Shown here: piece after piece, positions 1 to 45,078 of the stretch | How positions within the stretch are numbered: position 1 is the stretch's first letter | Layout: each line of letters starts with the position of its first letter | From: a bacterium | GTDB taxonomy: Bacteria; Patescibacteriota; Patescibacteriia; JACQSD01 | Length of the DNA stretch: 45,078 bases | NCBI GenBank assembly: GCA_030648795.1 | Contig: JAUSHC010000014.1 | Location: 1-45,078, forward strand | Direction of reading: 5' to 3' | Made by a program: the position numbers and the translations under genes | The notes under the pieces: generated by a model | What the model was told of the DNA's origin: nothing | What the model saw: the letters and a program-made list of their open reading frames with translations, nothing else | Databases searched by the model: none

Positions 1-1
1 T

Positions 2-2572
2 TCGATTGACCAGCGATCGAGCTCACAGAATCCGCGTTCGACCGTTGGTACCACTACGGAGATTTATGATTATTTACGTCTTCTTTTTGCGCGCGTTGGT
101 ATTCCCCATTGTCCAACGTGCGGGAGAGAGATTAAGAAGCAGACGGTTGATCAGATTGTTGACCGGATTACCGCAAAGGCGAAAGGACACGCCGCAACAC
201 TTATCGCTCCACTCGTGCGTGATCAGAAGGGAGAACATAAGCATCTTCTTGATGAAATACGACGCGCAGGATATTCCCGTGTCCGTTTTGATGGCATTGT
301 ATACGATGTTGATGAAATGGAGCGTTTGACGATTGACAAACAAAAAAAACATGCCGTAGAAGTGGTGATTGATACGATAACAGTTACCGCAGATAAAGAT
401 GATCGGACGCGTTTAACCGAAGCGGTTGAGGCGGCATTGAAACTCGGACGCGGACTGGTGATGGCAGAGATAGCATCAGGGAACTCCTCGACCACCGCCA
501 TGGCGGGGCAGGCAAGCTCGGAGCAGATGTTATTTTCTCAGCATTTTTCCTGCCCCACGTGCGGCGTCGATCTTCCGGAGATTGAACCCCGAACGTTTTC
601 GTTTAACAGTCCGCATGGCGCATGTAAAGAGTGTTCCGGTTTAGGGACGAAACTTGAAGTGGACCCGGAACTTGTCGTTTTGAATCCGCGCTTGACGATC
701 GCGCAAGGAGCAATTCGTCCATGGGCAAGACTCACGGGACAACATTGGTTGTTTGAAGAACTCGTTGCATGCGCACAAAAGAACGGATTTTCCGTACATG
801 TTCCATTTGCAACATTGACGAAAGAACAGCAGAAGATCGTGCTTTCCGGTTCGCGCGCGGACGGTTATGAGGGAGTGATTCCCAATCTTGAACGGCGCTA
901 CAAAGAAACAGATTCAGACTACATGCGCGGCGAAATCGAACGCTATATGCGCGTGTATGCATGCCCTTTATGCAAAGGAAAACGTTTGCGTCCGGAAGCA
1001 CTTGCCGTGACGGTGGGCAATACATCTATCGCGGCGATTGTAACAATGACGATTACGGATGCGGCAAAATTTTTTGCTGCGCTGAAACTTTCTGTGCGAG
1101 AGACGACGATTGGAAAACAGATTTTGAAAGAGATCAACGCGCGTTTGCATTTTTTACAGAATGTCGGTTTGAATTATTTGACGCTTGATCGTACCACGGC
1201 GTCACTTTCGGGTGGTGAGGCGCAGCGTATTCGGCTCGCTACACAAATTGGATCGGCGCTTGTTGGCGTGACGTATATTTTAGACGAACCGTCCATTGGC
1301 TTACATCAACGCGATAATGATCGGTTGATTGCCACGCTCAAATCGTTGCGTGATCTTGGTAATTCGGTGATTGTCGTCGAGCATGATGAGGCAACAATCG
1401 AAGCGGCGGATCACGTGGTGGATATTGGACCCGGCGCGGGTGAGCATGGTGGGCATATCATTGCGGAAGGGACACCGGATGCAATCAAAAAAAACAATGC
1501 ATCAATTACCGGCAAATATCTTGCGGGCAAGCTGTCGATTGACGAGCCGAAACATTACCGTAAAGGAAATGGTAAGAAACTCGTCATCAAAGGTGCGCGC
1601 GAGTTCAATTTGAAAAATATTGACGTGGAGATTCCGCTTGGCAAGTTCGTGTGTATCACGGGTGTGTCCGGATCCGGCAAGTCAACGCTTATGACGGACA
1701 TTTTGGCGCGAGCGCTCGCAAGTCATTTTTATCGCGCAAAGGACTTGCCGGGCGACCACGATAAAATAGTTGGTATTGAAAATATTGATAAGGTCATCAC
1801 GATTGATCAGTCGCCAATTGGGCGCACACCGCGTTCGAACCCCGCAACGTACACGGGCGCGTTCACGCCGATTCGTGATCTCTACACGATGTTGCCCGAA
1901 GCACGCATTCGTGGATATAAAGCGGGACGGTTCAGTTTTAATGTGGTGGGTGGGCGGTGCGAAGCGTGTCAGGGTGAAGGCATGGTGCAGATTGCGATGC
2001 AATTTTTGCCGGACGTGTATGTCGAATGTGAGGAGTGCCATGGCAAGCGGTACAACCGCGAGGCGCTCGAAATTTTTTACAACGGGAAAACTATTGCCGA
2101 CGTGCTTGACATGACGGTGGAAAAGGCGAGCACATTTTTTACGAACATCCCCGCGATTCATTCGAAATTGACGACGTTGGAAGAAGTGGGTTTGGGCTAT
2201 ATGAAATTGGGACAGCCGGCGACAACGCTTTCCGGCGGTGAAGCGCAACGCATTAAGCTCGCGACGGAATTATCTCGCCGTGCGACGGGGAAAACGCTCT
2301 ATATTTTGGACGAACCAACAACGGGTTTGCATTTCGATGATGTGAAGCGGTTGTTGCACGTGTTGCAGAAACTGGTCGAAAAGGGAAATACGATTTTGAT
2401 TATTGAACACAATTTGGATGTGATAAAATCGGTGGATTGGATTATTGATTTGGGGCCAGATGGGGGAGCAAAGGGCGGGCAACTCGTTGCCGCCGGCACT
2501 CCGCGCGATGTGGCGAAAGTGAAAGAAAGTTACACAGGACAATTTTTGAAGAAGGTATTGAAGGCGAAGTAG
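2..2572 (+). CDS. uvrA: Excinuclease ABC subunit A (UvrA), 5'-truncated by the window edge
   Basis: Frame 2 is open from nt 2 (SIDQRSSSQNPRSTVGTTTEIYDYLRLLFARVGIPHCPTCG...), so the GTG at 215 in the ORF track is internal. It has zinc-finger Cys pairs (CPTCG, CKECSG, CPLCKG, CEACQGEG), Walker A GVSGSGKST and two LSGGEAQR signatures. The stop is at 2570-2572. Confidence 0.95.
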   Translation, partial: SIDQRSSSQNPRSTVGTTTEIYDYLRLLFARVGIPHCPTCGREIKKQTVDQIVDRITAKAKGHAATLIAPLVRDQKGEHKHLLDEIRRAGYSRVRFDGIVYDVDEMERLTIDKQKKHAVEVVIDTITVTADKDDRTRLTEAVEAALKLGRGLVMAEIASGNSSTTAMAGQASSEQMLFSQHFSCPTCGVDLPEIEPRTFSFNSPHGACKECSGLGTKLEVDPELVVLNPRLTIAQGAIRPWARLTGQHWLFEELVACAQKNGFSVHVPFATLTKEQQKIVLSGSRADGYEGVIPNLERRYKETDSDYMRGEIERYMRVYACPLCKGKRLRPEALAVTVGNTSIAAIVTMTITDAAKFFAALKLSVRETTIGKQILKEINARLHFLQNVGLNYLTLDRTTASLSGGEAQRIRLATQIGSALVGVTYILDEPSIGLHQRDNDRLIATLKSLRDLGNSVIVVEHDEATIEAADHVVDIGPGAGEHGGHIIAEGTPDAIKKNNASITGKYLAGKLSIDEPKHYRKGNGKKLVIKGAREFNLKNIDVEIPLGKFVCITGVSGSGKSTLMTDILARALASHFYRAKDLPGDHDKIVGIENIDKVITIDQSPIGRTPRSNPATYTGAFTPIRDLYTMLPEARIRGYKAGRFSFNVVGGRCEACQGEGMVQIAMQFLPDVYVECEECHGKRYNREALEIFYNGKTIADVLDMTVEKASTFFTNIPAIHSKLTTLEEVGLGYMKLGQPATTLSGGEAQRIKLATELSRRATGKTLYILDEPTTGLHFDDVKRLLHVLQKLVEKGNTILIIEHNLDVIKSVDWIIDLGPDGGAKGGQLVAAGTPRDVAKVKESYTGQFLKKVLKAK

Positions 2573-2582
2573 CTTGCGATTC

Positions 2583-2658
2583 CCCCTCTTAAACATAAGA
2601 GGGGTTAGGGGAGTTATGCGATAGTGCACTCCGCCGCATCCCCACCCGCGGTTTTTTT
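2583..2658 (+). terminator. Hairpin plus T-run downstream of uvrA (candidate terminator)
   Basis: A perfect 9-bp stem CCCCTCTTA/TAAGAGGGG (2583-2591/2596-2604, loop AACA) lies 11 nt after the stop. It is followed by a weak CCGC..GCGG stem and a T7 run at 2652-2658. Confidence 0.45.
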
Positions 2659-2659
2659 A

Positions 2660-2688
2660 TTGACATTCTTTATAGTATTATATACAGT
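2660..2688 (+). promoter_or_regulatory. Sigma70-like promoter for the CYTH gene
   Basis: TTGACA (2660-2665), 17 nt, TACAGT (2683-2688). An AAGGAGG Shine-Dalgarno at 2711-2717 precedes ATG 2725. Confidence 0.5.
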
Positions 2689-2724
2689 CATTGCGCGGGC
2701 ATCTTTTGCGAAGGAGGATTTTGT

Positions 2725-3213
2725 ATGGCTGATGAAGACGAAATCGAACGGCGGTGGTTGTTGTTACAGCCACCTCAAAACATGTTCGATGACATGCCAA
2801 GCACGTTGATCGAACAGGGCTACGTGCCAGTGCGCGGTGCGAAAATTCGCTTACGAAGTGCGAGCGAAGCAACGATCACGTATTTCATCACCATGAAGAA
2901 AGGGAAAGGGGTCTCACGCAGGCAGTGGGAGGAGGAAATTCCTGCATGGGTGTTTCTCGAACTTTGGCCGGCATCCGAGGGGCAGCGTTTGAAGAAGGTG
3001 CGCGTGCACATTCCTCACGGAGATCACATTGTCGAGTTTGACGTTTTCCAAGACGCGCTTACCGGACTTTTTCTCCTTGAGTGCGAGTTTCATTTCAAGG
3101 ATGAAGCAGCTGCATTCACGCTTCCCGAGTGGGCGAATGGTGCGATTGAAGTGACCGATGACCCTCGGTACACCAATGCGTGGATTGCATTGCATGGTAT
3201 ACCGACACGATAG
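2725..3213 (+). CDS. CYTH-domain protein (CyaB/thiamine-triphosphatase-like triphosphate tunnel enzyme)
   Basis: N-terminal EIERRWLL matches the CYTH ExExK-type signature (EIERKFL). The size is about 160 aa with acidic/basic beta-strand motifs throughout. A strong SD lies upstream. Confidence 0.7.
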   Translation: MADEDEIERRWLLLQPPQNMFDDMPSTLIEQGYVPVRGAKIRLRSASEATITYFITMKKGKGVSRRQWEEEIPAWVFLELWPASEGQRLKKVRVHIPHGDHIVEFDVFQDALTGLFLLECEFHFKDEAAAFTLPEWANGAIEVTDDPRYTNAWIALHGIPTR

Positions 3214-3237
3214 TCGTCGCAAACAACGTTTCGCATA

Positions 3238-3260
3238 GCCGCCCACCCGCGGCTTTTTTT
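3238..3260 (+). terminator. Rho-independent terminator after the CYTH gene
   Basis: GCCGC/GCGGC 5-bp GC stem (3238-3242/3249-3253, loop CCACCC), followed by a T7 run at 3254-3260. Confidence 0.65.
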
Positions 3261-3299
3261 ATAACTCGCCCTCCGACCGCGGTCGGAGCTGGGAGTTAT
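3261..3299. repeat. Palindromic element, family C (CCGACC-NN-GGTCGG core), intergenic copy
   Basis: CTCCGACCGCGGTCGGAG is a perfect 18-nt palindrome (3271-3288), extended by outer arms ATAACTC/GAGTTAT (3261-3267/3293-3299). Related copies are at 5451-5487, 38297-38340 and 44192-44211. Confidence 0.8.
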
Positions 3300-3300
3300 A

Positions 3301-3414
3301 ACCCCGTACCAAGCCTTTTGATTGCACCTCATTTTTATACTACTACAGCCGTAGGCGTTTCCGTGTGACGATCGTGGCATTATTCTAAACCTTGTCGGGC
3401 TTTGGTACTGGGGT
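3301..3414. other. About 114-nt segment bounded by imperfect inverted repeats (possible small structured RNA or MITE-like relic)
   Basis: ACCCCGTACCAAGCC (3301-3315) is complementary to GGGCTTTGGTACTGGGGT (3397-3414) apart from two 1-nt bulges. The pair encloses 81 nt inside an unusually long (about 290 nt) intergenic spacer. Confidence 0.3.
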
Positions 3415-3500
3415 CTCTTATATATTTTTTCAAATTGTTGTATTATAGTGACCGGGAGGAACCGCCATCGTCTCTAGATCAAACGGGAAAGGGGGCAATC

Positions 3501-4034
3501 ATGAAACGACTGCACAGCTTGAAGCCCCATCCGCAATCAAAGGGAGAGTGGTGCGGTCCGGCTTCTTTGAAGACAATCCTCGATCATCTGGGAAGGAGTC
3601 GGGAGGAACAAGAACTTGTACGGTTGTGCGGTACAAGTGATCATGGCACGGAGCACGCGGGACTCATCGTTACCGCGCAGACACTTGGCGCTCATATTTT
3701 TGAAAAGACGGACGGAGCGCTGGAAGAGATAGCATGGTTTCTTGTCACCCCGAAACTTCCCGTGCTTGTAGCATGGTGGTCGGATTATCATCCGCCGGCG
3801 GGACCACACTATTCCGTCATCTGTCGCATGAGTCGAAATTACGTTTTCCTCGCCGACCCGGAGGAGAAAAGGGTGCGGCGAATGCGACATCATTCATTCC
3901 TTACGCGGTGGCACGACTGCGATACGTCAATCGCTCGTACGTATGAGCGTTGGTACATGGTCATCGCGTTTCGCGGGAAGATTAAGTCTCCTTTCGTGGG
4001 GACGCACCATCTTCCGCTGCAGACTTCTGTCTAG
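3501..4034 (+). CDS. Stand-alone papain-like cysteine peptidase, C39-like domain
   Basis: Cys (GEWCGPASLKTIL), His (GPHYSVIC) and Asp (FLADPE) occur in the order and spacing of C39 bacteriocin-processing peptidase domains. ATG 3501 follows a purine-rich GGGAAAGGGGG. The TTG at 3402 in the ORF track would add a non-conserved extension. Confidence 0.6.
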   Translation: MKRLHSLKPHPQSKGEWCGPASLKTILDHLGRSREEQELVRLCGTSDHGTEHAGLIVTAQTLGAHIFEKTDGALEEIAWFLVTPKLPVLVAWWSDYHPPAGPHYSVICRMSRNYVFLADPEEKRVRRMRHHSFLTRWHDCDTSIARTYERWYMVIAFRGKIKSPFVGTHHLPLQTSV

Positions 4035-4044
4035 AGAGTCATAT

Positions 4045-4074
4045 GCCCTTGGGTTTTTATCCTAGGGCTTTTTT
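4045..4074 (+). terminator. Rho-independent terminator after the C39-like gene
   Basis: GCCCTTGGGT/ATCCTAGGGC stem (one mismatch, one G:U, loop TTTT), followed by T6 at 4069-4074. Confidence 0.65.
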
Positions 4075-4109
4075 ATAGTTGGCTTGAAAATTTATGTTAT
4101 ACTGAACTT

Positions 4110-5078
4110 ATGAACGCATTACATCAATCTATCCTCGCCGCTATTACGTATTTTGATCTTTTCGATTATCCGTTAACCTCGACGGAGGTGTGGAAGTATT
4201 TGTGGCTCGATCGGTCAACACCGAGTGTTGATCAAAAAAAACACTCGGTGTTGAAAACGCCGTCACTATTTGCAGTGATCGAGGAGTTGGAAAAATTAGA
4301 GAAAGATGGTCGAGTGGTGAGTGGCAATGGATTTTACTTCTTACCCGGACGCGAGACGCTGATTAAGACGAGAAATTTTCGGCATGTTATTGCGTATCGT
4401 AAATGGCATAGAGCATTACGCGTCGTGCGGGTGTTGCGATGGTTCCCATTTATCCGCATGATCGGCGTTGCGAACACGCTCGCCTACGATAATGCGGATG
4501 AGGGGAGCGATATTGATTTATTTATTGTGACTGCGAAAGGACGCGTGTGGACTGCACGTTTTTTTATTGTGCTCTTTTTGCAATTATTTGGCTTGCGTCC
4601 GAACGTGAAGACTCGTCGTGACAAAATCTGTGCATGTTTTTTTGTAGACGAAGATCATCTTGATATTTCTAATCTCGCGCTACCCGGCGAACCGGATGTT
4701 TACTTGCATTACTGGATCGCAACCTTGTGGCCATTGTATAACCTAGATGGTGTGTACGAAAAATTTTTTGAAGCAAATGCGTGGGTTCAAAAGAATGTCC
4801 CGAACATTCACGCGATCGTTCCAAACATGTTTCGCCGTATTAGCCTAACAAGGGGCACCCTTGTATGCAACAAGGGTGCCCCTTGTAGTGTCTTTCCCGA
4901 ATCATTTTATCGCCGCCTGCAAGAACGCCGTTTTCCCGATGCGATCCGTACGCGACTTAGCAAAGACACCACGGTCGTCGCCAATGATCATGTCCTAAAA
5001 TTCCATGTCCATGACCGTCGTGAGGAGTATCGAAAAAAGTTTATTGAAAAAATGAGCATGTATGATGCGATGGATTGA
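4110..5078 (+). CDS. Hypothetical protein with Pol-beta-type nucleotidyltransferase-like motif and an N-terminal winged-helix-like region
   Basis: 322-aa ORF. The motif GVANTLAYDNADEGSDIDLFIV resembles the hG[GS]..x..D-h-D-h nucleotidyltransferase signature. It overlaps the downstream Wzy-like gene by 17 nt (operon). It contains two in-frame palindromic elements at 4215-4254 and 4848-4886. Confidence 0.5.
   Translation: MNALHQSILAAITYFDLFDYPLTSTEVWKYLWLDRSTPSVDQKKHSVLKTPSLFAVIEELEKLEKDGRVVSGNGFYFLPGRETLIKTRNFRHVIAYRKWHRALRVVRVLRWFPFIRMIGVANTLAYDNADEGSDIDLFIVTAKGRVWTARFFIVLFLQLFGLRPNVKTRRDKICACFFVDEDHLDISNLALPGEPDVYLHYWIATLWPLYNLDGVYEKFFEANAWVQKNVPNIHAIVPNMFRRISLTRGTLVCNKGAPCSVFPESFYRRLQERRFPDAIRTRLSKDTTVVANDHVLKFHVHDRREEYRKKFIEKMSMYDAMD
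4215..4254. repeat. Palindromic element, family A (AACACCGAGTGTT / AACACTCGGTGTT), inside a CDS
   Basis: Perfect 15-bp arms TCAACACCGAGTGTT (4215-4229) and AACACTCGGTGTTGA (4240-4254), with loop GATCAAAAAA. It is translated as STPSVDQKKHSVLK. The same 13-nt arms recur at 41445-41476. Confidence 0.85.
4848..4886. repeat. Palindromic element, family B (ACAAGGGGCACCCTTGT), inside a CDS
   Basis: Perfect 17-bp arms at 4848-4864 and 4870-4886, with loop ATGCA. The element is exactly 39 nt, or 13 codons (TRGTLVCNKGAPC). A second copy is at 33327-33365. Confidence 0.9.
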
Positions 5079-6360
5079 AAGATTATTAATACTTTTTATA
5101 TTCCTTATTCCATGGCAAGCAAGATTCATTTTGCGGGCTGGGGAGTTGGGTGATAGTTTTTGGGAATATGGAACGGTGGCACTGTATGCGACGGATGTTT
5201 TGTTTGTTGTGATTTTATTGTTGAGTGGAATATGGTGGATAAAAAATCAAAAATCAAAAATCAAAAATCAAAATGACAATGCAGAATTAAAAAATAACTT
5301 ACAACTTACTACTTACAACTTACTACTAATTACCGGTTACATAGCCTTTTCCATCTTCTGGTCTTTTGATAAAACGGTTTCTTTTTACGCGGCGTTGAAG
5401 TTTCTTGAAGGCGTTGCGTTATTTTTTATTGTACGAACGGTTCAATCTTACGAGGTCGGACCTCATAAGATGGGAGGTCCGACCTCGAGGATATTGTGGG
5501 CGTTTGTGGCGAGTGCGGTGGCGCAGAGCGTTCTTGCGATCGCACAGTTTTTCACGCAGTCCGTTTTCGCATGGCCGTTTTCCGGCATTGCTCCGCAGGA
5601 TCCGTCGGATCTTGGCGTGTCAGTCGTACAATTTGCCGATGAACGCTGGCTTCGCGCATACGGATCGTTTCCGCATCCCAACTTACTCGGTGCATTCATA
5701 GCGATAGCGGCGATCATTTTATTTACACAGTTATTTCGAAGTCGAGACGAAGAATCAGGAATTAAGAATCATGAATTAGGGACGTTAAAATTCATACTTC
5801 ATAATTCATACTTCATAATTCTTATTACCGGCTTATTCTTCACCTTCTCCCGTACCGCATGGATCGCATTTTTTGTTGGACTTGTTATCTACGCCATTCA
5901 GACAAAAGCATGGCGAGAAAAAATATTTTTACAACTCACTTTATTGCTCGTCGTTACGGGAACCATTCTCACCGTTTTATTTTTCCCACTTGTCCGTACG
6001 CGTGTTGGTGGGGGATCGCGCCTTGAGATACAATCGAATCAAGAACGCACCACCGGATATCGCGAAGCGATGCAACTCATTAAAAAACATCCATTCGTTG
6101 GCGTTGGCATCGGCAACTATACCGTCGCCGTCGCCCGCGAACTTCGCCTCCATGATCCTGTATGGTCGTATCAACCCGCACACAATGTTTTTCTTCTCAT
6201 CCTCTCCGAATTGGGTATTTTTGGATTAGCTTTATTTCTAATATTTTTTTGGCGATTAAAAAACTTACAACTTACTACTTACTACTACCACTTATCATCC
6301 TCTCCCTCTTCGATCACTCTCTTTGGGTGCTTCATTCGGGTATACTTCTTCTATGGTTGA
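5062..6360 (+). CDS. O-antigen ligase / Wzy_C-family polytopic membrane protein, apparently frameshifted near the 3' end
   Basis: It has about 10 hydrophobic segments and a FSRTAWIAFFVGLVIYA motif typical of the Wzy_C loop region. The frame-1 tail after 6263 (LQLTTYYYHLSSSPSSITLFGCFIRVYFFYG) is not membrane-like, whereas frame 3 continues with a hydrophobic ...LPLIILSLFDHSLWVLHSGILLLWLSMAL ending at 6395. Confidence 0.75.
   Translation: MMRWIERLLILFIFLIPWQARFILRAGELGDSFWEYGTVALYATDVLFVVILLLSGIWWIKNQKSKIKNQNDNAELKNNLQLTTYNLLLITGYIAFSIFWSFDKTVSFYAALKFLEGVALFFIVRTVQSYEVGPHKMGGPTSRILWAFVASAVAQSVLAIAQFFTQSVFAWPFSGIAPQDPSDLGVSVVQFADERWLRAYGSFPHPNLLGAFIAIAAIILFTQLFRSRDEESGIKNHELGTLKFILHNSYFIILITGLFFTFSRTAWIAFFVGLVIYAIQTKAWREKIFLQLTLLLVVTGTILTVLFFPLVRTRVGGGSRLEIQSNQERTTGYREAMQLIKKHPFVGVGIGNYTVAVARELRLHDPVWSYQPAHNVFLLILSELGIFGLALFLIFFWRLKNLQLTTYYYHLSSSPSSITLFGCFIRVYFFYG
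5242..5331 (+). repeat. Heptanucleotide tandem repeats inside the Wzy-like CDS
   Basis: (AAAAATC)x4 at 5242-5269. (ACTTACA ACTTACT)x2 at 5297-5324, followed by a degenerate ACTAATT. Translated as KNQKSKIKNQ...LQLTTYNLLLI. Confidence 0.9.
5451..5487. repeat. Palindromic element, family C, inside the Wzy-like CDS
   Basis: Perfect 14-bp arms CGAGGTCGGACCTC (5451-5464) and GAGGTCCGACCTCG (5474-5487), with loop ATAAGATGG. Translated as YEVGPHKMGGPTSR. Confidence 0.9.
5789..5820 (+). repeat. 14-nt tandem repeat (two heptamers) inside the Wzy-like CDS
   Basis: AATTCATACTTCAT occurs twice (5789-5802, 5803-5816), followed by a partial AATT. An imperfect complement GAATTAAGAATCATGAATT lies upstream at 5759-5777. 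Confidence 0.85.
6263..6290 (+). repeat. Heptanucleotide tract coinciding with the Wzy-like frameshift
   Basis: ACTTACA ACTTACT ACTTACT (6263-6283), then a degenerate ACTACCA. That is three full units, against four in the paralogous tract at 5297-5324. Confidence 0.9.
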
Positions 6361-6395
6361 GTATGGCTCTCGCCATGAAAGAAGACAGGGCTTGA
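6291..6395 (+). other. Out-of-frame continuation (frame 3) encoding the likely genuine C-terminal helix of the Wzy-like protein
   Basis: Frame 3 reads LPLIILSLFDHSLWVLHSGILLLWLSMALAMKEDRA, with stop TGA at 6393-6395. This is hydrophobic, unlike the frame-1 tail. Confidence 0.6.
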
Positions 6396-6419
6396 CACTA
6401 AATTCCATTGGTATATTAT
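6392..6419 (+). promoter_or_regulatory. Sigma70-like promoter of groES-groEL
   Basis: TTGACA (6392-6397), 16 nt, TATTAT (6414-6419), immediately upstream of the CIRCE operator. Confidence 0.65.
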
Positions 6420-6432
6420 AGGGATAGCGAGA

Positions 6433-6459
6433 TTAGCACTCTCATCATAAGACTGCTAA
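6433..6459. promoter_or_regulatory. CIRCE operator (HrcA binding site)
   Basis: TTAGCACTC-N9-GACTGCTAA against the consensus TTAGCACTC-N9-GAGTGCTAA (one mismatch). It lies 37 nt upstream of the groES ATG. Confidence 0.9.
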
Positions 6460-6495
6460 TCTCTTTAATTCTAAATAATTAATAATACACTCACT

Positions 6496-8452
<1,957 letters not shown>

Positions 8453-8470
8453 AAGTATCCTCCTAAAAAC

Positions 8471-8508
8471 AAAAATCCCTTCGACTATCGTCGGAGGGAT
8501 TTTTGTTG
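8471..8508 (+). terminator. Rho-independent terminator after groEL
   Basis: 15-bp stem AAAAATCCCTTCGAC/GTCGGAGGGATTTTT (one G:U, loop TATC) running into a T-rich tail. Confidence 0.8.
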
Positions 8509-8519
8509 TGTAATTTTAT

Positions 8520-8548
8520 TTGACAAAATGCAAAAAGTGTGCTATTAT
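8520..8548 (+). promoter_or_regulatory. Sigma70-like promoter of the giant-ORF operon
   Basis: TTGACA (8520-8525), 17 nt, TATTAT (8543-8548), with TGC immediately upstream (extended -10-like). An AGGAG SD at 8595-8599 lies 7 nt before GTG 8607. Confidence 0.65.
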
Positions 8549-8606
8549 ACTCATATAATCAAGTAAAATATACCTCTTTCCTTCCAGCAAATTTAGGAGT
8601 ACGGTA

Positions 8607-11600
8607 GTGTCGCGTGAAGACATTATTCTTTTTACTATGTACCATCACGTTCGTAAATTGAAAGGCTCTACGGTGGATCGTTTGCATCAGTATTGTTGTG
8701 TGAAATATCCATCGTATGGTGCGTGGCATGAGCATCCGTATCACAGTCACACGCACTGGTTTATCTTTTTCATTTTTTCTATCGGATGGCTGATGGGAAT
8801 ATTTTTTCAGTTACATCTTTTCCCCGTTCGTTTTGCGGGAGCGGCGTCGTATTCATGGAATCAATCAAGTTGGGTTGGTGGAGTGACAACAAATAATCCG
8901 AATCATACATCAAATCAAACGGGTTGGACCCAGTACAGCGCGGTGGATGCGACCATCGCTACGAGTACTACATTGACGCTCGCGCAACAGAGCACGACCT
9001 TCACGGAAAATTTTACCGAAACTGCATATAAAGATTCTTCAAACACAACAACGCAATGGAATACCTATATTGAGTTTATCCGATTGACCGAAACTGATAA
9101 GTGGGCGTCGAAAGCAGTTTTTCCGTCGAGCTTTTCCGGTGGTGTTCTCATCCCTTCCGGTGGGAGCTCCTATGTGTACGGATTAAAGGGTACCGCATTT
9201 TGGCGTTACGACATTAGTGGTGATGTGTGGAACGACCCTCTTGACCCTGCAGACCCCACATCGATTTCGAGCAGTCTTGGTGCATCATCTGCGATTTATG
9301 TTGACCGCAATGCGCCCGCAATTTACGTGCTCGGAGGCTCAGCAAATTTTTATAAGTATACAATTTCCACGGACACTTGGAGTACGCTTGCATCAAATTC
9401 TAATGTTGCTTCCGTTGGCGCGTTAGGGTACCCGGGATCCGGTGATTGTATTTATGCTCTTTCTGGAACTTCTAGCTCTGGTAAACTCGATGCATATTCG
9501 ATAGACAACAATACTTGGAATACGAATTGCGCTGATCCAACAAATCCTCCTGCGGGAATCGGTACCGGCGTTTCTATGACGTGGGCAAACGTTGCCGGTT
9601 TTACCAACTCCCTTTTTGCATTTCGTGGTGGATTCAATTCAGATGATTTCTGGATGTATTCAATAACGAATGACAACTGGACGACACCTGATCCAGTAGA
9701 TCCTCCGAAAAATGTTGCTTCTGGCGGATCGCTTACGTGGGCAAACGTTGCCGGTGTGACGGATTACATTTTCGCAGATCCGGGGGATTCTGACCGCGAT
9801 GTGTGGGCGTACTCACTTTCGAATAACAATTGGACGACAATGTATCCGCAATGGGTGATTGAATCTTCTGCAACAGCGAGTGTTATGAATAATAACGGAT
9901 GGTCTGGTGGAGCAGGGTTCACCTATCCCGGTGCGGGGAACTATCTCTATACTGCGCACGGGGGAAATAGCACTGCATTTCTTCGTTTTGAACTTCCTTT
10001 AAATTATCAGACGCCAAAAGTTGTTCAATCAATAGCGGTTGATTCTACGACCCAAGCGATTGCATCCGCGACGTTGACCGCGACCTCGACAACTCCCGCA
10101 GGGACTGCAATCGCGTATTCGATGAGTCGTAATGGAGGGACGACGTGGGAGACTGTAACGTCTGGTAATGAGCTTACCTTTGCCGATTCCTCGGAGAAGT
10201 CCGATCTCCGATGGAAAGCAAGTCTTTCTACAACCGATGTGACAAAGTCGCCGACAATTACCAATGTTTCGATTACGTACAAATATTACCCCGCATCTAC
10301 AACACTCACGTCTTCTACATTTAATAGTGAGGCATCTACAACACAGGTAACACAAATGGCGTGGAGTGAAACGGTTCCCTCTGGGACGAACGTTCGTTTT
10401 CAGATCCGTACCGCGCCAGATAATGGTAGCGGAGCGCCCGGCACGTGGTCTGATTGGCTTGGCCCTACGAGCACAACAGACTACTATGAGACAACGCCAT
10501 TGGGTGAATCCGTGAATAGCGCGAACTCTTCTGACGCGAATGATCAGTGGATACAGTATAAGGCGTATCTCACTTCTGATGGAATAAGTACGCCAACACT
10601 TTCGGGCGCAACGCTTTCATATAATATCCTTCCTGCTACGCCGTCACTTTCTTCAAGTACGCATCCATCGCAAACAACATTTTATCCAAGCGCAACGCCT
10701 ACCATTACGATCACCGCAAGCACTCCAACGCCTGATCATTATCATTATCTTGTGAGTGAAACGGCGGGTTCCTCGACAAGCATATTTAATAATCATGCGG
10801 GAACGGTAGCGCCGAGCACTTCTTTTCCGATTACGATTGCGAGCGAAGGGACATGGTATGTATACGTAATAGCAAGCGATAGCGGTGGAACCAATTCCGC
10901 AAATCTTGCAACGTATACAATTAAGTATGATCCAAATGCACCTGTTGTGCCGACACTTTCTTTTGGAAGTATTACGACGTCTTCGATTACCGTAAGCGCG
11001 ACGAGCAGTGATAGTGGAGCAGGACTTCATGCGACGCCTTACTATTTTGAACGAGATAGTGGCGCAGCAACATCTGGATGGACTTCTGGGAGTTGGACGG
11101 ATTCCAGTCTTTCACCGAATAAGCAGTACTCTTATCGCGTGAAGGCGCGTGATGCAACTGCAACACCAAACGAATCATTATTTACGGCAGTGTCGCAGAA
11201 GTATACCGCTGCAAATACACCGGGAACTCCGACCATTTCAAGCGCAACGGCGACAACCATAACCCTTACGCTTAATGCAAACAGCAATCCGGATATAACA
11301 CAATTTTCCATTCAGGAATCATCGGGACAGTATGTGCAAGCAGGAAAGACTTTGAATACTACCGAAACATGGCAGACGCTCGCGCAGTGGGGAACGATAA
11401 CAGTGACGAGCCTTTCCGAAGATACACAATATTCTTTCCGCGTGCGCGCACGGAATGGTGATACTACGGTAACGAGTTTTTCTTCTTCCGCGTCAGGGTC
11501 AACCGGCGCAGGAGCTCCGCAAAATTTTCGCGCAACAACAATCCAATCATCGTCAGTCACAATTACTGCAGATGATCCAAGCTATACAGCCACCGCATAT

Positions 11601-13622
11601 TATTTTTCGCGAACAGGAGCGAATTCTGGATGGACGACGAATTACTGGATAGACTCTGGGCTTTCACCTAACGCTTCTTATACGTATAGCGTGAAGACGC
11701 GCAATGCAAGCAACGTTGAATCAACGAGCGCTTCGCTTACCGTGATAACCGCGGCGGAAGTTCCTTCATTATCATCGATTGATACGACCAAAATAAAAGA
11801 TACATCATTGGTAGTAGCGCTTGGATCTTCTTCTAATCCTGCGGGAACGGAATATGCAATTCGTGAAAAAGGCGTAAATACAAGTACCAACGCGTATGTG
11901 CAATCGTCGGGTGGAGCGCTTAGCGCGTTGGAGGTATGGCAGACATATACGAATTGGGGAGGGGCAACAGGCGTGACGGTTACTGGGCTTACGGCAGGCA
12001 CATCCTATACATTTGTCGTAAAGGCGCGTAACAGCGAAGGCACTGTGACGACAGAAAGTACATCGGTATCAGGAACAACACTTGCGATTCCAGGAGCACC
12101 TTCAGTAACGACAAGCGCAACAACGAAAAATCAAATTGTTTTCTCGCTTACATCAACGAACAATTCATTATCTACACAGTATGCTATTCGCGCTGTTACG
12201 GGAGATACGACGTCGTATGTACAAACGGGCGGTACACTTGATATTGATGCGGCATGGCAGACGGCACCGCAGTGGGGAACGGTTACAGTAACCGGGCTTA
12301 CCGCAAATACCGCATATACATTTTCAGTAAAAGGGCGCAGCAGCGCAGGATTTGAAACAACATTCGGAAGCGGAACAATGGAGAGCACGCTTGCTACGGG
12401 GACTCCTCGCGCGCCATCGGTTACCGCGCAATCGACATCATCTGTGCTTGTGACCATTGATAATACAGACATTGATCCGTCTTTTTCATATTCCATTCGT
12501 GAGATAACGGCAACGGGGCAGTATGTACAAACCAATGCGCAATTGGGGGGTGACCCTGCTCGACAAGATTACGCAGGGTGGGGAGGTGCGAGCGGTGTTT
12601 CGGTGCTTGCGCTTCTTCCAAGAACCTCTTACAGTTTTCGTGTTGGAGCATATAATCCTGCGACGGGTTTGACGAGTTTTGGCCCTGTCTCGGCAGCAGT
12701 AACAACGCCTGGTGGCGGTACTGCGGATTATACCGGTCCTACGGTGCCGACAAATATTCATGTTGATACGGTACCGACGGTAGTGCGTAACGGATCCTCC
12801 GTGCTTGGCGGGATACGTGTCACGTGGACTGATCCGACTGATGCAGATTTTTCTGCTGTCTATATTTATCGCGCGCCTACGACGACGGTCGTTAGTACGA
12901 CAAGTCCTATCCGTGTCGAGGAGGGGAGTGGAGTATTTTTTGATCAATTGGGACTTGTGTCTGAAAGATATTACAATTATTTACTTCGCTTTGACGATGA
13001 TAATGGCAACAGATCATATAGCGATACATTTACCGCACAAGCGCCATCATCCACAATTGAAGTAGAGGTGCCGCTTACACCATTACCGCTGGTCCCTGTT
13101 CCTCAAGCACCGTTAATAGCACCACCACCTACGACAGCATTGAGTATTCCTATTCCTACGGGTCCGCGCGCGCTTCCGTCAGTAAATATCAGAGATCTTA
13201 TTCGCGTGCAGCATCCGGTTACTACGCAGAGCATTATTGATTCATTTGTGTCGAGCCTGTCGCAACAGAAGTGGATACGCACGCAACTTGTAATCACCGA
13301 TACGAGTCTACGTATTGCTGGTGTGTTTGGGGGCCTCTATGATGTTCTACCAAAGGGGTCTACGGCAGGTGATAATCTTGATCCTGCAGTAGGAATTACC
13401 ATACGTTATAAGCTTGGCGATGCAGGGGGATTCCTTAAAGGGGGGAAGTTTCTACGACTTGGATACTTCAATGCTAATGCGGTAAAGAAAGAATGGGTAA
13501 TCATTGCCGACGCGGAACAAAATATTTCGGATAAAGTGTATGGTTCATGGACCGCAAAAGTTAGTAGAGCAGGAACGTATGGCATGCTTATTCTAGAGAA
13601 AAATAATAATGCAGTGCAGTAA
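8607..13622 (+). CDS. Giant surface protein 1 (1671 aa): N-terminal membrane anchor or signal, Kelch-like propeller, beta-sandwich modules, seven FN3-like repeats
   Basis: Uninterrupted 5-kb ORF with a GTG start and good SD. It has one hydrophobic segment (WFIFFIFSIGWLMGIFFQLHLF) followed by AGAAS. Domain details are in the sub-features below. Confidence 0.9.
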   Translation: MSREDIILFTMYHHVRKLKGSTVDRLHQYCCVKYPSYGAWHEHPYHSHTHWFIFFIFSIGWLMGIFFQLHLFPVRFAGAASYSWNQSSWVGGVTTNNPNHTSNQTGWTQYSAVDATIATSTTLTLAQQSTTFTENFTETAYKDSSNTTTQWNTYIEFIRLTETDKWASKAVFPSSFSGGVLIPSGGSSYVYGLKGTAFWRYDISGDVWNDPLDPADPTSISSSLGASSAIYVDRNAPAIYVLGGSANFYKYTISTDTWSTLASNSNVASVGALGYPGSGDCIYALSGTSSSGKLDAYSIDNNTWNTNCADPTNPPAGIGTGVSMTWANVAGFTNSLFAFRGGFNSDDFWMYSITNDNWTTPDPVDPPKNVASGGSLTWANVAGVTDYIFADPGDSDRDVWAYSLSNNNWTTMYPQWVIESSATASVMNNNGWSGGAGFTYPGAGNYLYTAHGGNSTAFLRFELPLNYQTPKVVQSIAVDSTTQAIASATLTATSTTPAGTAIAYSMSRNGGTTWETVTSGNELTFADSSEKSDLRWKASLSTTDVTKSPTITNVSITYKYYPASTTLTSSTFNSEASTTQVTQMAWSETVPSGTNVRFQIRTAPDNGSGAPGTWSDWLGPTSTTDYYETTPLGESVNSANSSDANDQWIQYKAYLTSDGISTPTLSGATLSYNILPATPSLSSSTHPSQTTFYPSATPTITITASTPTPDHYHYLVSETAGSSTSIFNNHAGTVAPSTSFPITIASEGTWYVYVIASDSGGTNSANLATYTIKYDPNAPVVPTLSFGSITTSSITVSATSSDSGAGLHATPYYFERDSGAATSGWTSGSWTDSSLSPNKQYSYRVKARDATATPNESLFTAVSQKYTAANTPGTPTISSATATTITLTLNANSNPDITQFSIQESSGQYVQAGKTLNTTETWQTLAQWGTITVTSLSEDTQYSFRVRARNGDTTVTSFSSSASGSTGAGAPQNFRATTIQSSSVTITADDPSYTATAYYFSRTGANSGWTTNYWIDSGLSPNASYTYSVKTRNASNVESTSASLTVITAAEVPSLSSIDTTKIKDTSLVVALGSSSNPAGTEYAIREKGVNTSTNAYVQSSGGALSALEVWQTYTNWGGATGVTVTGLTAGTSYTFVVKARNSEGTVTTESTSVSGTTLAIPGAPSVTTSATTKNQIVFSLTSTNNSLSTQYAIRAVTGDTTSYVQTGGTLDIDAAWQTAPQWGTVTVTGLTANTAYTFSVKGRSSAGFETTFGSGTMESTLATGTPRAPSVTAQSTSSVLVTIDNTDIDPSFSYSIREITATGQYVQTNAQLGGDPARQDYAGWGGASGVSVLALLPRTSYSFRVGAYNPATGLTSFGPVSAAVTTPGGGTADYTGPTVPTNIHVDTVPTVVRNGSSVLGGIRVTWTDPTDADFSAVYIYRAPTTTVVSTTSPIRVEEGSGVFFDQLGLVSERYYNYLLRFDDDNGNRSYSDTFTAQAPSSTIEVEVPLTPLPLVPVPQAPLIAPPPTTALSIPIPTGPRALPSVNIRDLIRVQHPVTTQSIIDSFVSSLSQQKWIRTQLVITDTSLRIAGVFGGLYDVLPKGSTAGDNLDPAVGITIRYKLGDAGGFLKGGKFLRLGYFNANAVKKEWVIIADAEQNISDKVYGSWTAKVSRAGTYGMLILEKNNNAVQ
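9100..10000 (+). other. Kelch-like six-bladed beta-propeller region of giant protein 1
   Basis: About 50-aa blades with a recurring aromatic-x-Y-x(4-6)-W motif: FWRYDISGDVW, FYKYTISTDTW, LDAYSIDNNTW, FWMYSITNDNW, VWAYSLSNNNW and a final AFLRF. Confidence 0.6.
10930..13040 (+). repeat. Array of seven FN3-like domains in giant protein 1 (two alternating subtypes)
   Basis: Subtype A: ...YYFxRxxxxxSGWTxxxWxDSxLSPNxxYxYxVKxR. Subtype B: ...SNPxxTxYxIxExxxxxYVQxxGxLxxxxxWQTxxxWGxxTVTGLxxxTxYxFxVKAR. The observed order is A-B-A-B-B-B plus a divergent terminal copy. Confidence 0.7.
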
Positions 13623-16600
13623 TTCTATGCAGTGTTTCGGGAAGCAGCGATACGCGCGACGATCATTATTCATCGCTTTTTTGAGCGCTGCTTTTCTTTT
13701 TATTGGATATCATGTTGATGCCTTGCGATGGGTAGTAGATACTCTTCCATATCCTGCTGGGAGTGTTACGGGACTTGTGGCGGCATTTGATCCGTCGGGG
13801 AATCCCACTGCTGCCCAGACTTCTTTAGGGAGAGCAGTATATTTATCGAGTACCGGTGCAGGGAGAAATTGGGCTGCAGAGGAAGTTATGGCGATCAGTG
13901 AATGGGTTTCCGGACGACCGGGATTCGCCTTTAACGGTGCAACACCAAGTATTATTGCGGGTGGTCTTTTCATGACGCGCGACGGAGGAGCGACGAACGG
14001 AATGTTTCGATGTAGCGATGCAGATTGGTCCTGTGAAACGCTTGGATATGGCGTGAGTAACTACGTAGGGGCACAGAGTGATCTTGTGTACGCAAACGGT
14101 GTCCCCATTATTGCCTATGATTCTGGAAATTCTGCAATGCATATTGCGTCGCGCGATGGAAATGGCAAAGGGAACGTGATGGCAGACAAGGACTGGAACG
14201 AGAAGTGGATTTATACGGATGGCATTAAACGACAATATCCCGCGCTTGCGCTTTATAATGGAAAGCCAATTGTTTTCTATTATCTTACGGTGGATAACGG
14301 TGCTACGGGAGAGCTCATGATGGCGTACTGTAGTTCGAATTGCGGTACCTATGGAACACAGACGGGCGCATCGTGGACAGAGGTTCGTTTGGATAATGCA
14401 TCCGCGAATATCGGACAGCGTATTGATGCGGAGGTATATGGGAATTCTATTTTTTTAACGTATGAGGATCGCTCGAGTGGTGGGATACGCTACGCGACGT
14501 GTAGTGCAAGTTGTTTGTCCGCAGGAAGCTGGCAGAATAAAATTACATTAACAACCCTTGGTCGTTCAAGTTATCCTGCACTCACCATGGATGCAAATGG
14601 TCATCCGCGGATTGCGTACTACGATACGCAAACACTTCAGCCGAAAATTGCCTCGTGTGACACCTCGTGTGACACGATACCGTCAAATTGGGCACGTGAG
14701 ACGGTGGACACAACAAGCAATCGTGGTGGGAATACGGATCTTCTTTTGGATGCAAATGGTTTGAAGCACGTGTTTTATGGGGAAGGGTTGCTTTATCATG
14801 CGGGGGAGAGCGTTAATGTTGCGCCAACTGCAACAGTAAGTGAAGGGGCTATTGTGCAAGGTGGTGGTGCATCTGGTTTGGTGACGTTTCAATTCCAGGT
14901 GAATGACGCAAATGGAGATAAGACGAAGGCACGTGTGGAGTACTCGATCGATGGTACAAATTGGTACCGAACATTTCTTGTGCCAGCGAGTACACGCGTA
15001 TCAACGGGAATTGCAACAACAGATAATGCTGAGTTTTCTATTGGTGCTGTTGATGCGATTGATACGGATAGCGGTACTGTAACGGTTACCACAGTATGGG
15101 ATACGAAGAATGCCGCGAATGGGAGTGGCGCGATCACTGTGGAAACGGGAAATATGCGATTGCGTGTACAAGCGACTGATGGAGAACTTACGAGCGTGCT
15201 CGCACAATCAGATGCTTTTTCTGTTGACAATGCGGTACCTAGTTCATTCACAAGTTTTCGTGCAACCGGTGCGACTGACTCAACGGTGACGCTCACGTGG
15301 GGAGGTGTTACTGACACGAATTTTACTCATTATACAATTTGGTATGGCACGGACGCAGCAGCGGTACGAGGAAAGCGTGCGAGTGCATGGGATGAGCGGA
15401 ACGATACGGCGCTTGCAAGCAGTACGGCGGGCGGTACAGTCATTACAGGACTTTCATCGGGTACCGTATACTATTTTTTCATTGAAGCAAGCGATCGCTT
15501 TGGTAATGCAACGCAAGTTGCGGAAGAAATTCCACGCGCGACTGCACGTCAACGTCGACCTTCTACACCTGCGCCCATCCCGACCCCAACACCAATCCCT
15601 GTTCCAGGGACAACACCTCCACCAACACAATACCCGGGTGACGCAAATTCGTGCCCAGGATTTTCATATAGTAGGTTGGATAGCAGCGGAAGACGTTATT
15701 GTCAGTTGAACAGCGAAGAAAAATGTAATTACAATTACCCAGGCTATCTTGATCAAACAAGCTACAATAAGGCAAATTGTCCGGCGCCGACACTAACTCC
15801 AGTTCTAGGGACTACGCCAATTCCGGTTCCCAGTACAACACCTCCGCCAATACATACGTGGACATTTTTAGATGGATCAAAAACGTCATTTATCCTTGCT
15901 CGCACCGATCCTGAATACACCAACTATATTACATCAATTGAAAATTTATGCCGTACGATTAAGCAAAGCGAATTTGTGTGGAGTACAGGGTCGGGCGATG
16001 CAAGCTCAACGAGCTTCGGAATTCCCGATTGTACAAAAGCTGTGCAGCTGAACCCCACGCCGCCACCGCCAATCTTGGTTCCCGATACTCCTCTTCCGCC
16101 GGCACCAATTCTCGAGTCGCAACCGCAAACCGAACCGCAACCATATGTAGGTGGTGGCGCGTTTGTCGATGAGACGAAAGATACATTTGCGGGAGCATAT
16201 GAAAATATGCGTTGGAATGCCGAATCGAATTTCTTAGAACTTGATACAACAAAAAAACAGGGGACGTATACTTCGCAGGTTCATAATGTCGGTAAAGTTT
16301 CTGACTGGAAGACGCTTGCATGGACACCGAATATGTTGAGCGAAAAAGCGCTGCCAAACGATGGAGCGCAAGAGGCGGGATATCCCGAAGGAAACGCGGA
16401 TATGACGGGGAACGTCCTTCTTCTGCATATGGATGAAGCAAAGTGGGATGGGACAGCCGATGAAGTGCGTGACGCATCAGGGAATGGAAATAATGGGAAA
16501 CGAATAAACGGAGCGAATACGAATACGGAAGGGAAAGTTGGTCGTAGGGGGGAATTTAATGGCACGAATGATTACGTTGATCTTTCAAAGGAGTGGGGGA

Positions 16601-19600
16601 TTGGGCTTTTTGGGAGTGGGTCCGCATCAACTCCAGACGCATTTACGGTAGAAGCGTGGTTGCGGCCCGGAACGCGTGCGTTACAGGACAAAAAAGCTGA
16701 GGATCAAGTCGCCGTCTATAATGGATGGGGCGGTGAGTTTAATCTCGGGTACATTAGCAAAGACGAAGACAGTGGCAAAGGACGGTTTCACTTGTCGGTA
16801 AATATTACAGGCGAGGGGTGGAAAGGAGTTACAAGCGATGTGGCATACGATCCGGCGGTTTGGTACCATGTTATCGGAGTGTATTCACGAACAGAAAGAA
16901 ACGCGATGCTGTTTGTGGACGGAGTACCAGCAGGAACTGCATCGTTCACAACAACTGGGCCTCTTCTTCATCCGGGGACATATCATCCTGCGACGATCGG
17001 AGCATATACAGCGTACACAAAGGTACGCTCTGCATTTTGGAAAGGCGCGATTGATGAAGTCGCGGTGTACCGCCGTGCGCTTTCCGAGGGCGAAGTGCGT
17101 AGTCGATATACTCGCAGCGCGTCTACTATTCGTTTGCAGGTACGATCGTGTGACGATTCGGTATGTGCGGGCGGTGAAAAAGCGGGTGGTGAAAAATTTG
17201 TTGGACCCGACGGGACAGCGAACACCTATTATGAAGAAACGCGAAAATCAGCAACGGGACTTCCCGAATTTTCATTGTCGAATGTTCCGTCCAATCAGTA
17301 TTTTCAATATCGTATTATTCTTGCAACTGACAAAGCTGATTTCGGATTAAACGTGCGTAGAGTCGCGGTCGCCTATGATGCGACGGAGGGTGGGGAAGGA
17401 GAAGCGCCATTACCTTCGCGTACAACAGTCGTATGGAAAGAAACGAGTCCAGCTGATTGGACAGAGGGAACAAAGGAAGGAGCTTCTGTTACCGGCACAG
17501 GAGATGCCGCATTATTGCAGTTACCGCTGCAAGAAGTAACCGCTGAAACAATCACACTTCCAACAACCGATACCATTACTGCAGCTCGCTTTACTGCGCA
17601 AGACAACGGTTGGGCGGTGGGAAATAACGGTACAATCCTCCACTGGAATGGAAACGCGTGGAGCACAGTATCATCGCCAACACTTGAGAGTCTTTGGGGG
17701 CTTACGCTTTTAGATAAGGACAACGGTTGGGCAGTAGGAAATAATGGAACCATCCTTCATTGGAATGGAAGCGCGTGGTCCGCATCAATAAGTGGTACGA
17801 CGTCGGCGCTTTCCGGTGTCGCATTTACCGCGGAAAATAATGGCTGGGCCGTTGGTGACGAAGGGACCATCCTCCATTGGAATGGAAGCGCGTGGTCAGT
17901 CGCGACGAGCGGTACGACGACAGTACTTTATGGTGTCGCATTTACTTCCGCAAACGACGGTTGGGCGGTGGGAAATAGCGGGACGATTCTTCATTGGGAT
18001 GGCAATGCGTGGAGTGCAGAAACATCTCCGACATCGTTCGCGCTTTTTGCTATTGGACAAGGGCAGGGGGGTGCGCTTTTTGCAGTTGGTGATGGAGGGG
18101 TAATTGTGAAGCGAGAACAAACAGGGGGGTGGGTTGCCGTTCCTTCAATGACTCCAACGCCGCTTCTTGCTTTTGCGAGTAGGCCTGGAGGGATGAGTGC
18201 CGTTGTCGGTGACTATGGAGAGGCGCTTGAAAGTACGGATGGTAGTACGTGGGCATCGTCACTGTTTGATATTCAAGAGGCGCTCTTTACGGTTGCATTT
18301 GCGGGAACTGATCAATGGATGATGGGAACGAATGGCGCTGCATTCCGGGTACGGAGAGGAGCAGGACAGAAAGAAGGTACATTTACATCCGCAGTACGCG
18401 ATGCAGGTGTAATTCCGTTATGGCAGCGAATTCAGTGGGAAGGGCAGGCACCTGCAGGAACTACTGTTCGCCTACAGTTTGCGACAAGTAATAGCATGGA
18501 GGGACCATGGCAATTTGTTGGTCCTGATGGAACCGCTCGTTCATTCTACACCGACGCGAATAAGGCTTTATGGGCGGGACATGGATCGCAGCGTTTTGCG
18601 CGCTACCGCGTTCTTTTTACGGGTGATGGCGAAAGTATTCCTACGGTTGATGCGGTTTCTGTTTTCTATACGTATGATCCCGACGCCTTACCGCTTACGC
18701 CAACTCCTTTAGCACCAAAGGACGCGGTGCTTCTTAATAGTAATCCTGTGCTTTCGTGGAGTGGTATTCCGCCAGCGACAGAGTATATCGTGGAAGCGAA
18801 CTGGGTAAACCCACGCGTTTCCGCTGATCCTGTGCGAACGACAGAAACGCAGATTTCCTTTACGGATTTTGTTTTTCATGATGTTCCTGTATTTGTACAA
18901 GAATCAGATTCTATTGCATATAGTTGGCGTGTTCGTGCGGAAGCGGATGCAGGAGTGAAGAGTGATTGGTCATCTCCGCGTACGTTTACCATCGATACAA
19001 AAGTTCCGGAAGCGCCAGCGCCCGTAGCACCAGAGGAAGGAGCAACATTTTCTACAGCGCCGACGTTTCAATGGAGCGCGGTTACCGATGCAAATGCTGA
19101 AGCGATTTCTTATACGTTTACGCTTAGTAAGGCGGAAACCGGTGCCACTCCGCTTCTTCAATTTCCTCTTACGGGAACGACGTTTACTCCCACTTTCCCT
19201 CTTTCTGATGGAACATATCTTTGGGGAGTGAGTGCAAAGGACAAGGCAGGGAATACGAGCGCGGCATTCAAGGCGACGTTTACCGTTAAAGCGCCAGTAC
19301 CGGCGCCGACCGCTGCACCGTTTGGTCTTACGACAGAACAAACAGCGACCGAACTTACGTTACGATGGCAAGATGTACCGCTCGGTGGCGATACCTATAC
19401 TATTGAAGTCGCGCATGCGTGCGTTGGCGCAGAGGGTTGTGAAGAATTCATTAATCTCATTCCCTCTTTGACACAACAGGACAAAATAATAATTCCAGTC
19501 GTGCTTGATCTGTCGAATGAAGAGGTGGGAGATTATTTTGTACGCGTATTGCGCGTAAATGAAGGTGGAAGAGGGCCGGCAGTACAGCAGAAGTTTACTG

Positions 19601-22600
19601 TGCGTCGTCTTATTGCTCCGACTGTGTCGTCTCTTGTGCAGACGCACGTATTATGGCGCAATGATGATGGCGACGAACAGAGCGCAACAAAGATGGTGGA
19701 TGAAGACACTGCCATTACCGATGTTCGTGCAGGAATTATCAACCGTCTTCGTGCGCAGGTAGCGAATGAAGGCGAAACAGTATCTGGATCCTTACACTAC
19801 GCGTTGCAGTATGCGATAAGAAGTGATACGTCCTGCGATGCCGTTCCAACGAATGCGTGGGCAACAATTCCGACGCAAGCGGCAGAGAATCAATGGGGAC
19901 TTGCCGATTCCACTCATTTCATTGATGGTGCTCTTGCCACGAATCTTCCTCCCGTTATGAGCGATCCTGAAGGAGCGGCGTTTATTAATGGAGCTCTACA
20001 CGACACAAAGAGCAGAAGCGCAGCTCTTGCGCTTAACGCTCACTCATACACAGAGTTTGAATATGCGTTTAGTACGGGCGCGGATGTTGCGAGTGGCGCT
20101 ACCTATTGTTTCCGGTTGGTGGACGCGCAGAAAGCTGGCGATGTGGAAAAGTTACAACTTACGAGCGGACAGGGGAGAGCTCTCTCTACTGCGGTAATTG
20201 ATGCGGCAGGCGAGTTTCTATATTTTGGAACATTTGAAATTCCAGCAAAGATAATTAAGATTCGTCTTTCTGACTTTTCTTATATTGCTGCAAAGCAGCT
20301 TACGGGGCGTGACGGAGAATTAAACAATGCGGTCATTGATACATCGAGTGGCTTTGCTTATTTCACCACGCAGACTACACCGCAGAAGCTTATTAAGATC
20401 CGTCTTTCTGATCTTGCACAAGTAGGTTCATTGACGCTTACATCTGAAGAAATATTTGGTCCGCTTCTTATTGATAACCAAAATAAAACGCTTTATGCCG
20501 GCATACTTTCTAATGCGTCAACAGCGCCGGCGCGCGTTGAAAAGATTCGGCTCACTGATTTTACCATTGAAGATACTTTTACATTTAACGATGGAGAAAT
20601 TCGCCTTCAGAATACGGCAGCTATTGACGCACAAGACGGTCTTGCCTATTTCATTATTAAAAAGAAATTTGGTTTTGATGAACTGGTGAAAGTTCGTCTT
20701 TCTGATTTTTCGCGCATAGGATCGTTGTCACCGCAACCGGAAGATGTCGTATTAGAGACACCCGGTCCATTAGCGGGGAAGGAGCATACTCTGCAAGCGT
20801 TCATCATTGATGCGGCGCATAATGTTGGCTATCTCACGACGACAAGTACACGAAACGATACGAAACGGATCGTAGCAATTCGTCTTTCCGACTTTACGCG
20901 TGTTACAGCAACAGACCTTACGCTTACCAATGATGATGTAAATGATGTGCTTGCGATTGATCGTGTTAACGGTTTTGTATACATTGGCACTGGATCATCG
21001 GGGATTCTTCAAGTACGTCTTTCGGATATGCAGCAGATTGACGCACTCAATTTTGGATTTCTTTTAGGGAATCCCATTGCCCTTGATAATGATCACGGCG
21101 CTGTGTATGTCGGTACCTTGGCAGGTGCGGTGAATCGCTTTTATTCTGCAGACGCTACGCGAACTCTCTCTGAATACCGGCATTATGCCGAAGTCACGGT
21201 TGCGAAAAAGGTATTGTTACCGGAACAGCCGGTGCTTTCGCCGTTGCCTGAAGGACCGACTAAGTCTCTTCCTGCTATTTCTTGGGCGCCTGTCGCAAAC
21301 GCGGCGCGATATGAGGTGACGGTAACGAAACTAAGCGATGACAGCGTGCGTTTTACTGAAACGATTACACAACCCGATGATACGACTGCGCCGATGACGG
21401 CGACGTTGCTCAATGACAAAGTGCTTTCTGATGGAGAATATCTTGTAAAAGTTCTTGCGGTGAATACAGAAGGAAAGGGAAACGATTCATCGGTTGCGTC
21501 TTTTGTGTTCGATGGTACGGCTCCTGACGCGCCAGAGCTTAACACGCTTTCAATGAAGCCGACGAGTACTATTCCATCGATCACGTGGCTTCCATCAGAA
21601 GGAGCGTCATCCTATACAGTTGTTGTAACAGCGCTGAACGATCCAACGATACGTTATTCAGAAACACTAACACAACCTCAATCAGAAGATCCCATGACGA
21701 GGCTATCATCGACATTGCTTTCTGATAAACAGATTGTAGATGGGACATACACGGTCGCTGTTACCGTTACGGACGAAGCGGGAAATACGAAGACGTCTGA
21801 AGAACAGTTTGTTCTCGATAGAGAAAAACCTGTAGCACCGACAGAGCTTGTCCCGACAGGAACGTTGGAAGTGTCACCGACAACTCTTTCTTGGAGCGCA
21901 GTTTCTGATATAACTGATTACAGGATAGTGTTTGCGAAAAAAGAGGGGGATATAATTGCATATAATACGCCACTCTTTGATGACACAGTGCAAGGTGTTA
22001 CGTTTGAATTACTTTCTTCACCGTCTGATGGAACGTACGGTTGGCGCATGTACGCTCTTGATGCAGCAGGAAACGAAAGTGATCCTATTGAGGCAGTCTT
22101 TACCGTCAAGACACCAGTGCCGCCGCCAACCAGCGTGCCCGTAGATCCAAAAATACAGCAAGATGAGAATACGGTAACAATGCAGTGGGGAGATACCAAG
22201 GATCTTGGGAATGATACGTATAGCGTGCTTGTTTCGCACGATGGTGATTTTTCTCAAGTAATAGATACGCTTTCAAAAACAGGATTGAAGTTGAAAGATT
22301 TGCCGCTTACATTTGACTGGTCGAATGAAGATGATGGGACATTCTACGCGCGCTTCTATCGTGAAAATGAGGGTGGCAGAGGACCAATCACTACATCAGC
22401 GTTTGTCGTCGCGCGCGCAGGAGTTGAAGAACTGCTCGTCCTTGATGGGTGGGGATATGAGCAAACGATCAAATTTGAAGGACCAACACCTTTGAATGAA
22501 TATCAGGCACAGATTACACTTGATGCGACGTTTGATTATACAAACGCAGCTCCAGACGGCGCTGATCTACGATTTGTAGATGCGGATGGAAATGTTGCGT

Positions 22601-25600
22601 CGTATTGGATTGAACAATGGAATCCAGAGGGCGCGTCAACCATCTGGGTGAGCGTGCCACTTAAAGGAACCCGGTCGCTTGATCTTTATTACGGAAATTC
22701 TGAAGCTGAAGCGACGTCAAATGTGAATGATACGTTTGAGTTTTTTGACGATTTCAATGTACCTGACGCAGGTGGATTTGGATTTAATTCTGGTACTCGG
22801 CATCGTGATGAACCAAAGTATTATCCACGTTGGACAGTACAGAAAGGAACCTTCGATATTAAGGACGGAACATTGCGTAACTGGTTTGGCGACGAAGGGG
22901 GAGGCGATACCATTACCATTGATTCGATTGTAAGCCGTCCAGGATACGCGGTTCGTTCGCGCGTCCTTGAAGATCATCAGCGACGTTACCCCACCATGTT
23001 TTTGGGATGGCAAGGAGATTTCTTTATAAATGATAAGGGGCAGGAGCGACCCGATAACTATTATTTTATTCAATTGAATGCGGCGGATCAAAAAATTTAT
23101 CTTCGGAAATTTATTAATGGTGTAGTGGCCACACTGGCAGAAAAATCTATTCCAGCACTCGAGCTTTCGAAGTGGTATGCGTGGGAATTACGCTGGGAAT
23201 CAGTAAACAAACTTTCCGCAGAACTCTGGGGGAACGATGGGGAGATTCTTGCAGTGCTTTCCGGTACCGTTGATGAAGGATGGATCACAGGACAATACGG
23301 ATTTCGCGGTATTCGCGGCGTAAGTAATACGATTTTCGACGATGTGCTCGTACGAAAGTATTCTGCAGGAACTGCGGATGATTTGACGCCGCTTCCGCCG
23401 TCAGCGCCGCGACTTCTTGAGCCGGCGAATAAAGACATTGTGGATGCTCTTCCGAAATTAACGTGGGAGGCGAATAGTGCCGCCGTTAATTACACTATTG
23501 ATCTTCGCGATAAAAATGGCGTGATTGTTTCTTCTATTCCTGGGAAACTTACACCATTCACTACTACAAAGGCGTTCTTGGAGATACCCGCAAGTGCTTT
23601 GAAGAAAGACGGAGTATACACATGGCGCGTTCGCGTGAAGACGTCAACGGGCTTAAGCGATTGGTCAGAAACACCGAGATTCACTCTTGATACGGAAAAA
23701 CCGGAGAAGCCGCAATTTATATCTGCGCAAACAGAACCGACGCAACTGCCAGTAACACTCGAGTGGTCGGAAGCGCGTGATGCAATATCCTATGTCATTA
23801 CGATAATGAATAAAGATGACCCGACGATTACGTTAATCGAGCAGCTTGCCGCAGCAAGTGAGTTGAACTACACCATTTCTCGTGATGTGTTGCCTGGCTT
23901 TATTGATGGAGAGTATATCGCGACTATCGTTGCCGAGGATGTAGCAGGGAACCAGAGTGCAGAAGATACAATGACAATCACCATTGATACGACTGTGCCT
24001 GAAAAGCCTGTATTTGATAATCTTCCAACGACGCCTGTACGTATAGTGCCGAATCTCGAATGGAATCGTGTAGAAGGCGCAAGTGCGTACGATATTACTG
24101 TTACGAAGACAGACGACCTATCCTTTGTAAAGATTGAGGAAACAATTACAGAATCTTCGGGGAAGAATATTCGCGCGAAACTTCTTGACGATAAGACGCT
24201 TACTGATGGGACGTATAACATCCTTCTTGTTACGCGGGATGCGGCAGGAAATACGGTAGAGACAGCTGCCTCATTTACCATCGTAACTCCGCCGAACATC
24301 CCGGAACTTTCACTCCCTGATAATGAGAAGTACATACATACACTCCCCACGCTTTCGTGGAACGCAGCAACGGGTGCAACATCGTATGTACTCACGTTGA
24401 AAGGAGCCGTAGAAAGAGAAGAATCAATAACGGCAACATCGATCGACCTTTCCTCGCTTTCTCCCGCCCTTCCTGATGGAGAATATATGTGGTCAGTAAC
24501 GGCAAAAACCGTGACAGCAGCAAGCGAACCTTCGGTGCCGCGAGTATTCACGCTTGATAGACAGTCGCCGCAATCGCCGATAAACATTGCACCGGAAAAT
24601 GGCTCTCTCTATCAAATTGCGCCGAGACTTGCATGGGAAAATGCTTCTCAAGAAGATGACGTAGATGTTTCGTCTTTTACAATTACGGTGACGACTGATG
24701 CGGATATCAATTTTGATCAGCCGATTTCGAGTCTCGATAGCGAAAAGAAGGAGTTGTTTTTCCCATCATTGGGAGAAGGGAAATACCGTTGGCATGTTGT
24801 TGCACACGACAAAGCAGGAAATGCGAGCGATCCGTCTTCCGCTGCAACATTTACCATCGCATATCCTACGGACGCGCCACTTCCTCTTTCCCCGCAACAA
24901 GGTGAAACAGTAAATAGTACGGTGGTTGTATTCCAATGGACGGACGTGAGTCGTGAAGTACGAAAAGCAGCGTATAATCTTACACTCATAAAAAAGAACG
25001 CAGAAGGAGGAAATAGCGTTATCACAACACTTGAAGGGGTACAGGGAACGGAAGCGAACTATACATTTGCGGAAGACGGAGAATACGAATGGACGGTTGT
25101 CGGTATTACCGATGGCGTGATTGGAACACCTTCAGCGATCGCATCTTTCACCATTGATCAATCGACCGAGGCTTCTGTTGACGTACGACGTTTGATTATT
25201 TATGAGCACGCGCCGCCATCATTCTTACCGGTCTATCAGCCGGGATGTGGAACGTTGGGGGATAAGGCGTGTTCGGAGGATAAGAAGCTTATCGTTGAAC
25301 AAGATCCATCAGTCATACTTCCTGTTGCAAAATCATGGAAAGTTGAAACAATAACACAGGAGGAACTTCGTGGATTGCCACGGGTACGCGGAACCGTTCT
25401 CACGGATTCTTCCGGTCACGTAAAGACGACGCAGCGCATTATTGGATTTATTGGGAGAATTTATGATGTGAGTGGTATACTTACAAATGCAAAAGTTCTT
25501 ACAATTTCGTACGACCCTTTCGTGAAGTCCGTGCTTTTGAAGCCTGGATATAAATTGGCGCCTCTCTATTTTGATCACAAGACGAATCAATGGAGTGTCG

Positions 25601-25752
25601 CGCATAACGCGATTGAAAGTTCCGATGGTTTCACGATCACCAACATAAAAGAGGGGAGCTATGCCATTGGCATGATCACAGAACGTCGACTGCATATTCT
25701 TCCCACTATTCCTTTAAGTGGTGATTTATTGCAGCCACTTCCGCAACTATGA
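13609..25752 (+). CDS. Giant surface protein 2 (4047 aa): mosaic of propellers, LamG/ConA-like lectin folds, a DUF2341-like module and Ig/FN3-like repeat arrays
   Basis: Uninterrupted 12.1-kb ORF. ATG 13609 overlaps the upstream stop by 14 nt; an alternative ATG at 13627 gives a 4-nt gap. N-terminal signal-like RRSLFIAFLSAAFLFIGYHVDA. Confidence 0.9.
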   Translation: MQCSNSMQCFGKQRYARRSLFIAFLSAAFLFIGYHVDALRWVVDTLPYPAGSVTGLVAAFDPSGNPTAAQTSLGRAVYLSSTGAGRNWAAEEVMAISEWVSGRPGFAFNGATPSIIAGGLFMTRDGGATNGMFRCSDADWSCETLGYGVSNYVGAQSDLVYANGVPIIAYDSGNSAMHIASRDGNGKGNVMADKDWNEKWIYTDGIKRQYPALALYNGKPIVFYYLTVDNGATGELMMAYCSSNCGTYGTQTGASWTEVRLDNASANIGQRIDAEVYGNSIFLTYEDRSSGGIRYATCSASCLSAGSWQNKITLTTLGRSSYPALTMDANGHPRIAYYDTQTLQPKIASCDTSCDTIPSNWARETVDTTSNRGGNTDLLLDANGLKHVFYGEGLLYHAGESVNVAPTATVSEGAIVQGGGASGLVTFQFQVNDANGDKTKARVEYSIDGTNWYRTFLVPASTRVSTGIATTDNAEFSIGAVDAIDTDSGTVTVTTVWDTKNAANGSGAITVETGNMRLRVQATDGELTSVLAQSDAFSVDNAVPSSFTSFRATGATDSTVTLTWGGVTDTNFTHYTIWYGTDAAAVRGKRASAWDERNDTALASSTAGGTVITGLSSGTVYYFFIEASDRFGNATQVAEEIPRATARQRRPSTPAPIPTPTPIPVPGTTPPPTQYPGDANSCPGFSYSRLDSSGRRYCQLNSEEKCNYNYPGYLDQTSYNKANCPAPTLTPVLGTTPIPVPSTTPPPIHTWTFLDGSKTSFILARTDPEYTNYITSIENLCRTIKQSEFVWSTGSGDASSTSFGIPDCTKAVQLNPTPPPPILVPDTPLPPAPILESQPQTEPQPYVGGGAFVDETKDTFAGAYENMRWNAESNFLELDTTKKQGTYTSQVHNVGKVSDWKTLAWTPNMLSEKALPNDGAQEAGYPEGNADMTGNVLLLHMDEAKWDGTADEVRDASGNGNNGKRINGANTNTEGKVGRRGEFNGTNDYVDLSKEWGIGLFGSGSASTPDAFTVEAWLRPGTRALQDKKAEDQVAVYNGWGGEFNLGYISKDEDSGKGRFHLSVNITGEGWKGVTSDVAYDPAVWYHVIGVYSRTERNAMLFVDGVPAGTASFTTTGPLLHPGTYHPATIGAYTAYTKVRSAFWKGAIDEVAVYRRALSEGEVRSRYTRSASTIRLQVRSCDDSVCAGGEKAGGEKFVGPDGTANTYYEETRKSATGLPEFSLSNVPSNQYFQYRIILATDKADFGLNVRRVAVAYDATEGGEGEAPLPSRTTVVWKETSPADWTEGTKEGASVTGTGDAALLQLPLQEVTAETITLPTTDTITAARFTAQDNGWAVGNNGTILHWNGNAWSTVSSPTLESLWGLTLLDKDNGWAVGNNGTILHWNGSAWSASISGTTSALSGVAFTAENNGWAVGDEGTILHWNGSAWSVATSGTTTVLYGVAFTSANDGWAVGNSGTILHWDGNAWSAETSPTSFALFAIGQGQGGALFAVGDGGVIVKREQTGGWVAVPSMTPTPLLAFASRPGGMSAVVGDYGEALESTDGSTWASSLFDIQEALFTVAFAGTDQWMMGTNGAAFRVRRGAGQKEGTFTSAVRDAGVIPLWQRIQWEGQAPAGTTVRLQFATSNSMEGPWQFVGPDGTARSFYTDANKALWAGHGSQRFARYRVLFTGDGESIPTVDAVSVFYTYDPDALPLTPTPLAPKDAVLLNSNPVLSWSGIPPATEYIVEANWVNPRVSADPVRTTETQISFTDFVFHDVPVFVQESDSIAYSWRVRAEADAGVKSDWSSPRTFTIDTKVPEAPAPVAPEEGATFSTAPTFQWSAVTDANAEAISYTFTLSKAETGATPLLQFPLTGTTFTPTFPLSDGTYLWGVSAKDKAGNTSAAFKATFTVKAPVPAPTAAPFGLTTEQTATELTLRWQDVPLGGDTYTIEVAHACVGAEGCEEFINLIPSLTQQDKIIIPVVLDLSNEEVGDYFVRVLRVNEGGRGPAVQQKFTVRRLIAPTVSSLVQTHVLWRNDDGDEQSATKMVDEDTAITDVRAGIINRLRAQVANEGETVSGSLHYALQYAIRSDTSCDAVPTNAWATIPTQAAENQWGLADSTHFIDGALATNLPPVMSDPEGAAFINGALHDTKSRSAALALNAHSYTEFEYAFSTGADVASGATYCFRLVDAQKAGDVEKLQLTSGQGRALSTAVIDAAGEFLYFGTFEIPAKIIKIRLSDFSYIAAKQLTGRDGELNNAVIDTSSGFAYFTTQTTPQKLIKIRLSDLAQVGSLTLTSEEIFGPLLIDNQNKTLYAGILSNASTAPARVEKIRLTDFTIEDTFTFNDGEIRLQNTAAIDAQDGLAYFIIKKKFGFDELVKVRLSDFSRIGSLSPQPEDVVLETPGPLAGKEHTLQAFIIDAAHNVGYLTTTSTRNDTKRIVAIRLSDFTRVTATDLTLTNDDVNDVLAIDRVNGFVYIGTGSSGILQVRLSDMQQIDALNFGFLLGNPIALDNDHGAVYVGTLAGAVNRFYSADATRTLSEYRHYAEVTVAKKVLLPEQPVLSPLPEGPTKSLPAISWAPVANAARYEVTVTKLSDDSVRFTETITQPDDTTAPMTATLLNDKVLSDGEYLVKVLAVNTEGKGNDSSVASFVFDGTAPDAPELNTLSMKPTSTIPSITWLPSEGASSYTVVVTALNDPTIRYSETLTQPQSEDPMTRLSSTLLSDKQIVDGTYTVAVTVTDEAGNTKTSEEQFVLDREKPVAPTELVPTGTLEVSPTTLSWSAVSDITDYRIVFAKKEGDIIAYNTPLFDDTVQGVTFELLSSPSDGTYGWRMYALDAAGNESDPIEAVFTVKTPVPPPTSVPVDPKIQQDENTVTMQWGDTKDLGNDTYSVLVSHDGDFSQVIDTLSKTGLKLKDLPLTFDWSNEDDGTFYARFYRENEGGRGPITTSAFVVARAGVEELLVLDGWGYEQTIKFEGPTPLNEYQAQITLDATFDYTNAAPDGADLRFVDADGNVASYWIEQWNPEGASTIWVSVPLKGTRSLDLYYGNSEAEATSNVNDTFEFFDDFNVPDAGGFGFNSGTRHRDEPKYYPRWTVQKGTFDIKDGTLRNWFGDEGGGDTITIDSIVSRPGYAVRSRVLEDHQRRYPTMFLGWQGDFFINDKGQERPDNYYFIQLNAADQKIYLRKFINGVVATLAEKSIPALELSKWYAWELRWESVNKLSAELWGNDGEILAVLSGTVDEGWITGQYGFRGIRGVSNTIFDDVLVRKYSAGTADDLTPLPPSAPRLLEPANKDIVDALPKLTWEANSAAVNYTIDLRDKNGVIVSSIPGKLTPFTTTKAFLEIPASALKKDGVYTWRVRVKTSTGLSDWSETPRFTLDTEKPEKPQFISAQTEPTQLPVTLEWSEARDAISYVITIMNKDDPTITLIEQLAAASELNYTISRDVLPGFIDGEYIATIVAEDVAGNQSAEDTMTITIDTTVPEKPVFDNLPTTPVRIVPNLEWNRVEGASAYDITVTKTDDLSFVKIEETITESSGKNIRAKLLDDKTLTDGTYNILLVTRDAAGNTVETAASFTIVTPPNIPELSLPDNEKYIHTLPTLSWNAATGATSYVLTLKGAVEREESITATSIDLSSLSPALPDGEYMWSVTAKTVTAASEPSVPRVFTLDRQSPQSPINIAPENGSLYQIAPRLAWENASQEDDVDVSSFTITVTTDADINFDQPISSLDSEKKELFFPSLGEGKYRWHVVAHDKAGNASDPSSAATFTIAYPTDAPLPLSPQQGETVNSTVVVFQWTDVSREVRKAAYNLTLIKKNAEGGNSVITTLEGVQGTEANYTFAEDGEYEWTVVGITDGVIGTPSAIASFTIDQSTEASVDVRRLIIYEHAPPSFLPVYQPGCGTLGDKACSEDKKLIVEQDPSVILPVAKSWKVETITQEELRGLPRVRGTVLTDSSGHVKTTQRIIGFIGRIYDVSGILTNAKVLTISYDPFVKSVLLKPGYKLAPLYFDHKTNQWSVAHNAIESSDGFTITNIKEGSYAIGMITERRLHILPTIPLSGDLLQPLPQL
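16440..17110 (+). other. LamG / concanavalin-A-like lectin domain in giant protein 2
   Basis: DASGNGNNGxxxNGANT...GxxGEFNGTNDYVDL...FTVEAWLRPG...VWYHVIGVY...LFVDGV...GAIDEVAVYRRALSEGEV is the classic Laminin_G_3-type motif order. Confidence 0.7.
17560..18360 (+). repeat. Seven-blade Ycf48/BNR-like propeller in giant protein 2
   Basis: About 38-aa blades. GWAVGNNGTILHWNGNAWS occurs four times nearly identically at peptide level, with many synonymous DNA differences, then LFAVGDGGVIV, SAVVGDYGEAL and QWMMGTNGAAF. The family was assigned by motif resemblance only. Confidence 0.55.
20170..21160 (+). repeat. Seven about 50-aa repeats (propeller-like; family uncertain) in giant protein 2
   Basis: Consensus a-(V/I)-ID-x(3)-g-x-a-Y-f-x(8-14)-(L/I)-(I/V)-K-(I/V)-R-L-S-D-(F/L), seen seven times (KIRLSDFSY, KIRLSDLAQ, KIRLTDFTI, KVRLSDFSR, AIRLSDFTR, QVRLSDMQQ and a final degenerate copy). 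Confidence 0.55.
22420..23370 (+). other. DUF2341-like module followed by a ConA/LamG-like (DUF1080-like) beta-sandwich in giant protein 2
   Basis: GWGYEQTIKF...QAQITLDATFDYTNAAPDGADLRFVDADGNVASYWIEQWNPEGASTIWVSVP...LDLYYGN matches the DUF2341 pattern as I remember it. It is followed by FEFFDDFN...WTVQKGTFDIKDGTL...YYFIQLN...IYLRKF...GFRG...FDDVLVRKY. Confidence 0.55.
23390..25170 (+). repeat. Largest of three Ig/FN3-like repeat arrays in giant protein 2 (the others are about 18690-19610 and 21215-22420)
   Basis: About 95-aa units with the pattern P-x-(L/F)-x-W-x(5-8)-A-x-x-Y-x(20-35)-(D/E)-G-x-Y-x-W-x-V-x-A-x-D-x-A-G-N-x-S. Six copies are in this array. Confidence 0.65.
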
Positions 25753-28700
25753 TGAAACACCCTTTCATTTTTTCACGAGCGCTCTCTTCCTTTGTAGTTT
25801 CTACGATCGTTATTGTTTCTATTATTGCGGCGAGCATGATGGCACCGATGATAGGACGAGCAGCGACGGGTTCTTGGGGGGTGGTTTCCTCACCTACCAC
25901 ACAAACATTAACGGACGTTACATTTTTTAATTCTGACATTGGATGGGCTGTGGGAGAATCAGGAACGATTCTTTCTTGGGGCGCAGCGACAAAAACATGG
26001 GAAAAAAGCGGATCTTCTTTTACTCCGGCAACGTTGTGGGGTGTTGACGCATTTGGACCGTCTGATGCATGGGCAGTGGGTGATAGCGGATCGCTTCTGC
26101 ATTTTAATGGTACTGCATGGGTAACAGAGAGTTCATTTGCTTCTACACATCTTCTTGATGTTGATGCGGTTGACGCTGGTACGCTTTGGGTTGTGGGAGA
26201 TGGAGGGACGATTTTTGAAGGAGTAAAAACAGGAAGCAGTTTTGTTTGGACACAATGGTCAGACGCGGGATTTGTTTCGAAAGTTTTTTATGGTGTTTCT
26301 TTTCGTGATGCATCGGACGGATGGATTGTGGGGTCGGATGGAATGATTCTCCATTGGGATGGCAATGTATTTGCGCAAATTGAAGCACAGGTGACGGATG
26401 ATCTTTTTGACGTTATCGCCACGGGAAATAATACGGCGATTGTTGTCGGTGAGAATGGAGTTATTCTTCGCGTAAGTACCGTTGGCGCAGAGCGCATAGT
26501 AAGTCCTACTGGCGATGCTTCTTTATTAAGTGTTGCGATGAATGCGCAGGGGCGTGGATGGATTGGTGGAGAATATGGCACACTGCTTGCGAGCGCAGAT
26601 GCGGGTGAACATTGGCAGACGGCAACGAGTTCGGTTTCTTCCGCACTAACGCGAGTTTTTTTTCCTTCAGAAGATCAAGGATGGATCGTGGGTACAGGGG
26701 GGACGATTGTGCACTACATGCCTTTACCGGCAGTGCCGGTACTTGTCAATCCGATGGATGCAGTAGTGACCAATGATGCGCCGCTTTTATTTGATTGGGG
26801 AGCCGCATTATATGCTGATACGTATACGCTGCGCTACGCAACGTCTGTAAATTTTACGAGCGGTGTTGTTACCGTGCCAAATCTTACTGCGTCTTCATAT
26901 ACACCTACAGTATCGGATGGTACATATTATTGGAAAGTGTGGGGCGTGAATACGGCGGGGGCGGGGGATATATCGCTCGTTCGTTCAGTGCGTATTGATC
27001 GTACGCCGCCCGCAATACCACAACCTGAAGAGCCGGGTGCGAATGCAACAGTAATAATGGCAACACCAACATTGCAATGGGGGGTTGCGAATGATGCGAC
27101 GCGACATGAACTTCGCCTTGATGATGCATCGCCGATAGCTGTAACCACGAATACGTATACACCAGCGGTCGCATTGGGAGAAGGAACACATACGTGGCAG
27201 GTGCGATCGTTTGATGCAGTAGGGAATTCTTCCGAATGGAGTGGTGTGCAATCATTTACTGTGCCGTCACAGACTATTGTTCCGCCACCTGATACCACAC
27301 CACCATCCGTTCCGACACTTCTCTCTCCTTCCGTATCCGCAACAGTTACTGTGCGAACTCCGGAGTTTCGTTGGAGTGGTGATACGGATGTCGCTGAATA
27401 CGATGTGCAGGTTTTTGCAAGCGGAACAACGCCACCCTCCGTTCCTCTTGTTGTTGTAGCATCTCCATGGACGTCGACAGATTCGCTTACAAATGGAGTT
27501 TATAGTTGGCGTCTGCGTGCACGTGATCATGCAGGCAATACGTCAGCGTGGAGTACAGGAACTTTTACCGTTACAGTCGCATCGACAATTACTATTGAAC
27601 CTCCGCCTTCGGAACAACCTATACCTCCAATTGTGCAGCCTGTTCCGGCGCCGCTTGTATTTTCTTTAACGGGTCCGGGATCGATTATTACGGAAACAAA
27701 ACCGGTATTCACGTGGTCGGCATCCGTGAATGCAACCACCTATACGCTGGAGATCGTTGGTGATGGTACAGCATTTATAAAAACGATAGCGAATATTACT
27801 ACAACAAGCTATATTCCCGCTGAAGCATTGTCACAAGGAAAATATTTTTGGAAAGTAACTGCATCAAATAGTGAAGGAGTATCGGTTATTGCGGGCTCCC
27901 AACCATTGATTATTGATGCGACTCCACCGCCTGCCCCCACGCTTTCAGAGCCAAGTCCCGACGCACAAACTACGCTACCTGTAGCTCTTGTTTGGGCTCC
28001 TGTGTCTGATAACCTCACCTCGGTAACATATACCGTGCAAGTTGATGACGGGAATTTCAGCAGTCCGACATTCGTTACCGCGGGGACGAGCGATGTGAAT
28101 GCCGCCTCGACAACAACACTGGAAATCAATGCGCAGAATTTCGTGGATACCCAATACCTCATTACCAACGGACTTACGTCTGGCATCACGTACCGTTGGC
28201 GTGTGTGGGCGAAAGATGCGGCAGGAAACATGAGCACGGCACCGAGCGCTGTCCGGTCATTTATTATTCCCGTTCCGGCAGTAGCACCATCGGCATTTAC
28301 CCTTGCCGAATCTTCTGAAGTGACTATTGACGCAACACCGACATTTCAATGGACGAAGTCAGACGGTGCAACAGCGTATACGCTTTTCATCCAAGGCAAT
28401 GGCGCCAATAATACAGTGACACGCGCGTATCCCGGGAGTAACGAAATTCCTTTCACGAAGCTTTCCTATGCCATAACTGATCCATTGCCTCTTGGTACGT
28501 ATACCTGGTATGTCCGCGCGACAAATAGCGCTGGGACCTATTCCGCACCATCACGGTTAATAATGATAGCGACTTCCGTAATAGAAAAAAAGCAGTCTGA
28601 AATTTTACCCCCTGAACCGTTACCCCCTCTCCCACCAACAAAGGAGGCGATAGATACCGCAATCCGTAGTGGATCGATAGAAGAAACACCGACGATCACT

Positions 28701-30638
28701 GTTACGTTAACATCATCCGCAACGCTTGCCACTAATCGCCCGCTTCTTTCAGGGCTTCTTTCTATTGGGAGTACGGTTGCGCAAGTATTGATTGACGAAC
28801 AACCCGTTGCACCTGTATCTATCGGAGCAAGTGGGGCATTCGTATTTGCGTCCCCCATTCGTCTTCCGGACGGAGAACATACGTTGCGTTTCATGGTGGA
28901 TAATATTCCGACAAATGCAGTCACCTTTTTTATTAGCACAAGAGAGCCAGTATCTGCAACCGTGAACGACATCGTCGTTGCGCGACAACAACCGGGGGCT
29001 GTACCGGGAACGATGGATCTCTTGATTGTTGTCCAAGCATCGGTTGACGCGACAACGCAATCGATCGCGCTTATTGATCCGACGGCAAAGACAACGATAG
29101 CCGAAGAAACAACAACAGCAAAACAGCCAACGCTTTCGGTCTCTGTCACAAGAACAGCCGAGCAACTTGGTACACACACACTGCTTTTAGTCACCCGCGA
29201 TCAGTTCGGGGAATCAACAATACAACAGATTACGTATGCGGTAACAAATGCGCCAATAAGTTATGCGTGTAGTGATGGCGTGGATAATGACGCGGACGGA
29301 AAGATTGATTATAGAGCGGATCCAGGTTGTTCTGGTTTTACAGATACACAAGAAGATGATTCGTTGCTTGTAACATTATCACAGCAAGCGACGGTTTCTG
29401 CAGTAACGAATGCGTTGAATGATACAGCAATGACGACTATCGATGCTGCACAACGTTTTACGGAACAAACAGTAAAGCAGACTGCCGCCTTTGCCGAGGT
29501 TACGGATCGTATTGTGCAAACAACACAACCGGTAACGATACGAACGTTGGCAGCGGTTGCTCCTGCGGCGATTGTGGTGAATCCGATAACAGCATCAAGT
29601 TTGCCTGCGCTTCCGGGGATGGTTACCAATGCGTTCTCATGGCTTTTCTCCGCTTTAGGAATTCGCAAGAAGCGAAAGAATCCATGGGGGATGGTGTATG
29701 ATGCCATTACGAAAGAGCCGATTGGTTTGGCAATTTTGCGACTTTTTGACGCGGGAACCCCGATAACAAAGCAGGGCGTTGTTACGGGACAGGCTTCACA
29801 ATTATTGGCAACGCAGGTCACTGATAAAGAAGGGCGGTTTGAATTTCTTGTGAAGCCGGGAAGCTACAGAATTGAGGCTCAAAAAACACCGTTTCTATTC
29901 CCGTCAAAGATTATCGAAGGGAAGGATGATGGAGAATTGTTTAATGTCTATCATGGAGAAGTGATTTCTGTCACTACTGAAGGACAAGCAATGCATGTAA
30001 ATATTCCTATTGATCAAGAAAATATTACGTTGCCGCGCATTGCTTCACTTCGCAATACGTTCCAACGTATTCGTCGAATTGCAAGCAAAGCATCACTGCC
30101 GCTTTTGGTCATAGGGACTGGAATAAGTATTGTCATGTACGCATTTTCGCAGACGAAGTATAATCTTTTAGCGCTTCTCGTCTACGTAGGATTTGCAGCA
30201 TACCAGACGATTCTCTCACCGAAGAAAGTGAAATCATGGGGTACGATTTTTGATGCAGTAACACTTACGCCGGTATCACTCGCGATGGTGAGCATTATTG
30301 ATCCGCAGTATCAGCGCGTTATCAAAACCCGTCTTTCAGATTATCAGGGAAGATTTACTTTTTTGCCTGATCCGGGGAATTATCAATTGAAAGTAACGAA
30401 AGCGAATTATCAGTTCCCGAGTAAGACCGAAAAAGCGGTTAAAAAATATCACCACTTGTATCACGGAGAATCTTTAACGGTCGCTAAAAAGAAGGCAATC
30501 ATTGCAGTAGATATTCCGCTTGACCCTCTTATGTCGACTGCGTCTACGCCGTCTGTTTCATCCGTGCCACCATCAACAATTCCGCCGACGGCTATCGCTA
30601 CGCCTCCCGCATCTCCTCCTACGTCACCAACATCGTGA
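25749..30638 (+). CDS. Giant surface protein 3 (1629 aa): N-terminal anchor or signal, Ycf48/BNR-like propeller, Ig-like array, Cys/Asp Ca-binding-like motif, C-terminal membrane module with two CarboxypepD_reg-like domains
   Basis: Uninterrupted 4.9-kb ORF. Its ATG overlaps the upstream TGA as ATGA (25749-25752). N-terminal hydrophobic segment SFVVSTIVIVSIIAASMMAPMIGRAAT. Confidence 0.9.
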   Translation: MMKHPFIFSRALSSFVVSTIVIVSIIAASMMAPMIGRAATGSWGVVSSPTTQTLTDVTFFNSDIGWAVGESGTILSWGAATKTWEKSGSSFTPATLWGVDAFGPSDAWAVGDSGSLLHFNGTAWVTESSFASTHLLDVDAVDAGTLWVVGDGGTIFEGVKTGSSFVWTQWSDAGFVSKVFYGVSFRDASDGWIVGSDGMILHWDGNVFAQIEAQVTDDLFDVIATGNNTAIVVGENGVILRVSTVGAERIVSPTGDASLLSVAMNAQGRGWIGGEYGTLLASADAGEHWQTATSSVSSALTRVFFPSEDQGWIVGTGGTIVHYMPLPAVPVLVNPMDAVVTNDAPLLFDWGAALYADTYTLRYATSVNFTSGVVTVPNLTASSYTPTVSDGTYYWKVWGVNTAGAGDISLVRSVRIDRTPPAIPQPEEPGANATVIMATPTLQWGVANDATRHELRLDDASPIAVTTNTYTPAVALGEGTHTWQVRSFDAVGNSSEWSGVQSFTVPSQTIVPPPDTTPPSVPTLLSPSVSATVTVRTPEFRWSGDTDVAEYDVQVFASGTTPPSVPLVVVASPWTSTDSLTNGVYSWRLRARDHAGNTSAWSTGTFTVTVASTITIEPPPSEQPIPPIVQPVPAPLVFSLTGPGSIITETKPVFTWSASVNATTYTLEIVGDGTAFIKTIANITTTSYIPAEALSQGKYFWKVTASNSEGVSVIAGSQPLIIDATPPPAPTLSEPSPDAQTTLPVALVWAPVSDNLTSVTYTVQVDDGNFSSPTFVTAGTSDVNAASTTTLEINAQNFVDTQYLITNGLTSGITYRWRVWAKDAAGNMSTAPSAVRSFIIPVPAVAPSAFTLAESSEVTIDATPTFQWTKSDGATAYTLFIQGNGANNTVTRAYPGSNEIPFTKLSYAITDPLPLGTYTWYVRATNSAGTYSAPSRLIMIATSVIEKKQSEILPPEPLPPLPPTKEAIDTAIRSGSIEETPTITVTLTSSATLATNRPLLSGLLSIGSTVAQVLIDEQPVAPVSIGASGAFVFASPIRLPDGEHTLRFMVDNIPTNAVTFFISTREPVSATVNDIVVARQQPGAVPGTMDLLIVVQASVDATTQSIALIDPTAKTTIAEETTTAKQPTLSVSVTRTAEQLGTHTLLLVTRDQFGESTIQQITYAVTNAPISYACSDGVDNDADGKIDYRADPGCSGFTDTQEDDSLLVTLSQQATVSAVTNALNDTAMTTIDAAQRFTEQTVKQTAAFAEVTDRIVQTTQPVTIRTLAAVAPAAIVVNPITASSLPALPGMVTNAFSWLFSALGIRKKRKNPWGMVYDAITKEPIGLAILRLFDAGTPITKQGVVTGQASQLLATQVTDKEGRFEFLVKPGSYRIEAQKTPFLFPSKIIEGKDDGELFNVYHGEVISVTTEGQAMHVNIPIDQENITLPRIASLRNTFQRIRRIASKASLPLLVIGTGISIVMYAFSQTKYNLLALLVYVGFAAYQTILSPKKVKSWGTIFDAVTLTPVSLAMVSIIDPQYQRVIKTRLSDYQGRFTFLPDPGNYQLKVTKANYQFPSKTEKAVKKYHHLYHGESLTVAKKKAIIAVDIPLDPLMSTASTPSVSSVPPSTIPPTAIATPPASPPTSPTS
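25870..26725 (+). repeat. Seven-blade Ycf48/BNR-like propeller in giant protein 3
   Basis: Blades: GWAVGESGTILSW, AWAVGDSGSLLHFNGTAW, LWVVGDGGTIF, GWIVGSDGMILHWDGNVF, AIVVGENGVILRV, GWIGGEYGTLLASADAGEHW, GWIVGTGGTIVHY. This is the same blade type as 17560-18360. Confidence 0.55.
26725..28560 (+). repeat. Ig/FN3-like repeat array in giant protein 3
   Basis: It uses the same P-x-(L/F)-x-W ... G-x-Y-x-W-x-V-x-A-x-D-x-A-G-N unit as the protein 2 arrays, in about 8-9 copies separated by Pro-rich linkers. Confidence 0.6.
29261..29345 (+). other. Cys/Asp-rich CxDGxDNDxDGxxD motif (thrombospondin-type-3/MopE-like Ca-binding-like)
   Basis: The peptide is YACSDGVDNDADGKIDYRADPGCSGF. Confidence 0.5.
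29530..30530 (+). other. C-terminal membrane module of giant protein 3: a TM segment, a CarboxypepD_reg-like domain, two TM segments, then a second CarboxypepD_reg-like domain
   Basis: Hydrophobic segments are LAAVAPAAIVVNPI...AFSWLFSALGI, LPLLVIGTGISIVMYAF and LLALLVYVGFAAYQTIL. The beta-sandwich motifs are GMVYDAITKEPIGLAILRLFD...TDKEGRFEFLVKPGSYRIEA and GTIFDAVTLTPVSLAMVSIID...DYQGRFTFLPDPGNYQLKV. The protein ends in a Pro/Thr/Ser tail. Confidence 0.55.
29756..29788. repeat. Palindromic element, family D, copy inside giant protein 3
   Basis: AACCCCGATAACAAAGCAGGGCGTTGTTACGGG is the exact reverse complement of 31381-31413 (33/33 nt). It has internal imperfect arms CCCGATAACAA/TTGTTACGGG. 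Confidence 0.9.
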
Positions 30639-30650
30639 CTCTCATAACAT

Positions 30651-31286
30651 ATGCTCATTTCTCTTCTTTTTGATAACCCGCTTCTCTTCGTTTCGGCAAT
30701 TCTTGCCGCGATCATTGCATTTACATTTCATGAATTTGCACATGCAGCAGCAGCAACGCTTTTAGGCGATGACACTGCAAAGCAAGAACGGCGACTGTCG
30801 TTAAATCCTTTCGCACATCTCGATGTTGTTGGATTCTCGCTTCTTCTCGTGAGCGGTTTTGGATGGGCAAAGCCAGTACCCTATAATCCGTATGGGCTCA
30901 AAACGCGCTTTGGAGGGAATCTTCTTATTCCACTCGCAGGACCGGCGATGAATTTTGTTCAAAGTATTATTGCGGCAAGCGCTTTGCGTCTATTTGCCGC
31001 CGCATCGTATTCTCCCGACCATTTTTTTGTGCAGTTTTTTGGTTTATTCCTTTTGATTAATCTTCTTCTTGGATTTTTTAATCTTATTCCTATTCCGCCA
31101 TTGGATGGATCGCGTATAATGCTTTCTCTTTTTCCGGATCGTTATGAAGAATCGAAAGTACATTTTGAACGATCGGGTCCGTTTCTTCTTATTCTTATTA
31201 TTATTCTTGATGCGTCGTCTGGATTTAATTTTTTCGCGCATTTTTTAAACGTGCTTTCTCATTTCGTTTCAGCGTTCATGTCTTAG
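30651..31286 (+). CDS. Site-2 protease family zinc metalloprotease (peptidase M50)
   Basis: HEFAH zinc motif in the first TM helix, a NLIPIPPLDGSRI (LDG) motif, and a polytopic hydrophobic profile. It starts 12 nt after the giant protein 3 stop. Confidence 0.85.
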   Translation: MLISLLFDNPLLFVSAILAAIIAFTFHEFAHAAAATLLGDDTAKQERRLSLNPFAHLDVVGFSLLLVSGFGWAKPVPYNPYGLKTRFGGNLLIPLAGPAMNFVQSIIAASALRLFAAASYSPDHFFVQFFGLFLLINLLLGFFNLIPIPPLDGSRIMLSLFPDRYEESKVHFERSGPFLLILIIILDASSGFNFFAHFLNVLSHFVSAFMS

Positions 31287-33066
31287 TAGTCTTTGTCATA
31301 TATGTTCCTTCGCGTTTGTAGCCGAGTTTTTCGTAGTAGGGACGGACGCCAATGCCAGCGATGACGGCAATTTTTCTTGCCCCGTAACAACGCCCTGCTT
31401 TGTTATCGGGGTTTATTCCATACTCTCGTACAATCTCCTCCGCTTTTTCCATAAGCTGTTTCCCAAAACCCGTATGTTGTATCGTTCCTTCTTCGCCGAT
31501 AGGTATCAGGTGTCCGTAGGTGTGCAGTTCGCGGATGAATGCACAGTCGGCGATTTCCGGGATGAGCGTATCCAGCTCTGGAGTTATACTTTTTTTCTGC
31601 ACAATGCGCGCGGGAATACGTAAACGACAAAATGCGTAAACGGCGGTGCGCTCGGGATCTTCGAATGATAAAAAATATTCCTTGCCGCCCGACGCCTCAT
31701 ACTCATCAACAAACAATGTTACACGGTTCACGTTTAACGTTTTACGTTCTTGGTGTCCGATTTCGCGGCATCGGAGACACTGGCAGACGAGTCCGCGTTT
31801 TTTCATGAGTGCTTGGATGGTCTGTCGAAGATTCGTGACGTTATTTCCGTCGTAAATATAATCCGCAGGGATGTCGCGAATGAGACGCGATATGCGTACA
31901 TATCGTGGAATGCGTGATTTTACGGTGATGAGCACCTCGATCAATTCTTCGAGACTATATGGTTTGTATTTTCCATCTTTCCACCATTGAAAAATTTCTG
32001 CAGTTTTCAAAACAACGCAGGGATAGATTTTCATCATGTCGGGGCGAAGATCGCCGTCGCTCCAGAGCATGTCGAATGCGGCGATATCTTTTTCGGGTGT
32101 AGCACCGGGAAGTTGCGGCATCATGTGAAAGTCTACTTTGAATCCCGCCTCGCGCAACAAAAGTGTCGCTCGTTTTACGCCACTGATATCGTGCCCCCGA
32201 TTGACACCTTTGAGTATTTCGGGATCGGTGTGTTGTACGCCAAGCTCAATCCTTGTGCATCCGAGCGCCCGCAATCGTGCTACTTCTTTTGCCGTCACCC
32301 AGTCAGGACGTGTTTCTAAGGTGATGCCAATAACACGGTGCGTTCCCAGTTCATTTTTTTTATGCGCCCCCTCTATTTCTTCATCGGTTATAGGCACGGC
32401 ATCCACCCACCCATCAGTATTATCAACTTGTCGATGTTCTTTTTCGAGACGCGTTCCCGGTTCTTCTGCTGGTGCAACTTGATCTTTGCTTTTGATAAGT
32501 ATCATCGTATACTCTTCGGGCTGCTCTACAGACCCGGCATCATTTGCGCCGTCGAAACAGCGTTTTAAAAACCAGCGCTGATAGACAGCGGGATAGGCAG
32601 ACCATGTGCCGCCTTTGACGATGAGTTCAATCTTGTCTGTTGGATGGCCGTTTGCAGTGAGCGTCTCTATGCGCGATCGCATTTGCGTGTACGGATCAAA
32701 GCGAAGAATGAGTCCGCGCCATGCGGCTGGTTCTTTCTCGAGATAGGATTTTGGCATGCGGACTTCGGTCGGGCAGTAGGAGCATTTTCCGGGACAGGGG
32801 TAGGGGCGCGCTAAGACGGTGATGATGGCGACGCCGGAAAGCGTACGCATGGGATGTTTTTGTAGAAGTCCTTCCAGGCGCTCATTACGAAGAATGGTTT
32901 TTGTTTCGAGCAGATCGTGATATGCTTTTAACAGATCCATTGTTGTCGGAAAGATGGCGCCGGGGCTTTGGCGCGCTAATCGTCGCTCAACCGAAAGAAT
33001 ATCCTCGCGGGAAGTAGGAGGAGTAGCGATGAGTTGTTCTACGATTTTTTGAGAGAAAGATTTCAT
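31276..33066 (-). CDS. Elp3-like radical-SAM/GNAT enzyme (tRNA U34 carboxymethyl-type modification)
   Basis: 596 aa. It has the radical-SAM CPGKCSYC (CxxxCxxC) motif, ...GITLETRPDW..., a TRIELGVQ TIM-barrel motif, and a C-terminal GNAT domain with the QHTGFGKQLM acetyl-CoA loop and GIGVRPYYEKLGY. It overlaps the 3' end of the M50 gene by 11 nt in convergent orientation. Confidence 0.85.
   Translation of the reverse strand: MKSFSQKIVEQLIATPPTSREDILSVERRLARQSPGAIFPTTMDLLKAYHDLLETKTILRNERLEGLLQKHPMRTLSGVAIITVLARPYPCPGKCSYCPTEVRMPKSYLEKEPAAWRGLILRFDPYTQMRSRIETLTANGHPTDKIELIVKGGTWSAYPAVYQRWFLKRCFDGANDAGSVEQPEEYTMILIKSKDQVAPAEEPGTRLEKEHRQVDNTDGWVDAVPITDEEIEGAHKKNELGTHRVIGITLETRPDWVTAKEVARLRALGCTRIELGVQHTDPEILKGVNRGHDISGVKRATLLLREAGFKVDFHMMPQLPGATPEKDIAAFDMLWSDGDLRPDMMKIYPCVVLKTAEIFQWWKDGKYKPYSLEELIEVLITVKSRIPRYVRISRLIRDIPADYIYDGNNVTNLRQTIQALMKKRGLVCQCLRCREIGHQERKTLNVNRVTLFVDEYEASGGKEYFLSFEDPERTAVYAFCRLRIPARIVQKKSITPELDTLIPEIADCAFIRELHTYGHLIPIGEEGTIQHTGFGKQLMEKAEEIVREYGINPDNKAGRCYGARKIAVIAGIGVRPYYEKLGYKREGTYMTKTTKT
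31381..31413. repeat. Palindromic element, family D, copy inside the Elp3-like CDS
   Basis: Exact reverse complement of 29756-29788. It lies in the segment encoding INPDNKAGRCYGA, which looks like an extra loop between the GNAT helix (EEIVREYG) and the RKIAVIAGIGVR strand. Confidence 0.9.
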
Positions 33067-33067
33067 T

Positions 33068-33793
33068 ATGGATAAAAAATTTGCTCAACAAATTCTTGAA
33101 AAAACGTGGCGTGATTATGACGCGATCGCTTCTTTATTTTCCGAGACCCGAGAGCGTGTATACGATCTCGAGCCCTTGGTTTCTAGCGTAAAGAGCGGTG
33201 ACACGGTACTTGATGTAGGATGTGGTAATGGCCGTTTGCTTGGGGCGCTACCGGTGGGTGTGCAGTATGTCGGATGTGATACGAGTGTGCAAATGATTGC
33301 GATCGCAAAGAAGCGATGTGCAATTTATAAGGGGCATCTTTGTAAAAAACAAGGGTGCCCCTTGTGTGTACGTTTCGTTCTGGGTGATGTGCTTAGACTC
33401 CCTTTTCCCGACGCATCATTCGATCATGTCTTCGCATTGGCCGTGCTTCATCATATCCCAAGTACTGCTTTACGGCAACAGGCAATATCGGAACTGGTGC
33501 GTCTTGTAAAACCTGGCGGTCGGATTACGATAACCGTATGGAATCTTCGGAGTTTCTATTGGATGAAACGCTACCGATTATGGCAGTTGTTTTTTGGGTT
33601 GCATCCGCAAGGATACGATCGTGGCGATTGTTTTGTACCATGGAAGCGAGGAGTCGAAAAGCCAATTATGCGCTATGTACATGCATTTACGGGATGGGAA
33701 TTAGCGAAATTATGTATAAATGGAGGACTTTCCCTTATTGCGCAATCACATGGGCGAAGCCACATTGTGGTTGCAACGCGCCCCGTTGTCTAA
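33068..33793 (+). CDS. Class I SAM-dependent methyltransferase, Trm9/ALKBH8-MT-like
   Basis: Motif I is VLDVGCGNGRLLG. The motifs ...RLPFPDASFDHVFALAVLHHIPS..R, GGRITITVWNL, DCFVPWK and RYVHAFTGWELAKL follow the order of the yeast Trm9 motifs (HFSxTR, DVGCGNGKYLG, FDFAISIAVVHH, FVPW, YRYYHLF..GEL) as I recall them. Its ATG lies 1 nt from the divergent Elp3 start. Confidence 0.65.
   Translation: MDKKFAQQILEKTWRDYDAIASLFSETRERVYDLEPLVSSVKSGDTVLDVGCGNGRLLGALPVGVQYVGCDTSVQMIAIAKKRCAIYKGHLCKKQGCPLCVRFVLGDVLRLPFPDASFDHVFALAVLHHIPSTALRQQAISELVRLVKPGGRITITVWNLRSFYWMKRYRLWQLFFGLHPQGYDRGDCFVPWKRGVEKPIMRYVHAFTGWELAKLCINGGLSLIAQSHGRSHIVVATRPVV
33327..33365. repeat. Palindromic element, family B, inside the methyltransferase CDS
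   Basis: Arms ATAAGGGGCATCTTTGT (33327-33343) and ACAAGGGTGCCCCTTGT (33349-33365), with loop AAAAA. The three C-to-T differences in the left arm still allow G:U pairing. The element is 39 nt and is translated in a different frame (YKGHLCKKQGCPLC) from the 4848 copy. Confidence 0.85.
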
Positions 33794-33809
33794 AGCGTGT
33801 ATTGGGCGT

Positions 33810-34757
33810 ATGGTAGAAGAGGATATGGCACTTCCAAAACTCATCTGTGTTGTCGGTCCAACCGCGTCGGGAAAAACGGCGTTGGGTATTCATTTAGCTA
33901 AGAAGTTTCATGGCGATATTATTTCTGCGGATTCTCGGCAGATCTATCGCGGTATGGATGTCGGTACCGCAAAAGAGAGGGGGCAGTGGCGCGCAATCGG
34001 TAAGCATGAAGCGCTTGTTGTCGAGGGTATTCCGCATTACGGCATTGATCTTGTTACGCCGAACGAATCGTATACGGTCGCTGATTTTCAATCATATACA
34101 AATATTGTTATTGCGGATATCGTCGAGCGAAAGAAGGTGCCGTTTATTGTTGGGGGTACGGGGCTTTACGTTGATGCGGTAATTGATAATTTTATCATTC
34201 CACATGTTCCTCCGAATCCAGAACTCCGTACAAAAATTGAAGGATTGATCCGTGAGAAAGGCATTCAAGAGGTTTACCTCGAGCTTTTGAAACTCGACCC
34301 CGATGCGGCAGATTTTGTTTCGTTGCAAAATTCTCGTCGTATTATTCGCGCGCTTGAGGTGTGTCTTGCGACGGGAAAACCATTTTCAAAACAGAAAAAA
34401 CGCGGAAAGCGTCTATACACTACGTTGCAAGTCGGTATTACGGTTCCGCGAGAGACGTTATATGCGAGAATCAACGCACGAGTGGATCAACAAGTGCGTG
34501 ATGGGCTTATTGATGAAGTGCGTCATCTTTTGACATTATATGATGCGGCGCTCCCTTCTTTTTCTGGCATTGGTTATAGTGATCTTATCTCCGGTCTTCG
34601 TGGAGCAATTTCAATGGAAGCAGCGATCGATATGGTGAAACGGCGTACGCGATGGTACTCGCGTCGACAAATGACATGGTTTCGGCGTGATAAACGAATT
34701 AAGTGGGTGCAATCACCCAAGGAAGCGGAAAAACTGGTTGCAAGATTTTTGAAATAG
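33810..34757 (+). CDS. miaA: tRNA dimethylallyltransferase MiaA
   Basis: P-loop VVGPTASGKTALG, plus DSRQIYRGMDVGTAK and GGTGLY motifs. The start is ATG 33810 or 33825; the ORF-track start at 33720 overlaps the methyltransferase and is rejected. Confidence 0.9.
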   Translation: MVEEDMALPKLICVVGPTASGKTALGIHLAKKFHGDIISADSRQIYRGMDVGTAKERGQWRAIGKHEALVVEGIPHYGIDLVTPNESYTVADFQSYTNIVIADIVERKKVPFIVGGTGLYVDAVIDNFIIPHVPPNPELRTKIEGLIREKGIQEVYLELLKLDPDAADFVSLQNSRRIIRALEVCLATGKPFSKQKKRGKRLYTTLQVGITVPRETLYARINARVDQQVRDGLIDEVRHLLTLYDAALPSFSGIGYSDLISGLRGAISMEAAIDMVKRRTRWYSRRQMTWFRRDKRIKWVQSPKEAEKLVARFLK

Positions 34758-34758
34758 T

Positions 34759-35205
34759 TTACGTGAGGCGTTGTTTTACGCAATCGCTAATTTTGTTTCC
34801 GGGTGCTTTCCCTTTTACTTTCGGCATAAGCGCTTTCATGACTGCACCAAAATCTTTTTGCGTTGTTGCGCCGCTTTCTTTGATGGCAGCATCCACAAGC
34901 GTGGCGAGTTCCGTATCTGAAAGTTGCGCAGGTAAGTAGATTTCGAGGAATTTTTTTTCTGATTGTTCTTTTTGTGCGAGCTCCGGGCGTTCACCTTTCG
35001 TATAATCTGTAATTGCATCCGCGCGTTTTTTCACTTCGCTTGCCACCACAGCAAGTACGTCATCATCGGTCAGAACAACTGGCCGTTTTTCTATTTCCTT
35101 ATTTCGTATTGCCGATATCAACATACGCAATGTTGACAGCTTTAGTTCTTCTTTTTTCTTCATCGCGGCAATGAGGTCGACTTGGATTTTTTCCTTGATG
35201 GTCAT
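34759..35205 (-). CDS. yqeY: GatB/YqeY domain protein
   Basis: 148 aa. LIAAMKKKEELKLSTLRMLISAIRNKEIE...YLPAQLSDTEL...DFGAVMKALMPKVKGKA is the typical YqeY pattern. It is ATGA-coupled to gatB. Confidence 0.85.
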   Translation of the reverse strand: MTIKEKIQVDLIAAMKKKEELKLSTLRMLISAIRNKEIEKRPVVLTDDDVLAVVASEVKKRADAITDYTKGERPELAQKEQSEKKFLEIYLPAQLSDTELATLVDAAIKESGATTQKDFGAVMKALMPKVKGKAPGNKISDCVKQRLT

Positions 35206-36704
35206 AGAGATTTTTTTAATAATTTTTCAACAATGATTGGGTTCGCCTTGCCTTTCATTTTTTTCATCACTTGTCCGATGAGAAACTGGAGTGCGCCGTG
35301 TTTGCCCTTTTTGTATGTTGCTACAGCCTCTGCCTGTTCATCGAGAACTTCTGTGACGATCGTACCAATTGCATCCTCATCACTTACTTGCGCTAATTTT
35401 TTCTCTTCAATGTAGTGATGTGGTTCTGCTTTTTCTTTAAACATCGCTTCTAAAACTTCTTGCGCAACGGTTGAATTGATTTTGTTTTGGTAGATAAAGG
35501 TGATGAATTCCGCAAAATTTTCCGGAGTAATTGGTATGTTTGCGCTTGTCGTTTTTGTTTCATTCATGAGCTTGAAAAGTTTTGTCGTGATCCAACCCGT
35601 AACGAGTTTCACCAAGCGCTTGTGATCACGTTCCCACCTTTCTTCTTCCGTGCCCTCTCCTTCAAGCGCAACAAGCCATTCGCGGAGTTCGCCGATCGTT
35701 TGTTCCGTCCAGTCTGCAAGTTTTTTGTCTTCGAGAATAACTGCGATATCCGTCGGATCCATATCGAACTGATCGATGAATCGTTTGTGTTTTGCTCGCG
35801 GAAGTTCGGGAATTTTTGCGCGCATCCTTTCTACATACTCTTTTGTAAAACGGAGTGGAGGAATATCCGGTTCAGGGAAAAAGCGGTAATCATGCGCTTC
35901 TTCTTTGAGACGCTGCTCTTCGGTGATTCCTTTTTCGTCATTCCACCCGCGTGTGGTTTGCACGGTGGGAGGTGTGTGATTTTCCCAGAGCTTCGTTTGT
36001 CGTTGTATTTCGTATTCGAGCGCGCGTTCAACCGATTTAAACGAATTCATGTTTTTCACCTCGGTCTTGGTGAAAAAACGATCTTTTTTATCCAAGGGGC
36101 GAAGACTAATGTTCGCATCACAACGCAGTTGTCCTTTTTCCATGTCCGCGTCGGAAATATTGCAATAGCGTAAAATGAGTCGCAGTGCGTGCAAAAATGT
36201 TTTCGCTTCCGCAGGAGATCGGAGATCGGGCTTTGTAACGATTTCTGCAAGGGGAGTGCCTGCGCGGTTAAAATCAACGAGCGAATGCTTTCCGTCAGCG
36301 CCATGAATGAGTTTCGCCGCATCTTCTTCGAGATGCAATCGTATAATTCCGACTCGACTTTTAACTTTTAACTTTTGACTTTGGACTTCTACATATCCAT
36401 CGACGCCGATTGGTTTATCGTACTGCGATATTTGGTAGCCTTTTGGGAGATCGGGATAGAAATAATTTTTTCGATCAAATTTCGATTCTTCGCCGATCGT
36501 ACAATTGATCGCGAGCGCGGCGATTGCGCCCATATCGATTGCCGCTTTATTGGGAACAGGGAGTGTCCCCGGATGTCCCATGCACACAGGACAAATCGCG
36601 CTGTTTGGTGGCGCTTCAACGCCATTTTGGCAACCGCAAAACATCTTGCTCTTTGTTTTGAGCTGTACATGGATTTCTAATCCGATAATCGATTCTAGTT
36701 TCAT
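35202..36704 (-). CDS. gatB: Asp/Glu-tRNA amidotransferase subunit B
   Basis: It contains [25 protein letters not shown]..., [11 protein letters not shown] and [15 protein letters not shown] motifs, plus the C-terminal GatB_Yqey domain. Confidence 0.95.
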   Translation of the reverse strand: [500 protein letters not shown]

Positions 36705-36761
36705 ATAAGAAAATTATATCGTATTTATGTAATAAAAACAAGATTCATTTCTCGTATATAA

Positions 36762-36790
36762 TTGACAAGGTGGATCGTCTCGTTTACCAT
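36762..36790 (+). promoter_or_regulatory. Sigma70-like promoter of the phosphohexomutase gene
   Basis: TTGACA (36762-36767), 17 nt, TACCAT (36785-36790). A GAAGGAGG SD at 36807-36814 lies 8 nt before ATG 36823. Confidence 0.55.
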
Positions 36791-36822
36791 GGTGGTACAA
36801 CCCTAGAAGGAGGAATAAGAGC

Positions 36823-38235
36823 ATGGCTACGAAGCGTTTGTTTGGAACGTCGGGGATCCGTGGTGTTGTGGGTGAGGACATCACGCCGATATTGGCCCTT
36901 CAGGTCGGGGTGCTGTACGGCGTGTGGTTGAAGGCGCACACCGATGAGGACAATCGTACGGTTGCGGTGGCGCATGACAACCGTCCGGGCGCTGACGTGC
37001 TTGCGCATGCCGCGGCGAATGGTTTCATCTCCGCTGGTATGCATGTTGATTTCCTTGGATGCGTGTCGACGGGGGTACTGGCGGCGTTCATGGAGTCGCA
37101 TTGCGGCGGGCTTATGGTTACCGCGTCGCATATGCCGCAGGGAAGGATCAGCATCATTCCCTTGTTCGCGAACGGGCATTACTGCGACTCCGATGTTACG
37201 GATATTCTTGAAGAAGGAATCCGTGCATGGGAAGGGATCGAGACCATTGCCGATCCGGAGAATATTGGTAACGTGACGATCGTATCTGAAGAACAGAGCA
37301 GAATGCTCTATCTTCAGAAGATGCCGCAGCACATTCTTCTTCGCTCGCGTATTGCCAATCGATCTTTCCGGTTGCTTATGGATCCGGGGAATGGAACGGC
37401 AGGGCGCGTTGCGAAGGAACTGTTTGAATCCGTTGGGTGCAGGATCGAAACGCTTCACTATGAGCAAAAACCTGTGCCCGACCGTCCGAGCGAGTGTCGC
37501 GCGGAAACCTGTGGTGAGGCGATTGCGCAGACGGTGGAGCGCGGATGCCACATCGGAGTGTGTTTTGATGGGGATGCCGATCGAGTCCTTTTCATTACCG
37601 GAAAAGGTGATGTACTTCCCGACAGCGTGGTCGGAGCGATTTTTGCCCGCCACTACGTACAGGAAGGGCAAGTCATCGTTACACCGGAAAATGCAAGTGG
37701 TCTTGTCGAGGTTATCGCAAAAGAACGTGGTGCGCGAGTCGAGTACTCTCGTATCGGTCAACCCTCGACGGGTACGGCCATACGTGCGCATGGTGCCACA
37801 TTCGCGTATGAAGAGGCGGCGGGCAAGTTCGGATTCTTCGAACTCGCTTGCGCTTATGACGGTCCATTTGCTGTTTTGAAAATGCTCGAGATCATGGCGC
37901 GACGCGGCAAGTCGCTTGCCGAACTTGCGGCAGAAATTCCGCAGTTCTTCCAGAAGGCAATTAAGATCGACGTTCCGGATGCGAAGAAAGATGCGGTTGT
38001 CGCAGATGCGATTCCGCGTCTCCGTCAAGTCCTTGATGGGCAGACCAGCAAGGAAACTGCGATCGGTGGAATCAAGGTCTTTCTACGTGAAGGTTCCTGG
38101 GTGCTTATCCGCCCAAGCGGTACTGAACCCCTCGTTCGTGTTTACACTGACACGAGAGTAAGCCAGGTACGCGCAGATGCTCTGGCGGAACTCGGCGCGA
38201 TATGCTTTAAGGAAGCGATCGCTGCTATCGGCTAA
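36823..38235 (+). CDS. Phosphohexomutase (GlmM / PGM-PMM family)
   Basis: FGTSGIRG at the N-terminus, catalytic Ser loop VTASHMPQG, Mg loop FDGDADR, and phosphate loop RPSGTEPLVRVY. Substrate specificity cannot be determined from sequence alone. Confidence 0.8.
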   Translation: MATKRLFGTSGIRGVVGEDITPILALQVGVLYGVWLKAHTDEDNRTVAVAHDNRPGADVLAHAAANGFISAGMHVDFLGCVSTGVLAAFMESHCGGLMVTASHMPQGRISIIPLFANGHYCDSDVTDILEEGIRAWEGIETIADPENIGNVTIVSEEQSRMLYLQKMPQHILLRSRIANRSFRLLMDPGNGTAGRVAKELFESVGCRIETLHYEQKPVPDRPSECRAETCGEAIAQTVERGCHIGVCFDGDADRVLFITGKGDVLPDSVVGAIFARHYVQEGQVIVTPENASGLVEVIAKERGARVEYSRIGQPSTGTAIRAHGATFAYEEAAGKFGFFELACAYDGPFAVLKMLEIMARRGKSLAELAAEIPQFFQKAIKIDVPDAKKDAVVADAIPRLRQVLDGQTSKETAIGGIKVFLREGSWVLIRPSGTEPLVRVYTDTRVSQVRADALAELGAICFKEAIAAIG

Positions 38236-38254
38236 GATCGTTTCACAAATAAAC

Positions 38255-38288
38255 CCCCGACGATGTATGTTCGTCGGGGTATTTTTTT
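38255..38288 (+). terminator. Rho-independent terminator after the phosphohexomutase gene
   Basis: Perfect 9-bp stem CCCCGACGA/TCGTCGGGG (loop TGTATGT), followed by TA and T7 at 38282-38288. Confidence 0.8.
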
Positions 38289-38296
38289 ATTATGCC

Positions 38297-38340
38297 TGCC
38301 CGAATACCAATCCGACCGCGGTCGGATTGGATGAAGGGCA
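38297..38340. repeat. Palindromic element, family C, intergenic copy
   Basis: CCAATCCGACCGCGGTCGGATTGG is a perfect 24-nt palindrome (38307-38330), flanked by TGCCC/GGGCA. It shares the TCCGACCGCGGTCGGA core with 3271-3288. Confidence 0.85.
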
Positions 38341-38446
38341 ACCGATGTAAATATACGGTCGGCGGAGCCGACTCTACTTATAACGCACCCGCCCAGATAC
38401 CCCGCTGCTTGCGGCGGGATCGGGTTCACATTGATGCGCGTTTGTA

Positions 38447-39031
38447 CTACAGTAACTTTTTTATGATCTCCCAAATTTTTTCGTGTACGTATTCTTTGGT
38501 GCCGTCCACGGCAACACGTATCCATCCGCGTTCGTCGGCGCATTGTTCATGTGCGACACGTACTCGTTCCATGAGCGTCGAGTCTTCTTCATGGGTATGA
38601 TTTTTTTCAATGGAGAACGTGAATCGTCTGCCATGCAAGAGTATGGCGATGTCTTCTTTGTAGAGTGCGCTGTTGATGTCGCGTAAAAATTTAGGGTCAA
38701 CACCGGCGCCTTCACCCCATGCGATGCCGGTGCCGAGATAATCCTCGGCGACAACGATCGTACCACGCTCAAGTATCGCTTGAAGCGTTGATTCATACTG
38801 TGTGCGGTTTAATGCGGTGATGGTCTGGAATTCGCGCGGGGTAAGCGCATAGGGATTGCCCTCGCGGAGATAGGCGCTTACTATCGGTCCCGAAGGAGCA
38901 AGAGTGTAGATGGGGTATTTGATGTAGACCACATCTTTTTTTTCTCGGCGCAGACGATCCGTAAGCATTTTTGCTTGTGTTGTTTTACCGAGATTATTGA
39001 TGCCATAGAGCACGATTAATTTTCCTTTCAT
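38447..39031 (-). CDS. Thymidylate-kinase-like P-loop kinase
   Basis: 194 aa. P-loop GINNLGKTTQ, the motif ...YIKYP...LREG..., and DYLGTGIAW in place of the canonical DRYxxSxxAY. It is ATGA-coupled to dgt within a dNTP-metabolism cluster. Confidence 0.6.
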   Translation of the reverse strand: MKGKLIVLYGINNLGKTTQAKMLTDRLRREKKDVVYIKYPIYTLAPSGPIVSAYLREGNPYALTPREFQTITALNRTQYESTLQAILERGTIVVAEDYLGTGIAWGEGAGVDPKFLRDINSALYKEDIAILLHGRRFTFSIEKNHTHEEDSTLMERVRVAHEQCADERGWIRVAVDGTKEYVHEKIWEIIKKLL

Positions 39032-40182
39032 ACAATGCGTTTACATTCTTCTCGCGCGAAGTGGTCGGTCATGCCGGCGATGTAGTCTTTGACGACGATA
39101 TAGAGCGGATCCTTGCGGTCGATGCGTGATTGAAAATCAGACGGCAGAAGTTTCGGGCGTTTCATGAATGCGCGGAAAAGTTTCTCGATAATCCATTGCC
39201 CTTCTTTGGTTGCTTTGAGAACCGTTTGGTGTTTGTAAAATCGTTTGTAGAGAAAATCGCGCAACACTTTATTTTTCGTTTCCTGTTCTTTCGAAAAACT
39301 CACGAGTGGTTTTCGTTGTCCATAGACGTCGTCCACGTTTTTTATCTTTGCTTTTTCAATAGCGCGCAAACCGTCGCGGGTGATATCAGTAGCAAGATGA
39401 TCGATGACGTCGCGGACGAGATGGTAGCGATAGAGGTCGTGCGATGCCGGCAAACGTGGGAGACGATCATGGATCACTTCGTGGATTTCATGAATGAATG
39501 GAATAGCAATGAGTTCGTCTGCAGTAAAAATTTTTGCGCGAAGTCCGTCGTCAATGTCATGGGCGGTGTAAGCGATTTCGTCGCCGAGGTTCACCACTTG
39601 CCCTTCGAGCGAAGTGGAGCGTAATGGTTGTCCTTCGAGGAGCGGATGATCCCACGGTGTTTCGTGTTTTGCCAAGCCCCAGAGCGTTTCCCATGTGAGG
39701 TTGAGTCCCGGGAATTGGGGGTAGCGATGTTCGAGGAGTTCGACGACGCGGCGGCTTTGCGCGTTGTGTTCAAAGCGGCTGCCATGTTCTTTCATGAGTG
39801 CGTCCAATGCTTCTTGTCCCGCGTGTCCGAATGGTGTGTGTCCAATGTCGTGTGCGAGGGCGATTGCTTCGGCGAGATCTTCATTTAAGCGGAGTGTGCG
39901 CGCAATGGAGCGAGAGACTTGCGACACTTCAAGCGAATGGGTGAGTCGCGTGCGATAGTGGTCGCCGTAGTCCGCAACAAACACCTGCGTCTTTTCTTTG
40001 AGACGGCGGAAGGCATTTGCGTGGAGGATGCGGTCGCGGTCGCGCTGATAGGGCAGGCGATACGGGTGTTCGGCTTCGGGGTAGCGGCGTCCCTTGCTCT
40101 CGCCGTGTTTGGTGGCGTATGGCGCGAGGATCGCATCGAAGTTTTTGGAGAATTGTTTTGCAGATGGAATGGAGGGGCTCAT
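39028..40182 (-). CDS. dgt: dGTPase-like HD-domain triphosphohydrolase
   Basis: The motifs YQRDRDRILHANAFRRLKEKTQVF, HYRTRLTHSLEVSQV and AHDIGHTPFGH are present. Confidence 0.9.
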   Translation of the reverse strand: MSPSIPSAKQFSKNFDAILAPYATKHGESKGRRYPEAEHPYRLPYQRDRDRILHANAFRRLKEKTQVFVADYGDHYRTRLTHSLEVSQVSRSIARTLRLNEDLAEAIALAHDIGHTPFGHAGQEALDALMKEHGSRFEHNAQSRRVVELLEHRYPQFPGLNLTWETLWGLAKHETPWDHPLLEGQPLRSTSLEGQVVNLGDEIAYTAHDIDDGLRAKIFTADELIAIPFIHEIHEVIHDRLPRLPASHDLYRYHLVRDVIDHLATDITRDGLRAIEKAKIKNVDDVYGQRKPLVSFSKEQETKNKVLRDFLYKRFYKHQTVLKATKEGQWIIEKLFRAFMKRPKLLPSDFQSRIDRKDPLYIVVKDYIAGMTDHFAREECKRIV

Positions 40183-40652
40183 ATTTTTTTATATGTTACG
40201 AACGAGAATCCGTCACGGTTGTCGCGTTCGGTTTCGCGCCAGAGAGTGAGATCAATCGAGGGGAAGAAGGCGGTGCAGGCGGTGACGGTTTGGGTGACGT
40301 GCGTCATATAAAGCGTGTCGGCTTTGTTGATTGTTTGTGTGAAAATTTCGCCGCCGCCAATGACCATGATGTCTTTGTTTGGATGTGCGGAGATTGCAGT
40401 ATTAACAGAGTCGTATCGCTCGACGCCGGCAGGTAGCGCGTAATCATTTTGTCTCGTAATGACAATGTTGGTGCGGTTGGGGAGTGGGCGATATTTTTCT
40501 GGTAATGACTCCCATGTTTTTCTGCCCATCAAAACCGTTTTACCCTCCGTAAGTTTTTTGAAGTGCGCCAAATCTTCCGGAATGTGCCATGGCAATGTTC
40601 CGTCTTTTCCGATGCAGTTCTGTTGGTCAATTGCAGCGATGAGAGCGAGCAT
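40179..40652 (-). CDS. folA: Dihydrofolate reductase
   Basis: It contains MLALIAAIDQQNCIGKDGTLPWHIPEDLAHFKKLTEGKTVLMGRKTWESLP...RPLPNRTNIVITR. Confidence 0.93.
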   Translation of the reverse strand: MLALIAAIDQQNCIGKDGTLPWHIPEDLAHFKKLTEGKTVLMGRKTWESLPEKYRPLPNRTNIVITRQNDYALPAGVERYDSVNTAISAHPNKDIMVIGGGEIFTQTINKADTLYMTHVTQTVTACTAFFPSIDLTLWRETERDNRDGFSFVTYKKI

Positions 40653-40692
40653 ATATGCATGATACCGCTCGAAGGCATTACTTGTCTACGCG

Positions 40693-40721
40693 TTGACAGT
40701 TTCTGTGGTTTCACATACACT
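40693..40721 (+). promoter_or_regulatory. Sigma70-like promoter of orphan ORF 40766
   Basis: TTGACA (40693-40698), 17 nt, TACACT (40716-40721). An AAGGAG SD at 40753-40758 lies 7 nt before ATG 40766. Confidence 0.55.
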
Positions 40722-40765
40722 CGAGCTGGAGTCCTTTGAGAATCCAATAAGAAAGGAGCGTAGCA

Positions 40766-41359
40766 ATGCTTGATGAACGCATCACGCAAACATCTTGGGT
40801 TATGAACGCGTTTCATCGCGCGCAACAGGCATCGCTTCCGCTTCTGCGTTCTATTGTGAGAACGGGGGGTGTGGCGGCAGTTGTCCTCGTGCGTCATGGG
40901 GTTACTGATGATCGCATGGAGGGCGATCCGTCGTTTCTTGGGAGGGATGCGGATCGTGATCAACGGATTCTGCACGCGGCGATTGAAGAGTCGCACGGCA
41001 TCATCGTAGATACCGGTTCACTCCTCATCGCACATCTTCAGACTGACCCCGAGAGCATTCGATTCCTATTGCAGTTCGGCGTGTCGCTGGATGACCAGTT
41101 TATCGCAGAGATAAATTTACTGCGAGAGCAGGAAGCGACACCTCCGAAATTGGGAGATCCTGTGCTTGATATTACTGCGCGTTCAGAGGCGCAAGAAGTG
41201 CAACGTGAGCGCATGAATTTTTCGAAGCTCGCCGCACTTATCACAGAGGACTTCGAAGGCGCAGATGCACTCCGTCGCGGAATCCTCGAGTTGGATATAA
41301 GCGTCGAAGGTGTCGTGTACGAGGCTCCTCCTCGACAGAAAGAGGAGGAAGAAGGATAA
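40766..41359 (+). CDS. Hypothetical protein (197 aa), no recognised family
   Basis: It has its own promoter-like and SD elements and a downstream terminator, and ends in an acidic tail (QKEEEEG). It lies on the opposite strand between folA and thyA. I recognised no motif; an alpha/beta N-terminal half is only a guess. Confidence 0.55.
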   Translation: MLDERITQTSWVMNAFHRAQQASLPLLRSIVRTGGVAAVVLVRHGVTDDRMEGDPSFLGRDADRDQRILHAAIEESHGIIVDTGSLLIAHLQTDPESIRFLLQFGVSLDDQFIAEINLLREQEATPPKLGDPVLDITARSEAQEVQRERMNFSKLAALITEDFEGADALRRGILELDISVEGVVYEAPPRQKEEEEG

Positions 41360-41365
41360 ACATAA

Positions 41366-41396
41366 AAGCGACCCGTATCTGGGCCGCTTCTTTTTT
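41366..41396 (+). terminator. Rho-independent terminator after ORF 40766
   Basis: AAGCGACCC/GGGCCGCTT stem (one mismatch, loop GTATCT), then C and T6. Confidence 0.65.
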
Positions 41397-41444
41397 ATCA
41401 ATAGAAGTTCTCGACTGCGCTCGAACAATAATCGTAGCCTGCTC

Positions 41445-41476
41445 AACACTCGGTGTTACGCACAACACCGAGTGTT
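41445..41476. repeat. Palindromic element, family A, at the thyA stop codon
   Basis: Perfect 13-bp arms AACACTCGGTGTT (41445-41457) and AACACCGAGTGTT (41464-41476), with loop ACGCAC. The right arm overlaps the thyA stop codon by 2 nt. No U-tract follows on either strand. Confidence 0.85.
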
Positions 41477-42341
41477 AGACGGCAATATCAAAACTAATTT
41501 TTGGATGGGATTGGTAGTCCACAACTTTCGTGTCGTCGGCTTTCCAGTTGAAGATGGAGGAAAAGTTTTGGGTTTCGATTTTGGAAAGTGGCATTGGCGT
41601 ACGGGTGACCTGTTCTTTTGCGCCAGTAAGATGATTTACATAAATATGCACGTCCGCCAAAAAGCCCACGAGCTTGCCTTCTTTCAATCCCGCTTCTTTT
41701 GCGAGGAGGTGGAGGAGAAGCGCGTAGCTTGCGATGTTGAAGGGGAGTCCGAGCAGTGTGTCTACCGAGCGCTGGTTCCAGAGTAAATTCAATCGTCCAT
41801 CAATTACGGTGATTTGAAATCCGTAGTGACAAGGAGGGAGCGCCATTTTTGAGAGTGCCATCGGATTCCACGCCATCACGATCATGCGGCGGTCGGTCGG
41901 GTCGGTTTTTAATTTTTCAATCACGCGTGTGAGTTGATCCACGCCTTTGTTCGTATAGTCTGTGTCGTAGTTCACATAGTCCGCGCCGAAGTGCCGCCAC
42001 TGGAAACCGTACACGGAGCCCAAGTCGCGCTCTTCCAACATTTTTTTCTTTGCTGTTTCGTCGTGGCCGTACGGCGCTTTCGACGGGTTCGCCCACTCAT
42101 CCCAGATGTGGTTGTTGCGATCCTGAAGCCATTGTTTGTCGGTTAAGCCTTTAATAAAAAATTCAAGCTCGGAGGCGATAAGGCGAATCCCCATTTTTTT
42201 TGTGGTGAGTAAGGGAAACCCTTCCGCCATATCATGCTCAAACATCGCCCCGGCAATTTTTACGGCATTCACCCCGGTACGATTCGACTCCTCATGCCCT
42301 TTTGTGAGAATTTTTTCTACGATGTCGAGGTAGGATTTCAT
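41475..42341 (-). CDS. thyA: Thymidylate synthase ThyA
   Basis: It starts MKSYLDIVEKILTKGHEESNRTG at 42341; the ORF-track start at 42401 adds 20 non-conserved residues. The active site is MALPPCHYGFQ, and FNIASYALL is present. Confidence 0.93.
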   Translation of the reverse strand: MKSYLDIVEKILTKGHEESNRTGVNAVKIAGAMFEHDMAEGFPLLTTKKMGIRLIASELEFFIKGLTDKQWLQDRNNHIWDEWANPSKAPYGHDETAKKKMLEERDLGSVYGFQWRHFGADYVNYDTDYTNKGVDQLTRVIEKLKTDPTDRRMIVMAWNPMALSKMALPPCHYGFQITVIDGRLNLLWNQRSVDTLLGLPFNIASYALLLHLLAKEAGLKEGKLVGFLADVHIYVNHLTGAKEQVTRTPMPLSKIETQNFSSIFNWKADDTKVVDYQSHPKISFDIAV

Positions 42342-42412
42342 AGTTTTATGGTAGCAGAGGATAGAAGTTTGAGCAACAAAAAAATCGACCCCTTTGGCCA
42401 ATTTTTTATATT

Positions 42413-42850
42413 TTATTGTTTGTATCCGCCGCTACTGCCAAATCCGCCGCGACTGTCTTTGGTGGTAAGCCCTTCTTCCCACTCGGCGCGTTCGATTTTC
42501 ACAAACATGCCTTGTGCGATGCGCTCGCCTTTTTCTACCGTGACCGGCGCTTTGGTAATATTCAAAAGCTGGATTTTGAGTTCGTCGTTCGGTCCGCAAT
42601 AGTCCTGGTCAATGATCCCCACGCCATTTGCCACCATAAGCCCCTTTTTTAAGGGAAGACTCGAACGCGCCGCAAGCATGAGCATGTGTCCCGGGGGAGT
42701 TGCGATAACCAGTCCGGTCGGCACAAGCGCGATTGCCCACGGCTCGATAGTCACGGTGTCATTCGCCGTCAGATCAAACGCAACTGCGCCCGGTGTTTGA
42801 TACGCGGGGATTGCAACTTCGGGATTTTTTCGATGTAAATTTATTTTCAT
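42413..42850 (-). CDS. dut: dUTP diphosphatase
   Basis: It contains GAVAFDL, GVGIIDQDYCG and the C-terminal RGGFGSSGGY motif. Confidence 0.9.
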   Translation of the reverse strand: MKINLHRKNPEVAIPAYQTPGAVAFDLTANDTVTIEPWAIALVPTGLVIATPPGHMLMLAARSSLPLKKGLMVANGVGIIDQDYCGPNDELKIQLLNITKAPVTVEKGERIAQGMFVKIERAEWEEGLTTKDSRGGFGSSGGYKQ

Positions 42851-43413
42851 TTTTCTTCTGAAAGTTTTGAGGCGAGCGGTGACGTTTGTCCTGCGTACTT
42901 GTTTTTTCCTTTGGAATACGGGACTTCGGCAGGGGATGACAATTGTTCAAAAGTAAACGCGCAGATGCGCATGCCGGGATAGAGCCGTACGGGCATCCTG
43001 CCGATGTTCCCAAGTTCGAGCGTGACGACGCCAATCCATCCGGGGTGAAACACGGATGCCGTACCGTGCACGATAACGCCAAGACGCCCGAGAGAACTAC
43101 GCCCTTCAACACGTCCGACCAGGTCGTCCGAAATTTCTAATGTTTCTTTCGTTGATGCAAGTACGAGTTCACCGGGCTGAATGGTGAATGATTCGCTGTC
43201 GGCTACTGTGATCTCTCGCATGATTTCGTTTAAGGGGATTTCTCCACGCGTATCAATGAACGGCACGCTGGAGTATTCGAAGACGCGAAAATTATTCCCC
43301 AAGTGCAGGTCAAGCATGCACGCCGAGAGCTGTTGCGCGTAATCGGGCGCTGGAGTGACTTTGATTTTTCCCTCAGCGATGGAACGTTTGATGTCGCGGT
43401 CGGAGAGGATCAT
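42847..43413 (-). CDS. dcd: dCTP deaminase
   Basis: The N-terminus is MILSDRDIKRSIAEGKI, and GRSSLGRLGV and HPGWIG motifs are present. It is ATGA-coupled to dut. Confidence 0.9.
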   Translation of the reverse strand: MILSDRDIKRSIAEGKIKVTPAPDYAQQLSACMLDLHLGNNFRVFEYSSVPFIDTRGEIPLNEIMREITVADSESFTIQPGELVLASTKETLEISDDLVGRVEGRSSLGRLGVIVHGTASVFHPGWIGVVTLELGNIGRMPVRLYPGMRICAFTFEQLSSPAEVPYSKGKNKYAGQTSPLASKLSEEK

Positions 43414-43422
43414 ATTGAGTGA

Positions 43423-43484
43423 GTAGTTTGTAGTTTGTAGTTTGTAGTGAGTAAAATCTATCGACTACCCACTACGCACTACAC
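43423..43484. repeat. Heptamer-periodic imperfect hairpin between rplA and dcd
   Basis: (GTAGTTT)x3 plus GTAGTGA (43423-43450) faces ACTACCC ACTACGC ACTACAC (43464-43484). The arms pair with a few mismatches or wobbles. The right arm overlaps the rplA stop codon. Confidence 0.75.
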
Positions 43485-44165
43485 TTGTACCCGAATGCCT
43501 GGTCCCATGGTGGAGCATACGGTGACGCTTTGGATGTAGCTCCCTTTTGCTGACGCGGGTTTTGATTTTTTTACGGCATCGATGAAGGCGACAAGATTGT
43601 CGACGAGTTTTGCGGTGTCGAGTGATACTTTGCCGACGGACTGGTGCACATTGCCGGTGTCGTCGTTCTTAAATGTAACCTTACCCTTTTTCAATTCAGC
43701 GACGGTTTTTTCAATTTTGTCTGTAACTGTTTCATTCTTTGGGGAAGGCATGAGTCCTTTTGGTCCCAAAATTTTTGCGATCATCGCAATATCTTTCATC
43801 ATGCTGGGGTCCGCTACTGCCACGTCGAAGTCACATTTACCACTCGATTTGATTTCCGCAATAAGTTCTTTGCCACCGACAAGATCCGCACCTGCTTTTT
43901 TTGCTGCATCGGCGTGCGTGACGGTAAATACGGCAACGCGCTTTGTTTGTCCGGTTGCGTGCGGCATGACAACGACACCACGTACCGCCTGTTCACCCTT
44001 TTTCGGGTCAATGCCAAGATGCATGTGTACCTCAACGGAGCCGTCAAATTTCGCTTTTGTTATTTTCTTAATGAGATCGATCGCCTCTGTCGGCGCGTAT
44101 GACTTTTTTGCATCAACAAGTTTTATCGCTTCGAGATACTTTTTTCCGCGTACTTTCTTTTGCAT
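43479..44165 (-). CDS. rplA: 50S ribosomal protein L1
   Basis: 228 aa. It contains KKYLEAIKLVDAKKSYAPTEAIDLIKK...FDGSVEVHMHLGIDPKK... Confidence 0.95.
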   Translation of the reverse strand: MQKKVRGKKYLEAIKLVDAKKSYAPTEAIDLIKKITKAKFDGSVEVHMHLGIDPKKGEQAVRGVVVMPHATGQTKRVAVFTVTHADAAKKAGADLVGGKELIAEIKSSGKCDFDVAVADPSMMKDIAMIAKILGPKGLMPSPKNETVTDKIEKTVAELKKGKVTFKNDDTGNVHQSVGKVSLDTAKLVDNLVAFIDAVKKSKPASAKGSYIQSVTVCSTMGPGIRVQV

Positions 44166-44191
44166 AGTTTTTAAAGTTTCGTGGTGTTAGC

Positions 44192-44211
44192 GGTCCGACC
44201 TCGGTCGGACC
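44192..44211. repeat. Palindromic element, family C, upstream of rplA
   Basis: GGTCCGACC-TC-GGTCGGACC uses the same arm sequences as the in-CDS copy at 5451-5487. Confidence 0.8.
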
Positions 44212-44242
44212 TCCCACAATAATTAATTTCAATTTTAGCAAT

Positions 44243-44569
44243 TTATTCCTTTTTCGGTTTTATTAACTCCAGACAGAGTTGCGTAAATAATTCTTGTTTT
44301 TCTTTTGGTAATGCGTGGTAGTTATGACCTATCATTTCTATAACCATCCCTTTGTACTGACTAAGTAGATCCTTTTCCCCATTACTTGCATCAGCTTTTT
44401 TTGGTTGCAATGTTAATTCCAGTAGGGCTTCGTCAAAAGCTTTTTCGGGGTTAATTTTAAACAGAGCGTCTAGTACTACGAGACGTGTTTTCAGAGATTC
44501 TGCTTTATTTCCCCCCTGTTCCTCCTCGGGTCCTTTCGGCGGTACGTAACCCTTAGATTCTCTTGGCAT
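44243..44569 (-). CDS. Hypothetical small protein (108 aa) inserted between rplK and rplA
   Basis: It is the only long ORF in a 416-nt gap between two genes that are normally adjacent. The ATG lies 12 nt after the rplK stop with no clear SD. It is predicted to be helical and charged, and the DNA is visibly more A+T-rich than its neighbours. Confidence 0.5.
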   Translation of the reverse strand: MPRESKGYVPPKGPEEEQGGNKAESLKTRLVVLDALFKINPEKAFDEALLELTLQPKKADASNGEKDLLSQYKGMVIEMIGHNYHALPKEKQELFTQLCLELIKPKKE

Positions 44570-44581
44570 AATTTTTTATTA

Positions 44582-45010
44582 TTACTCGGTAACGGTTAAT
44601 CCCATCTGCCGTGCGGTGCCTTCCACGGTGCGCATTGCCGCTTCGATATTTTCGGTGTTGAGGTCGGGGAGTTTCTTTTCCGCAATCTCGCGCACTTGCG
44701 CTTTTGTTACCTTTCCCACTTTTTCTGAAAGCGGTTTTCCCGAGCCCTTTGCGATACCCGCAGCTTTCTTTAACATCTCTGATACGGGCGGAGTTTTTAA
44801 AATAAACGCGTAGGTGCGATCCTCGTACACGGTAATCTGCACGGGGGTGACTTCACCGGGCGTGCGATCCTTTGTTGCCTCGTTGAATTTTTTGCAGAAT
44901 TCCGCGATGTTGAGCCCATGTTGCCCCAGCGCCGGACCAATAGGAGGTGCGGGGTTTGCTTTTTGTGCGGGAACTTGGAGTTTGACAACGGTTTTTACTT
45001 TCTTTGCCAT
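44582..45010 (-). CDS. rplK: 50S ribosomal protein L11
   Basis: It contains [43 protein letters not shown]... Confidence 0.96.
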
Positions 45011-45078
45011 ATGCCATTTGTTCTCAACGAGACGCTCGTCGAGTTGTTAGAACAATGTGCACCGAGCACTCAATGATA

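Follow-up and report, generated by a model that had tools for sequence, protein, structure and literature searches.

The 39-nt hairpin at positions 4848-4886 of the window (the whole 45,078-nt stretch analysed, contig JAUSHC010000014.1) is best explained, with a probability of about 85%, as a doublet of two inverted 17-nt REPs, similar to a REPIN, that was spread by a RAYT and kept in frame in tolerant protein loops. This reading follows from the finding that, in four genomes, the exact 17-mer lies on both sides of a gene for a Y1/HUH transposase. An earlier, sequence-only reading had recognised an inserted repeat family, which stands, but it missed the link to the RAYT transposase.

Two hairpins in two host genes

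The first copy has the structure ACAAGGGGCACCCTTGT-ATGCA-ACAAGGGTGCCCCTTGT, and the perfect 17-bp arms claimed for it are confirmed by complementarity at 17 of 17 positions around a 5-nt spacer. The second copy, at 33327-33365, reads ATAAGGGGCATCTTTGT-AAAAA-ACAAGGGTGCCCCTTGT and has an exact right arm. The three C-to-T changes previously noted in this copy are present and all fall in its left arm, at arm positions 2, 11 and 13. The features of the two sites are as follows:

4110-5078, + strand: host gene 1, coding for 322 aa; its protein family, from Patescibacteria, goes under the name “predicted nucleotidyltransferase” in some sources; doublet 1 lies in phase 0 and encodes TRGTLVCNKGAPC
4848-4864, no strand: REP unit forming the left arm of doublet 1, with the sequence ACAAGGG-GCA-CCCTTGT (stem of 7 bp, loop of 3 nt); identical to the 17-mer flanking the RAYT genes of L035, L044, L036 and L041
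4865-4869, no strand: spacer ATGCA of doublet 1, the loop of the long hairpin; the spacer is AT in orthologous copies L048 and L006
4870-4886, no strand: REP unit forming the right arm of doublet 1, with the sequence ACAAGGG-TGC-CCCTTGT; the left arm is its exact reverse complement
33068-33793, + strand: host gene 2, coding for a class I SAM-dependent methyltransferase of 241 aa; doublet 2 lies in phase 1 and encodes YKGHLCKKQGCPLC in a surface loop
33327-33343, no strand: degenerate REP unit forming the left arm of doublet 2, with the sequence ATAAGGGGCATCTTTGT and three C-to-T changes against the consensus; on the sense strand 17 of 17 positions pair, three of them as G:U or G:T
33344-33348, no strand: spacer AAAAA of doublet 2; the spacer is AT in orthologous copies L051 and L011
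33349-33365, no strand: REP unit forming the right arm of doublet 2, which matches the consensus ACAAGGGTGCCCCTTGT exactly

A search of the window with the degenerate 17-mer yields 8 strand-matches against 0.17 expected, a count reached by 0 of 100 shuffles. The RNA fold of the first copy has an energy of −33.1 kcal/mol (z −7.4) and its DNA fold −21.6, while the second copy folds as RNA at −25.9 kcal/mol (z −8.2) on the sense strand and −16.7 on the antisense strand. A single 17-mer folds into a stem of 7 bp closed by a 3-nt loop, at −5.4 kcal/mol as DNA. By fold computation, both of the structures proposed earlier, two small hairpins or one long one, are real. Rfam returns no match at the gathering score across the whole window, with sub-threshold matches to generic hairpins only at 4848-4886.

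Doublet 1 begins at codon position 1 of its ORF, and doublet 2 at codon position 2, with the result that the latter touches 14 codons. The claim that the element lies in frame in two different genes, and is read in two frames, therefore holds (phases 0 and 1). No Pfam match is obtained for the product of ORF 4110-5078, and that of ORF 33068-33793 matches Methyltransf_11. The element had been placed between the post-motif-I region and the GDVLRLPF motif of the methyltransferase. This is correct, and in the AlphaFold model it occupies residues 87-100, between a helix (74-89) and a strand (100-105). Residues 90-97, inside the element, are the sole segment of the model with a pLDDT below 50. The insert peptide is thus predicted to sit in a disordered loop.

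The 17-nt unit and its RAYT partner

The unit of this family (family B) is not the 39-nt element, as had been supposed, but the 17-nt mini-palindrome ACAAGGG-TGC/GCA-CCCTTGT, which usually occurs as an inverted doublet. The doublets are 34-49 nt long with spacers of 0-15 nt that are unlike between nearly all copies, and orthologous copies measure 36, 39 or 42 nt. Inverted pairs account for 27 of 28 doublets, the exception being L048 with two direct copies. The arms of these 28 are nearly always exact reverse complements, including the variant REPs of L036 and L052. Exact 17-mers, mostly in inverted pairs, number 17 on nine contigs of the related MAG CAYHPG01, 8 in a Zambryskibacteria MAG (PCXL01) and 7 in REEB12 (JAGWIS01). 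A logo of 70 copies with their flanks contains no fixed GTAG (or CGTC) end tag; the first base on the 3′ side is A in 64% of them and the second is G in 37%, with T in 44% of the 5′ flanks.

It has been found that 19 of 26 doublets lie within open frames that span 150 codons or more, compared with 73% of random positions. Intragenic doublets use all six frames, none of which holds a stop codon, and the 17-mer yields the G/P/T/K/C-rich peptides TRGTLV, TRVPLV, KGHPC, KGAPC, QGAPL and QGCPL. Pfam confirms nine host genes as real; the hosts include pyruvate kinase, UvrA (L043), a UvrD-like helicase (L045), Dus, Mur ligase, PfkB, ComEC and PGI. REP copies also occur within RAYT genes. Doublet length modulo 3 was considered as a predictor of intragenic location and rejected as uninformative: doublets of 34-49 nt all lie in continuous frames, so that the true inserted length includes changes in the flanks.

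The exact 17-mer (ACAAGGGKSCCCCTTGT) is located on both sides of a single gene for a protein of approximately 210 aa (208-218 aa), at 10-40 nt from the start and stop codons, in four Patescibacteria (L035, L044, L036 and L041), an arrangement termed a REPtron. This protein scores 30-34 bits against Pfam Y1_Tnp (gathering score 23), and its sole NCBIfam match is REP_Tyr_transpos (NF047646) at 37-46 bits. The latter falls below the 80-bit equivalog cut-off, so the protein is assigned to a distinct RAYT clade. Two motifs are invariant, HUH (MPNHFH) and that of the catalytic tyrosine (SAYIHxNP). A single-sequence search of the PDB with the RAYT found no match, and a profile search reached 4ER8 at an E-value of only 0.92; the match was settled by a fold search. 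With the AlphaFold model (pLDDT 86.6) as query, the best PDB match in Foldseek is 4ER8_A, described as “REP associated tyrosine transposase bound to a REP hairpin” (E 8.4e-7, TM 0.70), followed by the TnpA proteins of ISDra2, IS200 and IS608. Several members have been named “REP element-mobilizing transposase RayT” by JGI.

The clade comprises 4755 protein clusters at E ≤ 1e-10, with relatives outside the CPR in Chloroflexota and cyanobacteria. Relatives bracketed on both sides by the same short hairpin, with its own sequence for each gene, make up 39 of 80 in one set and 35 of 80 in another, the second set coming from a one-RAYT query dominated by the generic YCLMPNHF pattern and lacking the closest genomes. 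The REPs of the nearest RAYTs have a common GG-TGC-CC centre. The RAYT gene is apparently present as a single copy, so that dispersal is confined to the tiny hairpins. No RAYT lies within the 45-kb window, and the examined contigs of the closest relative, CAYHPG01, hold RAYTs with other REPs and none of the B type, so that RAYT activity in the source genome is only putative. Binding, cleavage or mobilisation of the 17-mer by the RAYT is likewise putative, and is inferred from their co-location.

Insertion, conservation and rival explanations

Comparison with orthologues supports the claim that the element was inserted, as opposed to convergent coding sequence. The element is absent from 15 of 18 orthologues of the methyltransferase and from the majority of those of the nucleotidyltransferase-like gene, and the 17-mer is read in different frames and turns up, in several genomes, both between genes and inside many unrelated ones. 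The family is accordingly not limited to the two copies in the window, since relatives hold many, and the peptide is not a conserved feature of orthologues, most of which lack it. In L050, a syntenic 21-kb relative with zero copies of the element, the orthologue of host gene 1 carries the native DAFPTLQKITEWKSKL where doublet 1 sits. An insertion of 13 codons had been proposed; the insertion stands, but not as a clean gain, as native codons have been lost at both sites. In the nucleotidyltransferase-like gene about 17 native residues are exchanged for 18, and in the methyltransferase gene 42 nt stand in place of 12 nt, which adds 10 codons net. Overall, 12 to ~39 nt of native sequence are missing from filled sites compared with empty ones. 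No target-site duplication is present at either host gene when filled and empty sites are compared.

The same sites are filled in independent assemblies from separate studies (Logan runs, ENA and NCBI MAGs). The window's own protein was traced to just one record, a 5-kb Logan contig of run SRR13727527. Flips of the 3-nt loops occur between orthologous copies, and L049 carries a different hairpin sequence at the same site as the window. The stems at orthologous sites are 93-100% identical (26-28 of 28), against 73-77% in the flanking codons. Neighbour-joining trees, built with regard to one ancient versus repeated insertions, are star-like and poorly resolved, and orthologues with occupied sites do not group together.

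Two other candidates were set aside. The presence of GCGATCGC near both copies had given rise to a first suspicion of cyanobacterial HIP1/SDR-type repeats; these were dropped, as all homologues are Patescibacteria/Uhrbacteria-like and GCGATCGC is mildly enriched (7 against 1.6 expected). The notion that the spacer represents target DNA trapped between two independently inserted REPs receives no support from either family B site. A family A site had hinted at such trapping, with GAAAAAATT at the empty site and TCAAAAAA as the spacer.

The proposed mechanism is that the RAYT would recognise the small hairpin while the DNA is single-stranded, the replication fork being the most plausible place, and would cut and rejoin it. 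REP units or doublets would in this manner spread in trans without target-site duplication. As the genomes are tiny and gene-dense, most landings would be intragenic, and the surviving insertions would be those that kept the frame in a tolerant loop. Keeping the frame would be easy because the 17-mer is free of stops in six frames and encodes small G/P/T/K/C-rich peptides. The inserted element would then be translated, and may later undergo flips of its 3-nt loops, in-frame spacer changes, loss of adjoining native codons and point decay, of which copy 2 of the window would be an example.

The absence of target-site duplications is as expected of Y1 transposases. Several observations count against the REP-RAYT explanation, among them the absence of any RAYT from the window and of the B type from the examined contigs of CAYHPG01. 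The near-universal differences between spacers argue against the copying of one master REPIN, which would predict otherwise, and the loss of 12 to ~39 nt argues against precise Y1 cut-and-paste, which would not cause it. The same two sites are filled in orthologues scattered across the poorly resolved trees, the RAYT scores below the NCBIfam cut-off, and there is no conserved GTAG tag. The stems are much better conserved than their flanks, which calls for homogenisation or selection beyond plain selfish decay.

This last point bears on a tentative and on balance doubtful extension of the REP-RAYT reading. It holds that the REP-RAYT systems of CPR/Patescibacteria may have moved from intergenic DNA into genes, with a REP shaped to be open in six frames and compatible with loops, and with hairpins actively kept by RAYT homogenisation or by selection at the DNA or RNA level. 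The support cited is the identity of stems relative to flanks, the re-occupation of sites by other REP families and the REPs inside RAYT genes. Were it true, the hairpin would be a domesticated intragenic structural element and not tolerated junk.

A less probable alternative, and an unlikely one, is that the hairpins serve a function in cis, be they co-opted REPs or independent structures, and are under selection for RNA or DNA structure. They might act in translation pausing for co-translational folding, as an RNase III or mRNA-stability site, or as a replication or recombination signal. The great stability of the RNA hairpins (−33 and −26 kcal/mol, z about −8), the conservation of stems over flanking codons and the filling of one site by different hairpins (L049 and the window) would agree with such roles. 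Nonetheless, the hosts are unrelated, the insertions sit in whichever loops can accommodate them, many close orthologues manage well without any, Rfam has no match, and placement within frames is 73% observed against 73% expected. The variant doublets L036 and L052 retain the complementarity of their arms, but this is automatic if both arms of a doublet are copies, in inverted orientation, of the REP current in that genome.

The three changes of copy 2, which keep pairing on the sense strand only, had been taken as a hint of selection on RNA structure. The pairing is indeed kept, but its weight as evidence for selection is slight, because any C-to-T change in a G-C paired stem automatically yields G:U. 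The chance of three C-to-T and zero G-to-A changes is ~1/8. The GGCAC to GGCAT change is common to copies in other genomes and in another gene (L048, L051), and the variant may therefore be inherited. Other degenerate copies (L014, L015) have true mismatches on the sense strand, and a test for an excess of G:U-preserving changes on that strand gives mixed outcomes across the few degenerate copies.

It is very improbable that the hairpins are mobilised by a DDE transposase, as MITE-type elements, or are made locally by template-switching or inverted duplication without a dedicated enzyme. Inverted arms with a short spacer would fit, as would the loss of native sequence beside the insert and the loop-triplet flips between orthologous copies, which are typical of hairpin-mediated minute inversions. 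However, the filled and empty sites of both genes lack the target-site duplication of a MITE, no DDE transposase was seen beside any copy, and a local origin cannot yield an identical 17-mer in many genes and genomes, nor does either route account for the bracketing of a Y1 transposase gene in four genomes. Native coding of a conserved or convergent palindromic peptide motif, for which the in-frame position of both window copies and a peptide common to close orthologues P0003, P0005 and P0122 might speak, or an assembly artefact, is effectively refuted by the frame statistics (the same DNA giving six peptides in six frames), the intergenic RAYT-flanking copies, the orthologues that mostly lack the element and the recurrence of the same sites in independent assemblies.

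Significance and relation to known systems

The hairpin represents selfish DNA of a known kind, and its place, in frame within CPR genes, is unusual. To our knowledge, work on REP/REPIN-RAYT systems has dealt almost exclusively with Proteobacteria and has treated them as extragenic elements. The literature searched contained no paper linking them to the candidate phyla radiation, and intragenic REPs as such have already been documented (PMC3733652). The present findings point to a large RAYT clade that is widespread in CPR genomes, with members bracketed by their own mini-hairpins, and to repeats that, in gene-dense genomes, live mainly inside housekeeping genes and would be translated. For annotation, such elements would explain lineage-specific inserts of 10-14 residues and very stable intragenic hairpins, which might without this explanation pass for motifs, recoding signals or assembly errors. 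They also offer a natural experiment on insertion-tolerant protein loops.

The closest known counterparts are the proteobacterial REP/REPIN-RAYT systems, including the REP/BIME of E. coli with TnpA-REP (4ER8) and the REPINs of Pseudomonas fluorescens (PMC3116915, PMC3337134, PMC5581495, PMC3479197). Common to both are a dispersed short imperfect palindrome, often in inverted doublets that form a longer hairpin, a repeat that brackets a Y1/HUH transposase gene, a predicted fold nearest to 4ER8 and the lack of target-site duplication. The family described here differs in its 17-nt unit, the absence of a fixed GTAG tag, very short variable spacers (0-15 nt), its host (CPR/Patescibacteria) and a RAYT clade that falls under the REP_Tyr_transpos cut-off. 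Its copies are mostly intragenic, in place of the extragenic location of the proteobacterial elements. The spread of the clade beyond the CPR, to Chloroflexota and cyanobacteria, recalls the “Group 4” RAYTs of Bertels et al. (PMC5581495), a likeness by distribution only.

Intragenic GTAG/CGTC REPs have been described in Opitutus terrae, Thauera and others, together with RPE-4 and RPE-6 of Rickettsia (Di Nocera et al. 2013, PMC3733652). There, as here, single or dimeric units are inserted in frame and extend known proteins by short peptides, with uvrA and uvrD among the hosts (here UvrA in L043 and the UvrD-like helicase in L045). Those families are mainly intergenic, with a minority of copies inside genes, whereas here the intragenic copies are the majority; the sequence, end tag and phylum also differ.

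The RPE-1 type of Rickettsia palindromic element, from the work of Ogata et al. in 2000, is reportedly ~100-150 bp long and lies in frame in protein-coding genes. RPE-1 is not known to have a dedicated transposase. Both are palindromic selfish elements that are in frame, translated and tolerated in surface regions, which is a likeness of lifestyle only. In contrast, the element described here measures 34-49 bp, has another sequence and has an identified RAYT partner. Finally, the TnpA proteins of the IS200/IS605 family (IS608, ISDra2) belong to the same enzyme superfamily, recognise small hairpins on single-stranded DNA and cause no target duplication. An IS200/IS605 element carries its own transposase between differing left and right subterminal hairpins and moves as a unit, whereas here the transposase gene appears to be single-copy and only the hairpins are dispersed.

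The repeat unit and its distribution

The 39-nt hairpin element is best explained as a REPIN-like doublet, an inverted pair of REPs belonging to a RAYT (REP-associated Y1/HUH tyrosine transposase) clade of the CPR (Patescibacteria). This REP/RAYT assignment is held at a probability of roughly 0.85. The window carries two such doublets of family B, whose sequence is exactly as described by the sequence-only reading (17-bp arms, three C-to-T changes in the second copy), along with doublets of two other families.

4848-4886, copy 1, in the NTase-like ORF 4110-5078 (+): ACAAGGGGCACCCTTGT-ATGCA-ACAAGGGTGCCCCTTGT, arms complementary 17/17; sense RNA fold -33.1 kcal/mol (z -7.4), sense DNA fold -21.6 kcal/mol
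33327-33365, copy 2, in the methyltransferase ORF 33068-33793 (+): ATAAGGGGCATCTTTGT-AAAAA-ACAAGGGTGCCCCTTGT, right arm exact, left arm with three C-to-T changes; sense RNA fold -25.9 kcal/mol (z -8.2), sense DNA fold -12.3 kcal/mol; antisense RNA fold -16.7 kcal/mol, antisense DNA fold -9.5 kcal/mol
Single 17-mer of family B: 7-bp stem, 3-nt loop; DNA fold -5.4 kcal/mol
4215-4254 and 41445-41476: family A doublets, unit AACAC-YSR-GTGTT
5451-5487 and 44185-44218: family C doublets, unit GAGGTC-S-GACCTC

Copy 1 begins at codon position 1 of its ORF and encodes TRGTLVCNKGAPC, while copy 2 begins at codon position 2 and touches 14 codons (YKGHLCKKQGCPLC). The window gives eight strand-matches to the degenerate 17-mer, where shuffled sequence would give 0.17. 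A palindromic octamer, GCGATCGC, is mildly enriched (7 found at 5536, 15491, 25135, 32673, 33122, 33299 and 38215; 1.6 expected, with 0/100 shuffles reaching 7).

The family unit is the 17-mer and not the 39-nt element first proposed, since spacer length and sequence vary in nearly every copy. An exact search for ACAAGGGTGCCCCTTGT over 596 Gb of species-representative genomes returned 46 loci. As approximately 70 single matches are expected by chance (2 x 596e9 / 4^17), lone matches in unrelated taxa carry no meaning. The suggested motif search, run on other genomes, finds the 17-mer clustered in several MAGs, mostly as inverted pairs with a 0-15 nt spacer. Exact copies number 17 over nine contigs in the MAG CAYHPG01, eight in PCXL01 (a Zambryskibacteria MAG) and seven in JAGWIS01 (Patescibacteria REEB12), with several apiece in further Paceibacterota, Yanofskybacteria and unclassified MAGs.

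CAYHPG01 carries the label “uncultured Gammaproteobacteria bacterium ERP119705_co14_260”, yet orthologues of both host genes are present in it, and each has the element where the window does (loci L006 and L011). Judged from these sequences, it appears to be a close CPR relative of the source organism and its label looks wrong. It also encodes at least two additional RAYTs with other REPs, ACAAAGAGACTCTTTGT and GCACGAAACTAAGTTTAGTGC. Similar doubt may apply to many further RAYT matches labelled “Gammaproteobacteria” or “Nanoarchaeia”.

Across 28 doublets, the arms are nearly always exact reverse complements, and the variant REPs of loci L036 and L052 carry changes compensated in both arms. Such complementarity is expected from two inverted copies of the genome’s current REP, or from a doublet copied whole. 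It had been argued that G:U pairing of the three changes in copy 2 hints at selection on the RNA. The pairing is real but the argument is weak, as G:U results from any C-to-T change in a G-C stem, and three transitions have about a 1/8 chance of all being C-to-T with none G-to-A. In addition, the GGCAT variant is common to copy 2 and loci L048 and L051, and other decayed copies contain true sense-strand mismatches.

A transposase bracketed by the 17-mer

In three loci (L035, L044 and L041), 17-mers lie approximately 660-700 bp apart with a single ORF of 208-218 amino acids between them, and tblastn located an additional copy in L036. In these four genomes, an exact 17-mer sits at each end of the gene, within 10-40 nt of its start or stop. 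The bracketed protein matches Pfam Y1_Tnp at 30-34 bits (gathering score 23), and its sole NCBIfam match is REP_Tyr_transpos, at 37-46 bits and under the equivalog cut-off of 80. Neither the HUH motif (MPNHFH) nor the tyrosine motif (SAYIHxNP) varies. The AlphaFold model of one such protein, P0245 (pLDDT 86.6), retrieves 4ER8_A from the PDB as its top Foldseek match (E 8.4e-7, TM 0.70), a structure titled “REP associated tyrosine transposase bound to a REP hairpin”, followed by the TnpA proteins of ISDra2, IS200 and IS608. Several family members already carry the JGI name “REP element-mobilizing transposase RayT”.

The family is very large: at E<=1e-10 it counts 4755 clusters. Flanking hairpins (stem 5-8 bp, loop 1-5 nt) were scored in two sets of 80 relatives, most of which belong to Patescibacteria and some to Chloroflexota or cyanobacteria. 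An identical short hairpin was present on both sides of the RAYT gene in 39/80 and 35/80 loci, each gene having its own sequence. The REPs of the closest relatives, CAGAAGGTGCCCTTCTG and CAGATGGTGCCCATCTG, have their GG-TGC-CC centre in common with family B. It was also noted that RAYT ORFs often hold their own REP in frame (L036 at 3346-3362; also L078, L087, L076, L113, L114 and L117). In B-type RAYTs this copy resides in the loop ...LGKT(K/R)G(A/T)..., approximately 130-190 nt into the gene, and in other relatives approximately 460-490 nt into it.

No RAYT gene was found within the 45-kb window, and an Rfam scan of the whole window returned no family at gathering score. The window is ordinary chromosome, with genes including UvrA, a C39 peptidase, a Wzy-like protein, GroEL, a radical-SAM enzyme, the methyltransferase, MiaA, GatB, phosphoglucomutase, thymidylate kinase and DHFR. 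Three consecutive giant ORFs (8607-13622, 13609-25752 and 25749-30638; 1671, 4047 and 1629 amino acids) span 22 kb together. The 1671- and 1629-residue products, the two scanned, match fn3, bacterial Ig-like and BNR-type domains, and a giant ORF also begins at the orthologous position in L050. The nearest homologues of both host proteins are from Patescibacteria, several named Candidatus Uhrbacteria; the window’s own protein is recorded solely in one Logan contig (run SRR13727527).

Filled and empty insertion sites

Orthologues with empty sites exist for both host genes, which upholds the proposed insertion; it is not a clean gain of 13 codons at either. Most close orthologues and outgroups of the NTase-like gene have the native segment RRVDA(T/F)P.LQ(K/R)I.EWK..LF.ESF, where the window reads RRISL followed by 13 element residues and SVFPESF, so that 17 native residues are replaced by 18. 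The methyltransferase reads ...AI/PLP... in 15/18 orthologues (empty site in L053: ATT/CCA CTG CCG GGC/GTG; slashes mark the boundaries), and in the window 12 native nt are replaced by 42, a net gain of 10 codons. Neither gene shows a target-site duplication, and the syntenic 21-kb region of L050 has none of these repeats.

The filled sites differ among relatives. At the NTase-like site, with the window’s boundaries, L048 has two direct ACAAGGGGCATCCTTGT copies separated by AT and L049 has another hairpin, ACATGGGCACCATGT...CATGGTGCCCATGT, sharing the GGGCACC centre. In L006 the pair has both loop triplets inverted compared with those of the window. Across the window, L048 and L006, the 3-nt loop of each arm switches between GCA and TGC at identical boundaries. 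At the methyltransferase site, L051 and L011 have 36-nt versions with spacer AT, and L052 has a 42-nt variant, ACAATGGGCACCTTTGCA-CCGCAT-TGCAAAGGTGCCCATTGT, with fully complementary arms that are each now a poor palindrome. These differences are compatible with in-situ evolution or with replacement. The neighbour-joining trees are star-like and element-bearing orthologues do not group, as could follow from one old insertion with losses or from repeated insertions. At orthologous sites, stems match at 26-28/28 positions, while the coding DNA beside them (180 nt) is 73-77% identical; selection, homogenisation or a recent re-insertion could each produce this. The REP/RAYT explanation does not account for the variable spacers, the loss of native codons at filled sites, the use of the same sites in non-grouping orthologues or the unusually conserved stems.

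The other families show similar positions. Relative to L050, the family A doublet at 4215-4254 adds 13 residues cleanly and in frame to the NTase-like ORF, and the L049 orthologue has family A at the same site; another RAYT probably has family A as its REP. The family C doublet at 5451-5487 adds YEVGPHKMGGPTS in frame to the Wzy-like ORF, and the L050 orthologue has no such insert; the doublet at 44185-44218 is intergenic and degenerate. Family C resembles the RAYT-flanking REPs of L117 (ACAAGGTCCGACCTTGT) and L088. The NTase-like protein also varies at a third site (window sequence ...LWPLYNL-DGVYEKFF; alignment columns ~270-290), where proteins P0002, P0003, P0004 and P0010 have a 5-6-residue insert, PE(P/H/R)VEGQ(P); the DNA at this site is not clearly palindromic.

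Residence within genes and relation to known REP systems

Among all loci compared, 19/26 doublets lie in open frames (at least 150 codons, with at least 30 either side), a count that includes one RAYT flank within a spurious ORF (L035:2731). As 73% of 39-nt windows drawn at random from these loci do likewise, the repeats show neither avoidance of nor preference for genes. Doublets outside open frames are mostly RAYT-flanking copies. Nine of the hosts are confirmed by Pfam to be ordinary genes (pyruvate kinase, UvrA, a UvrD/PD-(D/E)XK helicase-nuclease, DUF4012, Dus, Mur ligase, PfkB kinase, ComEC and PGI), with the element frequently within the domain match. The 17-mer is stop-free in every frame and all six are used (TRGTLV/TRVPLV, KGHPC/KGAPC, QGAPL/QGCPL). 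No frame-shifting intragenic copy was seen among the loci compared, which argues for translation through the element and against its removal. In the AlphaFold model of the window’s methyltransferase (pLDDT 86), residues 90-97 form the sole segment below 50, inside the element and between helix 74-89 and strand 100-105.

It is proposed that the hairpins are mobilised by the RAYT on single-stranded DNA and that the elements would be translated within their host genes, with selection acting as a filter that keeps in-frame, loop-compatible insertions.

In the literature searched, no paper connecting REP/RAYT systems with CPR bacteria was found. The 17-mer-bracketed genes and the hairpin-bracketed loci of the two 80-locus samples show the same architecture as the REPtron described for RAYTs (PMC3116915, PMC3337134, PMC5581495). 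Di Nocera et al. (PMC3733652) reported REPs inside genes, among them dimers in uvrA and uvrD, so this lifestyle is already known; in the CPR loci compared here, it is the majority state.

Follow-up and report, generated by a model that had tools for sequence, protein, structure and literature searches.

Three giant predicted surface proteins encoded beside an M50 protease gene in a Candidatus Uhrbacteria genome

Introduction

[quoted passage not shown] 2021, PMC8080830). In Saccharibacteria, adhesins are essential for epibiotic growth (PMC10633639). The locus described here lies in a window (the whole 45,078-nt stretch of DNA that was analysed) which, by its sequence, belongs to Candidatus Uhrbacteria (CPR/Patescibacteria); the best named matches of its GroEL, at 95, 82, and 80% identity, are from Candidatus Uhrbacteria, and the next ones are from the Patescibacteria group. 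The organism is probably an ultra-small, host-dependent bacterium. Like Vampirococcus, it combines a CPR genome and reduced metabolism with several giant predicted membrane proteins built of interaction and adhesion domains. All three proteins, P1, P2, and P3, exceed ∼1,400 aa and have a predicted membrane location, and fn3, Big_13, Kelch-like, PSII_BNR, Laminin_G_3, and DUF2341 domains are found among them. The resemblance is of kind only, Vampirococcus being a member of the phylum Absconditabacteria and the present genome one of Uhrbacteria. The initial annotation did not recognize the gene order as a described system. Giant adhesion-domain membrane proteins had, however, already been described for CPR bacteria; the Vampirococcus paper describes no operon structure, common terminal modules or linked protease (PMC8080830). 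What is new here relative to the known giant CPR surface proteins, as far as sequence comparison can tell, is that close relatives keep the anchoring parts but differ by exchange of the heads.

Ebh and SasG of Staphylococcus are giant Ig-repeat adhesins, and Ebh has a C-terminal membrane anchor. A Mobiluncus adhesin of the giant Ig-repeat type is 7,651 aa long (PMC10619420). As in these proteins, tandem Ig-like rods in P1–P3 would hold binding modules away from a single-membrane cell, but P1–P3 have no LPXTG sortase signal, are encoded by three genes, carry β-propeller and LamG heads, and have, in P3, a three-TM anchor with two CarboxypepD_reg domains. LapA is a T1SS RTX protein that sits in an outer-membrane pore and is cut by the periplasmic cysteine protease LapG. 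A giant repeat adhesin encoded near a protease that regulates its retention at the surface offers an analogy for the putative pairing of P3 with M50, but the present locus has no RTX, T1SS or outer membrane, and its protease is an intramembrane M50 whose substrate relation is hypothetical. In the P1 adhesin operon of Mycoplasma pneumoniae, P1 and P40/P90 assemble into an attachment complex. Here too, a single small operon of a reduced and probably host-dependent bacterium that lacks an outer membrane codes for predicted membrane-anchored surface proteins; the mycoplasma proteins, however, have no sequence or domain similarity to those described here, are far smaller, and lack Ig/FN3 arrays.

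Gene order and transcription signals

The unit comprises the following features:

8468–8507, + strand: groEL intrinsic terminator (18-pair stem, then T-run), the upstream limit of the unit
8520–8548, + strand: σ70-like promoter TTGACA-N17-TATTAT with TG extension (11 of 12 matches, the region's best)
8607–13622, + strand: P1, 1671 aa, GTG start after AGGAG (8595–8599); alternative ATG at 8637 gives 1661 aa
13609–25752, + strand: P2, 4047 aa; alternative ATG at 13627 gives 4041 aa
25749–30638, + strand: P3, 1629 aa; ATGA overlap with the P2 stop codon
30651–31286, + strand: gene for a small M50 peptidase (site-2 protease family), separated from P3 by 12 nt (PF02163, 45.5 bits against a cut-off of 27.2)

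The initial annotation had read the region 8607–30638 as three head-to-tail + strand ORFs of 1671, 4047, and 1629 aa that overlap by 14 nt (P1/P2) and 4 nt (P2/P3, ATGA) and occupy ∼49% of the window, and all of this is present in the sequence; the ORFs comprise 7,347 codons or 22,032 nt (48.9% of the window). Public gene calls begin P1 at ATG 8637 (P0245, P1 from residue 11), as does the P1 orthologue of the relative L001 at the equivalent position, and P2 at ATG 13627 (P0244, P2 from residue 7); with these starts the 14-nt overlap becomes a 4-nt gap. The P1 and P2 start codons are ambiguous.

Both the promoter and the Shine-Dalgarno sequence that had been proposed ahead of P1 were found. The promoter begins just past the strong groEL terminator, which is kept in L001 with compensatory changes, and its −35 element and spacer show no difference between the window and L001. 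The absence of a hairpin plus T-run between the ORFs also holds: terminator-like matches inside the block are no commoner than in shuffled sequence (23 versus 19.1 ± 3.9, and 10 versus 6.9 ± 2.9) and none lies at the P1/P2 or P2/P3 junction. P1-P2-P3-M50 is one tightly packed putative operon, the evidence for co-transcription being the spacing of its genes. The unit probably ends with M50, whose 3′ end is overlapped by elp3, a gene running in the opposite direction. The surroundings, which include groESL and a Wzy_C envelope gene, are a housekeeping frame. A C39 peptidase gene at 3402–4034 has no neighbouring ABC transporter, and the window contains no Rfam RNA families and no tRNAs.

Domain composition and export

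The three proteins had been described as mosaics of interaction folds, to be checked by Pfam searches on tiles, and tiled Pfam searches together with PDB searches bear this out. Pro/Thr linkers join propeller or lectin heads and Ig/FN3 repeats. The repeats, estimated earlier at roughly 30, number 27 (21 Big_13-like and six FN3); an iterated HMM places six FN3 repeats in P1, 14 Big_13-type repeats in P2, and a stalk of six Big_13-type repeats in P3. No catalytic family was found in the Pfam scans, in agreement with the earlier failure to recognize a catalytic motif, and an NCBIfam search names none of the three proteins. Each has the single N-terminal hydrophobic segment reported for it, but the C-terminal TM module of P3 had been overlooked. 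The N-terminal segments, the paired cysteines of P2, and the three-TM anchor of P3 support the suggestion that the proteins are secreted or membrane-anchored; signal-peptide cleavage and topology were judged by rule-of-thumb analysis.

Several known classes of surface protein do not fit. The sole LP.T[GAS] match is internal (P1 residue 1337, within an FN3 repeat) and none occurs at any C-terminus, where a sortase/LPXTG adhesin of the MSCRAMM type would have one ahead of a hydrophobic stretch and charged tail; P1–P3 have no GG.G.D motif and their neighbours are housekeeping genes, which argues against an RTX/T1SS giant adhesin of the LapA or SiiE type; whole-protein and tiled Pfam scans contain no SLH domain (PF00395) of an SLH-anchored S-layer protein; and P1–P3 have neither a lipobox nor a T9SS sorting signal. 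A DGR-diversified protein was rejected as well, with no RT among the annotated window genes and no long direct repeat pair in 8400–30800.

P1 is composed of the following parts:

8637–9095, + strand: conserved N-terminal module (aa 11–163) with Cys/His-rich tail (RLHQYCC..AWHEHPYHSHTHW), hydrophobic aa 49–74, AGA-AS site and stalk
9099–10016, + strand: Kelch-like propeller head (aa ∼165–470, ∼6 blades); Kelch_6, Kelch_3, and Kelch_1 on a tile, blade motif
10935–12677, + strand: stalk of six FN3 repeats (aa 777–1357); Pfam fn3, six units by iterated HMM
13293–13619, + strand: copy of the C-terminal domain CTD-A (aa 1563–1671), homologous to the C-termini of P2, P0121, P0246, P0248, and the L002 upstream ORF

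P0121, the L001 orthologue of P1, can be aligned with it only at the N-terminal module (70% identity) and CTD-A (32%), and even the propeller region next to the module fails to align. The Cys/His-rich motif is also present in P0248. A homologue search with the short N-terminal module gave no matches; this search was insensitive, missing even the 70% identical P0121. The Kelch-like propeller proposed for P1 stands in part: Kelch_6 scores 31.4 on a 450-aa tile, above the cut-off of 25.3, but 18.6 on whole P1, and about six blade motifs are visible.

P2 is much the largest of the three:

13663–13725, + strand: N-terminal signal-type hydrophobic segment (aa 19–39), KQRYARR + h-region + VDA-L, with putative cleavage
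13726–14808, + strand: N-terminal repeat domain (aa 40–400), motif NG.P.I.YY, one C-x3-6-C loop per repeat, paired cysteines
16627–17097, + strand: LamG/ConA-like domain (aa 1007–1163); Laminin_G_3, 84.1 bits against a cut-off of 27.6
17545–18348, + strand: Ycf48/BNR-type seven-blade propeller (aa 1313–1580); PSII_BNR 46.4 bits, alignment to Ycf48 in the PDB
20182–21162, + strand: seven-unit repeat A.D..G..Y...+I+.RLSDF (aa 2192–2518), units aligned
22555–22758, + strand: DUF2341 module (aa 2983–3050), 71.7 bits against a cut-off of 23.4
23407–25155, + strand: distal stalk of six Big_13-type Ig repeats (aa 3267–3849); iterated HMM, Pfam Big_13, Ig_J, and Ig_Rha78A_N
25486–25698, + strand: copy of CTD-A (aa ∼3960–4030), by homology to the other copies

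The protein carries 11 cysteine pairs. Its N-terminal repeat domain has no Pfam match and is presumed to be a propeller. The seven-unit repeat, given earlier as 7x AID..Y..KIRLSDF, consists of six clear units and one degenerate one and may likewise adopt a propeller fold; a profile of it gave no credible PDB match (the top ones are propellers, at a non-significant E = 0.1–0.9), and a single-sequence AF2 model is unusable (pLDDT 35). The DUF2341-like module was found as reported (72 bits), and of the LamG/ConA-like folds the Laminin_G_3 domain is sound at 84 bits, while a second one after DUF2341 is unconfirmed. Eight of the 14 Big_13-type units lie outside the distal stalk (aa 544–640, 1698–1998, and 2541–2934).

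P3 ends in a three-helix membrane module:

25869–26735, + strand: Ycf48/BNR-type seven-blade propeller (aa 41–329), PSII_BNR 84.1 bits; follows a signal-type segment (aa 5–39)
26736–28562, + strand: stalk of six Big_13-type Ig repeats (aa 330–938) by iterated HMM; missing from the L002 orthologue
28656–29528, + strand: conserved membrane-proximal ectodomain (aa 970–1260): β-sandwich, acidic double-disulfide motif (CSDGVDNDADGKIDYRADPGC), helical linker
29616–30548, + strand: C-terminal anchor module (aa 1290–1600): TM1, RKKRK, CarboxypepD_reg 1, TM2, short loop, TM3, KKVK, CarboxypepD_reg 2

The two Ycf48/BNR propellers named in the initial annotation are matched over the whole propeller, in P2 (1313–1580) and P3 (41–329). 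Both pass the PSII_BNR (PF14870) cut-off of 27, with matches that cover residues 24–325 of Ycf48 chains; the P2 propeller aligns to residues 27–316 of the 326-residue PDB chains and has a 117-nt blade periodicity in its DNA, and that of P3 matches Ycf48 in the PDB with E = 5e-12 across the entire propeller. The seven-blade propeller of the photosystem II assembly factor Ycf48/HCF136 (PDB 2xbg, 5oj5) is thus matched at full length, but in this CPR bacterium, which is not photosynthetic, it is one module within giant proteins predicted to be exported, as it is in many other Ycf48-propeller homologues, and the likeness is one of fold only. The NCBIfam equivalog NF010237, which denotes a photosystem II assembly role, reaches 35 and 85 bits, well below its cut-off of 326, so the matches indicate fold membership and not function; the window has no photosynthesis context.

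In the membrane-proximal ectodomain of P3 there is a sub-threshold match to NF033662. This ectodomain is included in the region (aa 970–1613) that is 60% identical to L002, and it falls inside a 40% identical HSP with P0001. PF13620 (CarboxypepD_reg) matches two stretches of the anchor (47.4 bits against a cut-off of 32.3), and the anchor is 73–83% identical in L001 and L002. Its family spans 79 metagenomic loci from at least 54 metagenomic lineages, with a conserved core made up of the TM and cytoplasm-predicted part and ectodomains of ∼100 to >3,000 aa; K/R-rich flanks lie on the cytoplasm-predicted side across ∼70 members. By a positive-inside rule of thumb the two CarboxypepD_reg domains of P3 are predicted to be cytoplasmic. 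The cytoplasm is an unusual location for that fold. In a search of genome contigs the P3 anchor matched a single contig, of 4.9 kb; its label, a Gammaproteobacteria MAG, is taken to be misbinning.

The C-terminal domain common to P1 and P2

CTD-A is an orphan domain with only ∼5 credible matches among 1.84 billion representative proteins and no credible match in Pfam or the PDB; a single PDB entry, a designed Kelch-like protein, does pass E = 0.001 (at 1e-4), but the match covers only a 15-residue stretch and was taken as an artefact. P1 and P2 both end in it and the protein that follows opens with its own signal. P2 and P3 are not one gene split by a frameshift, because a complete CTD-A closes P2 and a fresh signal opens P3, likewise in L002. 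The gene boundaries between P1, P2, and P3 are, on this sequence evidence, real.

Comparison with related genomes

L001 (GroEL 94%, GatB 81% identical) has the same frame of genes but two giant genes in place of three, ordered P1-like, P2/P3 mosaic, M50. In L002 the order is P2-like end, P3-like, M50, with M50 in the equivalent position in both genomes, and in L087 it is P1-like, mosaic. In L083, another Uhrbacteria genome with a GroEL 80% identical, giant genes are missing from this site. The P1-P2-P3-M50 order whose conservation was in question is therefore kept in parts in L001, L002, and L087, but the arrangement with three giant genes does not hold throughout. P0001 mixes parts that resemble P2 with parts that resemble P3. 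P1 orthologues have Kelch-like, LVIVD or Lactonase-like heads on a common stalk that is 44–46% identical. In the sequences compared, the anchoring ends are conserved among relatives; what varies is which heads are present, how many repeats there are and even how many genes.

Possible functions

The reading that we prefer, at a probability of roughly 60%, is that P1-P2-P3-M50 is a lineage-specific, fast-evolving operon for three giant Sec-exported surface proteins that serve binding and not catalysis. P3 would be the integral-membrane base, its ectodomain directed outward and two transthyretin-like domains in the cytoplasm. Export would also apply to P1 and P2, which would then be kept on the cell by an uncleaved N-terminal segment or through CTD-A, if this docks on P3 or the wall. 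The three might jointly form binding arms, tens of nm long, that recognize a partner's surface (a host cell or glycan, for example); head swapping could reflect changing partners or evasion, and M50, as a neighbouring intramembrane protease, may act on the anchor of P3. We only infer that P1 and P2 dock and that a host is contacted. Since the organism is a CPR bacterium, the initial annotation's example of an episymbiont contacting its host is apt. We know of no cultured member of Uhrbacteria, so the host is assumed.

It is possible, if unlikely, that three unrelated adhesins merely share an operon, each anchored and acting alone, with CTD-A as a structural cap. Each protein does have its own export signal, and two genes suffice in relatives; however, CTD-A is confined to the lineage, the gene after a CTD-A protein, wherever downstream DNA is visible, encodes another CTD-A protein or an anchor-type protein, and the tight gene packing is kept in relatives.

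Rather doubtful is an envelope coat or scaffold, in which P1–P3 would make up a general layer, resembling an S-layer or spanning the wall, that serves to protect or shape the cell or to trap polysaccharide or particles, and would not be arms for recognizing a particular partner. The operon adjoins groESL and the Wzy_C gene, an Ig/FN3/propeller make-up is just as typical of coat proteins, and LamG and DUF2341 would suit carbohydrate binding. Contigs from four further sequencing runs carry the C-terminal end of P0001, up to 1,396 aa of it, without any difference, so strain-level hypervariability was not seen there, which speaks for this reading. Against this, the Pfam scans of P1–P3 contain no wall-binding domains, SLH or other, the locus is missing at this site in L083, and heads are swapped among close relatives, which fits recognition better than a generic coat.

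An improbable alternative is that the P3 family is a contact-sensing receptor that relays ligand binding by the ectodomain through the three-helix module to the cytoplasmic domains, with M50 performing regulated intramembrane proteolysis. The constant membrane and cytoplasm-predicted core beneath ectodomains of very different length would agree with this, as would the intact HEFAH (HExxH) and NLIPIPPLDG (NxxPxxxLDG) motifs of M50 and a sensor-less histidine kinase and response regulator that follow the anchor-family gene in two lineages. M50 lies directly adjacent to anchor-family genes, in both orders, in five of 54 lineages (∼10%); this is a minority, the unannotated 'famA' and 'famB' being commoner neighbours. 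An output domain, whether DNA-binding, anti-sigma or of another kind, was not recognized, and the P3 topology is itself a prediction, the AF2 model of the anchor (from a three-sequence alignment) being unusable (mean pLDDT 41). A modular CPR contact organelle, in which P3 would belong to a widespread family of receptor platforms with M50 as partner (surface contact leading to an intracellular signal or to controlled ectodomain release), P1 and P2 exchangeable CTD-A arms, and P1 routed by its Cys/His-rich N-terminal module, is similarly speculative and has little probability in our view.

Homologue searches recovered no match to P2 over its full length, so the continuity of this 12-kb gene rests on the present assembly and on segmental colinearity with P0001 and L002. 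That the long ORFs, P2 above all, are chimeras of collapsed or joined repeats is highly improbable even though relatives' contigs often break in or beside these genes, given that there is no direct DNA repeat of >77% identity over 93 nt, that the reading frames run uninterrupted for 5, 12, and 5 kb with clean domain boundaries, and that colinear stretches recur in separate assemblies (P1 with P0246 and P0248 over ∼1,250–1,300 aa, P2 1270–2010 with P0001, P2 3672–4047 with L002, and P3 with P0001 and L002).

Partner recognition and attachment in CPR bacteria are little understood beyond type IV pili and a few Saccharibacteria adhesins. The locus offers testable parts: the P3 membrane base family, the lineage-only candidate docking domain CTD-A, the conserved N-terminal module of P1, and the exchanged heads. 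The propeller heads, being exchanged between close relatives, are natural candidates for specificity determinants. If the model of a base with arms, or the link with M50, is not true, the locus is still a well-documented case of rapid surface-protein turnover within a fixed housekeeping frame; either of them, if true, would open a general route to studying surface display across an uncultured quarter of bacterial diversity.

Layout of the giant gene block

The giant open reading frames P1, P2 and P3 lie head to tail on the + strand and together account for 7,347 codons, or 48.9% of the window, as the initial annotation had stated. The junction sequences display both overlaps that it described (14 nt between P1 and P2, and ATGA between P2 and P3), and the promoter and Shine-Dalgarno sequence that it placed in front of P1 are present. 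Its view that no terminator separates the genes also stands; none lies at a gene junction, and terminator-like matches within the block are no more common than in shuffled sequence.

Features of the block and its immediate flanks
8452, end of groEL, directly upstream of the terminator and promoter
8468-8507, groEL terminator, 18-pair stem
8520-8548, promoter TTGACA-N17-TATTAT with a TG extension
8595-8599, Shine-Dalgarno sequence AGGAG
8607-13622 (+), P1, 1671 aa, GTG start
13609-25752 (+), P2, 4047 aa
25749-30638 (+), P3, 1629 aa
30651-31286, M50 (site-2 protease family) gene, 211 aa
31276-33066 (-), elp3 (radical-SAM; Elp3, TIGR01211, 546 bits), convergent 11-nt overlap with the M50 3′ end

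Because the M50 gene starts 12 nt downstream of P3 and runs at its 3′ end into convergent elp3, the transcribed unit is likely P1-P2-P3-M50. The starts of P1 and P2 are ambiguous; a public protein library begins them at ATG 8637 (1661 aa) and ATG 13627 (4041 aa), respectively, and the P1 ortholog of a relative likewise starts at the equivalent of 8637. With these starts P1 and P2 no longer overlap and are separated by 4 nt, and packing is tight under either choice.

The neighboring genes are housekeeping genes (uvrA, C39 peptidase, Wzy_C, groEL, elp3, methyltransferase, miaA, yqeY, gatB, phosphoglucomutase, tmk, HD hydrolase, folA, thyA and dcd), and the best named matches of GroEL (95, 82 and 80% identical) are from Candidatus Uhrbacteria and then the Patescibacteria group. 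Upstream of groES/groEL, at 2725-6360, lie a 162-aa ORF, a stand-alone C39 peptidase gene without an ABC transporter (3402-4034), a 322-aa ORF and the Wzy_C gene (O-antigen-ligase-like); the two ORFs carry no annotation, and four relatives from Uhrbacteria (L001, L083, L084 and L086) share the order Wzy_C-groES-groEL. The miaA ORF as listed (33720-34757, +) overlaps the methyltransferase gene, and its true start is probably ∼90 nt downstream, since the alignment of its L001 ortholog begins at residue 31. A 414-aa ORF with no Pfam match (36784-38028, -) is antisense to phosphoglucomutase (36823-38235, +) and is most likely a shadow ORF.

Domain composition of P1, P2 and P3

Domains of the three proteins, each from N- to C-terminus
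P1, aa 11-163, conserved N-terminal module
P1, Kelch-like head of ∼6 blades (Kelch_6, 31.4 bits on a tile; under the threshold when P1 is scanned whole)
P1, beta-rich modules without assignment, between head and stalk
P1, stalk of six FN3 repeats
P1, C-terminal domain CTD-A, ∼110 aa, without Pfam or PDB match
P2, signal-type segment
P2, repeat domain with one C-x3-6-C loop per unit, without Pfam match
P2, one FN3-like unit
P2, two small Cys domains amid Pro/Thr linkers
P2, Laminin_G_3 (84 bits)
P2, Ycf48-type propeller (alignment covers the whole PDB Ycf48)
P2, three Ig repeats, then a beta region without assignment
P2, seven-unit repeat A.D..G..Y...RLSDF
P2, four Ig repeats, then DUF2341 (72 bits)
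P2, six Ig repeats, then CTD-A as in P1
P3, signal-type segment, then a Ycf48-type propeller (84 bits)
P3, six Big_13 Ig repeats
P3, conserved membrane-proximal block with an acidic double-disulfide motif, holding a seventh Big_13-like unit
P3, C-terminal transmembrane module

The three proteins together carry 21 Big_13-like and six FN3 units. Whole-protein and tiled domain scans of P1-P3 matched no catalytic family, in agreement with the initial annotation, and these scans together with motif checks found no LPXTG, RTX, lipobox, SLH or T9SS sorting signal. Nearly all of the 24 cysteines of P2 (two of which precede the signal-type segment) are in close pairs, a pattern that fits an extracytoplasmic location.

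The P3 anchor and the terminal domains of P1 and P2

The C-terminal transmembrane module of P3 (aa 1290-1600; hereafter the anchor) was overlooked in the initial annotation. It consists of a hydrophobic helix, RKKRK, a CarboxypepD_reg domain, RIRRIASK, two adjacent helices linked by the five residues QTKYN, KKVK and a second CarboxypepD_reg domain; PF13620 matches in two stretches at 47.4 bits, versus a cut-off of 32.3. Across ∼70 of its metagenomic homologs (the anchor family), the flanks beside the beta-sandwich domains average 2.0-3.6 Lys/Arg and the inter-helix loop 0.2; by the positive-inside rule, the giant P3 ectodomain is predicted to lie outside and both beta-sandwich domains in the cytoplasm. 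Signal peptides and topology of P1-P3 were assigned by hand, and an AF2 model of the anchor module (pLDDT 41) was unusable.

The P1 N-terminal module combines RLHQYCC...AWHEHPYHSHTHW, a stretch rich in Cys and His, with a hydrophobic segment of 24 residues and a conserved A-x-A|A site. It is conserved in its entirety in the P1 orthologs P0121 and P0248, and may act either as a type-II anchor that is retained or as an extended signal peptide. An ORF of the distant locus L022 (5410-5976), 4 kb from an anchor-family gene, has a weaker P1-like N-terminal motif, Y..WH..PY...THW followed by a TM segment. This motif may serve more widely in CPR as a signal for export or anchoring.

P1 (aa 1563-1671) and P2 (aa ∼3960-4030) share CTD-A. 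A HMMER search of 1.84 billion representative proteins with a profile of these two copies gave nine matches, of which five are credible: P1 and P2 themselves and the homologs P0246, P0247 and P0248. The domain is also present in P0121 and in a fragment on L002, so its apparent range is the narrow lineage of the window. CTD-A is always at the extreme C-terminus, and every copy with visible downstream DNA is followed by a gene for another CTD-A protein or an anchor-type protein; this arrangement suggests that CTD-A may fasten P1 and P2 onto P3 or the wall. Three independent adhesins, with which the separate export signal of each protein is also compatible, must be weighed against this gene order and the packed genes; we regard that alternative as unlikely, though it is the best placed of those considered here.

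Turnover of the block among relatives

The relative L001 (GCA_040960175.1; GroEL 94%, HD hydrolase 86%, Elp3 82% and GatB 81% identical to the window) keeps the frame Wzy_C-groES-groEL-[giant genes]-M50-elp3-MTase-miaA-yqeY-gatB-tmk, and the promoter core and terminator are conserved. It has only two giant genes, which encode P0121 (1686 aa) and P0001 (2242 aa). Alignment of P0121 with P1 is limited to two parts, the N-terminal module at 70% identity and the C-terminal domain at 32%. P0001 is a mosaic of a beta-helix N-terminus, a propeller and Ig block 39% identical to P2 1270-2010, a further Ig block, and an anchor sharing 65-73% identity with that of P3. A third P1 ortholog, P0248 on L087, has a Lactonase-like propeller head and a P0001-like gene 5 nt downstream, and in the ortholog P0246 an LVIVD head tops a P1-like stalk. 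L002 carries the anchor closest to that of P3 (83% identical), in the order P2-like C-terminus, 1,067-aa P3-like protein without the six-repeat Ig stalk, and M50. This 4.9-kb contig (CAYHPG010000066.1), which holds the closest P3 and M50 homologs, is labeled an “uncultured Gammaproteobacteria” MAG and is probably misbinned, since its content matches the Uhrbacteria locus of the window. The order P1-P2-P3-M50 is recovered in part: L002 has a P2-like end, a P3-like gene and M50, L001 has a P1-like gene, a P2/P3 mosaic and M50, and L083 has no giant genes.

In the Uhrbacteria locus L083 (GroEL 80%), groEL is followed by pyruvate kinase (11729-13090) and then yqeY-gatB-tmk, and giant genes are absent from the site; in L084 (GroEL 76%), the genes 3′ of groEL (11823-21130) encode an AAA ATPase, a small protein with FN3, toxin-antitoxin systems of the ParE and nucleotidyltransferase types, and a LAGLIDADG endonuclease. 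The post-groEL site in Uhrbacteria is variable and may be an insertion hot spot. Because L001, L087 and L002 carry related genes and L083 and L084 differ after groEL, the giant-gene block is restricted to one sublineage, at a site that varies inside an otherwise conserved backbone. Comparison of these relatives shows conserved termini, with turnover in the heads, in the number of repeats and in the number of genes. The C-terminal part of P0001, up to its last 1,396 aa, is identical across contigs of four further sequencing runs, which argues against strain-level hypervariability of this protein. A general envelope coat would fit the Ig/FN3/propeller composition equally well, yet the exchange of heads favors recognition; it is a rather improbable reading.

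The anchor family and its neighbors

A pattern scan with the anchor alignment found homologs at 79 metagenomic loci (27-42% identity), which form 54 clusters at 60% identity. Complete ORFs range from ∼400 to 3,490 aa around the shared anchor, and thus the membrane and predicted cytoplasmic part is the conserved core and the ectodomain the variable part. In five of the 54 clusters, an M50 gene of the same orientation directly adjoins the anchor gene; it follows the anchor gene in the window group and L034 and precedes it in L057/60/65, L059 and L076, and the anchors of these clusters are only 27-49% identical to one another. If a CPR genome has one or two M50 genes among ∼1,000, chance adjacency is well below 1% per lineage; by this estimate the M50-anchor link is recurrent, yet occurs in a minority of lineages. 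The window M50 protein retains the HExxH and LDG motifs. It is only 56% identical to that of L001 (16726-17361). Most neighbors reach 76-94%, with lower values of 59-70% for Tmk, MTase, DHFR and Wzy_C, and M50 thus evolves faster than most of them.

Two families of exported proteins without annotation, “famA” (16 anchor clusters) and “famB” (10), are commoner beside anchor genes than M50. Both lie just upstream of anchor-family genes, have no Pfam match and are absent from the window; famA (L007 6942-7895) is ∼317 aa long and has a signal as well as a TM segment at the C-terminus, and famB (L015 6691-7401) is ∼236 aa and Ser/Thr-rich. In L003 (8176-12030), the gene for the 2,571-aa anchor-family protein P0009 has downstream of it, overlapping by 4 nt, a gene for a 1,284-aa AAA_5 (MoxR/dynein-like) ATPase, in place of M50.

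A sensor-less histidine kinase and a response regulator directly follow the anchor gene in two clusters, which hints at input from some family members into a two-component system. In L044 (10898-12270; also the L034/L046/L051/L064/L066 group and L068), the kinase is 286 aa, without sensor or TM. A contact-sensing receptor with M50 performing intramembrane proteolysis would draw on such neighbors and on the intact M50 motifs; set beside the sparse occurrence of M50, it is quite improbable.

Integrity of the assembly

Between 8400 and 30800 there is no direct DNA repeat of >77% identity over 93 nt, and tandem repetition is confined to one array, the diverged 117-nt blades of a propeller. Colinearity with independent assemblies covers much of each protein: P0246 and P0248 with P1 across ∼1,250-1,300 aa (44-46% identity), P0001 with P2 1270-2010 and P3 582-1606, and L002 with P2 3672-4047 and with P3. 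Homolog searches did not find a protein covering full-length P2, and so the continuity of this 12-kb gene rests on the present assembly and the colinear P0001 and L002 segments. That the long ORFs are an assembly artifact is very improbable.

A proposed mechanism

The locus is a packed unit whose products have export-type N-termini, binding-only domains, a conserved three-TM anchor, and conserved ends with swapped heads. In the mechanism that we favor, P1-P2-P3-M50 would be transcribed as a single mRNA from the conserved promoter and P1-P3 would be exported via Sec. P3 would be the integral-membrane base, with P1 and P2 held by an N-terminal anchor or by CTD-A docking; the Ig/FN3 stalks would place the propeller and lectin heads tens of nanometers off the single-membrane cell, where they would bind a partner surface. 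Changing partners may drive diversification, and M50 possibly processes the anchor.

Giant CPR surface proteins are already known as a kind, since Vampirococcus has giant membrane proteins (1,392-4,163 aa) that carry adhesion domains and were linked to its fibrous surface (PMC8080830), Saccharibacteria have adhesins essential for epibiotic growth (PMC10633639), and giant genes elsewhere have been surveyed (bioRxiv 10.1101/2023.11.21.568195). We found no published description of the three-gene form, the lineage-private CTD-A, the Cys/His module at the P1 N-terminus, the 3-TM/CarboxypepD_reg anchor family and the M50 partner that it sometimes has, or head swapping between close relatives. The P1-P3 locus is real and well structured, and it supplies testable parts for CPR surface biology.

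Follow-up and report, generated by a model that had tools for sequence, protein, structure and literature searches.

In-frame insertions of a short hairpin repeat in two unrelated Patescibacteria genes: a probable member of a dispersed REP-like family

Introduction

Several families of small hairpin repeats are known. REPs (repetitive extragenic palindromes), some of which are intragenic, are single imperfect stem-loops of 20 to 40 nt, with a stem of 5 to 13 bp and a loop of 2 to 20 nt (Di Nocera et al. 2013, PMC3733652). They typically bear a GTAG or CGTC tag at one end, are dispersed in many copies that lie mainly outside genes and downstream of ORFs, and are associated with a RAYT (Y1 HUH transposase) encoded in the genome. 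Different REPs have been found near the same recB site in two Xanthomonas species, and in-frame REPs and RPEs are documented (PMC3733652, PMC10969869). RPEs are palindromic selfish repeats of Rickettsia, a reduced-genome, host-dependent bacterium, where they frequently insert in frame and without inactivation at permissive positions of unrelated housekeeping genes (PMC10969869, PMC3733652). The classic RPE-1 type measures about 100–150 bp and encodes 30–50 aa, and R. conorii also has short REP-like units, RPE-4 and RPE-6 (PMC3733652). In the mitochondria of sponges and fungi, tiny hairpin elements and GC clusters have repeatedly invaded compact genomes with no known encoded mobility function; they are mostly intergenic but sometimes lie within rRNA and protein genes (PMC2800124). 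MITEs and similar elements (Correia/NEMIS, ERIC, RUP, Nezha; SPRITE) are non-autonomous, 70–300 bp long, end in terminal inverted repeats (TIRs) of 15–30 bp and make target-site duplications (TSDs); they can form in-frame fusions, and some mimic terminators. Defined more broadly, MITEs span 50-500 bp and derive from a parent IS. Elements of the IS200/IS605 type are recognised through a bulged, imperfect hairpin, have a short, conserved, unpaired motif next to the base of this hairpin and insert beside a short target without a TSD; they normally have two different end hairpins. Cyanobacterial SDRs, reportedly described by Elhai and colleagues in 2008, are said to be mobile-looking hairpins of a few tens of nucleotides, found by comparing filled and empty orthologous sites and sometimes nested.

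Here we analyse a repeat pair in a 45,078-nt contig (JAUSHC010000014.1; hereafter the window) from a member of the Patescibacteria, a placement consistent with its gene content and the names of its homologues. We read the repeat as a previously undescribed small relative of REPs and RPEs, representing a new REP/RPE-like family.

Results

An inverted repeat shared by two unrelated coding sequences

The sequence AACCCCGATAACAAAGCAGGGCGTTGTTACGGG at positions 29756-29788 (+) has an exact reverse complement at 31381-31413 (-), identical at 33/33 nt. No other site in the window matches this 33-mer with up to three mismatches, and the chance expectation of such a match is nil (0/100 dinucleotide shuffles yielded one). 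This confirmed a first-pass annotation, made from the sequence alone, which had reported a perfect 33-nt inverted repeat in two unrelated coding sequences. The pair stretches to 35 of 36 nt (29756-29791 and 31378-31413), with 1586 nt separating the arms. Regularly spaced direct repeats, as in a CRISPR or other tandem guide array, were not found at this locus, which has two inverted copies, both inside open reading frames.

The two copies (copy A and copy B) lie in a gene for a giant surface protein and in a gene for Elp3, respectively (Table 1). The reading frames given in the first-pass annotation are correct, with GTPITKQGVVTG in the giant protein and INPDNKAGRCYGA in the Elp3-like protein. 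The giant protein (giant protein 3) has two C-terminal CarboxypepD_reg-like domains with TM segments, and the full copy A encodes PITKQGVVTGQA, in frame, within its C-terminal CarboxypepD_reg-like domain. Copy B uses another frame and encodes NPDNKAGRCYGA within the GNAT/KAT domain of Elp3. The copies are inverted relative to each other because their host genes are convergent; both are in sense orientation, and the same hairpin is therefore present in both mRNAs.

The repeat unit is a 32-nt stem-loop (CCCCG-A-TAACAA, a 9-nt loop AGCAGGGCG and TTGTTA-CGGGG) followed by a 3' tail, CA(G/A)(G/A), often CAGGC. Its short form is 36 nt long, equal to 12 codons, and the consensus of the family copies is AACCCCGATAACAAAGCAGGGCGTTGTTACGGGGCAGGC. 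The hairpin is imperfect, as had been noted, with an 11-bp stem containing one bulged A. The arms CCCCGATAACAA and TTGTTACGGGG themselves form the ends of the element, which thus has terminal inverted repeats, and across the family these ends are conserved and the interior is variable. The predicted RNA fold has an energy of -13 to -16 kcal/mol (z = -2.4 to -3.4). This is modest for the window, so the significant feature is the repetition of the sequence rather than its fold energy. Copies A and B score 65.5 and 66.1 bits, respectively, with our covariance model R1, and no Rfam covariance model matched the element in the window, L001, L003 or L004 (loci from other assemblies are denoted by L numbers), even at E<=10. 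Further weak covariance-model matches, at L010 13073-13125 (E 0.27) and at window positions 490-513 and 6559-6575, were judged to be noise.

Table 1. Coordinates of the two repeat copies and the genes around them in the window.
Feature	Position	Strand	Remarks
Giant surface protein gene (host gene 1), 1629 aa	25749..30638	+	BNR/Ig-like repeats
Copy A, 36-nt insert CCCCGATAACAAAGCAGGGCGTTGTTACGGGACAGG	29758..29793	+	Defined by filled versus empty sites; boundary ambiguous by 1 nt
Copy A 5' arm, CCCCG-A-TAACAA	29758..29769	+	A29763 bulged
Copy A loop, AGCAGGGCG	29770..29778	+	Apical triloop varies among the family (AGG versus TTC in L003)
Copy A 3' arm, TTGTTA-CGGGA	29779..29789	+	Final base is G in all other copies
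M50-family peptidase gene	30651..31286	+	Between the two copies; bystander
Elp3 gene (host gene 2), radical-SAM/GNAT tRNA-modification enzyme, 596 aa	31276..33066	-	
Copy B, 36-nt insert CCCCGATAACAAAGCAGGGCGTTGTTACGGGGCAAG	31376..31411	-	Empty site in L011, equivalents in L006 and L010

Lineage-specific 36-nt insertions at both sites

Alignment of both host proteins with their orthologues, a check proposed by the first-pass annotation, identified both segments as lineage-specific 36-nt insertions. In the giant protein, self-alignment showed that the sister domain is 12 residues shorter at the insertion point, matching the earlier estimate of about 12. The segment PITKQGVVTGQA is missing from five homologues (L010, P0121, P0122, P0123/L012 and P0125), and the site is filled in the window, L001 and L006. 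The empty site in L010 reads GCGGGAA^CGAAACAATT (the caret marks the insertion point). In Elp3, NPDNKAGRCYGA is absent from all 12 full-length homologues examined, including those with 83, 82 and 77% identity, and the solved archaeal Elp3 of M. infernus also has no such 12-aa segment. The empty Elp3 site in L011 reads GGAATAAA^AAAAATCGCC, with equivalents in L006 and L010, and at the DNA level the insertion is a clean 36 nt in an A-run with nothing duplicated. In an AlphaFold2 model the Elp3 insert forms a low-pLDDT loop between a helix (534-550) and a strand (565-568). The first-pass annotation would have been refuted by orthologues with homologous peptides but no palindromic DNA, and this check did not refute it: the orthologues have neither peptide segment, and the only homologues with a related peptide, L001 and L006, have the palindromic DNA as well, identical in L001 and a variant in L006.

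The window and L006 form one clade and L001 and L012 another, with bootstrap support of 98.5% and 100%. The giant-protein site is filled in both clades, and each clade has an empty sister lineage. Between the window and L001 the element is identical at 33/36 positions and the flanks are 57-65% identical, whereas between the window and its sister L006 the element is identical at 29/45 positions and the flanks at 75-76%. The copy in the window is thus closer to that of the distant clade than to that of its sister. This incongruence points to insertion that was recent or occurred more than once, or to homogenisation among the copies.

No TSD was found at the Elp3, giant-protein (window/L010) or giant-protein (L001/L012) junctions. 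A candidate TSD in L001, CAAA, was rejected as it was not reproduced at the other junctions. The complementary strand of all three empty sites reads TTTT(T/C)^ or TTTCG^. Filled and empty sites could be compared independently in only three cases, so any target motif drawn from them, CGG(G)AA with an A-run (the opposite strand being T-rich), is anecdotal.

Copies in other genomes

Copies were found in a distantly related MAG, CAYHPG01, at three loci on three contigs (L001, L003 and L004) with unrelated contexts. The L001 copy occupies the same giant-protein site as copy A. The L003 copy lies downstream of mreB, where it forms the apex of a terminator-like hairpin (-35.5 kcal/mol) followed by a U-run. 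The L004 copy (19-57) lies within an open TrxB reading frame; its placement as a 5'-UTR element beside an ATG on the opposite strand was excluded, the TrxB frame being open through the copy. A 73-nt relative with identical ends is located upstream of rnhB (L004 677-749). The counts are therefore two copies in the 45-kb window, both genic, and three exact-stem copies plus one long relative in CAYHPG01. Four of the six distinct loci are genic, and every genic copy is in sense orientation. The family is thus dispersed both within and between genomes.

We scanned 185,579 species genomes and 241 million metagenome records for exact stems, in collections that did not include the window's own genome, and recovered only one other MAG (three matches) and a duplicate contig; the copy number of the element looks low. 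A scan of viral contigs gave 0 matches. One match, L002 (Rhodocyclaceae), shares the stems, but its loop differs and its context is unrelated, and we treated it as a chance match. We also searched a collection of 5.8 billion proteins for the element-encoded peptide, using a profile that combined a conserved TPITKQGVVTGQA core with random flanking residues and had worked in a local test, and no protein was returned; this search had low power because the collection evidently does not contain the giant proteins of L001, L006 and L010.

In-frame hairpin insertions in the neighbourhood

The gene order MTase–Elp3–M50–giant protein is kept in relatives without copy B. Across 14 conserved neighbouring genes and the conserved C-terminal region of the giant protein, four window-specific insertions of at least 5 aa were called relative to L006, L010 and L011: in Elp3, the methyltransferase, the giant-protein C-terminus and GatB. 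In three of the four, the inserted sequence is a hairpin repeat that occurs a second time in the window, and the methyltransferase gene carries an in-frame insert from at least one other palindrome family present in the window. Strong hairpins are enriched compared with shuffled sequences. In-frame insertion of hairpins is a general process in this genome. ThyA shows two more gaps, seen only against its 35%-identical counterpart in L006.

Origin of the two copies

The two arms are probably independent copies of one short, dispersed, REP-like and non-autonomous hairpin repeat of a Patescibacteria lineage, and we infer from the filled and empty sites and from the dispersal of the family that it is mobile. 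An unlikely alternative is that copy B was made once from copy A, 1.6 kb away on the opposite strand, by template switching or break repair without any mobility system. Breaks can reportedly receive short templated insertions in inverted orientation (PMC11724301), and the two copies are close together and inverted, with neither a TSD nor a transposase found; moreover, the copy A site is occupied in L006 and L001 and copy B is unique to the window. A single local event does not readily account for the identical sequence on three contigs of another genome in unrelated contexts, for a longer relative that shares only its ends, or for the filling of the same giant-protein site in two clades with empty sisters. 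Furthermore, the foot base of copy B is G, as in the family consensus, and that of copy A is A; present-day copy A is therefore not the exact template.

We consider it quite improbable that the hairpin is instead an RNA or DNA signal (a terminator, stabiliser or protein-binding site) maintained by selection and not by selfish spread. Such a role would fit the near-perfect conservation of the element between genomes whose flanks are far more diverged, the terminator-like copy after mreB and the uniform sense orientation of the genic copies. On the other hand, a terminator-like hairpin has no obvious benefit inside Elp3, TrxB or the giant protein, sister lineages fare well without the element, its L006 sister copy has freely diverged, and Rfam contains no match. 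Function and mobility of the hairpin are compatible.

The perfect 33-bp repeats bound a discrete segment across three gene ends, as expected of recombination sites that flip 1.6 kb to switch gene products, but such a programmed inversion is highly implausible: when simulated, it put both genes out of frame and truncated them (giant protein 1374 versus 1629 aa, Elp3 573 versus 596 aa) and reversed M50, neither an invertase nor a recombinase was found in the window, and relatives have one arm without the other, which shows that the arms were acquired independently. An accidental RecA-type inversion between the arms is possible and would be deleterious. It is equally implausible that an assembly or amplification chimera placed the 33-mer at two sites, for although copy B is seen only in the window's assembly, each insert measures exactly 36 nt and keeps the frame of an otherwise intact conserved gene, and independent assemblies of other samples (L001, and L006-L009 from four assemblies) have this element or a variant of it at the copy A site.

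Discussion

The interpretation of the pair as copies of a dispersed hairpin repeat places it among several known systems. Its anatomy is closer to REP-type stem-loops than to RPEs: the bulged 11-bp stem and 9-nt loop fall within the REP ranges, one end carries a short conserved tail, and one copy occupies a terminator-like position downstream of a gene. REPs too have occasional in-frame copies in known genes, encoding about 10 aa, can occur as different units at about the same gene site in related species and may form small families. The element differs from REPs in having no GTAG/CTAC or CGTC/GACG tag at either end of its consensus, its tail being CA(G/A)(G/A), often CAGGC, and among the loci examined there were no head-to-head dimers or clusters and no RAYT. 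Its copy number is apparently very low, its genic share is high (4/6 distinct loci), and its hosts, the Patescibacteria, are a phylum outside those listed in the survey of PMC3733652.

The first-pass annotation had proposed a mobile palindromic element like those of Rickettsia. Further copies at unrelated loci and the absence of both peptide segments from orthologues support this proposal. The likeness to RPEs is an analogy only, confined to palindromic insertion that is in frame and tolerated, and the repeat is not itself an RPE. Its 36 nt and 12 aa make it 3-4 times shorter than RPE-1-type elements, its host belongs to a different phylum, and RPEs are Rickettsia-specific and CGTC-tagged. What the two share is palindromic repeats in reduced-genome, host-dependent bacteria that enter unrelated genes at permissive positions without inactivating them. 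MITEs resemble the element in their inverted-repeat ends but are longer and make TSDs, which are absent from our three comparisons, and no related parent IS was found in the loci examined. The mitochondrial hairpins are organellar and unrelated in sequence, so the parallel with them does not imply homology, and the SDRs, from another phylum and with other sequences, are mostly intergenic or inside other repeats. By analogy, the bulged hairpin, the motif beside its foot and the TSD-free junctions may point to an IS200/IS605-like process, although no TnpA or RAYT gene was detected in the loci examined.

Under our preferred reading, the element would be copied to new sites without a TSD, mobilised in trans by an enzyme recognising the hairpin foot and tail. 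We found no transposase, RAYT or recombinase gene either in the 45-kb window or in the roughly 22 kb of CAYHPG01 examined (L001, L003 and L004). The most likely route, proposed tentatively, would be single-strand 'peel-and-paste' of the HUH/RAYT type beside a T-rich target; copy-paste through template switching or break repair would be an alternative. Within genes, only copies that have a length divisible by three, leave the frame free of stop codons and fall in a permissive surface loop would persist, and such copies would simply add about 12 residues. The insertions are presumably neutral for the function of the host proteins. More speculatively, and with considerable doubt, the element may represent an undescribed class of sequence-constrained 'foot-and-tail' hairpins in Patescibacteria, in which a base CCCCGATA...TACGGGG plus CAGGC would be recognised by a trans-acting enzyme, with repeated duplication-free insertion at the same permissive protein sites and horizontal movement between deeply diverged CPR lineages of a shared habitat. 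If true, essential genes of minimal genomes would receive a steady supply of in-frame peptide insertions.

The finding offers a clean, datable case in which essential proteins encoded by an ultra-small CPR genome have taken up selfish hairpin DNA, with filled and empty alleles that can be compared. The recipients are a tRNA-modifying radical-SAM enzyme, a giant surface protein and probably thioredoxin reductase. Peptides across EYGINPDNKAGRCYGARK and DAGTPITKQGVVTGQASQ would mark translated inserts. Identical sequence in divergent genomes could mark recent genetic exchange or help to find the mobilising enzyme, and such elements may break assemblies (contig L004 begins 18 nt ahead of a copy). 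They would also explain odd insertions of 10-15 residues in otherwise conserved CPR proteins. The parallel with the Rickettsia RPEs, in a second and unrelated reduced, host-dependent lineage, suggests that proteins of such genomes have repeatedly gained lineage-specific loops through palindromic insertions that were tolerated.

An in-frame hairpin repeat in two convergent genes

The 33-mer AACCCCGATAACAAAGCAGGGCGTTGTTACGGG is located at 29756-29788 on the plus strand and its exact reverse complement at 31381-31413. These are its only two matches within the window (up to three mismatches allowed), and dinucleotide shuffles of the window contained no match in any case. A repeat finder lengthened the inverted pair to 35/36 identity. 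One copy (copy A) lies in the giant-protein gene and the other (copy B) in the Elp3 gene. Because the host genes are convergent, both copies are sense-oriented and the same sequence is present in both mRNAs. The reading frames differ, giving PITKQGVVTGQA in the giant protein and NPDNKAGRCYGA in Elp3. The first-pass annotation had reported both the perfect repeat in two unrelated genes and the change of frame, and both are confirmed here.

Host genes of the hairpin repeat and further palindrome families in the window
Feature	Position	Strand	Context
Giant protein, 1629 aa	25749..30638	+	host of copy A
Elp3, radical-SAM/GNAT enzyme	31276..33066	-	host of copy B
M50 peptidase gene	30651..31286	+	between copies A and B
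Second palindrome family (AAGGGGCAYCYTTGT-loop-ACAAGGGTGCCCCTTGT)	33326-33365		methyltransferase gene 33068..33793
Second palindrome family	4848-4886		ORF 4110..5078
Third hairpin family (AACACCGAGTGTT arms, 13-15-bp perfect stems)	4215-4254		length-variable region of ORF 4110..5078
Third hairpin family	41445-41476		intergenic, between convergent 40766..41359 (+) and thyA (-)
Fourth palindrome family (common core TCCGACCGCGGTCGGA)	3257-3302 and 38297-38342		

The closest Elp3 homologues (P0001-P0003; 83, 82, and 77% identity) are surrounded by the same gene order, methyltransferase-Elp3-M50-giant protein. Exactly 12 residues, those encoded by copy B, are missing from 12/12 aligned full-length Elp3 homologues, and the Elp3 of Methanocaldococcus infernus, which has a solved structure, also lacks the segment (an 11-residue gap in that alignment). 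The related locus L011 has the empty site GGAATAAA^AAAAATCGCC, whereas the window reads GGAATAAA / insert CCCCGATAACAAAGCAGGGCGTTGTTACGGGGCAAG / AAAAATTGCC, with 36 nt added inside an A-run and zero duplicated bases. In an AlphaFold2 model built on the alignment of the full-length homologues, Elp3 residues 552-563 form a coil of low confidence (local pLDDT of approximately 50 or less) between helix 534-550 and strand 565-568, and the insert position is thus a predicted surface loop.

The giant-protein site is empty in L010, P0121, P0122, P0123, and P0125, of which P0123 is encoded by L012, a Candidatus Uhrbacteria MAG. Relative to the empty sites of L010 (GCGGGAA^CGAAACAATT) and L012 (GCGGAAA^GAAAAC), the window has an additional 36 nt. 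The corresponding stretch of this protein's second CarboxypepD_reg-like domain is also 12 residues shorter, matching the earlier estimate of about 12. The orthologue alignments therefore identify both segments as insertions, and the earlier proposal that a small palindromic element had entered two ORFs without disrupting them is supported: the inserts are 36 nt, in frame, and at tolerated loop positions.

Related elements in other genomes

A scan for the exact stems (CCCGATAACAA-N9-TTGTTACGGG) over 185,579 species-representative genomes identified three copies, all in one MAG (CAYHPG01); one further match was unrelated and probably due to chance. The sole match in a metagenome scan was a duplicate of one CAYHPG01 contig, from Hainich groundwater. 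A viral scan returned zero matches, and no Rfam family matched the element. CAYHPG01 is titled 'uncultured Gammaproteobacteria', but Patescibacteria is indicated both by the genes it carries and by synteny with the Uhrbacteria MAG L012, so the label is probably wrong.

The first CAYHPG01 copy (L001) occupies the orthologous giant-protein site and has an identical 33-mer, i.e., 33 of the 36 insert positions. The second (L004 19-57) is within an open thioredoxin-reductase frame (…SSTPITKQGVVTGQAGSGNK…VDGVFVEMGH…), read in the same frame as the giant-protein copy; the contig begins 18 nt upstream, leaving the N-terminal side of the frame out of view. The third (L003) is 40 nt 3' of mreB; on the mreB sense strand it sits at the tip of a composite hairpin (-35.5 kcal/mol), after which comes UUUUUUG. 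Adjoining it, at approximately 4240-4275, is the motif GTCATTGCGAGCGAAGCGCGGCAATC, which we take to resemble a widespread short repeat often mis-called as tiny ORFs.

A covariance model made from six copies also detected a 73-nt element (L004 677-749) directly upstream of the likely rnhB start, with the same ends as the 36-nt element (CCCCGATAGT…ACTACGGGGCAGGC), a 19-bp stem containing two A bulges, and an inner hairpin. This pattern suggests that the ends are what define the family and that the interior is variable or nested. L006, from the window's sister lineage, has a 45-nt variant at the giant-protein site, its stem unchanged except for one wobble and one mismatch and its larger loop containing a nested palindrome. 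These sequences show that the hairpin foot and the 3' tail CA(G/A)(G/A), often CAGGC, are the conserved parts. The loop and interior vary: most copies have AGG as the apical triloop, but L003 has TTC. What may be a distant relative (CCCCGTTAGAAG…TAATGGGGCA) is located upstream of a cation-ATPase gene at 5652-5685 (-) of L012, the giant-protein site of which is empty.

The main alternative to insertion of a mobile element is that template switching or break repair made copy B specifically; however, copy B has the family consensus G at a foot position where copy A is mutated to A. Programmed inversion between the arms is unlikely, as a simulated inversion truncated the giant protein to 1374 aa and Elp3 to 573 aa, the window contains no invertase gene, and relatives have one arm without the other. 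An assembly artefact is also unlikely given that each insert adds exactly 12 codons in frame and that the giant-protein copy was found again in independent assemblies.

History of the giant-protein site

When the giant-protein C-terminus (278 ungapped columns) was analysed by neighbour joining, the window and L006, both filled, were paired with 98.5% bootstrap support, and the empty L010, P0121, and P0122 fell outside this pair (their mutual grouping was weakly supported at 9.5%; L010 + P0122, 74%). L001 (filled) and L012 (empty) grouped together at 100%. Flank identity between the window and L001 is 57-65%, but the element matches at 33/36 positions, 33 of them contiguous. Compared with its sister L006, the window has flanks of 75-76% identity but an element that matches at just 29/45. 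Together these figures rule out one ancient insertion that has since been under uniform constraint. The mismatch between element and flank identity requires at least one of three processes: independent insertions at this site, conversion that renews copies from other copies, or exchange between lineages. Whichever route applies, the element copies are young relative to their host genes.

Between iPGM and the giant-protein gene, L001 carries a LexA/S24-N6/N4 DNA methylase fusion ORF and an MvaI/BcnI-family restriction endonuclease (4451-7059). This cassette may be an insertion, as iPGM directly adjoins the giant-protein gene in the related L012.

Other palindromes and insertions in the window

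We surveyed 14 conserved neighbouring genes and the conserved C-terminal part of the giant protein against L006, L010, and L011. Window-specific insertions of at least 5 aa were found in Elp3 (12 aa), the giant-protein C-terminus (12), the methyltransferase (10), and GatB (6); two additional ThyA gaps appeared in the comparison with the 35% identical L006 homologue and in no other. The Elp3, giant-protein, and methyltransferase insertions are hairpin repeats, each with a second copy in the window, and in-frame hairpin insertion is no isolated oddity here. Strong hairpins outnumber those of shuffled sequence (9 versus approximately 2.4 by stem criteria; 37 versus approximately 19 by energy).

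The methyltransferase copy of the second family adds a net 30 nt (10 aa) in frame (KGHLCKKQGCPLC) and is missing from three orthologues. Its counterpart has a perfect 17-bp stem (-34 kcal/mol) and encodes TRGTLVCNKGAPC; P0126, a 78%-identical homologue of that ORF, contains a related peptide at that position. One member of the fourth family is intergenic, and its partner falls within an unannotated ORF (38232..38543 - / 38292..38600 +). A perfect 14-bp hairpin (CGAGGTCGGACCTC…GAGGTCCGACCTCG, -30 kcal/mol) is also present at 5451-5487 within a Wzy_C/O-antigen-ligase-like ORF (5062..6360). Unlike the intragenic hairpins, the 18-bp stem and trailing T-run at 8468-8507, directly 3' of a groEL-like gene (6758..8452), look like an ordinary intrinsic terminator. 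A phosphoglucomutase/phosphomannomutase gene (36823-38235) separates gatB and tmk, a position it does not occupy in L006 or L010.

Relationship to known elements and possible mobilisation

Among known elements, REPs come closest, including the intragenic ones catalogued by Di Nocera et al. (PMC3733652); recB of two Xanthomonas species contains different REPs at about the same site (PMC3733652). RPEs are nearest in behaviour (PMC10969869), and a more remote analogy exists with mitochondrial hairpin elements (PMC2800124). However, the window element lacks the GTAG or CGTC tag of REPs, differs from MITEs in size and in having no target-site duplication (TSD), and differs from RPEs in size; the RPE analogy drawn in the first-pass annotation thus stands for behaviour but not for size. 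On these grounds, we file it as a new REP/RPE-like family, outside the named ones. A literature search for such elements in CPR/Patescibacteria found nothing relevant.

Element ends are conserved, and intragenic lengths are multiples of three (36 or 45 nt). The element is stop-free in two of three sense frames and two of three antisense frames. We infer a REP-like non-autonomous element that would be mobilised in trans. It resembles HUH/Y1 systems (IS200/IS605, RAYT) in its bulged imperfect hairpin, the short conserved single-stranded tail beside the foot, the lack of a TSD at the junctions, and the T-rich complementary strand at empty sites, all three of which read TTTT(T/C)^ or TTTCG^ (a target cannot be defined from just three junctions). 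No HUH/Y1 gene was found in the 45-kb window or in the approximately 22 kb of CAYHPG01 examined. Of most interest are the sequence identity between genomes that are deeply diverged, the protein site that has been filled repeatedly, and the activity that would mobilise the element.
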